A DNA stretch of 64,000 nt, taken from NCBI GenBank assembly GCA_038087875.1, contig CM075994.1:2296001-2360000 (forward strand), in the 5' to 3' direction. Position numbers and translations under genes: made by a program. This DNA comes from Malacoraja senta. Taxonomy: Eukaryota. The notes under the pieces were generated by a model. That model worked only from the letters and a program-made list of their open reading frames with translations, made no database searches and was not told where the DNA came from. How positions within the stretch are numbered: the stretch's first letter is position 1; every line of letters begins with the position of its first letter. Positions 1-64,000 of this stretch are shown in pieces.

Positions 1-540
1 GACAAAGCCAAGAGATAATGAGGTAGATAGTCAATCTTCTGTACCAACAACAAGAGGTTTAAGGCGAAAGGAAGAAGTTCAGAGGATTTGAGGGGAAAGT
101 TATTTTACATGGAGTGGCTGATATCTGGAATTTACCAGTGGAGGTGGTGAAAGCAGATTTAATGATCAGGTGATGGGATTAATACAGATGGGCAAAGGTG
201 GACAGTGTGGACGTGATTTCAGTGCTGTAGATTCTGCCTCAGAATAGTTAACCCTGCAAACAAGTTTACGTCACTGACCTTACATTTATGCTATCAAAAG
301 TGATATAAAAATGTTGCACGCTTTGAGTCTGGAGAACAGTCTCTTGCTTGACTGTTCTCCTTGTCTGACAAGTTATTGCGAATAATAAAGAAGTGAGCTG
401 TCACTCGCGTCTCGCATAAATTATTCTGACACCTTCCTGATCAAGGATGTGTTGTCTCTACTCCGGTTATGTGGGTTTTGAGGTGACGGGTGAGTCCAAT
501 GTGGGAACCGTGACTGAAGTGATTGTCACTTTCTTTACAG

Positions 541-1892
541 ACATGTCCCCATCTCACCAAAACGACTCTGCCTACGACAGCACTGATCAGGATGACTGGA
601 AAGAGGGAGAGAATGAAAAATGGCAAAGAGCAAACTCTAGCTCTTACCGACTGTCGATGAGCCAGGAAATGCTGAGGATGGCGAGAAGGCAGGACTATCA
701 AACAGACGTAATCACTAGGGTCACAGCTTCTTGTAGCAATGAATCAATTGATGGCAGAGCAACTTTTAGACCAAACGTAACAGCCTATCCATCCGGACTT
801 GCAACTGGACAGCAAAACATGAGGGTTAATAGACGCAGCTCTGAACCGACATTAGCTGTTGCCTTCAACCCGAGAAAGATCAACGGGCAGGAATTACTTG
901 CAAGAAGCCATGATGATTGTTCAGTAGCGTTTGACGTGGATTTCAATCAGCATCAAATGAACAAACAGGTATCTGAGGAAAGCTTTACAAGACATGTCAT
1001 TAACAACAGGTCGGGCAACTTTAATGTCAGTTCACACTCTGAGCTTTCTACTGCCTCCTCTTCAAAGGCTTCTTCAGTTTCTTCTCTGGCTAGCTCATGT
1101 TCAAACATGTCAGAGAACTCTGTTTTTATTTGCTCCCCGCTTGTTTCCCCTACTTGTTGTCAGGAGAATTATGTCTTTCCAGACCATTCAACTAAACTTC
1201 AAACTAATGCTATGCCAGACTCAAATAGTTATGTTAAAAGCACTAAAGAAAAAGCCAAGAAACCTCTAACAAAGACTTACAGCTGGGGTCCATCGAGGAC
1301 ACTTAATACAAACCAAGAATCTTTCAAGGATAACACGCTGAGAGAGAAGGTGCCGACCTGTCAGACGGTCCCTGAGGCCCAAGTTGAAGACAGTGACACT
1401 GCCAGATTCAGGACTCGCTGCATGTCTGTAGATGAAGTGTTTCAACGGGTTGACAGTAAAAAACGCCGCAGCCCCCCTTCTTATACTCAAGCTATTGAAG
1501 AAAGTTATCCATCTATTCCTTCAACGAAGCAAATGACAGTGAGAAACATGAAAAGTCAGTTGCAGCGGAAAGAACACATGAGATTTGGTGGCAAGTTAGT
1601 CGCCGGACAGAGAGACAGACCTTGTTCGTTAACAGACGAACTGCTCTATCCTTCACATGAACATCAGCTCGATCTTGATTCCTGTGATGAACAAAACACA
1701 GTTTTTTATCAGTCTGAAGCTCTGCACAATTGTTCTGAGCATGTTGTGCCTCTCACAAGACCTGAAAAAGCACAATGTTACAGAGGGAGAGCTATGTCAG
1801 AGTCTGCAGGCAGAAGCACGCATCAAATGTGGTCCACTCAAGCCTTTGTGGGCTACAAAGACTTTCAGCATGCTAAAGAGTCTTATGTGTAA
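541..1892 (+). CDS. TAGAP: TAGAP (T-cell activation RhoGAP), last coding exon; upstream exons lie outside the window
   Basis: Acceptor ctttctttacag ends at 540. The exon reads (D)MSPSHQNDSAYDSTD...NRRSSEP...KTYSWGP...FQHAKESYV-stop. The NDSAYDS, RRxSEP and AKESY[IV] motifs match vertebrate TAGAP as recalled. Adjacency to RSPH3 matches the known human 6q25.3 gene order. Confidence 0.88.
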
Positions 1893-2004
1893 CATTTGCA
1901 CAAACTATAATCTATGTTGTTAATATTCTGTTAATGCACTAGGACAACATAAAAGCTGTTATGTTCCATGATGTCTTCCGTTATAGTTGTATGTAGTCTA
2001 ATGG

Positions 2005-2010
2005 AATAAA
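2005..2010 (+). terminator. Candidate TAGAP polyadenylation signal (AATAAA)
   Basis: First AATAAA, about 110 nt after the TAA stop and just before SINE sequence begins. Confidence 0.5.
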
Positions 2011-2067
2011 ATAGAACCATTAAGTAACATTGCCTCTGAGATTTTCTGATTGGGGATTCGTATAATT

Positions 2068-2358
2068 CAGTGGTGCAGCTGTAGCTTCATGGAGCCAGAG
2101 TCCCTGGTTTAATCCTGACCTCGGATGCTGTCTATGCGGAGTTTGCACGTTCTGCCCTGACTATGTGGGTTTCCGCTGGGTATCCCGGTTTCCTCCCACA
2201 TCCCAAAGATAGGCAAGTTCTTTGGTGAATTGGCTGCTGCAGTGGATGAGAAAGTGGGATAACATACAAATAGTGCAAACGGATGATCAATGAGTCAGCG
2301 TGGACTCGGTGGATGAAAGGGCCTGTTTCCATGCTGTATCTCTAAAACTAAAACTAAC
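2068..2358 (+). mobile_element. HE1-like tRNA-derived V-SINE
   Basis: tRNA-like head, conserved core GGAGTTTGCACGTTCT...GGTTTCCTCCCACATCCCAAAGA, CR1-derived tail GGGCCTGTTTCC...CTGTATCTCTAAA. Confidence 0.75.
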
Positions 2359-2419
2359 GAGGCTATATGAGTAGAATTTAGAAATAAGAAGGGAATGATC
2401 ACATTGATGGGGTAGTTTT

Positions 2420-2702
2420 TTAGAGATACAGGTTGGAAACGGGCTCTTCAGTCCACCGAGTCCACACCAACCAGCGATCACCCTTACACTAGTTCTGTCC
2501 TACACACTCGGGACAATTTACAAAAGCCAATTAACCTACAAACCTGCATGTCTTTGGGATGTGGGTGAAAACTGGAGCACCCAGAGGAAACCCACGTGGT
2601 TAAAGGGAGAACGTGCAGACTCCACCCAGACAGCACCCATAGTCACGATCGAACCCGGATCTCAGGTGCTGCAAGGCAGCATCTCTACCGCTGCGCCACT
2701 GA
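2420..2702 (-). mobile_element. HE1-like V-SINE (minus). Further copies at ~3795-4070(-), 17355-18200(-), 29025-29330(+), 34250-34525(-), 48285-48582(+), 52335-52625(+), 55575-55860(+), 56230-56650(-), 56660-56890(+)
   Basis: Reverse complement of the same head/core/tail architecture, repeated throughout the window. Confidence 0.75.
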
Positions 2703-5134
2703 GCCACCTCCTATTGTACGATAGGTGCCTCAATAATTGGTAAGGTCATAAGTGATAGTAGAGTTTGGCCATTCGGCCCATCAAGTTAACTCTGCCATTC
2801 AATCATGGCTGATCTATCTCTCCCTCCTAACCCCATTCTCCTGCCTTCTTCCCATAACCTCTGACACCTGTACTAATCAAGAATCTATCTATCTATGCCT
2901 TAAAAATATCCACTGACGACCTCCACAGCCTTCTGTGGCAAAGAATTCCACAGATTCACCACCCTCTGACTAAAAAAATTTCTCCTCATCTTCCTAAAAA
3001 TTCCTTTAATTCTGAGGTAAGGATGCGAGCCCATGTGCTGCTCCTTCATGTCAGAAGCACACAGTAGGCAAACTCTGCCAACTATCCTTGATCGATTCCT
3101 GTGAGGAAACTTCAAGACAGTTTTGTTTTCATTTATTAATTCTTTGCGATGTGGGGATCGCAGCCAAGGCTGACACTTATTGACCATCTCTTAATTGCCC
3201 CTGAGAAGGTAATAGCGAGATGTCATCTTGAACTGTTGCCGTACCTCTGATGAAGGTACTCCCCCAGAAGTATGCAGTGGGGACTTCCAAGATTTGGACA
3301 CAGTGGTAATGAAGGATTAACAACAGTCGAGTGTCAAGAGTGTTCAATTAACATGTGCACTAGGAACGGAACAATGACATTCTGATTGGTGCATTTTTAC
3401 AGGCAACCACACAGCAAATAAATATGCAAAATTAATAATATAATAAATTATCAGTAATACTTGGTATCTAAACCATAATAATGCAGGCCGAAATTTGTAA
3501 ACAAATAGCATAGTAACAAGATGAGAGCGTGGCCAGGTTGATGAGTCTTTGATATTAGTTGTCTTTTTGATGGCTTCCTGTAGATCACTTTGGCGGTGGG
3601 GTGGTCAGTACCCGTGATGGGCTGGGCAGTGTCCACCACCACTTGCAGCCTCCTTCGTTTCTGGGTATTCAAGTTACCGAACTTTGCAACCAAACCGTGC
3701 GCTGATAGAAGTTTGATAAGAGTATTCAGCATTGTTGGTGTTGTCAGGCACTTGTTCATATTGGTGGGAGATGCCGCAAATCAGGACTGCCTTTAGACTT
3801 TAGAGATACAGCATGGAAACGGGCCCTTTGGCCATGCCGACCACTGATCACCCCGTACACAAGCACTATCCTGCACTCTAGGGACAATTTACAGAAGCCA
3901 ATTAACCGATAAACTTGTATGTCTTTGGAGTGTGGGAAGAAACCGAGCACCCAGAGAAAACCCACGTGGGTCACAGGGAGAACGTACAAACTCCATATAG
4001 ACAGCACCCGTAGTCAGGGTCGAACCCGGGTCTCTGGCGCTGTAAGTGCAATAACTCTACTGCTGTGCCAACCTTGTGCCAGAGTAATCTACATGTGTAA
4101 TGGACTGGGCTGCGCTCATGACTTTCTGCAATTTCAAGAATGTTTTATAGTGATACGTCCTGAAATAGAACAACAAAATTATTTCTTGTAGTAGCGCAAC
4201 AGATATGCAAACATAGTACTCAGTAGAGTATAAATAACAAAAAACACTACAATTAAAAAAACTATATAATACATAAACAAACCCCAAAGTCCCTAGTGCA
4301 ATCAAGGCAGTTTGTAGTTTAGTTAGAGTTCGTGGTGTTCAATAGCCTGATGGTTTTTGCGAAGAAGCTGTTCCTGAACCTGGACATTGGTTTTCAGGCT
4401 CTTGATTTTCTTTCTTACAAATTTTATGTGATGCTTCCAGATATCAAGCTCGGTCATCTCCCTTTGTGCTAGGCATTGTTCCCGCTAATTCTACTGGGCT
4501 CCTTGCTCCCACAATCAGTCAAGTGCTACCTGGAAAGCAAGAGCATTCTCAGCTCTCTCCCTCACCTGTTAAACTTGATAGTTTGGCAGATCAAGACAAA
4601 GACAGTTGGTTCAAATCAAATTTATTCTGATTTACCGATGACGGTCTTGACAACGCCACAGAAATACAACTGGCCACAATGGTGGTCTCTCAACGACTGA
4701 AGGGCAGAGCCCTGAAAACCGCGCGAAAACACGACCCCTCCCAGAGTTACATGCACGCGGATTCCGACCGCAGGGTTCGACACTTGCGAGCACCAGCAGG
4801 TGCCACTACAATAGTATTGTCAACAATTCTGGTCATTCCATTACCAGAAGGAGGTGGAGGTGTGGGAGAGGGTACAGAGGAGGTTTACCAGAATACTGTC
4901 TGGATTAGGGAGCATTAATTATTAAGTGAGGCTGCACGGACTTGAATAGTTTTCATTGGAGCGTGAGGCTTAGATAGGGTAGACAGTCAGAATTTCTTCA
5001 GGTTGGAAATGTCAGAGACTAGTGGGCATAGTTGTAAGGTGCGAGGAACAAACTTTAAGGGAGATGTGAGCTGTTTTCAACTTTAAAGGAGGACTTTGAA
5101 GGACAATGTTTGTTTGCAATCATAGATACAGTCA

Positions 5135-5535
5135 CTGACCATATCTCATATTTCGCTTGGGCAGCTTACAGCCCAGTGGTATGATTTCTGATTTCTCTCA
5201 CTTCAGGTGGCCCCGGCATTCCCCCTCTCTCTCTCTCTATCTCTCCCCCACCCAAGTCGCACTAGCTTCTCGTTTTCACCCTACAAACAGCTTACAATGG
5301 CCTGTTTCCTTTATCATCATTACTTTTTTGGCATATCTTTCACTCATTGTTCTTTATTTCTCCACATCACCATCTCTATCTCTCATTTCCCTCATCCCTA
5401 ACCAGTCTGAAGAAGGATCTCGACCCGAAACGTCGCCCATTCCTTCTCGCCAGAGATGCTGCCTGTCCCGCTGAGTTACTCCAGCTTTTTGTGTCCACCT
5501 TCGGTTTAAACCAGCATCTGCAGTTCCTTCTTACA
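5135..5535 (+). mobile_element. Penelope-like element 3' fragment (GIY-YIG C-terminus plus pLTR with hammerhead core)
   Basis: Encodes HLIFRLGSLQPSGM, homologous to the 53740-53800 segment. Followed by a pyrimidine tract and GTCTGAAGAAGGATCTCGACCCGAAACGTC at ~5405-5434. Confidence 0.7.
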
Positions 5536-5699
5536 CATACTGACCGTGCCATTCTGAGCTGGCCCCATTTGCCTGAATTTGGCCTCATATCCTTCCAAAC
5601 CTTGTCTATAAATAGACACAAAATGCTGGAGTAACTCAGCGGAACAGGCAGCATCTCTGAAGAGAAGGAATGAGAGACCCTTGTTCAGAAGCTCCTGTC

Positions 5700-7692
5700 C
5701 ATTCACATGGCAGACGAGTTGAACAGGTAATTTGGTTCTGTCTTCACTAAGGAAGACACAAACACTCTCCCAGATGTACTAGGGAACAGAGGATCTAGGG
5801 TGATGGAGGAACTGAAGGAAATTCACATTAGTCAGGAAATGGTGTTGGGTAGACTGATGGAACTGAAGGCTGATAAATCCCCAGGGCCAGATGGTCTACA
5901 TACCAGGGTACTCAAGGAGGTGGCTCTAGATATTGTGGATGCATTGGTTAAGAAGGAACAGCAGATATTGGAAAAATCTAAAGTAGATGCTGGAGAAACT
6001 CAGTGGGTGAGGCAGCATCTATAGAGAAAAGGAGTAGGTGTCGTTTCGGGGTGAGACCCTTCTTCAGACTTATGTCAGGGGCGGTGGCAGGAAAAAGAAA
6101 GGAAGAGGCGTAGACAGTAGGCTATGTGGGAGAGCTGGGGAGCGGAAGGTGGGAGAAAGAAAGGACTACCTGAAATTAGAGAAGTCAATGTTCATACTGC
6201 TGGGGTGTAAACTACCCAAGCGAAATATGAGGTGTTGTTCCTCCAATTTGCGCTGGGCCTCACTCTGGCAATGGAGGCCCAGGATAGAAAGGTCAGATTC
6301 AGAATGGGAAGGGGAGTTGAAGTGCTGGGCATTGGTGATCATTTTCCAATGTTCTATAGATTCTGGATCAGTTCCTGTGGATTGGAGGGTAGCTAATGTT
6401 ATCCCACTTTTTCAGAAAGAAGGGAGGGAGAAAACAGGTAATTATAAACCAGTTAGCTTGGGGAAGATGCTGGAGTCAATTATTAAAGATGTAATAGCGG
6501 TGCATTTGAATAGCAGTAACAGGATCGGTCCAAGTCAGCATGTATTTACGAAGTGGAAATCTTGCTTGAGTAATCTTCTGGAATTTTTTGAGAATGTAAC
6601 AAGTAAAATTAATAAAGGGGAGCCAGTGGATGGATAGAAAATAGTTTGGCAGACAGGAAACAAAGAGTAGGAATTAACGGTTCCCTTTCAGAATGGCAGG
6701 TAATGACTAGTGGGGTGCTGCAAGGCTCGGTGCTGGGACCGCAGCTATGCACAATATATATTAATGATTTAGATGAAGGAATTAAAAGTAACATTAGCAA
6801 ATTTGCAGATGACACAAAGCTGGGTGGCAGTGTGAAGTGTGAAGAAGATGCCATGAGGATGCAGGGTGGATAGGTTAGGTAAGTGGGCAGATGCATGACA
6901 GATGCAGTATAATGTGGGTAAATGTGAGGTTATCCACTTTGGTGGCAAGAACAAGAAGGCAGATTATTATCTGAATGGTGTCAGATTAGGAAAAGGGGAA
7001 GTACAATGAGACCAGGGTGTCCTTGTACATCAGTCACTGAAAGTAAGCATGCAGGTACAGCAGGCAGTGAAGAAAGCTAATAGCATGTTGGTCTTAATAT
7101 TAAGCGAATTTGTGTATAAGAGCAAAGAGGTCCTTCTGTAGTTGTACAGGGCCCTGGTCAGACCTCACCTAGAATATTGTGTGCAGTTTTGGTCTCCTAA
7201 TTTGAAGAAGGACATTCTTGCTATTGAGGCAGTGCAACGTAGGTTCACAAGGTTAATTCCTGGGATGGCGGGACTGTCATATGATTAAAAGAATGGAACG
7301 ACTGGGCTGGAATTTAGAAGGATGAGCAAGAACCTTATAGAAACATATAAAATAATTAAGGGATTGCACACGCTAGATGCAGGAAACATGTTCCGGATGT
7401 TGGCGGAGTCCAGAACCAGAGGTCACAGTTTAAGAATAAGGCGTAGGCCATTTCGAACTGTGATGAGGGAAAACCTTTTCTCCCAGAGAGTTGTGAGTCT
7501 GTGGAATTATCTGCCTCAGGCAGTGGAGGCCAATTCACTGGATGCATTCAAAAGTGAGTTAGATATAGATCTTAGGGCTAGTGGCACCATGATCACAGTG
7601 AATGTCGGTGCTGGCTCGAAAGGCCGAATGGCCTACTCCTGCACCTATTATTTGTGTATCTGTATCTGTATCTATGTGTCTATGTATCTATG
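5700..7692 (+). mobile_element. CR1 (HER1-type) LINE, 5'-truncated ORF2, decayed
   Basis: Motifs KSPGPDGLH, VPVDWRVANV, KSCLSNLLEFF, QGSVLGP, KFADDTKLG, RTRGHS and the CR1 3' UTR with microsatellite tail. Stops and frameshifts are present. Confidence 0.88.
5949..6328 (-). mobile_element. Penelope-like fragment inserted into the CR1, with 8-bp TSD
   Basis: GCATTGGT is duplicated at 5941-5948 and 6329-6336. The insert is homologous to 53525-53885. Confidence 0.8.
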
Positions 7693-7759
7693 TTGTGTCC
7701 AACTACCTTGTGGAAGTTGTACACAAAGATCATAAAGCTCCAAGATCTTTGGTTGTACA

Positions 7760-7921
7760 CATGTATGGTGACGTCAGGCCGCAGCCTCTCGTCCGCTGGA
7801 GAACGCGACGTCACGTCCGGCCGTGGTCGGCGATGGCAACGGTTGCCAGGGCGACAGGCTAGTGGTGGTTACCAAGGGCCGGGGCCGGGCTGCGGGCTGC
7901 AGGCGGCGGCTCCTCAGCGAC
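7760..7921 (+). promoter_or_regulatory. RSPH3 proximal promoter / CpG island with CRE and RFX X-box motifs
   Basis: CpG-rich. Perfect CRE TGACGTCA at 7769-7776 and variant CGACGTCA at 7806-7813. X-box-like motifs: ATGGCAAC (7833-7840), GTTGCCAGGGCGAC (7842-7855), GTTACCAAGG (7868-7877). All lie just upstream of the RSPH3 ATG. Confidence 0.7.
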
Positions 7922-8040
7922 ATGACGAGCGTGGTAGCGCAGCAGGATGGCGGCGGTGGCGGCACCGGCAGCGGCACCTACACTTTCTCCAGCCACCCCA
8001 GGGCCCTGCAAGGGAGGAAGAAATACCGGCAGGAAGATCA
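7922..8040 (+). CDS. RSPH3: RSPH3 coding exon 1
   Basis: ATG at 7922. MTSVVAQQDGGGGGTGSGTYTFSSHPRALQGRKKYRQED resembles human STYTYTSRPRAL. Donor CA|gtgagt at 8041; 119 nt, phase 2. Confidence 0.88.
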
Positions 8041-8228
8041 GTGAGTGGAGAGGAGGGGTGAGGGATGGGGGGAGTGGAGGGGGTGAGGAGGGAGCTGAAG
8101 GGATGGAGGTGAGGGATGGAGGGGGTGAGGAGGGATGGATGGGTGAAGGCATGGAAGCGGTAAGGGAAGAAGGGTGGGGGATGGAGGGGTGAAGGGATAA
8201 AGGGAGTGAGATAGATGAGGCAGGTACT

Positions 8229-9651
8229 AGTCAAGTCAAGTCAAGTGCGTTTATTGTCATGTGTCCCTGGTAGGACAATGAAATTCTTGCTTTGCTTTAG
8301 CACAACAGAACATAGTAGGCATTTACTACAAGGCATTCTATAAATATATATATAAATTTATATAAATTTATATTATATAAATATATATAAATGGTCAATA
8401 TACTGATAAAGTGCAAATAACAGTATTGGCTAGTAAAGTTCAGTGTTATGTCCGAGCCAGGCTGTGGGGAAGTAGCTGTTCCTGAACCTGGTCGTTGCAG
8501 TCTTCAGGCTCCTGTACCTTCTACCTGAAGGTAGTAGGGAGATGAGTGTGTGGCCAGGATGGTGTGGGTCCTTGATGATGCTGCCAGCCTTTTTGAGGCA
8601 GCGACTGTGGTAGATCCCCTCGATGGAAGGGAGGTCAGAGCCGATGATGGACTGGGCAGTGTTTACTACTTTTTGTAGTCTTTTCCTCTCCAGGGCACTC
8701 AAGTTGCCGAACCACGAACCAGCATGCTCTCTACTGTGCACCTGTAGAAGTTAGAGAGAGTCCTCCTTGACAAACCGACTCTCCGTAATCTTCTCAGGAA
8801 GTAGAGGCGCTGATGTGCTTTCTTAATAATGGCATCATTGTTCTCGGACCAGGAAAGATCTTCAGAGATGTGCACGCCCAGGAATTTGAAGCTCTTGACC
8901 CTTTCAACCATCGACCCGTTGATATAAACGGGACTGTGGGTCCCCATCCTACTCCTTCCAAAGTCCACAATCAGTTCCTTGGTTTTGCTGGTGTTGAGGG
9001 CCAGGTTGTTGTGCTGGCACCATATGGACAGTTGCTCGATCTCTCTTCTATACTCTGACTCACCCCCATCAGTGATACGTCCCACAACAGTGGTGTCATC
9101 AGCGAACTTGATGATGGAGTTCGCACTATGTCCGGCTACGCAGTCATGAGTATAGAGTGAGTACAGCAGGGGACTGAGCACGCAGCCTTGAGGTGCTCCC
9201 GTGCTAATTGTTATCGAGTCTGACACATTTCCACCAATACGAACAGACTGTGGTCTGAGAGTGAGGAAGTCGAGGATCCAATTGCAGAGGGATGCGCAGA
9301 GACCCAGTTCTGCGAGTTTGGTAACCAGCTTGGAGGGGATGATTGTGTTAAATGCCGAGCTGTAATCGATGAATAACAGCCTGACATATGAGTTTTTGTT
9401 GTCCAAGTGGTCCAGAGCGGAGTGGAGGGCCAGCGAGATCGCATCCACCGTTGATCTGTTGTGGCGGTAAGCGAACTGCAGTGGGTCCAGGTTTTTGTCG
9501 AGGTAGGAGTTGATCTGCGTCATGATCAACCTCTCAAAGCACTTCATCACCACAGGCGTTAGTGCCACAGGGTCGATAGTCATTGAGGCACGTTACCTTA
9601 CTCTTCTTGGGCACTGGTATAATTGATGCCCTTTTGAAGCAGGTGGGGACT
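8229..9651 (-). mobile_element. Rex1/Babar-clade LINE, 5'-truncated RT and 3' end
   Basis: ORF 8699-9583 contains [54 protein letters not shown] and [12 protein letters not shown]. (CTTGA)n tail at 8229-8246. Confidence 0.85.
8340..8392. repeat. AT-rich (TA)n microsatellite
   Basis: Direct reading. Confidence 0.85.
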
Positions 9652-10553
9652 ATAACAACATTTAAAACATTTACAACATTATAACAATAGAATGACCTAC
9701 CCTGCTCTTGCAAATTACTTTGACTCTCTGTGTCCCTGTGGTATGTGGTTGATGGGCCGAATGGCCCAATTCTCCTCCTATCACATGATTTTATGCTTTA
9801 AAGGTTTATTGGCTGCTGTAAAAATTGTCGCTTGAGTGTTGGATGTACGGGTGATAGTTGATTGGCGCAGACTCAGTGGGCCGAAGGGACTGTTTCCACG
9901 CTGTATCTCTAAACTAACCTATACTAAATTAAAAAATATATATCCATGTTCCTACACTCGTGGTTTAAGTAGAAGTTAATTTGACACAGAATTTGTTCCC
10001 ATTTCTTGTCATGTTTCAGTTTGCACCTGGGACTGTTTACCCATGGCCCTTTTTACAAAAGTCATGAGGCATTACAGTATGAAAACAGGTTCTTTGGCAC
10101 ACCGAGTGCCACCAAACATTAATCACCTATTCACACTAGTTCCATATTATCGCAATTTCGCATCCCTGCATATTTTTGAGAGTCTAATTAACCCAAAAAA
10201 CTGTACGTCTTTGGGATGTGGAAAAGCACACAAAAGAAATCCACACGGTCACAGGCAGACCAGTGGAACTTCCTACCAGTGGAAGTTAACTTTGAAGCTA
10301 TTCTCCATTGTTCAGTGCTTTGTGTCCCTCCTATTGCCATAAAATCTAAAACCGCTGGCTTACCCAACCATGACAATTTGGTTTGAAGCTCCCTAGTCAT
10401 CCCAATGCCATGGTTTATTTTAACTACATATCGCATTCTGCCACTGTCATTGTTTAGTTACTGTTCTTTCTATTTGTAACAAATTCTGAATACAATTTAT
10501 GGAATGTCATGTCATTCTAAGCTCGTGCTAACAACTCAATCCTTTATTTTCAG

Positions 10554-10638
10554 ATGTACGGCAGGATATTATGGAAACATCATGTACGACAGAAGGGTGG
10601 TGCGAGGAAACACATACGCACAGCATACCCTCCCTGTG
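10554..10638 (+). CDS. RSPH3: RSPH3 coding exon 2
   Basis: Acceptor ctttattttcag. (Q)CTAGYYGNIMYDRRVVRGNTYAQHTLPV contains the RSP3 hallmark YGNIMYDRRVxRGNTYA. Donor gtaagc; 85 nt. Confidence 0.95.
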
Positions 10639-10690
10639 GTAAGCCTGTAGAGCATGATTCCAGCTTACAATTCAACAGTTTCTATCCATC

Positions 10691-11388
10691 GGGTGGCGTC
10701 ACCGTGTTGGCTGCCTCGCCAACAGTCTGTCAGTCCCCTCTCTGTTTTTATTCATTTAAGTATGTTTTAAAAGTATGATTTAGTGTTTCTTGGTTTGTTT
10801 TATGTGGGAGGTACTGGGGGGGGGGAATCGGGAGAAACCTTTTTCAGTCACTCACCTCGACGGAGATGCAATTTCGTCCCCCCCCTGCGGCTTAACAATG
10901 TGGAGTGGTGCAGCCTTTCCTGAAGACCGGCCCGGAGCTTCAGCCTTGGGCATGGCGCGGACTTACCATCGTGGAGCCTGCGATCCTTTGCCGAGGAACG
11001 CCAGTGAAAGGGCTCTTACCGCGGGGCCTGTGGACTTTAACACCGTGAAGCCGCCGTAAGAAGAGGCCGACTCGGGAGCTCCAAGCTCGATCCGTCCCGA
11101 CGCCGGAATTTCGTTCATCCCGACGCGAGGGCTTGAACATCGGATCGCCGGCAGCGGCGAACTGTGGAAGGTTCAGCCCCGACCACAGGTGAACAAAGGA
11201 GGAAGATGACTGAACTTTATTGCCTTTCATCACAGTGAGGAATGTGGATTCCACTTGTGGTGGATGTTTATGTTAAACTTTATTTTATGTGGCTATGTGT
11301 ATTGTTGCTTTTCACTTAGTATGGCTGTATGGTAACTCAAATTTCACTGTACCTTAATTGGTGCCTGTGACAAACGCAAACTTGAACA
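10691..11388 (+). mobile_element. Non-coding interspersed element with a Rex/L2-like 3' tail
   Basis: CpG-rich body ending in CACTGTACC...TGTGACAA...CTTGAAC, a tail type seen elsewhere in the window. No credible ORF. Confidence 0.4.
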
Positions 11389-12133
11389 TACTTTAACTAG
11401 ACGGTGGTGATCTGTGTAATTCATTGCCTCAGACGGCTGTGAAGGCCAAGACATTGGGTATTTTTAAAGTGGAGATTAATAGGTTCCTGATTAGTAAGAG
11501 CATCAAAGGTTACAGGGAGATGGCAGGATAATGCAGTTGAGAGAGAAAAGTAGATCAGCCATGATCAAATGGCAGAGTAAACTTGATGGACCAAATGGCC
11601 TGATTCTGTTCCTATGTCCTATGTCCTATGGTCTTATACATTATAGTTGGACCATATTAGAGTAGTCCATAGCTTTATAGTACTCTATGGCTTTATAGTT
11701 AGTATTACTTATTACAGTTGTCAATTTTAATTTTGATTAAATAGAAGGAATATTTGAAAAATCATTTTCACATATTGAATCAAAAATTCTGTTCACAGTT
11801 CAGGGAATTCCAAATAACATCTCCATCTTCCACAACTAGTGCTCAAAGCCATGTTTAAGACCAGCAGATGTGTGTCATCATGTGTGAATTTAAGCTGAGA
11901 TCACTCTTTCATCTTTTCAGCGGTGGACAAGAAAATTGACAGATGCAGAACAATGGGCAGCATTCAATAGGGAAATCTGTTTGGAGAAATGTGTTTCTAA
12001 AAATAACAAACTCGCCATGAATGGATAAAAAAATAGAGGAAATTAACATACATTTCAGAGAGAAACCACATAAACGGATCAGGATGATAACTATAATATA
12101 ATGAATGAGTTTAGGAAAGTAGTGGAAGGATGT

Positions 12134-15100
12134 TGTAGATTGGCTATTGCATGTTAGCCAATTAGAGTGTTTGTTAGTAGTAGCCCCGCCTAGTACATGT
12201 TAAATATATTAGGAACTCGCCTACATCAGACAGTAGATGCTGTAGCGGCAGATTTTTCTTATCTTTCGAGAAACTAATTCTCTAGCCGCTATTTGGATGA
12301 GAATGGATAAGGGGAATATCTTCGATACGCATGCAAGCTTCCTCAGAGATCTTCAGAGCTTCTTCACTCATAAAGCTTCAACACACAGTCTTTTGATGAA
12401 TAAATGCTTTATTGTTGATGGTAAACAGCAAGATACATCCAAGTTTCTTCCGACTCGTTACTGCAATCTTCCTTGAATTCCGACTTGCAACTTTAAACAT
12501 TACAAAACTCCTCGTGTCTCCCTAACATTGGCATGGTCGAAGGGTTGACCTTCTCCATCGTCTCTCCAAACTAATCTAAAAACTAAACTTCTGCGCAAGC
12601 ATCTAAGCTCCAAACATGCCCCAAAACACATCATAAATCCCACCCACAATATAACGGGCAGTCTAAAATTTAAAGGCACATGCCATCATCAGTGACATGC
12701 AAAACAGGCCAAATGGCCACTACAGATGCAGCAGCTTGAACATGTGATGTACTGCATATCCAATACTGTGGAGTTTAATAAGGATGTGCTGTACCTTACT
12801 TGTGTACGAGTCCGGTAATTACATGGTGTCAGAGAAGTGAGCTGGACCCTGTTTACCGCGATTTATTTCTTTTATCAGTTTTATTTTTTCATTTTTTCCC
12901 CGTCATGGCCAACTCCTGCCGCAAACCTATTGATCTTTGATTCAGACATCGCCGAGCGATGGCCTATCTTTGAACGTGACTATGCTCATTATATTCGCAT
13001 TGCTCATCGTAATGATCCTGATGATTTAAAGGCATCGCTACTGCTCAATCTAGCGGGTCCAGAGGCAATAAATCACGCAGACAACTTTGAATTTGCTCCT
13101 ACCATTCAAGATGCTAATGGCCAGGTCCTAGTGCCTGCCGATATCATCGACAACCCAACAGTTCTGCTCAGAAAATTCAGAGAGCTGTGTGACCTGCCCT
13201 CGAATTGCATACTAGAAAGAACAAAGTTCTTTGCCCGTCAGCAACAAGTCGATGAACCTGTCGAACAATTCATCAGTGATTTATGACACATGGCTACACG
13301 CTGTCGTTTTGGTGAGTTGACGAATGAACTTGTGAGAGATAAGATTGTGGGGGGTATAATCGATCACAAACTGAGGGCTGAGCTCCTTCGCAACCCAGAA
13401 TTGACTTTGGATCAAGCTATCCATTCATGTCGTATGTCAGAAGTCGTTTCCCCACTTGCAGACTCTGCGACTCTCAGCCCACGACAGCAGCATAACGTTA
13501 ATCTTGCTAATTATTCTCCCCGCAAAAGCTCAAATGTGCCTCGCAAAAGCCCAAACGTGCCTCGCAAAAGCCCAAATATACCTGCTGTGCGATGTCAGAA
13601 CTGCAATTATTTCCACTTGAGGGGGCGCCAGTTTTGTATAGCTTAAGGTAAAACCTGCCATCACTGTAAGAAGCTTCATCATTTTGCGATGTGCTGCCGT
13701 TCCCTTGAGAACAGCGCTTCAAGGACAAACCTGCACCTGTTGCAACAAGAGCTCTCAGACTCTGACTCCCTAGAGCTCGACAATGACTCCCACGAGAACA
13801 ACTCTGAAAATGCTGACTGCAACTCTGCGATCCACTCCCTCCTACGATCCTCTGGCAAACTGCTCGACCCTGAAGTGACCATGTTCATAAACAACAGGCC
13901 CCTGACAGCCAAGGTAGATACGGGGGCAAAAGTCAACATTATGTCGTTAAGGGAGTTTAACAAAATCCGGAACGCCGAACGAATGCAAAAGGACTCCTCC
14001 ACGCTTCATGCTTACGGGGGGTGTGGTTCTGTATCCACTTGGAAAAGCTGATTTAAAGTGCACGATAGATAACCAGACAAAAAACCTGCTGTTTTACATT
14101 GTGCAGTCAAATTCCGAGACCCTGCTTGGTATAAATGCATGTCATGACCTGGGCCTGGTGTATTTTGGACGTGCCGTCCACAAACTATGTCTATCAGAAG
14201 AGCCAGCACAGCAACTACTATCCCAGTACAAAGACCTGTTTGATGATGGACTTGGCAAGTTGCCCGCAACGTATAGGATCGCTGTGGATCCTACAGTCAC
14301 ACCTGTGGTCCGTGCACCACATCGCGTTCCCCATGCCGTGCGGGAAAGAATACACAATGAACTCAAACGCATGGTCTCCATTGGAGTAATTGCTGAAGTT
14401 AACGACCCGCCTGATTGGGTTTCCACCATGGTCATGGCGACTAATAAAAACAAAGACGAGATATGCATCTGCATCAACCCCAGGAACCTGAATACTGCAA
14501 TCAAGCGCCCTCACTACCTGATGAGAACAGAGGACGTCGCTGTGCAGATTGGAAACGCAGCAGTGTTCTCAGTCTTGGATGCTAAAAGCTCTTTCTGGCA
14601 AATACCACTAGATCCTGCATCATCCAACCTAACGACTTTTGCCACACCATTTGGCCGCTACAAATTTTTAAGGATGCCCTTCGGCATCAACTCTGCCAGC
14701 GAAGTCTTTCAACGTGCAATGGAACAAATGTTTGCAGAATATCCGTGCGCCATCATTGTTGACGATATCCTTGTCTATGGTCGTGATTTGGCTGAGCATG
14801 ACGCCAACCTGAAGAAAATACTAAACTGTGCCAGAGACATCAACCTCAAACTTAATCCACTTAAGTGCAGATTTCGGGTTCCGGTGGTCACCTACGTCAG
14901 ACATGTTTTTACCAGCAACGGCCTGAAGCCCGATCCGCTGAAGACTGCAGCCATAAACGAACTGTCTGTTCCTACCGATGTCACCATTTTGAAACGATTC
15001 CTCGGTATGGTGAACTACCTGGGCAAATTTATTCCCAACCTCAGCGACCTGTCGGCCCCCCTGCGCCAACTGACACATAAAGACACGGCGTGGTCCTGGT

Positions 15101-16085
15101 ACCCGCACCACCAACTGGTTTTTGACACTCTCAAACTTCAATTAGCGTGCGCGCCAACACTGTCGTATTTTGACCTCAAATTACCGGTCACCATCACATG
15201 CGATGCATCCCAGTATCTCGCCAGATGCATCCACCCTTGCTTGTCTCCCAGCAACAGCTGCAGCCGCGCGTCCGCTCCCCGCCCGCGGTGCAGAAGCAAC
15301 TGCAATTTAAACGCGACACACAAAAGCGTTTTTACGACAAGTCCAGCAAGCCGCTTAAACCACTGTCACGTGGACAAGTGGTTCGCCTGCAAACCGACAA
15401 AGGACATACCCGACTGGGGCACATTTATGGCCCTTCCAAAGAACCACGTTCCTACCTGGTCGATGTGGACTGTGTCATCTACAGACGCAACCGTCAACAT
15501 ATCCTTCTAGTGAAGGAACCACGTCCTGCGCCTACAGATCCTGATGCTCCGCCTCTCGTGTTTGCACAAACGCCTGCTCCAGCTACCCTACCAGCTACTC
15601 CACCACCTGTTGTAACTGCTGCCGCGTGTTCCCCGCATCGGTTTACCCCTGGCTCGCCTGTGGCGATTTCTCCCACCAGGCCCGCCGGGTCGCCGGTCAT
15701 GTCCCTACTCCCGGTTTCCATTTCTTCTCCCGCAAAGGAGGGTGAGGCGGTCTCCTACCGCACGAGGGCCGGACGGGTTTGCAGGCCACCCATCAGATAC
15801 GGTGATTTTGTATATTCTTGCTACATTCCCTCAGTATATTGTTTAAGATACCGTGGTTGCTTTTCATCTTCTACAAGAAGAGATGTAGATTGGCTATTGC
15901 ATGTTAGCCAATTAGAGTGTTTGTCAGTAGTAGCCCCGCCTAGTACATGTTTTATAATATTAGGAACTCGCCTACATCAGACAGTAGATGCAGCAACTTG
16001 AACATGTAATGTACTGCATATCCAATACTGTGGAGTTTAATAAAGATGTGCTGTACCTTAATTGTGTACGAGTCCGGTAATTACA
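12134..16085 (+). mobile_element. Gypsy (Mag-like) LTR retrotransposon, defective
   Basis: LTRs TG...CA at 12134-12823 (interrupted) and 15884-16085 (202 bp). PBS TGGTGTCAG at 12824 (tRNA-Leu-like); PPT before 15884; flanks GATGT/GATGG. Gag zinc knuckles, protease VDTGA, RT LDAKSSFWQI and IIVDD, C-terminal RTRAGRVCRPP. Stops and frameshifts present. Confidence 0.92.
12241..12724. mobile_element. Solo LTR of a different family nested in the 5' LTR
   Basis: 484 bp with short inverted termini TGTAGCGGC...GCCACTACA. Perfect 5-bp TSD GATGC (12236-12240, 12725-12729). Absent from the 3' LTR. Confidence 0.8.
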
Positions 16086-17495
16086 GATGGATTGAGAACA
16101 TCAATGTAAAGAAAAATAGTAACTATTTTCTGGGTACATGGGTAACAAAGAATCGAGCTGTTCTTGCAGAGCAATCCCATTAGTCTCATTCCCCTCTTTT
16201 TCATATATCCCTGCAACTTATTCTTTTACATCCACCCAACAACTCGTTTTTGATTGGAAATAAGGAACTGCTGATGTGTAGGAAAGAACTGCAGACGCTG
16301 GTTTAAATCAAAGATAGACACAAAATGCTGTAGTAACTCAGCGGGACAGGCAGCATCTCTGGAGAGAAGGAATGGGCAACGTTTTGGATCGAGACCCTTC
16401 TTCAGACAAGGAAGTGCAGATGCTGGTTGACCAAGGAAAGACACCCTTCTTCAGATGTTGCAACCTGAAACCAATCTATGTTCTCCAGGGATGCTGCCTG
16501 ACCCGCTGAGTTCCTCCAGCACCTCGAGGCTTAACTTCTTTTTGATTCTTTTGCCACTGATAGCTGACAGATTTAAGGCAAGCTCAGAAAGACTTAACAG
16601 TAAAAACTACAATTGACCTAACCCAAACGTTGATTTAAGTGGCCTGACGAAGGGTCCCAATTCAAAGGGTCTCGACCCAAAACATCACCCATTCCTTCCC
16701 TCCAGAGATGTTGCCCGTCTCGTTGAGTTACTCCAGCTTTTTGTGTCTATCCCAATCCTAAATGTTGCCTATCCATGTTCTCCAGGGATGCTGCCTGCCC
16801 AGCTGAGTCACTGCAGTACTTTGTGACATTTTTTATAAACCAACATTTACAGTTCCGTGTCTCGGTGATTTTATAGTGGCCATTTAACTCACTAGCATGT
16901 CTTTAGGAGTTAGGAGGAAACTGAAGCCTTCAGGGAAAACTCTTAGCTTCACAGGGGGAATGTGCAAGCTCCAGTCAGACCTGAGATGCTGTTCAAACCC
17001 AGCTCTTGTGCAAAGAAAAATAGTTTATTTGAACTAAAACATTAACTCTATTTCTGTTCCCACAGTTGTGGCCTGACTTGCTGAGTATTTCCATCTTCTG
17101 CATTAAAAAATAATTTCACCTCCCACTCCTCTGCAATCTAGAATTATCTATTTTGTCTAGATCAGATCAGTAACCTAGGGATACTGATCTGAAAAGTTGA
17201 TCCTGTTTCTCTTTCCACAGATGTTGCCCGACCCGCTGAGGATTTACAGTATTTTCTGTTTTTAATGTCTGCATTTGTATAGTCGCAGCACCAGCAGTTG
17301 TGCCATCATGCCACCCTGTTTCTATCTTACACTTATTCATTAACGTTTTTATTGAGTTTAAACTAAAGATACTATGCGGAAACATGCCCTTTGCCCCACC
17401 GAGTCTGCGCCAACCAGCGATCCCCATACATTAACACTATCCTACACCCGAGGGACAATTTACAATTTTACCGAAGCCAATTAACCTACAAACCT

Positions 17496-18046
17496 AGAAC
17501 TAGGGGACATAGTTGCAGAATAAGGGGGGGCTCTTTTAAAACTGAGATGAGGAAGAACTTCTTCACCCAGAGGGTGGTTAATTTATGGAATTCACTGCCC
17601 CAGGGAGCAGTGGAAGCAGAAACATTAAATATATTTAAGTCTAAAATAGATGGTTTTTTAGCTGCCAAGGGGATAAGGGGCTACGGGGAGAGGGCAGGGA
17701 TATGGACCTAGGTAGGGTTAGTATAGTAAGACCTGAGTGATCTCCTGGACAAGTGTCGATCGCCTGGATTGGGGTCGGAGAGGAATTTCCCGGATTTTTT
17801 TCCCGAATTGGACCTGGGTTTTTATCCGTTTTTTTGCCTTCCCCAGGAGATCACGCGGTTCTTGGGGTGGAGAGGGGTGATAGCGGTATAAAGGGGAGGG
17901 TAGTGTCTTGTGTTCTGTGTCTTGTGTCTACTGTTTGTGGGTAGGGGTGTTTGTTTGGTGTTCAGCCATGAGCGAATGGTGGTGCGGGCTCGATGGGCCT
18001 GGTGGTCTGCTCTCGCACCTACTTTCTATGATTCTATGATTCTATG
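17496..18046 (+). mobile_element. CR1 3' fragment inserted into an HE1-like SINE
   Basis: RTRGHS...RKNFFTQRVVNLWN motif, (TTCTATGA)n tail, TSD AACCT at 17491-17495 and 18047-18051. Confidence 0.8.
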
Positions 18047-18954
18047 AACCTGTACGTGTTTGAAATGTGGGAGGAACCCAGAGCACACAGGGAAAACCCA
18101 CGTGCTCACGGGGAGAATGTACGAACTCCATACAGACAGCACCTGTAGTCAGGATCGAACCCAGGTCTGTGAGGCAGCAATTCTACCGCAGTGCCATCAT
18201 AGAGTCATAGAATGATGTGCGTGGAAACAGGCCCTTCGGCTCAACATGTCCCAGCTACACTAGTCATCGTGCCGCCCCTTGTGTTAAATGGCCACAATCA
18301 AATCTCTGTTACACAGGGACCTGAGTTAGTGAGCTGAGGCCGTTGAAGAATTAAATAAATTGGTAGAAAAGCCTCGTACAATTTCAACGTGATATGGTTT
18401 GGTAATAATTGTGTTGGGTTTTTTTCTTAAGTGATCCCAATGTGGATCCTCGGGTTTGTAAAGTGTTGATGCTTCCATTGATCAGTAAGGCACAATTTTA
18501 AGACAAACACAGAAATAATTAATTTTGAGTGGTTAGAATATGTGCTCCACCAGACTCAGGAACAGCTTCTTCCCCTCTGCTCCAGTCTGAACGGTCCTTC
18601 AACAAGCTAGGTTACCGTTCGATTCACCTTTACCTCATTGCGGACATTGGACTTTGTCTATGGAACTCATGCGTTACAATGCTGAGAACTATATCTCAAT
18701 ATTTGCCCCTTTTCTTTACCTATTGTACTGGAGTTTCACTTGATTGTATTTATGTATGGTATATCTAATTTATAGAAACAAGGAACTGCAGATGCTAGTT
18801 TATAGCAAGGATACACGTGACAATAATAAACCGAAAATATCTGAGAAATGTATTTTAAGTTCATAGATATGCTCAGTGTCACTGAGCTCCATTAATGTGT
18901 ACTGTAACAGTGTTGCTGTAAACATTGTACTCTCCCATTTTTCTACACCAATAG

Positions 18955-19096
18955 ACAGCCCAGCCTGACCCTATTGAGATCCAGCGACAGCAAGAAATAC
19001 AGAGGAGGGCAGTTGCCCGGAGAAGAGCTAAAGCACAGTTGCGGACCACAACTCCACTCCCTCTGGATGGAAGGATACATATAGAGGTACAAACAG
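18955..19096 (+). CDS. RSPH3: RSPH3 coding exon 3
   Basis: Acceptor ...tttctacaccaatag. TAQPDPIEIQRQQEIQRRAVARRRAKAQLRTTTPLPLDGRIHIEVQT. Donor G|gtatga; 142 nt. Confidence 0.93.
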
Positions 19097-20586
19097 GTAT
19101 GACTGGGAAGGATCAATTCAAAATAACATTTATTTCCATACTGGCTACTGCTGTCAAATTTAATCTGAGTATAAACTAATACATTTCATGCTGAACTACA
19201 GATTTTAATTTCTTGATTCTTTACTCTTCGGTATTATGAAAGATTTACACACACTGTGTGTGTGTTTCAAATGGAAAATATTAGTCTGGTGGAGGTGGAG
19301 AATGCATGGTGGAAGAAGGATGTCAGTTGTGAGTAGGAAGACCAAAGGCTCCCACGTAGTTTAGACAGGTCGGGTGAGTGGGCAGACATCGTTTCGACAA
19401 GAATAAATGTGTGGGTTATTCACTTCAGTTCTTAGGACATAAACCCAGTTATTATCTGAATGTAAAAGGAGGATGTGCAATAACTTCTGGGCATCCTTCA
19501 GTACACTGGTTACTGAAACAAGTGCTCTGGTGTGGTAAGCATTTCAGAAGGCAAATGGTACAATAGCCTTCATTGCAAGAGGGTCTTGGTAGAGCTGTCT
19601 TACTGTGTCTTGCTGAGATTTTACCCAAAGTTTATGTGCAATTTGCTCTGCTCAGTCGACGAGGAAGGGTCCGCTGGGATGGCATGCCTGACGTATGGAT
19701 AGAGTTTGGTGAGTTAGGCCAACATTCACATGCACAGAAGGAGGGTAGATCTCATAGAAATATATAAGATTCTATCAGATACAGACTAACCAGATGTATG
19801 GATGGCTGGAGAGTACAGAACTAGAAGTTGCAATGTCTGGATCGATCCTGGTTTTCTGGCTGTGCCGCCTGCTTTGCGTTCTATGTCTGTTTCTTGAAAA
19901 ACAAGGATGAGAAACATTGCAAAACGTGAATTTTCATTCAAGACACCAGCAGATCTCCAAAATTGTTTGTGAATTGGAAGTCTTGTAGCAAACCTGGGGA
20001 AGGCTAGATCCCGGCGTCTTAGGACCAGAGTGGTTGGTGGACAATTCCTGGAACACCGGAGAGGCTGATTTACAGATACTAGTAATGTTGGCATTTGAGG
20101 TCTTTGCTGGATTTGAGACAATATGAGGAGAGATTTCAGTCTTGGAACATTGGGCATATTTTGAATTTTAAGATGAGTTGTACGTTGGCAACCTGGAATC
20201 AGAGAGTTGGCAGGTTGGAGACGGCTACGAACGGTCGAGGGGAAAGAGAGCATAGAACAGTGCAGCACTGGGACAGGCCCTTTGGTCCACAATGTCTGTA
20301 CCAATTATTATGCCAAATTGAACTAATCTCTTCTACCTGCCTGTGATCCATATCCCTCCATTCCCTGCATATGCATGTGCCTATCTAAAAGTTCTTCAAT
20401 GCCACTCTCGTATCTGCTACCACCACCAACCCCAGCAGCATGATCCAGGCATCCACCTTGTCTAAAAATACTTGCCCTTCACATCTCCTTTAAACTTTGC
20501 CCCTCTCACTTTAACGTTATGCCAAGGTAGACATAAAATGCTGGAGTAACTCAGCGGGTCTGGCAGCATCTCTGGAGAGAAGGAAT

Positions 20587-20621
20587 GGGTGACGTTTCGG
20601 GTCGAGACCCTTCTTCAGACA
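20587..20621 (-). ncRNA. Minimal type I hammerhead ribozyme motif in a Penelope-derived repeat (best-preserved copy)
   Basis: Minus strand reads CUGAAGA-A-GGGUC-UC-GACCC-GAAA-CGUC: CUGANGA box, stem II, GAAA box, palindromic ACGU stem III and a GUC cleavage triplet. Confidence 0.65.
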
Positions 20622-21959
20622 CTTACATATGCCTTTTAGTCTTTGACATTTCCAACCTGGGGAAAAATGATCTATCTACCCTATCCAGAGAGATGGATTT
20701 CGGAGAGTTAGGAACTGAAGTGTGACTTACTGTGAAATGAGTGGAATCTGAGAACGTAGTAAGTATAAAACATTGATGATGCATCAATTGTAGTGAGCAT
20801 GAGTAGAGGTTTAGTTAGCTGGCATAGAGTGGATGGGCAGTGGAGGTGGTGCTGCAGCACCATGTAGTGGCACCTCCAACAACTACAGCAGGTGGGCAAT
20901 TGTTTGGAAACAAGACACAAAGTGCTGGGGTAACTGAGCAGGACAGGCAGCATCACTGTAGAACATGCGTAAGTGACTTTTTGGGTCTGGACCATTCTTG
21001 TTTAAAGTGATTGTTTAAAGTGACCAGTATCTTTAATGACAGTATCATTTATTCATTCATACTGTTTTTTTATAAACATGTCAATCATCATAGTCACAGC
21101 CAAAAAAAATACCTGTGTGTATTAATTGCTTTCTACCACCAGTCCTGCAAATCTACTGTGTACACTCCCTTCGTTTTTCCCTTTCGTCCTCCTTTTCCAG
21201 TAGAATAACAATGTTTAAAAATCGTTTGGATAGATACAGTGATATATGTTTAGAGGGATAAGGGCCAAATGCAGGCCAGTGTACCACCTCCCCTTATTTA
21301 CTTATGCCTTTATTTTCTCTCACAAGCCTAGCAACTTCCCTCTGATTTTTGTTCAAACATTAGCACCTCCTTATTTGGTCTGGTTCTACTAATGCGTGAG
21401 TGGATCTGAGTTTCAGTCCTGTGCTTGTGCTGATCTGTAATGTTATTCCTGTATAAAGTACTATTGATACTGAGTCATAAAACTTCATAATTACTTTAAT
21501 AAGAATACATACAGGGACCATATACATAGGTACTGTAGGCTCGAAGTCGTACATTAAACTGAGAAGCATGGTTGCTCACATTCCACAAGATGGCATAGTG
21601 GAAACCCGACATGGATTACAGATCGGGTCAGCAATAGTAAAACCAGACATGGATCAAATCAGCAATAGTGATTGATCTACAATTCCCTTCATCTGTACAT
21701 TGTGGATGGCTCGATTGTAATCATGTATAGTCTTTCCACTGACTGGTTAGCACGCAACAAAAGCTCGGTACTAGTAACAGTAAACTAAACTACTCATTCA
21801 GTGCGGCATCAACAATACAACTGAAATCGACAATTCAGATTTTAAAAAGAGGAAGTTTCACTGGACTATGTGCGAGCTACCCGATGGCTTCTGGAGGTGC
21901 ACACAGTATAAGTTCATGTTGGTTGACAAGGACAGGTTTATTTCTGACTCCAGGTATAA

Positions 21960-24900
21960 ATATTAAACATTATTTCAGACTCAAGGTCCAGACAAGAGAC
22001 AACATTACATAAAATACATTGCATATAAAAACACCATAAAATACATATAAAAGCTTAGTAAATTACTTATGAGCATCATAAATTATATACAAAAACACAA
22101 TACGTGATTTAAAATCCAGAATAAAAAGAAAGATCAGTGTCCTAAAATGAGACAACTATACCAATGCCTCCACAACTGGGATTGGTAACGTGTAGTGCTA
22201 AACCTTATGTTTGATAATACCAAGATAATTACATTTTCAGAGTCATTAATCCTGCAAATAAATTTATACATATGATTTCTTGGGATAGCTTCTAAAGTAC
22301 TGACTCCTGCAGCCACAAACATTTCACTAGCACCACACCATCTAGGTTTCCTTAGCAGTATTCTCATGGTGTCATTATAAGCCACCTTTAGACTCTGTAA
22401 ACTTGTATTTCTGTAGTTTGACCACAGGTGTGCAGTATAGAGTGGTGTACAATATGCTCTAAACAGAGATATCTTCACCACATCTGTACACGCACCAAAC
22501 TTACGTAAGAGAATATTCGCCTGTACATACAGCATAGGTCGTTGCCTATAAATATCCTCATCATCTGTCATTCTGTAATAAAATGTCCAAGATATTTTAC
22601 TTTATTACAGACACTAAGATTATTGTCAGACAATTTAAAATCAGGAAATTTTAGACATTTATCCTCTTTGGTTCTACAGATCATAACAGCACCCTTACCA
22701 GCATTATATTTGATATCATATTCCACACCATACACAGAACATATAGTAAGGAGCTGCTGGAGACCAGCGCTAGATGGACTAAAGACCACAAGATCATCTG
22801 CATACATAATGTGGTTCACTAAAGTATTACCAATCATGCACCCAGTATTACAGGCTTTCAATTGCTTGGGCAGATCATCAATATAATAGGCTTTGGAAGC
22901 ATCAATAAAGCACATAAGAATTTATGAGTTTTTACCTCTATATTTGTTTACAATCTCCTTTAGGGCATATATACACAAGTCAGTGCCATGTTGAGCTTTA
23001 AAACCAAACTGGTTATCTGTGGAGTTAACAAACTAATTTAATCTATCCAACAGAATTCTTTCAAGGACTTTTGACAATATGCTGGCTAAAGCTATGGGCC
23101 TGTAATTATTTAGGCAACCTACTTTACCAGCTTTGTCCTTAATGACCGGCACAAGCAGAACAGACAACATTGAGTCTGGTAACAGGCCATGAATCATAAA
23201 GCCAGTAAAACAAATAGCTTGGAGAAGAGCTAACCTCATACTCACATATTTAAGATGTTCAACAGAAATATGATCTAAGCCACTTGCTTTGTTGTTGGAT
23301 TGATTGTTCAAGGCATGATACACCTCATGTGACATAATCACCATTGAATCATTACACTCAATATTGTCCACCCTATACAAATCACTTTGGACACAGTTGA
23401 ATAAAGTACTATACTGTTGTCGCCATAACTCCGCGATATTAGCTGTTCCGGAGATTCCATCTACAGTGCATGGTAGAGATGTTTTGCTGCTGTTAAGAGC
23501 TCTCGCTTCTTTCCAAAAATCAGTATCATTGCTACTTAGCAGCTTCTTAGCCATGGAATCAGCCCTCATAGCTTGCTCATTTTTACAGATGAAGCAAACA
23601 GCATACTTATATCTTGCATTAGTGAGCTTCTTGTACTCAAACACAGGCCCCTGTCTGGGTCTACCTGCCATAGCCCATGATTTAGTAGCTTCACGGGCTT
23701 CAGCATGATACTCAGCTACATACTTATTCCAGGCAGGCCTGATGTTATGTGTCTTATTTTTATGCTTGTAGTAGGGCTTACTGCCTATGTATAAAGTGCA
23801 TACTATATCATTATACATGGAGCAGATACCTCTCCTCTGCCTCATATCCTTACAATTAACGTTGCTACACATTATTGCATCTTTAGGTAGATGAATATTG
23901 CTTAAGGATTTATCTGTATGAGCATAATAATCGAACATGTCTTCCTTTGTGAGGGTTGACCAGTCCAGTTTTTCTGTGTTAAAACTATTTCCATCTCTGG
24001 ATACCACAGGTGGATGTTCAACATTTATTGACATAGCAACAGGTATATATGTAGCAATGTTACAAAATTTTGAGATTTTAAAAATAAAGTCTGCAATTTA
24101 TCCCATCAGATAAAGCATAAAAAGAAGTTTAATTTGACACCTAATTCACTTTCATATCTTCAGTATTAAAGAAGTTATGGCCATTTTCATACTCGGAAAT
24201 TAGCATCTTGTTGCCTATTGCTTTTCCATTGACTTAACACAAAAGTTGTGATCGAGGACAGTCAAAAGCCCATAACTTTCTTAAAAATTAGGATAACTGA
24301 AAGAAATTTTCAGTTATTATAGATTGAAGCATTCTGAAACAAATATGAAACAATCTTACTTAGAAGACATGAAAGTAAAGCAAATAATTAGTTAGTTACC
24401 TAATTGTAGCTAATTACAAAATTCAATTACTAGATCTAAACATCTATCAATTTCTTAAGAATAGATTAACATTTTTAAATAGCCTAAGTGTCCAAATAAC
24501 ATTCACACAATAATTCACAATATAACATAATTTTTAAATCTCATTTTCATGAATTTACAGGCCAAATGGAAGGAATTGAATGTTTAATACCTGTAAATTA
24601 ATGGGGATTTAAATCATCTTGCGAGTGAGGATTTCTGGAACGCGATCTTTTGGAACGTTAATTTGCGGTGAATTTAACCCCGTATTGGCATGAAAAATAC
24701 TGCCGTTAATTCGGGGAATAAAATCACCGTGTCGCATGAAAAAATGTGAATTAAAGGCTTCTTAAGAAGCACTTTTATACATTTAAAGAAACCACTTTCG
24801 TTTACCTGTCCCGTGTGTGAAATCCGTCCCCGTTATCGGCGTTGACGCTTCAGGAGCTGCTTTTAAAATTACTGTAGCGCTGACATTGACGATTTAATAA

Positions 24901-25590
24901 AAATAAAAAATACACAAATCGCCACTAGGAACGATTCTTCAGCCAGCGCTTGTACTCCAACAAAATATTAACCATGACAAGGGAGGAGAAACCCGTGTTT
25001 TAACCCCGCCCCCCCTTAAAGGCGCCAAAATCGCGCACACGGCCAGTGGCAGAATTACAGCGCGACTGAAGGTAAGTTTTGTAACATACCTAATATATGA
25101 TCGGTCATTGCTGCCCCATACAAAATGCTCATACACCCCAATGAGGCATGTGCATCAGCTGTACGAATACAATGATCCAGCCATGACGTAGTGTGCCAGG
25201 CCTCACTAATATAAGTATAACTATCTGTAGGTAAAAGCACTTTGCTTGACAATATAAAATTATTATCTTGACAGAATTGAGCCATGTGATTGGCAAATAA
25301 TGAGTTCCTGTCTGAGATATCTGCATTCATATCCCAAATGACATATACACTAGAATAATTATTGTTTTGAATAAAGGAATAGATGAAAGCAAGCCTATTT
25401 TAATATTCATCCTCATTCTGATGGCATTCATAGGGTGTATACACATTCAGGATAACAAAGTCCTTGTTGTGAGCAAAGTGTATTGCAATACACCAGTCAG
25501 CATCAAGCCGAACCACATTTATTGATGAGTCAAGCTTCTTGTTCCATAGAATAGCCCCACCCCCTGATATCCTACCTCTGGACTATTCCT
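21960..25590 (-). mobile_element. APE-RT LINE, probably Proto2-like (clade uncertain), decayed
   Basis: Endonuclease tail (SWLDHC...TDHI), NYRPIALASILSKVLE, FIDASKA, MYADDL, YLGH, and C-terminal ANILLRKF...LFRAYCTPLY. Interrupted at 24052-25092. Confidence 0.75.
24052..25092. mobile_element. Non-autonomous DNA transposon with TIRs, nested in the LINE
   Basis: Termini TAGCAATGTTACAAAATTT and (reverse complement) TAGGTATGTTACAAAACTT match at 16/19. Direct repeat ATATATG at 24045-24051 and 25093-25099. AT-rich with no ORF. Confidence 0.75.
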
Positions 25591-26240
25591 AATCAGTTGA
25601 TAATTAGGTGATGTGCACCTGAGGAAATAGAACGTAGAACATGGAACAGTGCAGCACTAGAACAGGCACTTTGGCCCACATGATGTGGTGCACATGATGT
25701 CAAGACCATCTCTCATCTAACTGCACATATCCATATCCATATAAGGGGACATGACTTGAGAATTAAGGGACAGAAGTTTAGGGGTAACATTAGGGGGAAC
25801 TTCTTTACTCAGAGAGTGGTAGCTGTGTGGAATGAGCTTCCAGTGGAAGTGGTGGAGGCTGGTTCGATTTTATCCTTTAAAAATAGATTGGATGGGTATA
25901 TGGACGGGAAAGGAATGGAGGGTTATGGTCTGAGTGCAGGTAGATGGGACTAGGGTAACGTATTTATTTAAAAAATAAAAAAATAAAAAAATAAAATGTT
26001 CGGCACGGACTTGAAGGGCTGAGATGGCCTGTTTCCGTGCTGTAATGGTTATATGGTTATATCCCTCCATTCCCAGCATTTCCATTAACCTATCCAAAAG
26101 TCTCTTCAATGCCAAAATGCAATTTAAAATAATCAAAGTGAGGAGACTGATATAAAACAGGTCTGATATGAATATCGTTTGCCTCATTATTAACTTTAAT
26201 AAAAAAGTTTGAAGTTAATTTTCATATCTATACTGATCAG

Positions 26241-26386
26241 AATTGTACCTGGAAGAACTCAGCGATCGGATAGAGGAAGTCGATGTTGATACTCAAACAG
26301 ATGCCTTTTTGGATAAGCCTTCGACACCTCTTTTTATCCCTGGAAAATCAGGCAAGGATGTAGCCACACAGATCGAGGAAGGAGAG
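26241..26386 (+). CDS. RSPH3: RSPH3 coding exon 4
   Basis: Acceptor ...ctgatcag. (E)LYLEELSDRIEEVDVDTQTDAFLDKPSTPLFIPGKSGKDVATQIEEGE. Donor gtacga; 146 nt. Confidence 0.95.
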
Positions 26387-26489
26387 GTACGATATACATA
26401 GCGTATAGAATGTTGGTTTAGTGCTGGTCAGAAGCGCACTTCAGGGTTGGAAGTTAGTTGAGCACGATGGACTGAATGGTCACCATCAT

Positions 26490-27980
26490 AGAAACATAGA
26501 AAATAGGTGCAGGAAAAGGCCATTCGGCCCTTTGAGCCATTCAATATGATCATGGTTGATCATCCAAAATCAGAACTCCATTCTGGCTTTTTCCCCCTTG
26601 ATTCCCTTAGCCCTAAGAGCTAAATCTAACTCTCTCTTGAAAACATCCAGTGAATTGGCCTCCACTGTCTTCTGTGGCAGAGAATTCCACAGACTCACCA
26701 CTCACTGGGTGAAAAAGTTTTTCCTCATCTCAGCCCTAAATGGCCTACCACTTATTCTTGAACTGTGACCCCTAGTTCTGGACTCCCCCAACATCGGGAA
26801 CATGTTTCCTGCCCCTACCCTGTCCAATCTTCTAAGAATTTTATGTTTCTATATGATCCCCTCTTATCCTTCTAAATTCCAGCGAATACAAGCCCAGTCG
26901 ACCCATTCTTTCATCATTCGTCAGTCCCGCCATCCCGGGAATTAAACTGGTCAACCTACGCTGCACTCCCTCAATAGCAATAATGTCCTTCCTCAAATTA
27001 GGAGACCAAAATTGCACACAATACTCCAGGTGCGGTCTCACCAGGGCCCTGTACAACTGCAATAGGACATTCTTGCTCCTAAACTCAAATCCTCTTGCGA
27101 TGAAGGCCAACATGCTATTGGCTTTCTTCACTGCCTGCTGTACCTGCATGCTTACTTTCAGTGACTGATGTACAAGGACACCCAGGTCTCGTTGCACCTC
27201 CACTTCTCCTAATCTGACACCATTCAGATAATAATCTGCCTTCCTGTTCTTGCCACCAAAGTGGATAACCTCATATTTATCCACATTATACTGCATCTGC
27301 CATACTTCTGCCCACTCACCCAACCTATCCAAGTTATCCTGCAGCCTCATAGCATCCTCCTCGCAGCTCACACAGCTTTGTGTCGTCCACAAACATAGAG
27401 ATATTACATTTAATTCCCTCGTCTAAATCGTTAATATATATTGTAAACAACTGGGGTCCCAGCACCGAGCCTTGCGGCATCCCACTAGTCACTGCCTACC
27501 ATTCTGAAAAGGACCTGTTAATTCCTACTCTTTGCTTCCTGTCTGCCAACCAGTTCTCAATCCATGTGACCCTACCTCCAATATCATGTGCTCTAATTTT
27601 GCACACTAATCTATTATGTGGGACCTTGTCAAAGGCTTTTTGAAAGTCCAGATACACCACATCCACTGGCTCTCCCTTATCCATTCTACTTGTTACATCC
27701 TCAAAAAATTCCAAAAGATTAGTCAAGTATGATTTCCCCATCATAAATCCATGCTGGCTGACCGATCCCATCACTGCTTTCCAAATGCGCTGCTACAATA
27801 TCTTTAATAATCGACTCCAGCATCTTCCCCACTACCGATGTAAGGCTTACTGGTCTGTATTTCCCTGTTTTCTCTCTCCCTGCTTTCTTAAAAAGTGGAG
27901 TTACATTGGCTACCCTCCAGTCCACAGGAACTGATCCAGAGTCAAGAGAACATTGGAAAATTATCACCAATGCATCCACG
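26490..27980 (-). mobile_element. CR1 LINE ORF2 fragment
   Basis: [42 protein letters not shown], plus the CR1 3' UTR. Confidence 0.88.
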
Positions 27981-28399
27981 ATTGCACTAGTTCTGGGTCA
28001 TCATCCTGGTATCCTGCCTGTCAGCACGTAATCACGTTTAAATGGCCAGTTAGTGATGACTGGGAGTAGTGAAGAAAGGAATGAAAAATACCCTTCCTCC
28101 ACTAAAGTCAGTTAACCAGTTCCACAGTTCGCAATGATGTATCCCTCTTGGGATCACACCCTCTCTAGCCAACAATCAGTCTATCAAGGAACCTCCCTGC
28201 CCGAGGTCCTGTGTTGCTGGCCCTGATTTGTTCAGGTCTTTTCTTGTTTCTCCCCCCCCCCTCCCATCTCTCCAATCAATCCGAAGAAGGGTCCAGACCC
28301 GAAACATAATTTTTCTTTCTCCAGAGATGCTGCCTGACCTGCTGAGTTACTTCAGCATTTTGTGTCATGATATTGTCAGGTAATTTGGATAAAAAGCTA

Positions 28400-28852
28400 C
28401 AGGATGTCCAGTGGAGGTGTAGCAGAATGATCCCAGGAATGAATGGGTTAACAGATGATGAGCATCTCGAGGTACTGGGCCTGTACTCGCTGGCGTTTAG
28501 AAGGATGAGATGGGACCTCATTGAAGCTTGCCAAATAGTGAAGAGGATGTTTTCACTAGGGCGAGAGGCTAGGATCACAGGCCATAGCCTCAGAATAAAA
28601 GGATGTACCTTCAGAAAGGAGATGAGGAGGAATTTCTTTAGTCAGAGAGTGGTGAATCTGTGGAATTCATTGCCACAGACGGCTGTGGAGACCAAGTCAA
28701 TGGATATTTTTAAAGCAGCGATTGACAGATTCTTGATCAGTGGTCAAGGCAGGAGAATTGGGTTGAGAGGGAAAGATAGATCAGCCATGATTGAATGGCA
28801 GAGGAGACTTGATAGGTCGAATGGCCTAATTTTGCTCATAGAAGTTATGAAT
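28400..28852 (+). mobile_element. CR1 3' fragment. Others at ~2740-3020(-), 11410-11635(+), 25745-26060(+), 29800-30228(+), 37425-37845(+), 37905-38385(-), 43690-44055(-), 45680-46095(-), 49935-50280(+), 50540-50960(+), 52930-53150(+), 53205-53520(-), 58125-58710(+)
   Basis: Recurrent LGLYSLEFRRMRGDLIE, RGHSLRI and RRNFFSQRVVNLWNSLP motifs with CR1 tails. Confidence 0.8.
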
Positions 28853-29353
28853 TTCTTAGCTTTGAAACTGCCAGTGGGAACATAACCTTGGAGTCAGGAA
28901 GCATACCAGTATTCAAATCTTGTGGAAGGTTATGCCATCATTGTGGGCTTGCTGGCTGCACGTACAATACTCATTCCGATTAAGTAATCAGAGTTTTGCA
29001 TTCATTACTGATGCTTTATTTTGGGCGGCACAATGGCACAGTGGTCGAATTGCTGCTTTACAGCGCAGAGACCCGGGTTCATTCCTGAATACGGGTTCTG
29101 TCTCTACGGAGTTTGTACGTTCTCCCTGTGACCGCCTGGGTTTTCTCCGGGTGCTCTGGTTTCCCCCCACACTCCAAAAACGTGCAGGTTTGTAGGTTAA
29201 TTGGCTTCTATTAATTGTAAATTGTCTCTCGTTTGAGTAGGATAGCACTAGGGTACGGGGTGATTGCTTGTCGGCGCAGACTCGGTAGCCGAAGGGCCTG
29301 TTTCTGCGCTGTATATCTAAAGGCTAAAGGTGATTGAACGCTCTTTTTTTCAG

Positions 29354-29557
29354 CTCTTTGACTTTGACATTGAAGTGAAACCAATGCTGGAAGTGCTGGT
29401 GGGGAAAACCATTGAGCAAGCTCTGTTGGAGGTTTTGGAGGAGGAGGAACTGGCGAATCTGCGTGCTCTCCAACGTGACTTTGAGGAAATTCGCAATGCA
29501 GAGCTTGCAGAAGTTCAGCGCATGGAAGAGAGGGAGAGACGTTACCGAGAAGAAAAG
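29354..29557 (+). CDS. RSPH3: RSPH3 coding exon 5 (AKAP-like amphipathic helix and coiled coil)
   Basis: Acceptor ctctttttttcag. LFDFDIEVKPMLEVLVGKTIEQALLEVLEEEELANLRALQRDFEEIRNAELAEVQRMEERERRYREEK. Donor gtattg; 204 nt. Confidence 0.96.
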
Positions 29558-30239
29558 GTATTGCTCACTCCAGTCGAAACTCATAGAGAGAATGCATATC
29601 CTGTCACTGTTGATCAAAGCATGCCGATGATTTGGAAATTAAATATGTTTGTAGTTAACCGGTAAGGTTTTTAAGTTGGGATGTTGTTAACACTACTAGT
29701 CTGAGTTGATGTGGACCAATGATTGATTGGCAAAAGGTGACTGAAAAATCAATTAAGAGGGAGAAAATGGAAAATCAGTACAAACTACAAGCAGACAAGA
29801 TTTACGAGAATGTTGCTAGGACTCGAGAGTCTGAGCTATAGGTAGAGGTTGAGCAGGCTAGGACTGTTCCTTGGTACGCAGGAGGATGTGGGGTGATCTT
29901 AAAGAGGTATACAAAATCATGAGAGGAATAGATTGGGTAGACGCACTGAGTCTCTTGCCCCGAGTAGTGGAATCGAGAACCAGAGGACATAGGTTTAAGG
30001 TGAGAGGAAAAGATTTACTAGAAACCTGAGGGGTAACCTTTTTATACAGAGCGTGGTGGGTGTATGAAACAAGCTAGTTGCAGCAGGGACTATCGCGACG
30101 TTTAAGATAGGTACATGGATAGGATAGGTTTAGAGGAATACGTGCAAAATGCAGGCAAGTGGGACATGTTGGTCGGTGTTGGCAAGTTGGGCCAAAGGCC
30201 TGTTTCCACGCTGTATGACTCTATGACTATCAAGGGATA

Positions 30240-32381
30240 TGAAATATGGGGGCAGGGGGGTTGGTTATTGGGGCGGGAGGGTTGTGGGGAGGGGGTTTGT
30301 GGGGGTTGTGGGGGAAGGGGTGGTTGTGGGGGAGGGGGGATTGTGGGGGCGGCGGGGTGTGTCGGGGGGGGTGTCAGGAGAAGGGGGGTTGCGGGGGTGG
30401 GGGTCAGTGTGGGGGTGTGTGTGGGGTGGTCTGTGAGGAGGGGGGTGTGTGGGGGGATGTGTGTGGAGGGTGTGTAGGGGATGTGTGTGGGGGGGGGGTG
30501 TGGGGGGTGTGTGTGTGCGCACGGGGGAGTGAGGGCGGGGGGATGTTTGGGCAGGGGGACTTGTGGGCGGGAGGGGTGTGTGGACGGGTGGGGTGTGTGG
30601 ACGGGAGGGGTTGAGAGGGTGTGTGGGCAGGGGGGAGTGAGCTCGGAGAAAAGAGGGGTTAGAGAGGGGGGCATCACGTGGGAGGGGGGGAGGAGCCAGC
30701 GAGGGAGACCAGAGGGGTAGTGGCTGGAATTGGCGGTGCGATGGGGACTCACAGCGGGCGTTGGTCGCTGGTCGTTCTCCTTTGCTGGGATCAGAGTTTC
30801 CGCTTTCCGTTTGGCGACATCTCTGACTCCGGGCTGGGCTGGGCCTCCGATTCTGGGCTGGGTTGGGTCTCCGACGCTGGGCTGCTGCTTGGGCGGGGCT
30901 GCTTCGGGTCCCTCCGAAAGTCCGGTTGGAAACCTCCACCTCAGCTCCACTAAAGATGCGATGGCACAGGAAGGGGCGGACCATCCGGGGAGTGACAGGG
31001 GAGGAGACTAATCCGCGTGGCGCTGGAAGGCAGGAGAAGAGATCAATCTGCGCACGCACGGTTTTCAAGATTTTTAAACCTCGCTAACTTTTACGACATT
31101 CAACCAATCGGAACAAAACTTGGTGCAATCGCAGCATAGGAGATCGGTGAGTGAACTGGCGAATAATCGTAGCGCTATCATGAACCGTTTTTGCGCAAAT
31201 AGGGTGACCGCCAAACCGGAAGATAACAAAAACGGTATGCGATAGAGCTACGATTTTTCGCCAGCTTACTCACCGTTCTCCTGTGCTGCGAGTGCAACAA
31301 GTTTCATTCCGATCGATGGTATATTGTAAAAATTATTACGTTTAAAAAATATATATTTTAACGCGCACGCGCAGATTGCTGTCAGTCGCCGCCATGCAGA
31401 TTGGTCTCCTCTCGTGTCAGTCAGGAAGGGGCGTCGCCAGTACCATCATTGCACTGATTGACCGTGTCCGCTGTCAATCGACTGGATGAAGTCGGGGCGT
31501 GGACTGGAGCGGCGGGGCGGGGCGGGGCGTGGAGCCCAGGCGGCGGCCGAGCTGAGGGGTGGAGTCGTGCCCAAGCCCAGGGCCTGGGTCAAGGTGTACC
31601 AGCGCCTCAGGGGCCACCCGGCCTCCACCATCCTGTAGCACAGCCTCCGCTTCCTGATCTGCGGGCAGCTCACCCCGCCCCCAGCATAGCGAGCCCGGCT
31701 CCGTTGAGGCCCAGGTCCGCATGTGATTCGGCCAGGGCCGGGCCGGGTCGAGTACGAGAACCAGGCCGAGTTCCACGCCCTGGCGCTGTTCAATTACCTG
31801 GGTAGGTGCTGGGGCAGGGAATGGGAGTGAGGGGAGATGAGCGAAATGGGGAGGAGGGAGATGGGGTGGTAGAGGGAGATGGTGGGGGGGCGGTGGGCAG
31901 CGCCGAGCCCCACTGTCTACGCGCTGGTGAGGGACACTGCGGGTCCAGGGAAGGGCAGCGCTCCAGCGACTCCTGTCCGCGGGCACGGACTCCAGGAGCG
32001 GCCCTAACGCACCGCACCATTACAGAGAGAGGGAGCGCCGCAGCCCGGACCACAGCACGGGGGGGGGGGGAGAGAAGATGGAGGGAGGGGGGGATGGAGA
32101 GGATAGAGAGGGATGAGGGAGGAAGGGGAGGGAGGAAGGGAGGGAGTAAGGGGGGAGAGAGGGAGGTAGTGGGGTAGAGGGGTGGTGGAGTACACGGGGG
32201 TAGGGAGGGGGGTAGAAGTGGTCCAGGGTGATGGGCAAGGTGGGATAGAGGGGGGTGTAGAGGCAGAGGGGAACAGGGAGGAGTGGATTTCATGGGAAGT
32301 GGGATAGGCGTGAGTGGTGGTATATTGCGTTGGGGAACCAGGCCTCCCATGTGATGACCCAATGGGTCCCACTTAGTCTGG
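30240..32381. mobile_element. Composite non-autonomous Helitron: two modules fused head-to-head near 31228, with the 3' terminus at right
   Basis: 3' hairpin GACCC-AAT-GGGTC followed by CCACTTAGTCTGG|T (CTRR ending 32381). Internal module homologous to 36145-36620, on - at ~30690-31228 and on + at ~31228-31430. Left boundary uncertain. Confidence 0.7.
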
Positions 32382-33070
32382 TGTGACAATAAATGTGAAC
32401 TTGAACTTGAAACCTTTGAAATTGAAGTAGGAGAAATAGTAATTTGGTATAAGGGACTGGTGGCAGATGACACTAACAATCATCTTCTGAACTAATCCCT
32501 TGGTGTCAAAGATAAGCTATTTTCATGTGATGAGGCCAACGTGGGAACAAACTGCCACAACTGGCAGGAGATTTCTGATGGAGTTGTGATATGTGAGGCA
32601 GTGTGGTTCTTTTATCGTTTTCACTGGACTTCCAAATGTGCTCGGCAAGAAAGACGAGGTGCACAGCGCTTCTCAGCTTTTCTTCTCCATTTTGATAACT
32701 CGCAGCCAGGGATTCATTTGAGTAGGTGAGATTTAAATATTTTCAAGGAATTTTGCTCTTCCTTTTATCTGAGTATGTGTGTGAGGTACATGTCCCGCTG
32801 GTGGTCTGTATATGATGAGGGTTCAACTTGATGCTGAAAATGTTAAAGCAATCCTACTGCACAAGACTGACTACTCTGCATTTAATAAGTAACTACTGTC
32901 TGTATATCACGCACTGATATGGCCATATCAGGGAATTATGATGTAAATCTGTGCCCCAGTATTGTGAGATCACCTTGCTCTCAGCGTTATGCCACTAAAC
33001 TTCACAAAATATTTGTAAAAATTCAGATAACCCTGACAAATATCATTCCCTTTATTTCCCACATTCAGTG

Positions 33071-33558
33071 CAGGTTCGGAAAACCATTGATTTTCCGGCA
33101 TCTGATGGTCCGGCACCTCCTGTAATCCACACAAAATTACAAAATCTCACCCCTGGAAGTCCCCCCTCACCAGGATTTTGCGCCTAGACTGGGTGAGTGG
33201 GCTGATCTTGGCCTCACTGGAATGTCCGGGCGGGAACTGTGGCCTTGCTGGAGCCGGCCGATCCGTTCAGTTGCCAACTTCTGTGGCTGAACTTCCGATT
33301 TGCGAGTCAAATTTGCCCCCTGCGGCCGAGGGCCCTGGAACTCCGGCACAGTCGGAACAGACAGATCTGTTCCCATAGCCAACTTCTGAGGCCGACTTTG
33401 TGGCTGGTATCTTGCCCCCCCCCCCCCCGTCTGCCTAGGCGGATCGTTCCAGTAGCGTTCGACTCCTCTCGGAAGCTGTGATCTCTGTTGGTCTGGCAGA
33501 ACGGATAATCCGGCTAAACTCTGGAACTAAGGGTGCCTTAAAATCGGTGGTGGACTTG
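33071..33558. mobile_element. Tc1/mariner(pogo)-like MITE
   Basis: Decayed TIRs (CAGGT..ACCA..GATTTTCCGG / ...AAATCGGTGGTGGACTTG). A related copy in opposite orientation lies at 49074-49577. Confidence 0.6.
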
Positions 33559-33596
33559 CATTAGAGTTTTCACTTTCACATTGTTGTATTTTACAG

Positions 33597-33759
33597 AAAC
33601 ATCGTATGATACAACAACAAGAAGTGTTGAACAAAGAGAAAGAAACTGCAGATAAGATTGCAGCACGCGCATTTGCCCAGAATTACCTGGCTGATCTAAT
33701 CCCCATAGTCTTCAGTACGCTTCGGGATAATGGTTACTTCTACGACCCAGTGGAGAGAG
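33597..33759 (+). CDS. RSPH3: RSPH3 coding exon 6
   Basis: Acceptor tattttacag. KHRMIQQQEVLNKEKETADKIAARAFAQNYLADLIPIVFSTLRDNGYFYDPVER. Donor G|gtttgt; 163 nt. Confidence 0.95.
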
Positions 33760-34964
33760 GTTTGTCCTTGATTTATTTTGCAATTATACAAAGCTTTACA
33801 ATAACACGGTTGAAATTGATTTAGGCTGTGCATTAGTTTTCCCTTTGGTCTATCCCCTTACTCCTCGGGCACCCATTCTCTCAGCATCTTGACTTGTCCC
33901 ACTGCTCTAATGTTTAATTTATTATTGTCACATGTAAAGAGGCACAGTGAAAAACTTTTGTTTGGGTGCTGTCCAGTCAAAGAAAAGACTATACATGATC
34001 ACAATCAAGCCATCAGAATACTGTAAATGTGAATGCAAATTCACCTGCAAATGTTCAGTTCAGAAATCAGGAGAATGATCAATCTTTTATTCTCTCTGAA
34101 TAAAATATTGAGAGAATGCTTTATATTTTTCTCTCTCAATATATAAAAATAAAAGGATATACACCCTGAGGGATTATCTGCATTCTTAAAACTGAAATAT
34201 CCTTCATGTACCACTCTTCCTCCTGATCATTTATGCATTTTATTTTAGACATTTTATAGATATAGTGTGGAAATAGGCCCTTCAGCCCACTCTGTCAGGA
34301 CCGACCAGCACTAGCACTATCCTACATACTAGGAGCAATTTACAATTTTAGAGAAGCCAATTAAACTTCTTTGGTATGTGGGAGGAAACTAGAGCACCAG
34401 GAGGAAATCCACGTGGTCACAGTAAACAACGTACAAACTCCGAACAGACGGCACCCGAGGTCAAGATCGAATCCGGGTCTCTAGCGCTGTAAGCCAGCTA
34501 CTCTCCCGCTGCGCCATTGTGCCTCCCCAATTTTTGACAGTGATATTTTTGATTTGCATTCATTAGTGAATTATGATGTCCTTCACACACGTGGGAGAAA
34601 AGGATGGATGTGCAGCATTTAATGCCCTAAGACTAAAAGTGGTACAAAAACGTGTGCCACTTCCAATCTTTCACCTCTTGCATCTCATAAGACAGTGTAA
34701 TGCTGACACTTTGATAGAAAGCTCATCTAAAATTTTACCTAGGTTGAAAGTACACAAATTTCAAATAATTACTTTAGTTGTGTCTTCTAAGATTTTTTTT
34801 TAAGTTACTAAATATTTTCTTAATCTCCAAGGTTTGTTTCTGTACCTCCTAGCATGCTGTACATAACTGTTCATTTTTACTGACCTGTAGAGCTTCTGCG
34901 AGTAAGAATTTAATTGTTCTGTTTTGGGACACATGACAATAAAACACTCTTGGCTCTTTATTAG

Positions 34965-35051
34965 ATGTGGAGAATGTGTTCCTGCCTTGGCTGATGGGAG
35001 AGGTAAAGAAATCGATAGAGAAGAAAATTTTGGGAAGGACAATGTTGGACA
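34965..35051 (+). CDS. RSPH3: RSPH3 coding exon 7
   Basis: Acceptor ctctttattag. (D)VENVFLPWLMGEVKKSIEKKILGRTMLD resembles human DIEIGFLPWLMNEV...GRTVLD. Donor A|gtaagt; 87 nt. Confidence 0.93.
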
Positions 35052-36122
35052 GTAAGTACCTGGTCTTTAACAATTCTGTTTAGTTACGGTACCATGTAAA
35101 ATTTGCCATAGGATAAATGTGATTTTTAAAAAAGCAGCTCAGAGATCAGTGAGTGAGACATAGATTTCTCTGCATGGGGCATCCAAAATTGGCAAAAAGG
35201 GGAGCTGTTGCATTTGTTTGGGCTTCCCTTGAGTCGGGCTGGGACCAGTGCCCTAGCAAATTAAATAACTAGAGCCGTGGATGTATTTAAACTAAGTTGA
35301 TAGATTTTTCTGTTTGGATATTTAGAACATTGAAGAGAAAGAACAAACAATAGTGCAAAATGAGTAATAAAAACTCAGCGGGACCCGCGTCTTTGGGAAA
35401 GAGCGTCAAAGGGTACAGAGAGAGAGAGAGAGAGAGGCAGGAGAATGGGTAGGAAGGAACTGCAGATGCTTATTTACACCGAAGATGAACACAAAATGAT
35501 GGAGTAACTCAGCGGGTCAGGCAGCACCTCTAGAAGAAAAGAATAGGTCAGAACCACACTCTAGTTGGTAATAGGATGGTTCAGTTGCCTGATAACAGCT
35601 GGGAAGAAACTGTCCCTGAATCTGGAGGTGTGCATTTTAAGAAAGGAGGGAGATGACGTGGGAAACATTCGACCTATTAACATTTCTTCGGTAGTAGAGA
35701 AATGTTAACATCCGTCATGAAGGAAATGCCAGTTTGAAGTAATAATATAATTGAGCAGTATAAACATTAGCTTTTTTTGAGATTGTAACCTCCAGAAAAT
35801 GTAAGGATGTGCCATCATAGAGTTGTAGGGCATAGGACCACCACATCCATACATGTACACTAATCCATTCACCTGTGTGACGTCCATAGCTTTCCAAGCT
35901 GTGGTGATTCAAGTACTTATCTAGATGATTCTAAATGTTGTGGGAGTATCTGCCTCCACTTCAGGCAGCACTTTCCAGACTCCAGCCACCCTCTGTGTTC
36001 AAAACAAAATCCTTTGCAGATCGCCTCTCTGCCTCCTACCTCTCAGTTTAAACCCATGCCCTCTCTGACATTCCCACCATGGGGAAAAAGCTAATTGCTT
36101 TATACTCTATGCATTGTCCTCA

Positions 36123-37268
36123 TCTATACATAACTAAAGCTCTGATCTTGTGCTCTTCCGCTTTGTGCGGTTTTTCTATTTCTACGGTACGCGATAGTGC
36201 TACGATTTTTCGCCAACTCACCATTCTCCTGTGCTGCGAGTACAACAAGTTTTGTTCCGATCTGTGGTATATTGTAAAAAGCGAGGTTTAAAAAGCGTAA
36301 GAACCGTGCATGCGCAGATCGATCTCCTCTCCTGCCAGTCAGCAGCGCGCGGATTAGTCTCTTCTCCTGTCACTCCCTGGGACGGTCCGCCCCTTCCTGC
36401 ACCATCGCGCCTTTACTGCAGCTGAGGGAGGCCGGCAGAGGTCCCAACCGGACAGAATTTTCGGAGGGACCGGAAACGGCGCGGCGATGTCTCCAAACGG
36501 AAAGCGGTGAATCTGATCCCAGCGGAGGAGAGAGTCCAGCACCCGCTGTGTCCCAAACGCACCGCCATCGCATACGCCCCGCAGCTCCAGCCCCTTTTCC
36601 TCTGGTCCCCCTCGCTGGCTCCTGCCCCATTCCCCATGATACCCTCCTCTCCCCCATGGCTCTTCCCCCGTCTTGTCTCCGAGCTCTCCCTCCCTCCCCA
36701 CACCCCACACGCCGTAGCTGCTGGTGCTTCTGGGCCGATCTGAGGCCTGGCTCTAAGGGCGCCGATGGCTGATACTCCACCGGGGCACGCAAGAAGGGAG
36801 AGGAGTGGAAACCTCGAGATCCTAGGGCGGGAGAGTTGGGGAGGAGAGGGGATAGAGGGAGGAGAGGAGGGGAGTAGGGAGGGGAGAGGAGTGTAATGGA
36901 GGGAGGGAGGGAGTGACGGGGTAGGGGAAAGGAGAGGTGAGGGAGGGATTGGGGGAGGGTAGGAGGAGAGGGACAAGATGATGGAGGTGATGAGGGAGAG
37001 TGGGGGAGGAGGGGGAATTGAGGGGGAGTGGGGGAGGTGGGAGATAGGGGGATAGGAGGGGGTAGGGAGGAGAGAGATGGAGGGAGGGATGGGGGGGGGT
37101 GGAGGGGGGGAAAGAAGAGGGAGGGTGAAGAGGAGGGGGAGAGAGTGCTAGGGATGAGGGGAAATGAGCTGCGCTTGTGCAGTTGGGACTATGGGTGAGT
37201 GGTGGAATATTGCGTTGGGGGACCAAGCCTCCTGTGTGACAGGGACCCAACGGGTCCCACTTAGTCTA
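36123..37268 (+). mobile_element. Non-autonomous Helitron
   Basis: 5' end A|TCTATACATAACTAAAGCTCTGATCTTG. 3' hairpin GGGACCC-AAC-GGGTCCC followed by ACTTAGTCTA|T. Inserted at an A|T within a CR1 remnant (cctca|taaatg) without a TSD. Confidence 0.78.
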
Positions 37269-38588
37269 TAAATGTAGAAATCTCTATTGGATCATCCCAC
37301 GGCCTCCTATGCTCCAGGGGAAACAAATTCAGCCTATCTAATCTCTCTTTATAATTGTAATGCTCCAAGCCAGGTTTGTATCCTTGTGAATCTCCTCTGC
37401 ATCCTATCGAGATTCTTACCAAATAATGAAAGGCCTGGATAGAATTGGTGTGGAGAGGATGTTTCCACTAATGCGAGAGTCTAAGACCAGAGGGCACAGC
37501 CTCAGAATAAAAGGACCTACTTTTAGAAGGGAGATGAGGAGAAATGTATTTAGCCAAGGTGAATCTGTGGAATTCATTGTTACAAATGGCTGTGGAGGCC
37601 AAGTCTTTGGGTAAGAGTGTCAAAGGTTAAAGGCAGGAGAATGGGTAGGAAGATGGACACAAAATGTTGGAGTAACTCAGCGGGTCAGGCAGTATCTCTG
37701 GAGGAAAGGAATAGGTGACATTTCGGGGCACGAAACAGGAGAATGGGGTTGGGATGGTAAGAGTGATCAGCCATGATTGAATGGTGGAATAGACTCAATG
37801 GGCTGAATGGCCTAATTCTGCTCATATGACTTGGGAGCTTATGAACTCTCCAGGCCAAGTGACCTGAACATTGCAAGTTGTGCGGTGTGACCAGAACTGC
37901 TCAAAATAGACAATAGACAATAGGTGCAGGAGTAGGCCATTCGGCCCTTCAAGCCAGCACTGCCATTCAATGTGATCATGGCTGATCATCCCCAATCAGT
38001 ACCCCGTTCCTGCCTTCTCCCCATATCCCCTGACTCCGCTATTTTTAAGAGCCCAATCTAGCTCTCTCTTGAAAGCATCCAGAGAACTCGCCTCCACTGC
38101 CCTCTGAGGCAGAGAATTCCACAGACTCACCATCTCTGTGAGAAAAAGTGTTTCCTCGTCTCCGTTCTAAATGGCTTACTCCTTATTCTTAAATTGTGGC
38201 CCCTGGTTCTGGACTCCCCCAACATCGGGAACATGTTTCCTGCCTCTAGCGTGTCCAAACCCTTAACAATCTTATATGTTTCAATGAGATACCCTCTCAT
38301 CCTTCTAAACTCCAGCGTGTACAAGCCCAGCTGCTCCATTCTCTCAGCATATGACAGTCCCGCCATCCCGGGAATTAACCTTGTACAAAAATACAACTTT
38401 TTTAAATTAAAATGATAACATGACATTCCAGCTCATATTCTATGCCACTTCCAATGAAGGCATGTCACCTTCACCAGCTTATCACCCCTGATGCCACTGT
38501 CCCTCTGTCCATTGGCCCTACCATTATGTCCTACCCTTGTTTGCCCTACCATTTCTCAGGTTTAAATTCAATTTGCCATTGTTCCACC

Positions 38589-41500
38589 TGTAAAGAGGAG
38601 TCATAACACGCTGTGTCTTTACTACTGTTTATTCATGATACATATACTTTACTGCCCTAACTGTTCGTGGTCTGTCACCGGAACCAGAGAGAGAGAGCAC
38701 TGGGTGGGAAGGTTGTAATTATACTAGTGATGTGGGGAGTGGTTAGTAGTGGTGAGGTCACTATGTTAAAGGTACATGCACATGTCATCTACATCCTTCC
38801 CCTTGGAAATAAAAAAGCAATACCGTAGTGACAGGGCGACCACGTCTCATACGCTACGAGCAAGTGAGCAAATAGTTAAGCAAAATCACCATAACGGACA
38901 GGCGGCCTGACCACCCGCCCGGACCGGGTATGCAGCTCGCCATCTCCCCCCTCTGCAGGAGGAACATGAGTAGGAGCAGGCGCGGGTGAGAGAACCAGGG
39001 AATCGGGAGGAGAAAGAGAAAACGGAGACGGAGCAGGGGAAGCAGGAGCAGTAGCGGGAAGACGGGCAGGCGAGGGAGGACTGGCTGGAGGGGCAGGCAA
39101 CGTGGCAGACAGCGGGGGGGAAAAGGGGTCTGCAGGCGGCGGTGGGGGCTCGTTAACAAGCCGCAGATGTTGGCGGGACCGGCGGTAAATAGTATCGTCA
39201 TGGTCGACTAGATAGGACCGCGGCGAACCAGCAGTACCGACGACGATGGCAAGCCTGGGGTGACCGGAGGGGGACTGCATCCGGACGACTTGGCCAGGGA
39301 ACAGAGGCTGGAGGGGACGGCAGGACTTGTCGTGGGAGCGCTTTTGGATTTCTTGTTTGAGGGCAATGCGCTCCTGGACAGCAGCGGGCTGGAGAACAGA
39401 GGGAACGAGGGACCACTGGGTCACTGGGATCGGAGGTCTCGTAGTGCGAGACATCAGCCGTTGTGCTGGGGAGCCCAAGGCAGTGTCGCGGCAAATGTTT
39501 CGAAGGTTGAGGAGGGCCAGGTAAAAGTCAGAATGGGACAGTCTACAATGTTCCAGCAAGTCCTTAGCACTGCGGACAGCGCGCTCTGCCAAGCCGTTGC
39601 TTGAGGGTACTCTGGGCTGCTGGTATAGTGTCGGAAGTTCCAGCGGGCAGCGAAACTCCGAAATTCGGCACTCGAGAACTGGTTGCCGTTGTCCGATTGA
39701 AGACTTGCCGGGGTGCCAAAGGTTCCGAAGTGGCGGCGCAGCCTCCCGATAACGGCCGAAGAGGTGAGGGAGTGCAGCTGGTCAACCTCGAACCAGCTGG
39801 AGTACGAGTCCACAAGAACCAGGAAATGCTTGCCACGCCACTCGGGGGCAGGCTGTTGCAGAAGCGGCTGCCATTGCTGATTGGGAGCGAGGCTATTGCA
39901 GACAGAGCAAGCGGAGACCCTCTCCCGGATGTCTTGGGCCATGCTGGGCCAGTAGAACAAACTCTGGGCCTGAGACAGGGTGGCCTCAGCTCCAGGATGA
40001 CCGCAGCAGGCACAATGACTTTGTGTCCCTTCACGACCACGCCGTCGTGCAGCACGAGCTCGTCACGGACCAGGAAGTAGGGCACGACTCCAGGCGGCAA
40101 GGATGAACGACGGTCTGGCCAGCCCTGCCTGATGACGTCGGCAAGCTGCTGCAGGGCAGGATCCTTGGCAGTGTTGCTGACCAGGGACTGCATCTGCTGG
40201 GAAGGCACAATGTTGACGTTAAGCACCATCAGGTCAGACGATTCATATGGATGGCGATCGGTGGACGTTAGAGGTGCGCGGGACAGCGTGTTGGCCACGG
40301 ACATGTCCTTGCCCTTGCGATATACAATTTTGAACGTAAAACGCTGGAGCTGCAGCATCATGCGCTGCAAACGGGACGAGGCAACGTGGATCGGCTTGTT
40401 GAGGATAGAGACCTGCGGCTGATGGTCGGTCTCGATCGTGAAGCTGTTGCCCAGAATATAGTCCTTGAACTTGGAGCAGGCAAGCACCACAGCAAGCAGC
40501 TCCTTCTCTATCTGAGCATAGCGCTGCTCGGCAGGGGTTATGGTGCGGGACGCGTAGGAAACAGGCAGCTGCAGGCCATCATGGAGCTGCAGGCAAGCAG
40601 CACCAAGACCGAACTTGGAGGCGTCGCAGGTAAGAACAATGGGACGCTGCAGATCGAAGAATTGGAGAGTGGGGGTACTGGCCAGCCTGGACTTCAGAAC
40701 GTCAAAAGCTTTCTGGTGATGTGGGAACCAGGCCCAGGCAGTGTCCTTCTTGATCAACTCCCTCAGGGGCGCGCTCAGCTCGCTGAGGTCGGGGATGAAC
40801 TTCCCCAAGTAATTAACCATGCCCAGGAAACGCTGCAGGCTGGGCACGTCGGTGGGCGAAGACATCCCGGAGACCGCAGCCGTCTTCTGCGGGTCAGGCT
40901 TCAGCCCCGATGCAGTAAAGACGTGGCCCACATAGGTGACCTCCGGGACGCGGAAACGGCACTTCTTTGGGTTTAGTTTGAGGTTGATTTCACGGGCCCG
41001 GTCCAGGACTTGACGGAGGTGGAGATCGTGCTCAGCAACGTCCTTACCGTAGACCAGGATGTCGTCAACGATGATGGCACACGGCAGACTGGTGAACAGC
41101 TGCTCCATCGTCCGCTGGAAGACCTCGCTGGCAGAGTTGATCCCGAATGGCATGCGGAGGAATTGGAACCTGCCGAAGGGCGTGCTGAAGGTAGTCAGGT
41201 AGGAGGACTGCTCGTCCAGCGGTATGTGCCAGAAGGAGCTCTTGGCATCGAGAACCGAGAAGACAGTGGCCGGGCAAACCTGTACAGCAACGTCCTCCAC
41301 TGTTCGCATGGGGTAATGAGGGCGTCTGATGGCAAGGTTCAGGTCTTTGGGGTTGATGCAGATGCGAATTTCACTTTTGTCCTTTTTCGCAGCAACAACC
41401 ATGGTTGAGACCCACCGGGTGGGTTCGCTCACCTCCTTCAGGATGCCCATGGTAACCATGTTGAGCAGCGTTAACTCCACCTTGTCCTTCATGGCGAAGA

Positions 41501-43162
41501 AGACGCGGTGTGGTGGACGGATCATAGGTTCAACACCGAGGTCGACAACGATCTTGTAGCTGCAGGGCAGCTTGCCCAGCTTGTCGTCAAAACGGTCAGG
41601 GTATTCGCGCAGGGGGTCCATAAGGGTCCGCACCTGGTGGATATTACGGTGGAAAGAGACCAAGCCGAGGTCCTGGCACGCCCGGGCACCCAACAGGGTG
41701 ATGTTGTTAGTATCCAGTAGATAAAAAGTGAGGGGCCGAGAGGCATGCAGTACCTTGCAGTGCAGGGTAGCCCTCCCCACCGGAACGAGCACGCTTCCCC
41801 CGTAGGCATGCAACAGGGAGTTATCGGGAGTAACTTTCTCATCAGTCCTTATCTTCTTGAAGAGGCTTATTGACATTACATTGGTCACGGCCCCCGTGTC
41901 GAGTTTGGTGGTGAAGGTCGAGCCGTTGACAGTAACGCGAACCGAAGGGTCCGTTATCAGTGCAGGTGCATCCAACACCGAAAATATGCTGGTCTCCCCC
42001 TGGGAGGAACTTGTATCAGACAAAGGGAGCTCATCAGGCTGGAACTGTGAACCAAGCGCGCTATCAGCTCGAGCAAGGTTGTTTAACATTCGGCGAGGAG
42101 CAGGAATTGGCTTCCCACGGGAGCGACAGGCTGCAGAGAAATGGTTCAATTTCCTGCAAAAGTTGCACGTTTTTCCCAGTGCAGGGCACACATTAGACTG
42201 ATGGGAGGTAAAGTTGCAGTTGGGGCACCGCTGTGGGCTGCTACTCCCGGGTGCAGGGGACCACCGTTGCCATTGCGGGCCAGCGTTCCGCCGGCGGCCA
42301 GCAACACTGGCAAAGTTAATGTCATGATCAGCAGACGACACCGCCGAGGCGACAGCCTCAGCCATGCGGGAGGCATGCAGAGCCTCGGCTAAAGACAGGT
42401 CGTGCTTCCGCAGAAGTTCAGCCCTTAGTTTTTCATCTTGAAGACCATACACTAAAATGTCCCGGGTCAGTTGATCGGGGGTCAGTGTGTCCAGGCTGCA
42501 ACGCCTGGCCAGGTGACGCAACGCGGCGATATAGTTATCGATTGACTCTCCAGAGATCTGACGCCGGGTGAACATTTTAAAACGCTCTAGAATGCAGTTA
42601 GTGGGGATGTCGCACATTGCGGTAAACTTAGCCATAAGACATACCGGGACCCGAGCATCTTCACCTGCACCATAGACAAACGACTCAGCCCGTTCCAGGG
42701 CATCGGGACCAGCCAGGTTGAGAAGCAGAGAAGCCCGTGTGGCCGGGGTGGCAGCAGGATGGGCGATCGTGACGTAGTGTTGGAAGTCACATCTAAAGAC
42801 ACCCCACCGATGGGCAATGACCGAGTCGAAGACAAGCATATCGGGTTTACGGCAAGAAGTAGCCATGGCACGGGAGATAAAAAAACACAATGGGGAAACG
42901 GGTGAAAGGAAAGAAAACCCGATAAACTGGAGGCGCAAAGGTACGATGCTGACACCATGTAAAGAGGAGTCATAACACACTGTGTCTTTACTACTGTTTA
43001 TTCATGATACACATACTTTACTGCCCTAGCTGTTCGTGGTCTGTCACCAGAACCAGAGAGAGAGAGCACTGGGTGGGAAGGTTGTAATTATACTAGTGAT
43101 GTGGGGAGTGGTTAGTAGTGGTGAGGTCACTATGTTAAAGGTACATGCACATGTCATCTACA
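38589..43162 (-). mobile_element. Gypsy (Mag-like) LTR retrotransposon, near full length
   Basis: 205-bp LTRs (38589-38793, 42958-43162) with 4 transitions between them. Perfect TSD CCACC; PBS TGGTGTCAG; PPT AAGGGGAAGGA. Open gag-protease(LDTGA)-RT(IIVDD)-RNaseH(CDAS, YAQIEKE, TDH) frame; integrase frameshifted. Confidence 0.95.
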
Positions 43163-45118
43163 CCACCTAGCCTTCCAGCTGATCTATATCATACTGTAGT
43201 CTTAGACAGCCTTCATCGCTATCTACAAAATAGCACTTTTCGTATCATTTGCCAACTTCCTTATCATACCTTCAACATTCACATCCGTCATTAATGTATA
43301 TCAAAAATTTCAAAGGCCTCTTTGCTGATCCCTGGAGTACACCATTGCTCACATATTCCAATCAGAAAAACAACCCACTACCAACACCCTCCGCCTACTA
43401 TCTCTATGCCAAATTTGGGTCTACTTTGCCAGCTTGCTCTGGATCCCATTGGCTCCTGCCCGCCATGCACAACATTATATTTTAAAAAATGCTTTCCTGA
43501 GTCCATGCAGACAATATGAATCCTGCACTCACTGATATACCCGATTAGCTCTTCAAAACACACAATGAAATTTGTGAGACTGGATTTTCCATACTGTCTT
43601 TTCCGAATTAAGGGATTAATAAGTGGGATAATGGCCAAACGCGGGAACATGGGACTAGCTTAAATGGGCATCTTGCTCGGCATAGATGAGTTATAGTCAT
43701 AGACTTACAGCGTGGAAATAGGCCCTTTGGGCCAACTTGCCCACACCTGTCAACATGTCCCATCTACACTAGCCCCACCTGCCTGTGTTTAACCCTTATC
43801 CCCCTAAACATGTCCTGTCCATGTATCTGTCTAAATGTTTCTTAAATGTTGCGATAGTACCTGCCTCAACTACCTCCAGCTCCTCCAGCAGCTTGTTCCA
43901 TATACCCAGCACCCTTTGTGTAAAAAAGTTACCCCTCGGGTTCCCAATAAAACTTTCCCCCCTCACTTTAAACCTCTGCCCTCTGGTTCTCTATTCCCCT
44001 ACTCTGGGCAAGAGACTCTGTGCGTCTACGTGAGATATACTCCTCTCATGATTTTGTATGGGTTGGGTTAAATGGGCCTGTTTCTATGTTGCACGACTGA
44101 CTGAAATAGGATTTGGCCCCTTGTCCGTTTCCCTGCCTGACCCACTGAGTTCTTCCAGCCTCTCGTTTGTTTTACTCCAGATTCCAGCATCTACAATCTC
44201 TTGGGCCTCTATATTGCAGATCAATTTCCACCTTTCCCACTGAAGATAAACGCTGCCTCCTTAGAATTTTTAATTCTAATTGGTTCCCTCCCTTTAATGT
44301 AATACACACTGGCCTGTAAATATCTGGTAGCACTTTGTGTCTTTTGCTCCCACTATTTGCCCCTGAGAGGCCATCACCCTCAAAAATACTAAAATAATAC
44401 AGTGAGTGGGAGACAGCCACAGGAGACTTCTGCACTACCTGCCTCTCCTGGTGGTCACCCCTCTCTCCGATTAAAACTTTAGTGTGGCCATTTACTGTAA
44501 CTCCTGTTCATAAACCCTCTCTGCTGCCTCCTGTATGCTCCTCAGCCTGTCCAACCGATCCATGCGTTCTAAGAGGAACAGCAGCTGGACAAACTCCCTG
44601 TGGATGTGGAATCAAAGGCTGTCAGTCCTGAAAAATAGGACACACTTACCTGCTCGTGAACTTTAAAACTGCTCTGGCTCCTCCTCTGCTAAGGTTGTTG
44701 GTCCTGAGAAACAACACTAATTGAGAACTTAAATATCTCACCCCCAAGCTGATTTTTTGGAATTCTTCATGCCATGGTCAAACTTTTCACGTGTATCATT
44801 TATTATTTGTTTGGGTTCATAGATTAATCCTGTCTTGCTACACATTGCATGATCTAAAATAGCATGCCCTCTACTTGATACCATAACATGTCAGGGGTTA
44901 TGGGGAGAAGGCAGGAGAATGGGTTTGAGAAGAAAAGATAGATCAGCCATGATTGAATGGTGGAGTAGACTCGATGGGTCAAATGGTGTAATTCTGCTCC
45001 TAGAATTCATGAACATGTTATTGTAGGAACAATCACGTGGCTACTCTTAGAACATAGAACATTGGAAATGCAGCAAATGAACAGGGCCTTTAGCCCAATG
45101 ATATTGCGCTCACTGTTC

Positions 45119-45674
45119 CAAGGCACGGAAATCGCTATCAAAACATTGGGGGGGGGAAACCGGGGGGGGGACACAATTTCTTGGCGGCCGCGCACACACA
45201 AGCACGCACGCACACATGCACGCACGCACACACACACACACACACAGACAGAGCTTTGGAGGCTTCAGCCGTGGGCCCTGTGGACGGTAATTACGAGAAC
45301 GACGGCCCAACGCTAAATGCAGCTCAACTCTGCCTGTCTCGCCGGCTCAAATACTCACTCGTCCCCGGCCTATTGACAACCCCAATACCGACAGTGAAGC
45401 CCAGACACAGAAGGTGCGCGGCCGTGCCGGTGGCTTTGCACAGGATGCAGTACAGCCAGAGCTCGCCGCGCTCACCGGCTCCACCATTGTGGCCGCCAGG
45501 GCCGGCCTCCTTGCGTCACTGTGCCTGGGCGCCGCGACCTCGGGCCCGAGAGGTACCGGAGATGACAGAAGTCTGCGGGCCGGATGATCACAGGGAAAAA
45601 AATACGCCTGCGGGCCGGATGATTTTGGGTTACGGGCCGCGTTCGCCCCGAGGGCCGTAGTTTGCCGACCCCTG
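45119..45674. mobile_element. hAT-like non-autonomous element (right end clear, left end uncertain) containing a (CA)n tract
   Basis: The right end GCGGGCCGG...GGGCCGTAGTTTGCCGACCCCTG is typical of hAT/Charlie MITEs. No matching left TIR or TSD found. Confidence 0.45.
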
Positions 45675-46299
45675 CCGTAGTGCATTCAAGGCATCCACCA
45701 CTCTATTTTTAAAAATACTTTAAACTTTCCCCCTCTCACCTTAAAGCCGTGCTATCTAGCATTTGACATTTCGATCCTGGGAGAAAGACTCTGACTCTCT
45801 GCCTTTCATAATTGTATACACTTCTATTAAGTCACCTCTCAGCCTCCGATACACCAGAGAAAACAATCCAAGTTTGTCCTATCTCTGCAGTTAATACTCT
45901 CCAATTCAGGCAACATTCTAGAGAATCCCCTCTCCAAAGCCTCCAGATCCTTCCTGTAATGAGGTGACGAGAACTGCACATAATGTCCCAAGTGTAGCCT
46001 AATCAAAGTTTTACAAAGCTGCAACATGACAAACTGACTTTCATATTCAGTGCCCCGACCGATGAAAGCAAGCATGCTTTACCACTCTATCTACCCTGCC
46101 AACATTTGAAACCCTGCCAACATCTCTTGCTCTCCACCAAGAGCACACATGCCCCTGCACTCACTGAGAGTCTGAAGAAGTATCCCGACCCAAAACATCG
46201 CCTGTCCATTCCCTCCTTTTGGTCAAGATTCCAGCATCTGCAGACTCTTGTGTCTCGACCTTTCAACAATGCAGTTAGCTGGTGACGCCCATCTGTAGT

Positions 46300-47545
46300 C
46301 CATGTGTATAAAATCATGAGAGGAATAGATCGGGTGGACGCACAGTCTTTTGCCCAGAATGGGGGAATCAAGAACCAGAGGCCATAGGTTTAAGGTGAAG
46401 GGAGAAAGATTTAATATGAATCTGAGGGGTAACTTTTTCATGCAAAGGGTGGTGTGTGTATGGAACGAGCAGCCAGAGGAGGTAGTTGAGGCAAGGACTG
46501 TTGCAACTTATAAGAAGCAATTCGACGGGTATATGAATTGGCATGGTTTAGAGGGATATGGGCCAAGCACTAGCAAATGCGACAGGTGTAGATGGGGCAT
46601 GTTGGTCGGTGTGGACGTTGGGCCGAAGGGCCTGTTTCCACACTATGACTCTGACTCTCTAGAGTCATAGAGTGATACAGTGTGGAAATAGGCCCTTCGG
46701 CCCCACTCGCCCTCACTGGCAAACAATGTCCCAGCTACACTAGTCCCACTTGCCTACGCTTGGGCCATATCCTTCCAAACCTGATCTATCCATGTACCTG
46801 TCTAACAGTTTCTTAAACGATGGGATAATCCCAGCCTCAACTACCTCCTCTGGCAGCTTGTTGCATACACCCACCATCCTTTGTGTAAAAAAGTTAACTC
46901 TCAGATTCCTATTCAGTCTTTTCCCCTTCACCTTGAACTTATGTCCTTTAGTCCTCGATTCCCCTATTCTGGGCAAAGACTCTGTGTATCTACCCGATCT
47001 TTCTTCTCATGATTTTGTATACCTCTATAAGATCTCCCCTCATCTTCCTGCGCTCCATGGAATAGAGATCCAGCCTACTCAACCTCTCCCTGTAGCTCAC
47101 ACCCTCTAGTCCTAGCAACATCCTCGTAAATCATTTCTGAACCCTTTCAAGCTTGACAATATCTTTCCTATAACATGGTGCCCAGAACTGAACACAATAT
47201 TCTAAATGCGATCTCACCGGTGTCTTATACATCTGCAACATGACCTCCCATCTTCTATACTCAATACTCTGACAGATGAAGGCCAAAGTGCCAAAAGCCT
47301 TTTTGACACCTTATCTACAATACATATGATTCGACTTTCAAGGAACCATGCATCTGTACTCCTAGATCCCTCTGCTCGACAACACTACCCAGAGGCCTAC
47401 CATATACTGTGTAGGTTGTGCCCTTGTTCGACCTCCCAAAATGCAACACCTCACACTTTTCCGTATTAAATTCCATCAACCATTCCTCCGCCCACCTGGC
47501 CAATCGATCGAGATCCTGCTGCAATTTTCCACAACCATCTTCGCT
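46300..47545. mobile_element. Tail-to-tail pair of CR1 fragments (+ 46300-46658, - 46660-47545)
   Basis: ORFs 46350-46670(+) and 46740-46976(-) encode homologous CR1 C-termini. The tails meet at ...gactctctagagtc... Confidence 0.8.
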
Positions 47546-47747
47546 ATCTGCAAAACGACATCACCCTCTGTTTCCTTCCATGGAGCCAATTTGCTATCCA
47601 TTCAACTATCCTTGGATCCCATGCGATCTAGCCTTCCAGTAACATTTAAGAGAATAGACCTGATGCAATGATGCCAAAGTCGAGCCTTTCTTGAGAAAAG
47701 TGAATTATTAAAAACACGTGTGTATGTGTTTTCCCCTTGCTTTGCAG

Positions 47748-47818
47748 TACTTCTTCGTGATGTGGAAAATAACAGAAGCCAAATGTTCAGAGATAGTCAG
47801 CGACCTGCGAAGAAATGA
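47748..47818 (+). CDS. RSPH3: RSPH3 coding exon 8 (terminal)
   Basis: Strong acceptor ttttccccttgctttgcag. (I)LLRDVENNRSQMFRDSQRPAKK-TGA resembles human MLIREVVEKR. Phase matches exon 7. Confidence 0.8.
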
Positions 47819-47893
47819 AGAGACAAGACACATATTTGGTAATGAAGGAATTGCAGAAATTTGAAATTCTCTGCTAACTAATTCTTTTTGATC

Positions 47894-47899
47894 AATAAA
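47894..47899 (+). terminator. Candidate RSPH3 poly(A) signal (alternative AATAAA at 48206-48211)
   Basis: AATAAA 75 nt after the stop, followed by GT/T-rich sequence. Confidence 0.5.
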
Positions 47900-49073
47900 C
47901 CATGAATTTGTGGTGAATTTGTAGCAGACCAATGTTTTGGCGTTTGTTTCATTCAGTTTTTTTCTCTACTAACTGAAAAGTATTTGAGTTGAAGCAGCCT
48001 TCAGACAGTGGGATTCTTTCTCAGGGAATTAACCGGAGATTCAATGAGGAACGGCTTTTTTACAGTTAGTTTTCAGCAATTTTGTATGTCAAAATGTCAA
48101 AATGTTTTCTGAATGACACCTGCAAAAGATAATCTATCAAGTGGCCATAGGCTGGATGCTACAGGTGCCGAAATGTTTCTAAATATGGGGTGCACATAAA
48201 TTTGTAATAAACTTTTTGCCATATTTGAAAAAGTGCCAATCTACTGTCCTTTACACATGGGAAATATATATTGAGTAGATAGAGTCGGGCGACACAGTGG
48301 CACAACGGTAGAGTTGCTGCCTTGCAGCACCAAAAACCCGGGTTCGATCCAGACCACGGGTGCTGTCTATAAAGAGTTTGTACATTCTACCTGGCCGCAT
48401 GGGTTTTCTCCGGGTGCTCCGGTTTCCACCCACATTCCAACGACGCGCAGGCTTGTAGGTAAATTGGCTTTGGTAAGTTGTAAAATTGGCCTTGGTATGT
48501 AGGTTAGTGCACGGGGTGACACTGGTCGGCGTGGACTCGGTGGGCTGAAGTACATGTTTCTGCGCTATATCTCTAAAGTCTAAAAAATTGATATTAATTA
48601 TTCTACCGAGGTAATTGTGGCACCAATACTGCTAAATTGGACGTTGACAGTATAGTGATCCCGAGATTTTAAGCGTACACCGAGGGAACAGCAAGGATAT
48701 CCTCCATCCTCAGCAGTGAAGGGATTCGTCGATTCCTTGCAGATATATTCTGCAATCTGTATTTTCCCCTTCGCTCTACCTATTCTACTTGAGTTTGACT
48801 TGATTGTATTTATCAATCGTATTATCTAATCTGATTGGATAACATGCAAAACAAAGCTTTTCACTGTACCAACACCAGGCGTGAGACTACCTGACTTCAT
48901 ACTCGCCAATCTACCTGTAATAGATGCGTCTGTCCATGGCAGTACTAGTAGAAATGACCACCTTGCAGTCAAAAGGTAGACAAGAGTCAAGAGAATATTT
49001 TACTGTCATATGTCCCGAAACAGAACAAAGAAATTCTTGCTTGAAGCAGGACAACAGGTATGTAAACATAGTA

Positions 49074-49577
49074 TAAGTCCACCGCTAATTTTCCAGAGCC
49101 TTTCTGAATTATCCATTTTGCCAGACCATTAGAGGTCACGGACTCCAAAAGGAGTCGAATGGTACTGGAACAGTCTACTTAGGCCACCGGAGTGCCGAGA
49201 TACTACCCTACAAAGTCGGCCTCAGAAGTCGGTTATAGGAACGGATCTGCTGGCTCTGGACAGGCTGGAGTTCCAGAGCCTCAGCTGCAGGGGAAAAATT
49301 GGATCGGTAGATTGGCCACAAAGTCGGCTCTGGGGATGGATCTGCCAGCTTCAGCCAGGCTGGAGTTCCAGAGTCCCGGCTGCAGGGGGAAAATTCAACC
49401 TGCCGATCTGCCACAGAGGTCCTAATGAAGTCGAGATTGGCCGCCTCACACGGCCTGGGGGGCACATTTTCAAGGGAACTTCTGGAGCGGGGAGGGTTTC
49501 AAGTGCGCTCACGGAATTTTGTCTGGATTAAAGGAGGTGCCAGACCTCCAGTTGCCGGAAAAATGGTGGTGGACCTG
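49074..49577. mobile_element. Tc1/mariner-like MITE (same family as 33071-33558) inserted in a Rex/L2-type tail
   Basis: TA|TAAGTCCACCGCTAATTTTCC at left and GGAAAAATGGTGGTGGACCTG at right. Internal duplication of AGGCTGGAGTTCCAGAG...GCTGCAGGGG. Confidence 0.6.
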
Positions 49578-51289
49578 TCCGCTGTAGATACAATAATAAA
49601 GAACACAAAAATGTTCAATACATTAAATAAAAATCAATGTTGTGCAAAAACAAAGCCCAAAATCCCGAGTACAATCAGGAAGTTCATAGTTCAGAAGTTT
49701 AGTTGCCGTTCGTAGTGTTCACTAGCCTCATGGTTGTTGGGCCTGTGGGTGCCTTTACTACTCAGGGCATTGCGATGTGTGGTACTACCATCAAGCTAAC
49801 TGGGATGAACTGCAACAAAGCCAACATTTATTGTACATTCATAGAATCTCACCTTGAAGCTGAGCAACCATGAGGTCTTATAGTTCATTAGCAGCAGAAA
49901 TGCCACCACCACCACAGCCTGTATCTTCAGGGCCTGGTATAAAATCATAGGGGAACAGATTAGACGAATGCAGAGTCTTTTTCACTGAGTAGGGAAAATC
50001 AAGAACCAGAGGACAAAGGTTTAAGGTGAGAGGGAAAAGATTTAATAGGAACCTGAGGGGCAACTTTTTCCACACATATGCAACAAGCTGCCAGAGGTAG
50101 TAGTTAAGGCAGGTACAATAACAACATATAAAAGACATTTGGACAGGTACATGGATTGGACAGGTACATGGAGGGATATGGTCTAGACGCGGGCAGGTGG
50201 GACTAGGGTAGATGTGACATCTAGGTCACCATGTGCAAGTTGGGCCAAATGGCCAGTTTCTGTGTTGTATGATTCTATGAACTCTCACCCTACCTTTACA
50301 ATGGAGCCAGGGGATCAGCCCAGGGTCGATGCGGAGGTGCTGGGTGGGATATGAGGTGCCAGGTTTGTAAAACAACTGCACAGGACCACCCACATGTTAA
50401 ACTTCAAAATCTGCACACAGTGGACAGTGCTAAACAATCTCACAACACTCTCTGATGCCTCACAACCTTGAAGGTGTGCAGTTGTTATCACAAGTGGCAA
50501 TGGATGATTAGGCAGGGGGAGCAACCGCAAGGGCATCCATGATAAGCGTTTGATGGCACTGGGTCTGTACTCGCTGGAGTTTAGAAGGATGAGGGGGACC
50601 TCATTGAAACTTACCGAATAGTGAAAGGCCTGGTTAGAGTGGATGTGGGGATATTTCCACCAGTGGGAGAGTTTAGGACCTGAGGGCATGGACTCAGAAT
50701 GAAAGAACATATCTTTAGAAATTAGATGATGAGGAATTTCTTCAGTCAAAGGGTGGTGAATCTGTAAAATTCATTGCCACAGTTGGCTGTGGAGGCCAAG
50801 TCATAGGTATTTTTAAGGCGAAGATTGACAGGTTCGTGATTAGTACGGTGTCAGGGATTATGGGGAGAAGGCAGGAGAAAGGGGTTGAGGAGGACAGATA
50901 GATCAGCCAGAGTAGACGATGGGATTAATGGCCTTATTCTGCTCCTATGACTTATGAACATTGGTGGGGTTACTCAGAGTCATTAAAAACTGTTTTCGTT
51001 GTTATAAATTAATTTTTGGCTTATGCGAATCAAGTTGCACTCAGTTAACATGAGCAGTTAATGGTATAGATGTGCAAATGTGGGAGGAAAATAAATCTAT
51101 TAAAGCCCTAAATTTGATCTTGGATCACTGCTGCACTCAAAGCAGAAATTTTCCCTCGACATTTTGTGAAGCTTGGTCTTTGATCTACCTCCTTACACTG
51201 GAAGAACACTGATACTTACATTGCCTGAGCAGCCACAGCACCTTTCTAAACAAGATCTTAAAAACAGGATAACAGGATTATCTGCTGCA

Positions 51290-52059
51290 TCATATACTTA
51301 TTAAAACTCTGATCTTGTTAGTGTGTATATGTGTGTGTGTATATAGGGTTGTCTTTACATCTTCGTGAAAAAACTACACGGTAACGGTAACATTTTTACA
51401 TATTCCGGTTGACATTTTTCCCGTCGAGGCCGGGAACACCTTACCTGAACATTTCATGCTTTATTTCTCGACATTACTGATTAAAGTTTAAAAACATCAA
51501 AAGACTTTGAAATTAAAAACACCAGCTTCAAATGATGACGAAACAATGGCTCAGCTAGCAGAGACAAGCCTGAATGAAGTTCAAAATGCCAACTTTCACA
51601 AGATTTTTACATATTCTGATTCACATTTTCATCCTATATTTGACACGTTATTCGCGATTAAAGCTTTAAAAATGCCTACTTTCACAACATGTTTACATAT
51701 TCGGATTCACATTTCTCCCCTCGAGGCAGATCACTTTCACTGAACATTTTATGCTTTATTTCTCGACTTATTACTGATTAATTACCTTGAATTTCAAACC
51801 GACCAGCTTCAAATGATGACGTCTTTGAATTTCAAACTGACCAGCTTCAAATGATGATATCACAATGGCTTGACTAGAATGGGGAGGGCGATTTGCTATT
51901 GCAACACGCAGGGCAAGTGCAATTGGAATTTTTTTTAAAGATCACTGCTGAGGAAGGCAAGGGGAGTGCTGGAATCTTACGTTCGGGAACGGCTTGAGTT
52001 GGAGGACCACGAACGGGTGCGTTGGGGAAGCAGACCCAACGGGTCTGCAGTTGGTCTAG
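51290..52059 (+). mobile_element. Non-autonomous Helitron (divergent subfamily)
   Basis: 5' end A|TCATATACTTATTAAAACTCTGATCTTG. 3' hairpin GCAGACCC-AAC-GGGTCTGC (52030-52048) followed by AGTTGGTCTAG|T. No TSD. Confidence 0.82.
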
Positions 52060-53521
52060 TATTTACTAAAACTTTTCCCTAAAATTGTAGCACACAGCTC
52101 CTGTTTGCATTCTGGGCAGCAGATGGAGAAGGCAGGCATGGGTTATTGATTGGGGACGATCAGCCACGATCGCAATGAATGGCGGTGCTGGCTCAAAGGG
52201 CCGAATGGCCTCCTCCTGCACCTATTTTCTATGTTTCTTTGCAGGATTAAACACTGCACAGTAAGAACTTGGGGATTACCAAATACAAAGAGTGTAAACA
52301 ACATGAACTGTTATCAACCTGCACAATCATGTGGGGTGTCACAGTGGTGCAGCGGGTAGAGCTGCTTCCTCTCAGCGTCACAGACCCGGGTTTGATCCTG
52401 ACCTCGGGTGCTATATTTGTGGAGATTGCACCTTCTCCTTTAACCACGTGGATTTTTTAGGGGTGCTCCGGTTTCCTCCCACATCCGAAAGGCGTTGGGG
52501 TTTGTAGGTTCATTGGCCTCTGTAAATTGTCCCTCGTGTGTAGGGTGTGGATGCGAAAGTGGGATCACAGAACTAGTGTGGTCAGCGCGGACTTGGTAGG
52601 CCAAAGAACCAGTTTCCACACTATAGATAAAAAATATAAATAAATAAATAAGTCCCTTGATTGGCAAAGCAGATAGATTTGGAACTGTTTTTCAACAAAT
52701 GCAATGTGTTTTAGCCAGAGTAAGGGAATCAAGATAGACACAAAATGCTGGAGTAACTTAGCGGGTCAGGCAGCATCTCTGGAGGAAAGGAATAGGTGAC
52801 ATTTCAGGTCTCGACCCGAAACGTCACTTATTGCTTTTCTCTAAAGATGCTGCCTAAACCGCTGAGTTACACCAGCATTTTGTGTCTATCTTTGGAGTAA
52901 ACCAGCATCTGCAGTTCCTTCCAACACAGGGGAATCGAGAACCAGGGCATATAGGTTTAAGGTGAGAGAGGAAAGATTTAACATGAGCCTGAGGGGCAAC
53001 TTTTACACACAAAGGATGGTGGGTATATCGAAAGAGCTGCCAGAGGAGATACTGTAGTTGAGGCAGGTATTATCACAACATTTAAAAGACGTTTGAAGTA
53101 GTACATAGATAGGAAATTTTAGAAGGATATTTGGGCCAAACCAGTGTAGATGAGGCATCGTGCACATTATGCTCACCCTTTGTGTTGCTGTGCTGGGATC
53201 AATTGAGTCATGGAGCTATAAGAATAGAAACAGGCCCCTCAGTCCACTTTGTCCACGCTGACCAAGTTGTCTAGTCCCATTTGCCCCATATATCTCTCTA
53301 AACCTTACCTTTCCATATATCCGTCCAAATGTCTTTTGAAAGTTGTATTATATCTGTTTCATTAACTTCCTCCAACAGCTTGTTCCAGATACTATCTACT
53401 CTGAGTGAAAAAGTTGCCCCTGAGGTCTATCTTAAATCTGTCCCCTCTTAGTTTAAGCCTGCGCCCTCTAGTTTTAGAATCCTCTACCCCAGGAAAATGA
53501 TTGTGAGCATTCATTTTTTCC

Positions 53522-54682
53522 AAGGTAGACATAAAATGCTGGAGAAACTCAGCGGGTGAGGCAGCATCTATGGAGAGAAGGAATAGGCGACATTTCGGGT
53601 TGAGACCCTTCTTCAGACTGATGTCGGGGAGACCAGGAACAAGAATAAGAAAGGAAGAGGCGGAGGCAGTAGGCTTTGTGGGAGAGCTGGGAAGGGGGAG
53701 GGGGAGGGAGAAAGCAAGGGCTATCTAAAATTAGAGAAGTCATTGTTCATACAATTGGGGTGTAAACTACCTAAGCGAAATATGAGGTGCTGTTCCTCCA
53801 ATTTGCGCTGGGCCTCACTCTGGCATTGGAGGAGGCCCAGGACAGAAAGGTCAGATTGGGAATAGGAGGGGGAGTTGAAGTGCTGAGCAACCGGGAAATC
53901 AGGTTGGTTAATATGAACTGAGAGGAGGTGTTAGGCGAAGCGATCGCCAAGCCTGCGCTTGGTCTCGCCAATGGAGAGAGGTTGGCACATGGAACAGTAG
54001 ATGAGGTTGGAGGAGGTGCAGGTGAACCTCTGCCTCACCTGGAAAGACTGATTGGGTCCTCGGATGGTCGAGGAGGGAGGTAAAGCGACAAGTGTAGCAT
54101 TTCCTGCGGTTGCAGGGGAAAGTACCCGGGGAGGAGGTGGTTTGGGTAGGAAGGGACGAATTGACCAGGGAGTTGCGGAGGGAACGGTCTCTGCGGAAAA
54201 CAGAAAGGGGAGGAGATGGGAAGATGTGGCCAGTGGTATGATCCCGTTGGAGGTGGCAAAGATGTCCGAGGATTATATGTTGAATGCGACGGCTGATGGG
54301 GTGGAAGGTGAGGACAAGGGGGACTCTGTCCTTGTTATGAGTAGGGGGATGGGGAGTAAGAGCGGAGCTGCGGGATATAGAGGAAACCCTGGTGAGAGCC
54401 TCATCTATAATAGAAGAGGGGAACCCCCGTTCCCTAAAGAATGAGGACATCTCCGATGCCCTGGTATGCCCTCCCCCCCTCCCCTTCCCAGCTCTCCCAC
54501 AATGCCTACTGTCTCCGCCTCTTCCTTTCATTTCCCCCCCCCCCCTGACATCAGTCTGAAGAAGGGTCTCGACCCAAAACGTCGCCTATTCCTTCTCTCC
54601 ATAGATGCTGCCTCACCTGCTGAGTTTCTCCAGCATTTTGTGTCTATCTTCGATTTTTCCAGCATCTACAGTTCTTTCTTAA
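53522..54682 (-). mobile_element. Penelope-like element (Neptune/Poseidon type), 5'-truncated, with inverted pLTR
   Basis: Minus-strand FRERGFP...RVPLVLTFHP...FRRDRSLRNSLV...CNRRKCYTC, decayed YIG motif (SIGETKRRLGDRFA*H) and EEQHLIFRLGSLHP. The pLTR at 53522-53720(-) is mirrored at 54466-54682(+). Confidence 0.85.
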
Positions 54683-57600
54683 ACATTTGTTCATTTTATC
54701 CATGTTGCTCATGAGCCTGCATATGGAGTTTGTCTTTGGCCTTGTGTAGGAAGGAACTGCAGATGCTGGTTTACACCGAAGATAGACACAGAATACTGGA
54801 GTAACTCAGCGGGTCAGGCAGCATCTCTGGAGAAAAGGTGATGTTTCGGGTTCCGACCCGAAACGTCACCTACTCCTTTTCTCCAGGCATGCTGCCTGAC
54901 TTATTTTGTCTTCAGCTTTCCTGGTTTTAAGGTGGGCTCAGACACCACAGCTGTGAGTCAATGGTTAGAGCAGGATTTGTAGTGTGAATGAGTCTTTCAT
55001 TAGCTGGCAGAAATAGTCCTATGTACTCATTATTTGCTGATCAATAAAACTAGATTACAAATGTTGCCATTTCCAGAAATGAGAAAAGCACATGAACATG
55101 ATAATGGAAAATGATGAGAGAGCAGTTTACTTGAATTTGTAGAATTCAATGTATAATTATGTGTTTGCGGTGGTCACGGTGGTGGTGGTGGTTTTGGCAG
55201 AGGCGGCCGAGGGAGGCCCGACAGCAGCCGGGCGAGCGAGAGGATCAAGCGAAGGCAGAATAATTAAATACTTCATGGAAGTGGAGTCCTCCCAGAAATG
55301 CTATTTGCACAGAGGAATGAAAGGAAATCTGTACTAAAATGGTGTTGAGAAATTAATGGGACTGAAAGCCGATACATCCCCAAGGTTAATGACCTACATT
55401 CCAGCGCGTTGACAGGGTTAATGGAGGCATGTGTTGCCATCTTCCAACGTTTTACAGGTGGCAGGACAGCCCCGGCAGGTAGCAGGGTGGAAAATGTAAT
55501 TACAGTGCTTACAAAAAGAAGAGAAAAAAAAAAGAAATAGTTAACCTAATATCGTTAGCAGGAAAAGTGGTGGAGGGTGGCAAAGTGGCGCAACCGGTAG
55601 AGCTGCTGCCTCGTAGCACCAGAGTTCAATCATGACATCAGGCGCTGTCTATGTGGAGTTTGCATGTTCCACATGTGACCATGTGGGTTTCCTCCCACAT
55701 CCCAAAAACCTGTGGATTTGCAGGTTAATTGGCCCTCTGTAAATTACCTCCAGTGTGAAGGTAATGGATGGGAAAGTGGAATAACGTAGAACTAATGGTC
55801 GGCGTGGACTTGGTGGGCCGAGGGGCGTGTGTCTATGCTGTATCTCTAAACAGAACTAAACCCAGCATCGTAATTGCAGAAATCTCTGGAGCTGAAATGT
55901 GGGATCAGAGAACTATGCTTAGTCTTGTTTAGTCATTCAAGCAGAGAGTGAGTTCTTATTCCACATTCGGTTTACAGCCTATTTCAACGTAAAGCTCCTT
56001 TTGTTCTGTTTCCTCGGTAACCGTAAGGTCAAGGGAGAGAAACTCCTCTTTAGTTGCTATCAATAAATATGTGCCTGTTAAACTTGCCTCCCGCGCATTT
56101 GGTTCTACTGAAGTGCAAGGAATCAAATATGTAGAGGTGAGCAGGCTTGTATCTGATACTCTGACACGTCACTGGTGCTATCAGCTGCAACCTTCACCTC
56201 CACCAGCGTAACCTGAGAGTTATTACAGTGCTTTAGTTTTGTTTAGAGACAGCATGGAAACAGCCCCTTCGGCCCACCGAGTGTGCGCCAACCAACAATC
56301 ACCCATACATTAGTTCTATTCTACACACTAGGGACAATTTTTGTACAGAAGCCAATTAACCTGCAGATCTAGATGGGCACAAAGTGCTGGAGTAACTCAG
56401 TGGGTCAGGCAGCATCTCTGGAGAAAAAAGATGGGTGTTGTTTTGGGTTGGGATACTTCGTCAGACATTCTACCTTCTAAACTACAAACCTGAACGTTTT
56501 TGGAAATGTTAGAGAAAATCGGAGCACCCGGAGAAATACCCATGGGGAGAACATGCAAACTCCGCACAGACAGCACCCGAGATCAGGATCGAACCCAGGT
56601 CTCTGGCGCTGTAAGGCAGCAACTCTACTGCTGTGCCACTGTGCCATCCCCTGCTATCTACTGCAGAGTTGAGCTGCTGCCTTACTGTGCCAGAGACCTG
56701 CGTTCGATCCTGACCTTGTGTGCTGTTGGTGTGGAGTTTGTATGTTGTGCCTGTGACCGCGTGGGTTTCCTCCGGGCATTCCGGTTTCCTCGCACATCCC
56801 AAAGACTTACGGGTTTGTAGATTAATTGGCCCTCTGTGAATTATCCTTAATGTGACCCTAGAGAGTGGGAATATATAGAACTAGAATGACAAATTAGATT
56901 GATGTGGCCTCATGAAGTAATACAGTGTGGAAACAGGCCATTCGGCCCAACTTGCCCACACCCAGCAAAATTTCCCATCTACACTAGTTCTACCTACCTA
57001 CGTTTGGCCCGTATCCCTCTAAATCTTTCCTATCTCAGTACCTGTCCAAATGTTTTTTAAACATTGTCATAGTAGTGACTCAGTGGGCCGAAGGATCTGT
57101 TTCCAAGCAGTATATTTTTTATTCTGTAGTTTTGCAGTGCAGTTGTTTTGGCTTTGTAACTGGAAATGTTTTCCAAATGTGAGCTGTGCACTTCAACATG
57201 AATTCTGTTCACCTGCTATCGGGAGGCGTCTGTACCCCGAGGCAAAACCTGGGCGAGTCTGACACATCACCCTTGAAAGATGACGGTCGTCTGAACTGAA
57301 TGAAGTCAGTGAGTGCCTGGACTGGAAAATGGAAATTCGCAGCCAGGTGTGAAAAGGTATACGTTGAAGCTCACACATGAAAGACGCGGCCTTCGCTCTT
57401 ATTCTGAATACTTTGTCGAGGATTTGGACAATTTGTTAAGAAACTTGCGATAGACACAAAGTGCTGGAATAATTTAGCGGGTCAGGCAGCATCTCTGCAG
57501 AAAAATGGTGGATGATGTTTCGGGTTGGGACACTTCTTCAGACTGATGATAGTGACTCATGAGGCTGTGGGGCCTGTTTCTGTGCTGTATATCTAAATTT

Positions 57601-58919
57601 TGCAGGATAGTTGTTTTGGCTTTGTAACTGGAAATGACCAAATCTGAGCTATGAAATGTTAGTCTGAAGAAAGATCCCGACCCGAAACATCACCCATCCT
57701 TTTTCTCCAGAGTTGCTCCTGACCCGCTGAGTTACTCCAGCACTTTGTGTCTATCTTTGGTATAAACCAGCATCTGCAGTTCTATGTTTCTACATCTTGT
57801 TAAGAAGCCAGACAAACTGGTTCCTTCTTATAACTGAACCAAGAAACAATTTACCGCTGAAGACACAAAGTGCTGGAGAAGCTCAGCGGGTCAGGCAGCT
57901 TCTCAGGACATGGAGAGGAGACGATTCGACCTGAAATGTCTCCAATCTATGTTCTCCTGAGTTGCTGCCTGATCCGCTGTGCTATTCCAGCACTCTGTGT
58001 GTTATTTTGTAAACCAGCATCTGCAGTTTCTTGTTTCAACCATTTATCACTGCTAGGCAATCTGCCACCAGTCCTCCTGGTGAAAACTCTAACCTCAGAA
58101 GCTGTGAAGACCATTGCGTACCTGCACTCAAAACAACAATATCGAACTACAGCTTTAAAGAACCTTGTTTAGGCCGTATTTGGAATTTTGTATGTAGTTC
58201 TGTTCATTCTATTACGGGAAGGATGTGGAGTCTTTGGAAAGGGTGCAGAGGTGATTTACCAGAATGATGCATGGATTAGGGGGTATTAGCTACAGGGAGG
58301 GGTTGGACAAACTTGGATTGTTTTCTCTGGAATGCCTGAGGTTGCAGGGAGACCTGATGGAAGTATATAAAATTGTAAGATGCATAGATAGGGTTGACGG
58401 TCAGAATCTTTTTCCCAGCATGGAAAAGTCAAATATTAGCTTGAGGGTGAGAGGGGCAAAGTTGAAACGAGATGTGCGGAGCAAGTTTTTTACACAGATG
58501 GTGGTGAGTGCCTGGAACATACTGCCGTGGGTGGTGGTTGAAGCAGATACATTCGTGGGATTTAAAACACTTTTGGATAGGCACATGGATATGCAGGGCT
58601 ATGGGTTATGTGCAGGGCTATGGGTTATGTGCATAGTCTTGGCTTTGTACAGACTTTGTGGGTTGCTGGGCCTGTCCTTTTGCTAATACTGTTCTATGCT
58701 CCATGTTCTAAATTATTCAGGATGTAGGACATATCTAATCATTTGAATTGTTTTAAAGGCCACAGTAGTTTATACTTGCATTTAAAGTCAAGAGTGGCAA
58801 ATTGCAATTTGTACCAACAACAGAACAATGAAATTCATACTTGCTGCAGTTTAACAGGAAGGTAAATACAATACACACAGATAATATTTGATAATCAAAA
58901 ATAAAATAAATGAATAACC

Positions 58920-61248
58920 GTCTTCTTCTACTTGCGAATGAAACATAAACCAAAGGAAAGCCGGGTGTTGAGCAGCCAGGTTGTTGTCTCTGCGTCAATG
59001 TCTGCCAGGCCCTGAGCTCCATTTGGTGGGTGGTAGAGCGGGCACCCAGAGATGACAAGGTTGGCTGTCTGTTGTTCTACTCCGCATTCACAGGCTGGGC
59101 TCTGGCGGAGCCCCCATCTCCACATGTTGGCATTGAAACGCCCAACTCCAGTACGAAGTCTGTTGAGCTTCACCCATGCTCCTCTGGGGAGGTCAGACCC
59201 TGGACAGCTTTTATCTGGTGAAGAGATGTAGCTGTGTAATGGAGATGAGGTTTCCTTCCACTCCTGTGACCACTTGGTGGCTATCCAGTGTGCTTTTGTC
59301 TCAGTTGGCTGGATGGATGCTAGGAGTTGTTTTCCATGTGGAGCAAAGGGGTGACGGGACTTCAGTTGGGGTGGCCTCTGCTCTCTGCTGATAGCCTGAT
59401 GAAGGAGGTGATCTGGGTCCATGGCACGACGAGATAGTGCCAGAGTTGCTGCTTGCCTTCGGATCGCTGCAGGCGGAATGTCTGCAAGTATAAGGAGCTG
59501 CTCGACTGGAGTAGGTTGAAGGCACCCAGTGATGGGGGTTCGCAAGGTACTGTTCAGGCCCATGTGTACGGGTTCGCAAGGTACTGTTCAGGCCCATGTC
59601 TACCAGGCTAGTATGTCTACTACTTACTCCATACAGGTGCGCAGTACTCAGCTGGAGCATACACAAGAGCTAAGGCAGATGTGCGAAGAGTTGATGGACT
59701 GGCTCCCCAACTTGTTCCTGCCAGGCGTCGGATTAGGCCGCTACGTGCCATGACCTTGTCGTGGAGACCAGACAGGTGTTGACAGAATGTAAGCGGCCTG
59801 TCCAGCTTTAAACCGAGGTAAGTGGGTGTTTGTTGAACGTCCAAGCGCCTGTTGTTAACACAGACAGCTAGCTCTCGCTTAGCTTCCTTGTTGTTTAGAT
59901 GGAATGCTGTTGACACTGTTTTGCCTTCGCTCAGCTTTAGACGCCACTGTCGTAGGTATACTGCCAAAGTTTGCCAAAACAAGGTTAATTCCCGGGATGG
60001 CAGGACTGTCATTTGCTGAGAGAATGGAGTGGCTGGGCTTATATACTCTGGAGTTTAGAAGGTTGAGAGGGGATCTTATTGAAACATATAAGATTATTTA
60101 GGGTTTGGACACGCTAGAGGCAGGAAACATGTTCCCGATGTTGGGGGAGTCCAGAACCATGGGCCACAGTTTAAGAATAAGGGGTAAGCCATTTAGAACG
60201 GAGACGAGGAAACACTTTTTCTCACAGAGAGTTATGAGTCTGTGGAATTCTCTGCCTCAGACGGCGGTGGAGGCCGGTTCTCTGGATACTTTCAAGAGAG
60301 AGCTCGATAGGGCTCTTAAAGATAGCGGAATCAGGGGATATGGGGAGAAGGCAGGAACGGGGTACTGATTGGGGATGATCAGCCATGATCACATTGAAAG
60401 GCAGTACTGGCTCTAAGGACCGAATGGCCTACTCCTGCACCTAGTGTCCATTGTCTATTGTCTATTGTCCCCATGTCTTGACTCAAGAAGCTTTCGATTG
60501 TCTTCCATTTTTTGTGTCTCATCAGGATGGCTAGATCGTCAGCATATCCATATTTTCCAGCGATGGTCTCTGGGAGGTCATGGATGTACACATTGAAAAG
60601 CAGCGGAGCCAAGATGGATCCCTGTGGGACGCCATTGTTCAGTCTACGTAGACTACTCTGCTGTCCATCACTGGTCTTAAGCACAAAGCTGCAGTTTGAT
60701 ATCAATTCCATGATGTAGCGTACAATGCGCCTGTCTGGCAGCACCCGAAGTAGCTTTGCAGTTAGTCCCCAGTGCCACACAGTGTCATAGGCAGCTGTCA
60801 GATCTATAAGAACAGCTCCTGCCTTCTCATTTGCCTCAAAGCAGTCCTCGATGTCTTGGGTGAAGAGGGTTATCTGGTCCGCAGTAGATCGACCTTGGCG
60901 GAAACCAGCCTGCTCTTGGGGTAGTTGAGAGTCTATGATGGGGTTGATACACCCGTTGATCAGCCTCTCAAGGAGTTTGTATGGGATACAGAGGAGCGAG
61001 ATGGGCCGGTAGCTTTTAGGATCATCCTTTGGCTTGTTGAGCTTTGGGAGAGCGATGACTGTTGCATGACGCCGGATCCTTGGGATTTTGCACTTCTCCA
61101 TGGAGGTCAACGGGTACTGACATATCCAGTTGGTAGCAGCGTCTCCAGAATGTAGTAGAAACTCCGGGTGTATGCTGTCAGATCCGGGGGCCTTTCCTGC
61201 TTTCAACATCTTGTGTGCTGTGGCCATTTCCTCGGAGGTGAAAGCCAT
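58920..61248 (-). mobile_element. Vingi/Ingi-like LINE, 5'-truncated
   Basis: KAPGSDSI, SYRPISLL, IDLTAAYDTVWH, GVPQGSILAP, YADDL, YLRQWRLKLS..KTVSTAFHLNNKEA. C-terminal WVKLNRLRTGVGRF...WG...CECG...CP with no RNase H; (GAA)-like tail. Confidence 0.75.
59980..60468 (+). mobile_element. CR1 3' fragment inserted into the Vingi-like RT
   Basis: [10 protein letters not shown]...RKHFFSQRV and a (CTATTGT)n tail. It splits the host frame between SQDM and TLAVYLRQW. Confidence 0.82.
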
Positions 61249-61257
61249 TGTGTTTAA

Positions 61258-64000
61258 ATCTTTTTATTTGAATTTCACAGCAATTTGCATACATACTATG
61301 ATAACAGACTGTGACAGTCAAGGGATAATTGTGCAACAGTGTGTAAGCGACCCTCAAAACCCTTACCCTTACCCACCTTCAACCCACCCGAATCAGGTCA
61401 GAGCCAAACGGGGACAAACAACACTCACATACGTACACATCCACACACATATGGTAAGATAAACGAAACAAAAAGTACTAAAAAAATTAAAAATTAAAAA
61501 TTAAAAAGAATAAATAAATAAATAAATAAATAAATAGATAAATAAATAAATAAAGACAAATTTGGGGTCACTAATAACAGTAAATAAGTAAGTAATTAAA
61601 TAAATAATTGTGGGGAGGGGGGGATTAAGGGGAAAGCAGCTGCTGTAGAGCAAAACAATGGTGGAGAGCACTCAGTCCTCTTCCGAGTCCGGGGACAAGT
61701 TGAGAGAGTTAACAAGTTCCAAGAAAGGGTTCCATGTATCTAGCAATGTCTTGGTAGAGCCTTTGAGAGAGAATCTATGTTTTTCAAGCTTTAAATTGTA
61801 AAGCACCTCCTTAATCCAACGGGCGTGTGTCGGGGGACAGGTGAGCCTCCAGTTAAGCAAGATCAATCAGGCTAACAAGGTTGTAAAAGCTAGGACCCGT
61901 TTCACCGCAACAGAGAGGTTGGTGTTGGAAGGGGTACCGAAAATGGCTGACATTGGGTTTGGAGGAATAGTCTGGTCGTAGGCTCTGCTTATCAATTCGA
62001 AAGCACTCCTCCAAAAGGCTGCTAGCTTAGGGCAAGACCAAAACATATGGCTATGGTTGGCAGGGGATTGATTACATCTGTTGCAGGTGTCCCTAACAGC
62101 GGGGTACATTCTAGATAATCTTGCATTTGTGTAGTGGACTTTGTGAAGGACTTTGCATTGGATTAGGCCATGACGGGCACATATGGAGGAAGAATGGATC
62201 AAATCCAAGGCAGAGTCCCATTGCTGGTCTGTTAGTTTCGTATTCAGCTCTCCCTCCCACGCAGCTTTTAATGAGGTATGAGGTTTCAATTAAACTGACC
62301 CTAGCAAATTATACAAAATAGAGATGCATTTCTTCCGGTTGGGATCTAAAGCTAAGATGGTATCGGTCAGGGTTTCAGGAGGGCGATTTGGGAAATAGGG
62401 GAATGTCTTCTTCACAAAATCCCTAATCTGGAAAAAACGAAAAAGGTGGGAGTTTGGGAGGCTGTAGTTGGACGAGAGCTCCGCGAAGGACGAAAAGATG
62501 CCATCCTTGTATAGGTTTTTGATACTACTGATACCGTTGCTATGCCAGGTTTTGAATGCGTGGTCTGTACTTGAAGGTTTAAAGATGTGATTTTTAAGCA
62601 GTGGGGTCAAGATGGAAGGGCCTTGTAAACCAAAGTTTTTCCTGAGTTGACTCCATATCTTGAGCGAGAGGGACGCAATTGGGCCTGCACCCACAGATGT
62701 TATAGAAAGGGGGAGTTGGGAGCATAGGACAGACCGCAACGGGAGACGTGAACTCGCCTTTTCCATGTATACCCAGGTCGGTAGGTGGTCGCAATCATCA
62801 TTCATCCAATACAGGAGTTTTTGCAAGTTAGCTGCCCAATAGTATCGTCTAAAGTCAGGAAGTGCCAAACCGCCGTCACTCTTAGGAGACTGCAGTATCG
62901 CCTTTCGGATTCTAGCCGGTTTGCTACCCCTTAAAAATTTAGATATTGTCCTTTCTAATTTATCAAAAAAAGATTTAGTGATAAGTATAGGGACGTGCTG
63001 GAAAAGATACAGGAATTTGGGTAGGACGACCATCTTGACCAGATTTATCTGGCCCATGAAGGATAGCGGTAAAACTGACCAGCGGTCAAAATCTCTTTCG
63101 GCTTTCTCAACCAGAGGCAGAAAGTTTGTGCGGAACATATCAGATAAGGGTATTGTGATAAAAACGCCGAGATAGCGAAACCCGTCCTCTGCCCATTTGA
63201 ATGAGGTTAAAGAGCGAGGGAGCTGATTAGCCAGTGAGTTAATCGGTAATAGCTCACTCTTTTGGTAGTTAAGTTTATAACCAGAATACGCACCAAACCG
63301 TTCTAAAATATTCGTAATCACAGGGAGAGAACTGACTGGGTTCGAGATGTACAGGAGCAGGTCATCCGCATACAATGAGACTTTATGAGTTGTGTCGAAC
63401 CGTGTAATACCTTTAAAGCCCTTCTCTGAGCGTAACCAGACCGCCAGGGGTTCTATCGCGACAGCAAACAGGAGTGGTGATAACGGGCAACCCTGTCTGG
63501 TACCTCTCTGAAGGGTGAAGTGGGGCGACTGTATGTCGTTTGTTTGTACTGAGGCCACCGGGGACGAATATAATAGACTGACCCAAAGAATAAAACTGTT
63601 ACCGAGGCCAAACCTATCCATCGCCTCATATAGGTACCTCCACTCGACCCTGTCGAAGGCTTTTTCGGCGTCGAGGGAGACCACTATCTCCAGGGGTCTC
63701 ACTACTCGAAGAATGGATGATGTTAAGGAGACGCCTAGTATTATGGGAAGACTGTCGGCCTGGTATGAACCCTGTTTGATCTAACGAGATAATAGAGGGC
63801 ATCACTCTTTGAAGACGGAGCGCAAGGGCTTTAGAGAGGATTTTGAGGTCCACATTCAGGAGTGAAATTGGTCTATAGCTACTACAAAGCAGGGGATCTT
63901 TCTCCTTTTTAAGAATTAGGGAGATAGTAGCCCACGACAAGGTGGGTGGTAGGCGACGATGTAAAAACGCCTCATTGTACATATCTCTCATGGCTGGTGC
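61258..64000 (-). mobile_element. L1-clade (fish-type) LINE ORF2 and 3' UTR, extending beyond the window
   Basis: SYRPISLLNVDLKILSKALA, QTGFIPGR, SLDAEKAFDRVEW, RGTRQGCPLSPLLF, LYADD, GGLALPDF and a C-terminal CNRC...HMFWSCP knuckle. Only a few frameshifts and stops. Confidence 0.9.
61509..61553. repeat. (AAAT)n microsatellite in the L1 3' UTR
   Basis: Direct reading. Confidence 0.9.

Follow-up and report, generated by a model that had tools for sequence, protein, structure and literature searches.

Dispersed repeats with a minimal hammerhead motif in skate-like DNA are probably pLTR ends of Neptune-type Penelope-like elements

The repeats dispersed through a 64-kb stretch of DNA (the window, which is the whole of the sequence analysed and holds no full-length element) are very probably pLTR ends of Neptune-type Penelope-like elements (PLEs) of skate-like fish, carrying the minimal hammerhead ribozyme (min-HHR) of PLEs and most likely inert where they now lie. 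Single decayed minimal hammerheads of PLEs number in the thousands in fish and amphibian genomes. A high-copy family with sharp ends could give a natural read-out of what the PLE hammerhead does.

Results

A profile search (nhmmer, seeded with seven copies) finds 28 related pieces in the window at E<=0.01 and none in the reversed window; they sum to 2756 bp, or 4.3% of the window. The 28-nt motif itself, with up to three mismatches, is present at six sites, where none is expected and the maximum over 100 shuffles is zero. An earlier note on this DNA had listed 12 dispersed motif sites on both strands, and all 12 indeed carry the motif or a decayed version of it on the strand given, at positions within 1-2 nt; its sites thus exist, but its tally is too low and overstates their integrity, the core being perfect in 1/28 pieces. 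The Penelope origin and the minimal type I hammerhead architecture proposed there are borne out by the link to PLE ORF ends and by boxes like those of PLE min-HHRs. The exact family pattern has no match among viral and prokaryote genome contigs.

Three fragments retain coding remnants. The largest, 53516-54687, had been taken for an ORF-bearing Penelope (53522-54682) with the motif in its pLTR; the motif is present in both pLTRs, but the unit is a 5′-truncated, broken 3′ PLE fragment of ~250 codons (post-RT region, zinc linker and GIY-YIG) with a frameshift, a stop and no RT core. Its 3′ pLTR (53516..53723, − strand, without tail) has the motif at 53589-53616 with C15.2 changed to U. The broken Neptune-type ORF remnant (53724..54468, −) comprises the post-RT region, a C-X4-C-X2-C linker and a GIY-YIG-type endonuclease, with the frameshift near 54066 and the stop at 53931-53933. 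The second pLTR (54459..54687, +, with tail), inverted and not direct relative to the first, has the motif at 54556-54583 with G12 changed to A, and an 8-bp duplication flanks the whole unit. A second 3′ PLE fragment, with upstream sequence of type B (5142..5538, +), keeps the last ~22 endonuclease codons (5142-5207), a pLTR min-HHR (5407-5434) and a tail to 5538. A third, of upstream type A (5943..6331, −), keeps the endonuclease end (6169-6331), the motif at 6040-6067 with U16.1 changed to A and an 8-bp target-site duplication; types A and B have nothing in common upstream of the motif. The motif lies 102, 108 and 200 nt past the ORF end in the three fragments, and 73-142 nt past the endonuclease end in 6/8 PLE-linked metagenome loci. 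The ORF remnant is 53-64% identical to shark and ray proteins, and the window pieces are 55-64% identical to the GIY-YIG region of these relatives. Pfam recognizes GIY-YIG in 6/11 and RVT_1 in 2/11 of the shark and ray relatives, mostly under curated cut-offs, and returns nothing relevant for six window pieces alone. Together, the C-terminal GIY-YIG, the C-X4-C-X2-C linker, the inverted pLTR, the one-sided tail and the duplications suggest an EN+ PLE of Neptune type, here with its RT core absent.

The core was scored for CUGANGA, GAAA, CGUH and a 4-bp stem II, and the sole perfect copy is at 20591-20618 (−). At 5407-5434 (+) every box survives, but stem II has an A.C mismatch; boxes are complete in 2/28 pieces, and the majority consensus also has CUGANGA, GAAA and an NUH cut triplet. 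The extra base between 9 and 10.1 is A in 14/14, the G10.1-C11.1 pair is GC in 10/11, and the palindromic 15.2-16.2 segment gives an ACGU self-duplex of −3.1 kcal/mol (computed). Stem I is as weak as first described, with 2 bp (100% of cells paired), and stem II has 4 bp (84% of cells paired); the covariation that the earlier note proposed to look for in these stems is absent among window copies, where neither the hammerhead fold nor a rival hairpin rises above shuffles. RNAalifold on 18 copies returns only a downstream hairpin, without compensatory changes. Rfam hammerhead families give no match at E<=5 in the window or at E<=10 in 20500-20660, which contains the perfect copy; in our reading, minimal forms fall outside the Rfam hammerhead models.

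Folding predictions for the monomer in 12 contexts favour the rival hairpin, which spans the core, by 4-13 kcal/mol, and given this preference the ribozyme of this family may be inactive already in the parent element. A masking hairpin as a general PLE feature was considered and rejected, since stem II is probable (>0.5) in 35/60 other families. In these 60 unrelated metagenome families the box architecture is identical, stem II reaches at least 4 bp in 49/60 (null mean 9.7, maximum 21), and stem I averages 2.6 bp (null 0.7), with 2 bp or fewer in 30/60. The min-HHRs of Schistosoma are reported to have longer stems than those found here (stem I 4-5 bp, stem II 7-8 bp; PMC4209133).

The boxes vary less between subfamilies than the downstream pLTR, conservation over the flanks being a point on which the earlier note had staked its reading: among non-CpG columns, alleles common to at least three copies are found in 0/10 of the boxes and in 26/60 of the downstream pLTR (p=0.01). 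Such invariance across subfamilies points to selection on the motif in active parents. Private non-CpG changes amount to 3.6% in the core and 6.0% downstream (p=0.29). CpG changes affect G12, C15.2 and G16.2 in 7/22 each, the loop in 11/40 and the downstream region in 8/50, so the CpGs of the core decay as fast as the remaining ones. After insertion the copies decay neutrally, CpGs first, and they are most likely inert at these loci.

Short separate insertions exist, as the earlier description of ~100-200-bp coding-free units had it, but the motifs at 5407, 6067 and 53616 join ORF remnants. Duplications of 6-12 bp directly flank 6/16 units examined, and the empty site is unbroken in other host-repeat copies for 4/5 tried. 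The perfect core, for which a cut after 20591 is predicted, belongs to a ~100-bp insertion in an older repeat (20519..20623, −; 6-bp duplication) and lies within RSPH3 intron 3 in antisense orientation. A short unit with a decayed core (56360..56468, −) sits in a SINE-like repeat that is unbroken in six other window copies, and a piece starting inside stem II (37649..37729, −) sits in an older repeat with a 12-bp duplication. The piece at 35445..35548 (−) has its 5′ end exactly at the first base past the predicted cut, as 1/28. Further pieces are a short pLTR piece with the second core half deleted and no tail (5609..5689, −), two old, strongly decayed pieces (17049..17301, +; 67-72% to consensus), a tail-only profile match (18775..18817, −) and an old decayed piece (20883..20999, −). 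A composite spans 16274..16528, in which a pLTR unit with tail and G12 changed to A (16274-16409, −) comes after another with an internal deletion that starts at 16454 (−), the latter being head-to-head with 16461-16528 (+, without the first box).

Head-to-head arrangements recur. The palindrome at 52730..52928 is centred on the stem II hairpin, with a tail on one arm only, the first box in neither arm and a 7-bp duplication; a second one (54742..54903) has stem II as its centre. A pair at 57449..57791 consists of 57449-57547 (−) and 57658-57791 (+), both with decayed cores, separated by a 110-nt unrelated spacer and enclosed by a 10-bp duplication, and an older pair (57861..58039) meets in or beside stem II. 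One-arm tails, inverted 5′-truncated copies and junction palindromes are among the PLE traits described (bioRxiv 2021.04.23.441226, PMC3846280).

Nine of the 14 box-bearing copies start 0-7 nt before C3 of the CUGA box, and not at the cut site, with no PLE similarity upstream. This shared start suggests a fixed RNA 5′ end, set either by a start site with run-off copying or by a short non-autonomous family. Plain random truncation does not explain this sharp edge, which weighs against the reading proposed below. At the other end, two 3′ ends ~35 nt apart are seen among the copies. In ORF-linked copies the box follows a pyrimidine tract and CAG. Splicing was rejected as the source of the common edge: nine short copies share no upstream exon, and AG is there in 2/60 metagenome families. 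A joint of 53618 to 53777 in two sequencing runs is ill-defined.

By tblastn, whose limits are approximate, the RSPH3 coding span (7922..47812, +) has eight exons, at 7922-8041, 10552-10644, 18955-19101, 26237-26389, 29351-29557, 33594-33779, 34964-35050 and 47747-47812. Sense pieces within it include a duplicated broken core in intron 2 (16644-16751, +, followed in tandem by an older piece at 16750-16860), a piece in intron 4 with U4 changed to C and the cut-site palindrome lost (28277..28366, +), a core-less decayed piece in intron 7 (44133..44197, +) and another in intron 7 (46167..46255, +) with G12 changed to A, a broken stem II and an internal deletion fusing core to tail. The relevance that the earlier note gave to sense copies in RSPH3 introns is not supported by these data, as 0/8 are intact and the only perfect core runs antisense. 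Neither strand carries two intact cores, so no pair is available for a dimer. A PDB search returned only a non-significant RSPH3 match (E 8.7).

Discussion

We propose that the RT and GIY-YIG endonuclease of the element itself inserted the pLTR ends, the motif presumably being kept by selection in active parent elements, as its invariance across subfamilies suggests. In the parents, cutting after GUC would take place only as a dimer or with protein help, as the literature indicates (dimer cleavage: Lunse et al., cited in the review PMC6765202). The likeliest route to the 100- and 135-nt units, held tentatively and at rather less than an even chance, is that the RT primed internally on uncut RNA, at its two start sites in a pLTR, and ran off at an RNA 5′ end immediately ahead of the CUGA box; the palindromes might reflect cDNA that folded back on stem II. 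A bolder version is possible, though less likely than not: a very abundant skate 100/135-nt PLE-derived element, whose 5′ end is set by an initiator-like site lying 2-3 nt ahead of the first box, would spread by internal priming and run-off on uncut RNA while a core-masking hairpin holds the ribozyme off. If this were true, the Neptune start site and the two RT start sites could be read off genomic copies to the base, and the spread of some subfamilies after loss of the ribozyme fold would be in vivo evidence that PLE mobilization does not need cleavage.

It is possible, if on balance doubtful, that the short units are instead a self-propagating SINE-like non-autonomous family, in which a 100/135-nt pLTR piece, with an internal promoter at the 5′ edge, is transcribed independently and PLE proteins copy it in trans. 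The edge reads TCAGTCT, which we take to be an initiator-like word, although the same letters fit a splice acceptor. The ribozyme-bearing non-autonomous family of the earlier note agrees with the separate, in several cases clean, insertions with duplications and with the common 5′ edge, but short copies of an autonomous RNA fit equally. Two 19-copy metagenome PLE families are without such an edge, and in run X20 541 contigs depart from the reference at 53618 and 466 at 53619, agreement being low, whereas 587 contigs at 53621 resemble type B; since the pLTRs of types A and B are wholly different upstream, some loose ends belong to other ORF-linked subfamilies. In a small, weakly supported tree, no ORF-linked copy of the window falls into a clade of eight short pieces, but other short copies cluster with ORF-linked pLTRs, and 64 kb is too small to claim a clade without an autonomous partner.

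Ordinary random 5′ truncation, in which case local alignment and differences between subfamilies in the upstream sequence would give the edge artefactually, is unlikely. Heavy 5′ truncation is the rule for PLEs (bioRxiv 2021.04.23.441226), the absence of shared sequence upstream of the motif in types A and B would favour such an artefact, and summed contig depth in X20 is alike over ORF end and motif, although the four sequencing runs are contigs in which depth is no copy number. However, the DNA upstream of 20618 and 56464 is the host repeat that the insertion interrupted, which makes both edges genuine junctions, and of ten ends in a 108-nt region nine lie within the same 8 nt (crude binomial p=6e-10, uniform truncation assumed).

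That an active ribozyme makes the short units, with self-cleavage setting the 5′ end or with monomers deriving from tandem circle-forming non-LTR retrozymes, is improbable. The start at 35548 and two small head-to-tail joins near 16.4 and 16.75 kb agree with it, as does the report of pLTR-derived retrozymes in one chondrichthyan (Li et al., 2026, bioRxiv 2026.07.22.740005). However, 27/28 pieces start elsewhere, most retain the core sequence upstream of the cut, which cleavage would remove, 53588 is absent among the 24 loose-end places listed for four runs, and there is no tandem array with two intact cores. Co-option of intronic copies to cut or tune RSPH3 pre-mRNA is already largely refuted and very improbable: 8/14 pieces inside the coding span are in sense, but 8:6 is no strand bias, an intact core is missing from all eight, the single perfect one lies in antisense and the copies show no extra conservation once inserted.

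The motif is the minimal type I hammerhead already described for PLEs in 2014. As far as that account is drawn on here (Cervera and de la Pena, 2014, PMC4209133), PLE min-HHRs share with our copies the CUGANGA and GAAA boxes, the extra base between 9 and 10.1, the G10.1-C11.1 pair, the palindromic 15.2-16.2 segment and the lack of helix III; they likewise occur mainly as dispersed single motifs and as pairs on opposite strands, 100-700 bp apart, from truncated PLEs including fish Neptune. In contrast, the stems are shorter here (I 2 bp, II 4 bp) and a rival hairpin covers the core. One supplement file of that paper has no shark or skate entry. Outside subscription journals, Repbase and Dfam, we found no cartilaginous-fish description beyond the papers cited; supplements outside this search (PMC4209133 file 1, tables of bioRxiv 2026) may list shark or skate families. 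Neptune EN+ PLEs, in the sections considered of Craig et al. (2021, bioRxiv 2021.04.23.441226), also have a C-terminal GIY-YIG, a CX2-5CxxC linker before the endonuclease, 5′ truncation, an inverted copy at the 5′ end and a 30-40-bp tail on one end, whereas only broken 3′ fragments are found here.

Animal non-LTR retrozymes, in the part of Li et al. used (2026, bioRxiv 10.64898/2026.07.22.740005), are similarly coding-free, pLTR-derived and equipped with a type I HHR, and are present in the one chondrichthyan sampled. They are, however, defined as tandem repeats in which two or more complete HHRs follow one another, whereas our pieces are dispersed or inverted with one perfect core; membership was rejected, as no tandem pair of complete HHRs exists among the 28 pieces. 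The Penelope of Drosophila virilis (PMC2377424, PMC4209133, in part) likewise has a 2-bp helix I, with a splice acceptor at the helix I 5′ end that resembles our pyrimidine tract plus CAG; its internal TATA-less promoter starts transcription 46 bp before a 75-bp intron, whereas any intron or start site here is putative. For priming on uncut RNA, a close parallel is Anolis Poseidon (Frangieh et al., 2024, PMC11167929), in which two internal RT start sites define the tail, matching the 3′ ends ~35 nt apart here. Poseidon belongs to another clade, its ORF starts at stem II, and the portion of that study considered does not mention any fixed 5′ edge at the ribozyme. There, uncut RNA is the main template in vitro and no reads end at the cut site, with which our copies, ending at the 5′ edge of the ribozyme and not at the cut, agree.

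Results

Penelope-derived pieces and their insertion

The earlier note had placed a hammerhead motif (hereafter the core) at 12 sites in the window, and an intact or decayed form is present at all 12, 6 of which match the 28-nt motif with at most three mismatches, against 0 in 100 shuffles. A profile search seeded with seven copies recovered 28 pieces related to the pseudo-LTR (pLTR) ends of Penelope-like elements (PLEs), amounting to 4.3% of the window (E ≤ 0.01; 0 in the reversed window). A second abundant repeat, SINE-like and ~290 bp long, lies at 2413-2712 and at least seven other places, and with numerous LINE 3′ ends it fills the window.

The Penelope origin proposed for the pieces was borne out: some are joined to PLE ORF ends, and the ORF remnant is related to shark and ray GIY-YIG proteins. 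This remnant encodes ~250 codons at 53724-54468 (−), with 53–64% identity to shark and ray proteins, and lies between inverted pLTRs at 53516-53723 (−) and 54459-54687 (+), the unit being flanked by an 8-bp duplication. Among 11 shark/ray relatives, Pfam matches, mostly under curated cut-offs, were to GIY-YIG in six and RVT_1 in two. The remnant is defective (stop at 53931-53933, frameshift near 54066, beginning downstream of the RT core), and its endonuclease is preceded by a C-X4-C-X2-C linker, a mark of the Neptune and Nematis clades (bioRxiv 2021.04.23.441226, in part). Other fragments with an ORF end lie at 5142-5538 (+) and 5943-6331 (−).

The 3′ ends of the pieces form two groups ~35 nt apart, and the longer end on one arm of inverted pairs is the PLE "tail", a known one-sided trait (bioRxiv 2021.04.23.441226, in part; PMC3846280). 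Duplications of 6-12 bp immediately flank 6 of 16 units checked, and in four of five cases tried the host repeat has further copies in which the empty site is uninterrupted. Three head-to-head pairs join in or beside the stem II hairpin. At 57449-57791, a 110-nt unrelated spacer separates two head-to-head pLTR pieces, the whole lying within a 10-bp duplication; part of the spacer resembles what we take to be a LINE/SINE tail. Possibly the PLE machinery captured foreign sequence here, as is known in rotifers (PMC3846280).

A shared 5′ edge

Fourteen copies with a recognisable first box (CUGA, beginning at C3) were chosen by hand, two doubtful ones being excluded. PLE sequence continues upstream in 4 and marginally in 1; the 9 with no upstream similarity start 0-3 nt before C3 in eight cases and 7 nt before it in one. 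In the copies at 20618 and 56464 this edge is a true junction, because the upstream DNA is an interrupted host repeat; on our reading, a 6-9-nt inverted scrap at both junctions resembles the pLTR 3′ end. The edge sequence, TCAGTCT, would fit the initiator consensus and, with the accompanying pyrimidine tract, also a splice acceptor. Two 19-copy metagenome PLE families, unlike the window, have scattered 5′ ends.

Contigs of one sequencing run (X20) depart from the reference, with low agreement, at 53618 (541) and 53619 (466), and three other runs have loose ends at 53619-53622, all among the matches listed. A further 587 X20 contigs at 53621, again among the matches listed, resemble the second of two unrelated sequences found 5′ of the motif in ORF-linked pLTRs, so part of this pile represents other subfamilies. 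No loose end falls at the predicted cut site, 53588/53589, among the matches listed (24 of 2881). Our search, which covered openly accessible papers but neither Repbase nor Dfam and not every supplement, found neither this skate family nor a fixed edge described; the kind of PLE hammerhead had been described in 2014 (PMC4209133, in part).

Hammerhead architecture

Rfam gave no hammerhead match in the window, nor on the perfect copy. The motif runs CUGANGA, an additional A, a 4-bp stem II, GAAA and CGUC, with a 2-bp stem I (positions numbered after Hertel). Minimal type I hammerheads of PLEs have the same feature list and are mostly lone motifs in truncated elements, but also opposite-strand pairs, fish Neptune included (PMC4209133, in part). 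Metagenome contigs were scanned with a pattern in which only the boxes and the outermost two pairs of stem II were fixed; at least 119 loci matched, grouped into 60 families. Stem II reaches at least 4 bp in 49 of the 60 (swapped-halves null: mean 9.7, maximum 21 of 2000), and the mean for stem I is 2.6 bp against 0.7 in the null; pair types are diverse. Among the matches listed, 8 of the 119 loci match shark/ray PLE proteins, with the motif 73-142 nt past the endonuclease end in six of these, compared with 102, 108 and 200 nt in the window. Because stem pairing beats the null and loci match PLE proteins, we take the architecture to be genuine RNA structure that belongs with PLEs, which need not mean that the skate copies cleave. 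One metagenome contig (loci L025 and L026) carries a PLE that encodes both RT and endonuclease and shares 51% identity with a whale shark protein; its inverted pLTRs both contain the hammerhead, a layout as at 53516-54687.

State and decay of the copies

The core is perfect in one of the 28 pieces, 20591-20618 (−), and the sole further piece keeping every box, 5407 (+), has a stem II mismatch. Excess conservation of the boxes over their flanks is present as fewer subfamily-shared variants: at non-CpG positions, shared variation affects 0 of 10 core columns versus 26 of 60 downstream (p=0.01, split by allele frequency), and private changes are alike (3.6% versus 6.0%, p=0.29). Non-CpG cells off consensus number 6/165 in the core versus 205/1466 downstream, the core figure being somewhat flattering because local alignment prefers copies retaining the first box. 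The core's CpG positions decay unchecked, with changes in 7/22 at G12, at C15.2 and at G16.2, against 11/40 at loop CpGs and 8/50 at downstream CpGs. The simple reading is selection in parent elements, then neutral decay of inserted copies.

No covariation of hammerhead stems was found among 18 aligned window copies. The hammerhead-constrained fold is predicted to lie 4-13 kcal/mol above the best fold (12 contexts, six copies). In the majority of short contexts, the pyrimidine tract that follows the cut site would instead capture the first box together with the 5′ strand of stem II, forming a rival helix 91% paired across copies, with covariation likewise absent. A G-to-A change at the third stem II pair, common to four copies (from 5407, 46172, 56464, 57664 and 57541), disrupts stem II yet suits the rival hairpin, and G16.2-to-A is also common to several; the former copies may be a subfamily that went on spreading after its ribozyme had lost function.

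RSPH3 and neighbouring DNA

RSPH3 (7922-47812, +) has eight coding exons, the first 89% identical to an Amblyraja protein, the best of four matches, all batoids, which marks the DNA as that of a skate-like fish. Its coding span holds 14 pieces, eight sense and six antisense. The earlier note expected sense copies to be transcribed with the gene; an effect on RSPH3 RNA finds no support, as none of the eight has an intact core and the one perfect copy runs antisense. Among the 28 pieces, intact cores never occur twice on one strand. LTR retrotransposons occupy RSPH3 introns at 12134-16085 (LTRs 96% alike) and 38585-43162 (98%), the latter with a 1145-codon frame at 39564-43001 (−); both appear Ty3/Gypsy-like from their ORFs. 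An open frame of 483 codons at 441-1892 (+), with no Pfam match, is presumably the last coding exon of TAGAP, which we take to adjoin RSPH3 in other vertebrates; the near-intact 5407 copy sits 3.5 kb downstream, in sense. A near-perfect hairpin at 46620-46704 has weak miRNA-family matches and resembles two LINE-type tails back to back.

Discussion

The pieces record PLE-type insertion and decay, with 3′ ends of two kinds and 5′ ends either in stem II or at the edge of the ribozyme. The RT of an Anolis PLE is reported to prime internally on a template of uncut RNA (PMC11167929, in part), and the ribozyme reportedly requires a dimer or protein (PMC4209133 and PMC6765202, both in part). We infer that RT sites of a pLTR close to the RNA 5′ end would prime synthesis, that run-off at a start site just 5′ of the box would give copies of 100 and 135 nt, and that palindromes would arise by fold-back on stem II. 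A dedicated non-autonomous family may make the short copies, and predicts the same appearance within 64 kb. Ends set by cleavage, or copies from tandem retrozymes, fit poorly, with just 1 of 28 pieces starting at the predicted cut site.

Features of the window have counterparts in known systems. In the Anolis element, two internal RT start sites bound the tail (PMC11167929, in part), comparable to the two 3′ ends in the window. Junction palindromes of rotifer PLEs, interpreted as self-priming (PMC3846280), are like the three head-to-head pairs, and a splice acceptor at the window edge would match that of D. virilis Penelope (PMC4209133 and PMC2377424, both in part).

Follow-up and report, generated by a model that had tools for sequence, protein, structure and literature searches.

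Introduction

Helitrons are known to capture pieces of host genes in bats, Xenopus and teleosts. In Myotis bats, HelibatN3 has captured NUBPL, whose promoter, first exon and a portion of its first intron were multiplied to about a thousand copies; captures were described in the same paper as biased to the 5' ends of genes (PMC4224331). In Xenopus laevis, the non-autonomous Heli1Xen1 Helitrons carry fragments of coding sequence, 17/19 of which come from 5' gene ends (PMC12001565). Bat Helitrons are recognised by a 5'-TC start, a CTRR-3' end, a palindrome 11 nt from that end, and insertion between A and T without duplication (PMC4778049).

A case from cartilaginous fishes would represent a new lineage for this process. 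The literature searched, in which subscription papers are thinly covered, held no report of Helitron gene capture in chondrichthyans, nothing that combines skate genomes with Helitrons, and no mention of a capture of SAC3D1; judged by title, the elasmobranch and rolling-circle literature was likewise without a skate case. The word 'Helitron' is absent from the main text of three elasmobranch genome papers (PMC10115646, PMC9605692 and 10.1101/2025.06.08.657570), and supplements, Dfam or Repbase may already hold the family described here.

We analysed a window of 64,000 nt from the skate Malacoraja senta (assembly GCA_038087875.1, contig CM075994.1, positions 2,296,001 to 2,360,000, forward strand). 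An earlier reading of the letters alone (the sequence-only reading) had proposed that a decayed host exon, ending at a donor-like motif, lies within a Helitron-like element, and had left the parent gene unnamed. This proposal is now borne out by a parent protein, by homology that ends at the GT, and by many copies. We consider it likely that a broken piece of SAC3D1, present in many copies, was taken up as DNA, splice donor included, by a Helitron of the non-autonomous kind, spread by rolling-circle transposition, and is a non-functional passenger.

Results and Discussion

Position of the tract within an RSPH3 intron

Seven exons of RSPH3 were located in the window: near 7955, 10560, 18960 and 26260, the two given in Table 1, and near 34965. 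Intron 5 is 4,039 nt long and holds the SAC3D1-like tract in sense orientation, as had been proposed; this placement rests on the positions of the exons and on the PF06098 match of exon 5. Further upstream, a 483-aa open frame on the plus strand (441-1892) resembles the final exon of the host gene directly upstream of RSPH3, which may be TAGAP, judged by synteny. The window also contains two related LTR-retrotransposon-like elements, at 38876-43001 (minus strand) and 12819-16001 (plus strand), which are 70% alike over 725 nt and one of which has a 1,145-aa frame. Presumably, these are Ty3/gypsy elements.

Table 1. Features of the RSPH3 intron 5 region and of the related element nearby (window coordinates; a slash within a motif marks the junction).
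Feature	Position	Strand	Remarks
RSPH3 exon 5	29354..29557	+	Pfam PF06098, E 1.5e-29 on 29357-29557; phase-0 donor next; exon order and phase
Candidate 5' end of composite element, A/TC	30230..30231	+	Weak, two bases only; A/TC at 30229/30230, directly after the tail of a dispersed repeat
G-rich low-complexity filler	30245..30641		
Inverted copy of family body	30618..31229	-	Matches sister copy at 76% (341 nt) and 70% (232 nt)
Internal inverted repeat	31070..31350		124-nt arms, 78% complementary
Forward body, very high copy	31232..31430	+	88% over 101 nt against sister copy
Decayed SAC3D1 fragment	31485..31801	+	DEVGAWTGA; AQAAAE insert remnant, then SAC3-domain stretch QRL...LG
Donor-like GTAGGT	31802..31807	+	End of SAC3D1 homology, phase 1; candidate host intron start
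Post-donor sequence, multi-copy	31808..32055	+	Host intron or element filler
Family 3' end	32300..32381	+	Shortened hairpin 32356-32368, CTGG 32378-32381, then T
RSPH3 exon 6	33597..33759	+	Phase-0 acceptor
Sister copy without SAC3D1 piece	36123..37268	+	A/TC start at 36122/36123, same body, 7-bp hairpin 37242-37258

The parent gene is SAC3D1

The codon-like tract was confirmed together with its two stops (TAG at 31636-38 and TGA at 31724-26), two frame breaks and the boundary G/GTAGGT at 31801/31802. Its extent had been given as 31570..31807; codon-like sequence is indeed found there, but this range is too short, as homology starts from about 31485. In the phasing proposed earlier, GC3 was 0.97 for 31570-31683, 0.82 for 31685-31735 and 0.94 for 31747-31800. 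The observed GC3-GC2 was reached in 0/20,000 shuffles for 31570-31683 and likewise in 0/20,000 for 31747-31800, which upholds the claim of strongly G/C-ending codons for these two outer pieces; the middle piece taken alone was not significant (1,815/20,000 shuffles reached the observed value). A CAG/G at 31537-31540 was considered as a true acceptor and rejected, because it lies within aligned coding sequence (Gln-Ala) and is preceded by only 5 pyrimidines in 15 bases.

A protein search, which the sequence-only reading had named as a check, found the parent. An exhaustive phmmer search of the tract, with X at the stops, against 1.84 billion proteins gave three hits. One of these (P0004) is a SAC3D1-like protein of the skate Rhinoraja longicauda, matched colinearly over query residues 19-88 with 62% identity (E 1.6e-6), and it contains a SAC3_GANP domain (PF03399, E 4.7e-69). 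The other two, P0002 and P0003, are repetitive proteins with only short matches and were rejected as parents. The parent was missed by Pfam (no match for four readings of the tract), among PDB sequences, and by a word-indexed search for homologues in longer proteins, where all 59 candidates had E above 1.

A follow-up homologue search returned 11 SAC3D1 proteins. Frameshift-aware alignment to the tract gave the highest scores with two skates (221 and 215). Four other rays reached 77-121, three sharks 53-77 and two caecilians 42-46. A trimmed pair scored 196 against a shuffle mean of 37 and a maximum of 50 (30 shuffles). The end region was reached in 10/11 alignments, nine of which stop exactly at 31803; the alignment of Amblyraja stops at 31788, where this protein has LD instead of LG, and the one that does not reach the end region is a Mobula isoform. 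A tblastn search of the window gave no match for the protein residues that follow LG. The insert remnant DEVGAWTGA is identical at 9/9 residues in Amblyraja and Leucoraja and at 6/9 in Rhinoraja, and the repeat insert that holds it is found in skate proteins only, being absent from the nine non-skate proteins aligned. These alignments identify the tract at 31485-31801 as part of skate SAC3D1 in a decayed state. As the match is to a host gene, the tract is not ordinary transposon coding sequence.

Full-length SAC3D1 proteins are present in the three named skates and in other elasmobranchs. In three gap-free segments, the tract shares 17-18/23, 15-16/17 and 14-16/21 residues with the proteins of Rhinoraja (XP_078280094.1), Amblyraja (XP_032902980.1) and Leucoraja (XP_055514366.1). 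Unlike these proteins, it amounts to about a quarter of the full length, contains stops and frame breaks, and has lost the conserved DRLRSVRQD motif; because of this damage and this short length, it cannot encode a SAC3 domain. The skate proteins themselves (P0004-P0007 and P0017-P0020) contain a lineage-specific tandem repeat insert within the SAC3 domain, and repeat number is the sole difference between RefSeq isoform models. Rhinoraja has two SAC3D1-like models, one of them on a 6.6-kb contig. Human SAC3D1 is among the SAC3-type partners of PCID2 (10.64898/2026.04.13.716336).

Damage within the tract

Compared with the skate proteins, the SAC3D1 fragment is interrupted by two stops, breaks frame twice and has lost sequence in three deletions. 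Before QRL, 14-16 codons are missing, those of DRLRSVRQD included, a deletion that was overlooked in the repair proposed earlier. The first frame break had been ascribed to one extra C, whereas the alignment gives a deletion of about 23 nt at LWLGRPPP. A break is also found at the second position, LLAVYS, which had been explained by a 5-nt duplication (GGCCG); with or without this duplication, 6-7 codons are lost there, which had escaped notice. Both stops had been read as C>T changes. The TAG stands opposite a host Glu, though other copies mostly have CAG there (7,800/8,213). The TGA stands opposite a host Cys and derives from TGC, the codon of most other copies (974/995 depth in contig set X1). 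The residues LTPP of the proposed peptide are off-frame and are replaced by SPRP in the aligned reading. That peptide was thus right in part only, because the deletions and stops read differently against the skate proteins.

The carrier element resembles a Helitron

A sister copy without the SAC3D1 piece lies 5 kb away, and the two copies share the body and the last ~80 bases. The studied copy ends in CTGG/T (32378-32382), that is, in CTRR followed by a host T, whereas the sister copy ends in CTA and then T, one purine short of CTRR. The sister copy has an intact hairpin with a 7-bp stem ending 11 nt before CTAT (z -2.15, 6/200 shuffles). The hairpin of the studied copy stands at the same distance and is cut to 5 bp, which is not significant (z 0.14, 96/200 shuffles). 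The window has just two instances of the 3' end motif, and 100 shuffles produced none. At the candidate ends of the studied copy, the flanks are A on the left and T on the right, with no duplication.

In its left half, the studied copy has an inverted body in head-to-head fusion with the forward body, which makes its 5' end uncertain; this inverted body lacks the TC start of the family. A dispersed repeat (29792-30234) that matches several other places in the window flanks the candidate 5' end. The fusion at 30618-31430 forms a 280-nt imperfect palindrome, and most copies in three contig sets have the 5' layout of the sister copy rather than this fusion. The sister copy has a distinct interior stretch of its own at 36716-36830 on the minus strand, which is coding-like (FLRAPVEYQPSAPLEPGLRSAQKHQQLR) and may be a second captured fragment; searches of the ESM Atlas with two family stretches outside the tract, one of them 36716-36830, gave no usable hit.

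The carrier is likely a Helitron, short of proof because the 5' end of the studied copy is rearranged. The termini of both window copies are imperfect, which would also fit a carrier of another kind, such as a different non-autonomous element, or amplification by tandem or segmental duplication. Against this stand the A/TC start of the sister copy with its hairpin 11 nt from the end, and the lack of a terminal inverted repeat joining the two ends of the studied copy, where the sole pairing (30157-30172 with 32359-32374) begins inside the flanking repeat. Rfam had no match over 30000-37500, and scans of metagenome and viral contigs, collections unlikely to hold skate DNA, gave 0 matches, those for the Helitron end motif included.

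The SAC3D1 piece is a repeat family in three organisms

A search of sequencing runs returned 23 runs from 8 organisms, 20/23 of which contained a small share of the words searched; RNA runs were absent among the runs listed as holders. Three contig sets, from three organisms, and one RNA run were mapped onto 31230-32055 at 80% likeness. Single-copy depth was assumed to equal the median depth of the long contigs listed, 8 for each run (27.9, 18.6 and 23.7). Relative to a single contig, summed depth was 80-255, 53-217 and 32-103 times over 31538-31733 (the long form), 1,680-3,248, 785-1,871 and 844-1,600 times over 31734-31817 (the last ~80 bases), and about 14-59 times over 31902-32041; these figures are rough and are not copy numbers, as short overlapping contigs inflate them. 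We therefore read them as tens to hundreds of copies of the long form and hundreds to thousands of the last ~80 bases. In the top bin of the element body, where the same caveat applies, summed depth reached 219,000-624,000, or 11,500-22,400 times that of a single contig. As a floor on the number of copies, 27-46 distinct contigs deviate from the window at 31636, and 91-102 do so at 31776. The SAC3D1 piece is a repeat family in all three organisms: the dispersed copies that the sequence-only reading had expected are numerous, with 3/3 contig sets far above single-contig depth.

Many contigs (62, 50 and 70 in the three sets) share the sequence GGCCGAGCTGACGGCTG(C/G)AGTCTACAGCCA upstream of 31740, which fuses a stretch coding for AAEL to AVYSQ, the latter missing in the window copy. 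This join defines a short and far more abundant deletion form. Among the 40 differences from the window that are shown, with 274 further ones recorded, 15 lie inside the tract and touch 14 codons. Two of these codons have silent differences and, by majority letter, 12 have a changed residue: 7 to the residue of both skate hosts, 2 to that of Rhinoraja only and 3 to neither. As the majority letters mostly restore host residues, the family as a whole is nearer to the gene, and the window copy is one of its diverged members. X1 record 8 is identical to the window over 31861-32055, and the X1 organism may thus carry this very copy. The exon end is connected to 31808..32055 by X1 record 5 and X2 records 22 and 23.

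These contigs also bear on amplification by means other than a Helitron. In its favour, none of the contigs listed spans the body, the tract and the 3' end, the bin 31510-31537 has zero coverage in the mapping, and copy depth varies about ten-fold along the tract. However, body and tract are joined by one contig in each set (31418>31587, 31440>31578 and 31485>31589, with short sides of 22-44 nt), so that the joint is found in three organisms with a different gap in each. We consider amplification of the piece by non-Helitron means, or by a carrier that is no Helitron, unlikely.

Probable capture as DNA in the skate lineage

Since the piece carries a skate-only insert, and alignment scores decrease from skates to other rays to sharks, we infer that the capture took place within the skate lineage. 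A non-autonomous skate Helitron would have acquired the terminal part of a SAC3D1 exon, splice donor included, at the DNA level. The probable route is either read-through past the 3' end of the Helitron or copying of the repair type into the element, two options that the evidence does not separate. Bypass of the 3' end has been demonstrated for Helraiser (PMC4778049) and is a plausible route here. Derivatives would then have been copied in trans by rolling-circle transposition, and deletion derivatives amplified separately, the long form to tens or hundreds and the short form to hundreds or thousands of copies. The studied copy would be an old copy of the long form that has undergone rearrangement.

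The GTAGGT at 31802 is likely the start of a host intron, and we treat it as a candidate for the first intron of the gene on three grounds: the end point of the homology, the gene model of the Mobula isoform, which drops 43 residues across the LG point and so fits an intron in that span, and the two-exon structure of human SAC3D1. After LG, the bases GGT AG could instead mark the start of Gly-Ser codons. Read in that way, the piece may be a truncated retrocopy made through RNA, with the GT a chance breakpoint; retrocopies within Helitrons have been reported in bats (PMC4224331). However, the piece has nothing from downstream of LG, and the tract is not followed by a poly(A) run. Retrocopies usually retain the 3' end. 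That the homology stops at a good donor, and that the Mobula model is, if indirectly, consistent with an intron at this point, also argue against a retrocopy, which we regard as very improbable compared with capture as DNA.

The donor and transcripts

With the tract in sense orientation and its GT intact, RSPH3 might use the studied copy as a cryptic exon, or copies at other sites might yield chimeric transcripts that matter; a few RNA reads lie on the tract in organism H. Fifteen cryptic exons ending at 31801 were joined between RSPH3 exons 5 and 6, and 14/15 YAG acceptors upstream of the donor led to a premature stop, the single exception being a 66-nt exon with a mediocre acceptor. No joint at 31801 was listed in RNA run X23, which has 109 reads in both directions and continuous depth across the donor, within 6% of a run from another organism, with exon 6 outside the mapped stretch and with 8 joints and the repeat rows dropped, which makes this a weak test of splicing. 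The X23 reads lie mostly on the element body.

Also in favour of donor use is P0021, a Logan protein from a 1,029-nt contig in an Amblyraja cluster, which joins an element-type start to the remainder of SAC3D1: it has the element-type deletion with GHP and LQH, followed by full host SAC3D1. Its switch to host-type residues falls where both forms are alike, as in an assembly chimera, which is the more likely origin of this join than a real transcript. Short predicted proteins resembling the start of P0021 were looked for and no candidate was found. As P0021 carries the same deletion, it independently confirms this deletion as a trait of the family. We hold use of the donor, in RSPH3 or elsewhere, to be extremely unlikely, and the SAC3D1-derived tract is probably without function.

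On a broader reading, which is also very improbable, a skate-wide Helitron family may have carried the end of a SAC3D1 exon, together with a working donor, to thousands of sites, with some copies spliced or recombined into transcripts, including those of SAC3D1 itself, as in P0021. If true, the family would be a mobile exon-end that reshapes skate transcripts.

Comparison with known Helitron captures

Capture of SAC3D1 as DNA by a skate Helitron would extend vertebrate Helitron gene capture to cartilaginous fishes. The nested deletion subfamilies common to several organisms would allow rolling-circle activity to be dated and might serve as presence/absence markers in skate phylogeny. The assembly, annotation and RNA quantification of SAC3D1 can also be confused by the many near-copies of part of the gene, an artefact of which P0021 may be an example.

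In the sister copy, the hairpin stands 11 nt from the 3' end, as it does in Helraiser (PMC4778049). Like HelibatN3, the skate element would be non-autonomous and carry a piece of a 5' exon, possibly with part of the next intron. HelibatN3 has a promoter and a 5' UTR and gives rise to chimeric transcripts (PMC4224331), whereas the skate piece begins mid-exon, has lost the start of the gene, contains nested deletions, and has no spliced product among the data seen here. With Heli1Xen1 it would share the form of non-autonomous vertebrate Helitrons that carry fragments of coding sequence; Heli1Xen1 has 64 insertions overall, 17 of them for armc5 (PMC12001565), whereas the skate fragment reaches at least tens to hundreds in several organisms. 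The texim genes of teleosts are likewise a case of a Helitron-mobilised gene in a fish lineage. However, texim are reported to be expressed hydrolase genes (PMC4021074), whereas the case in skates, which are cartilaginous fishes, concerns a host gene reduced to a broken fragment.
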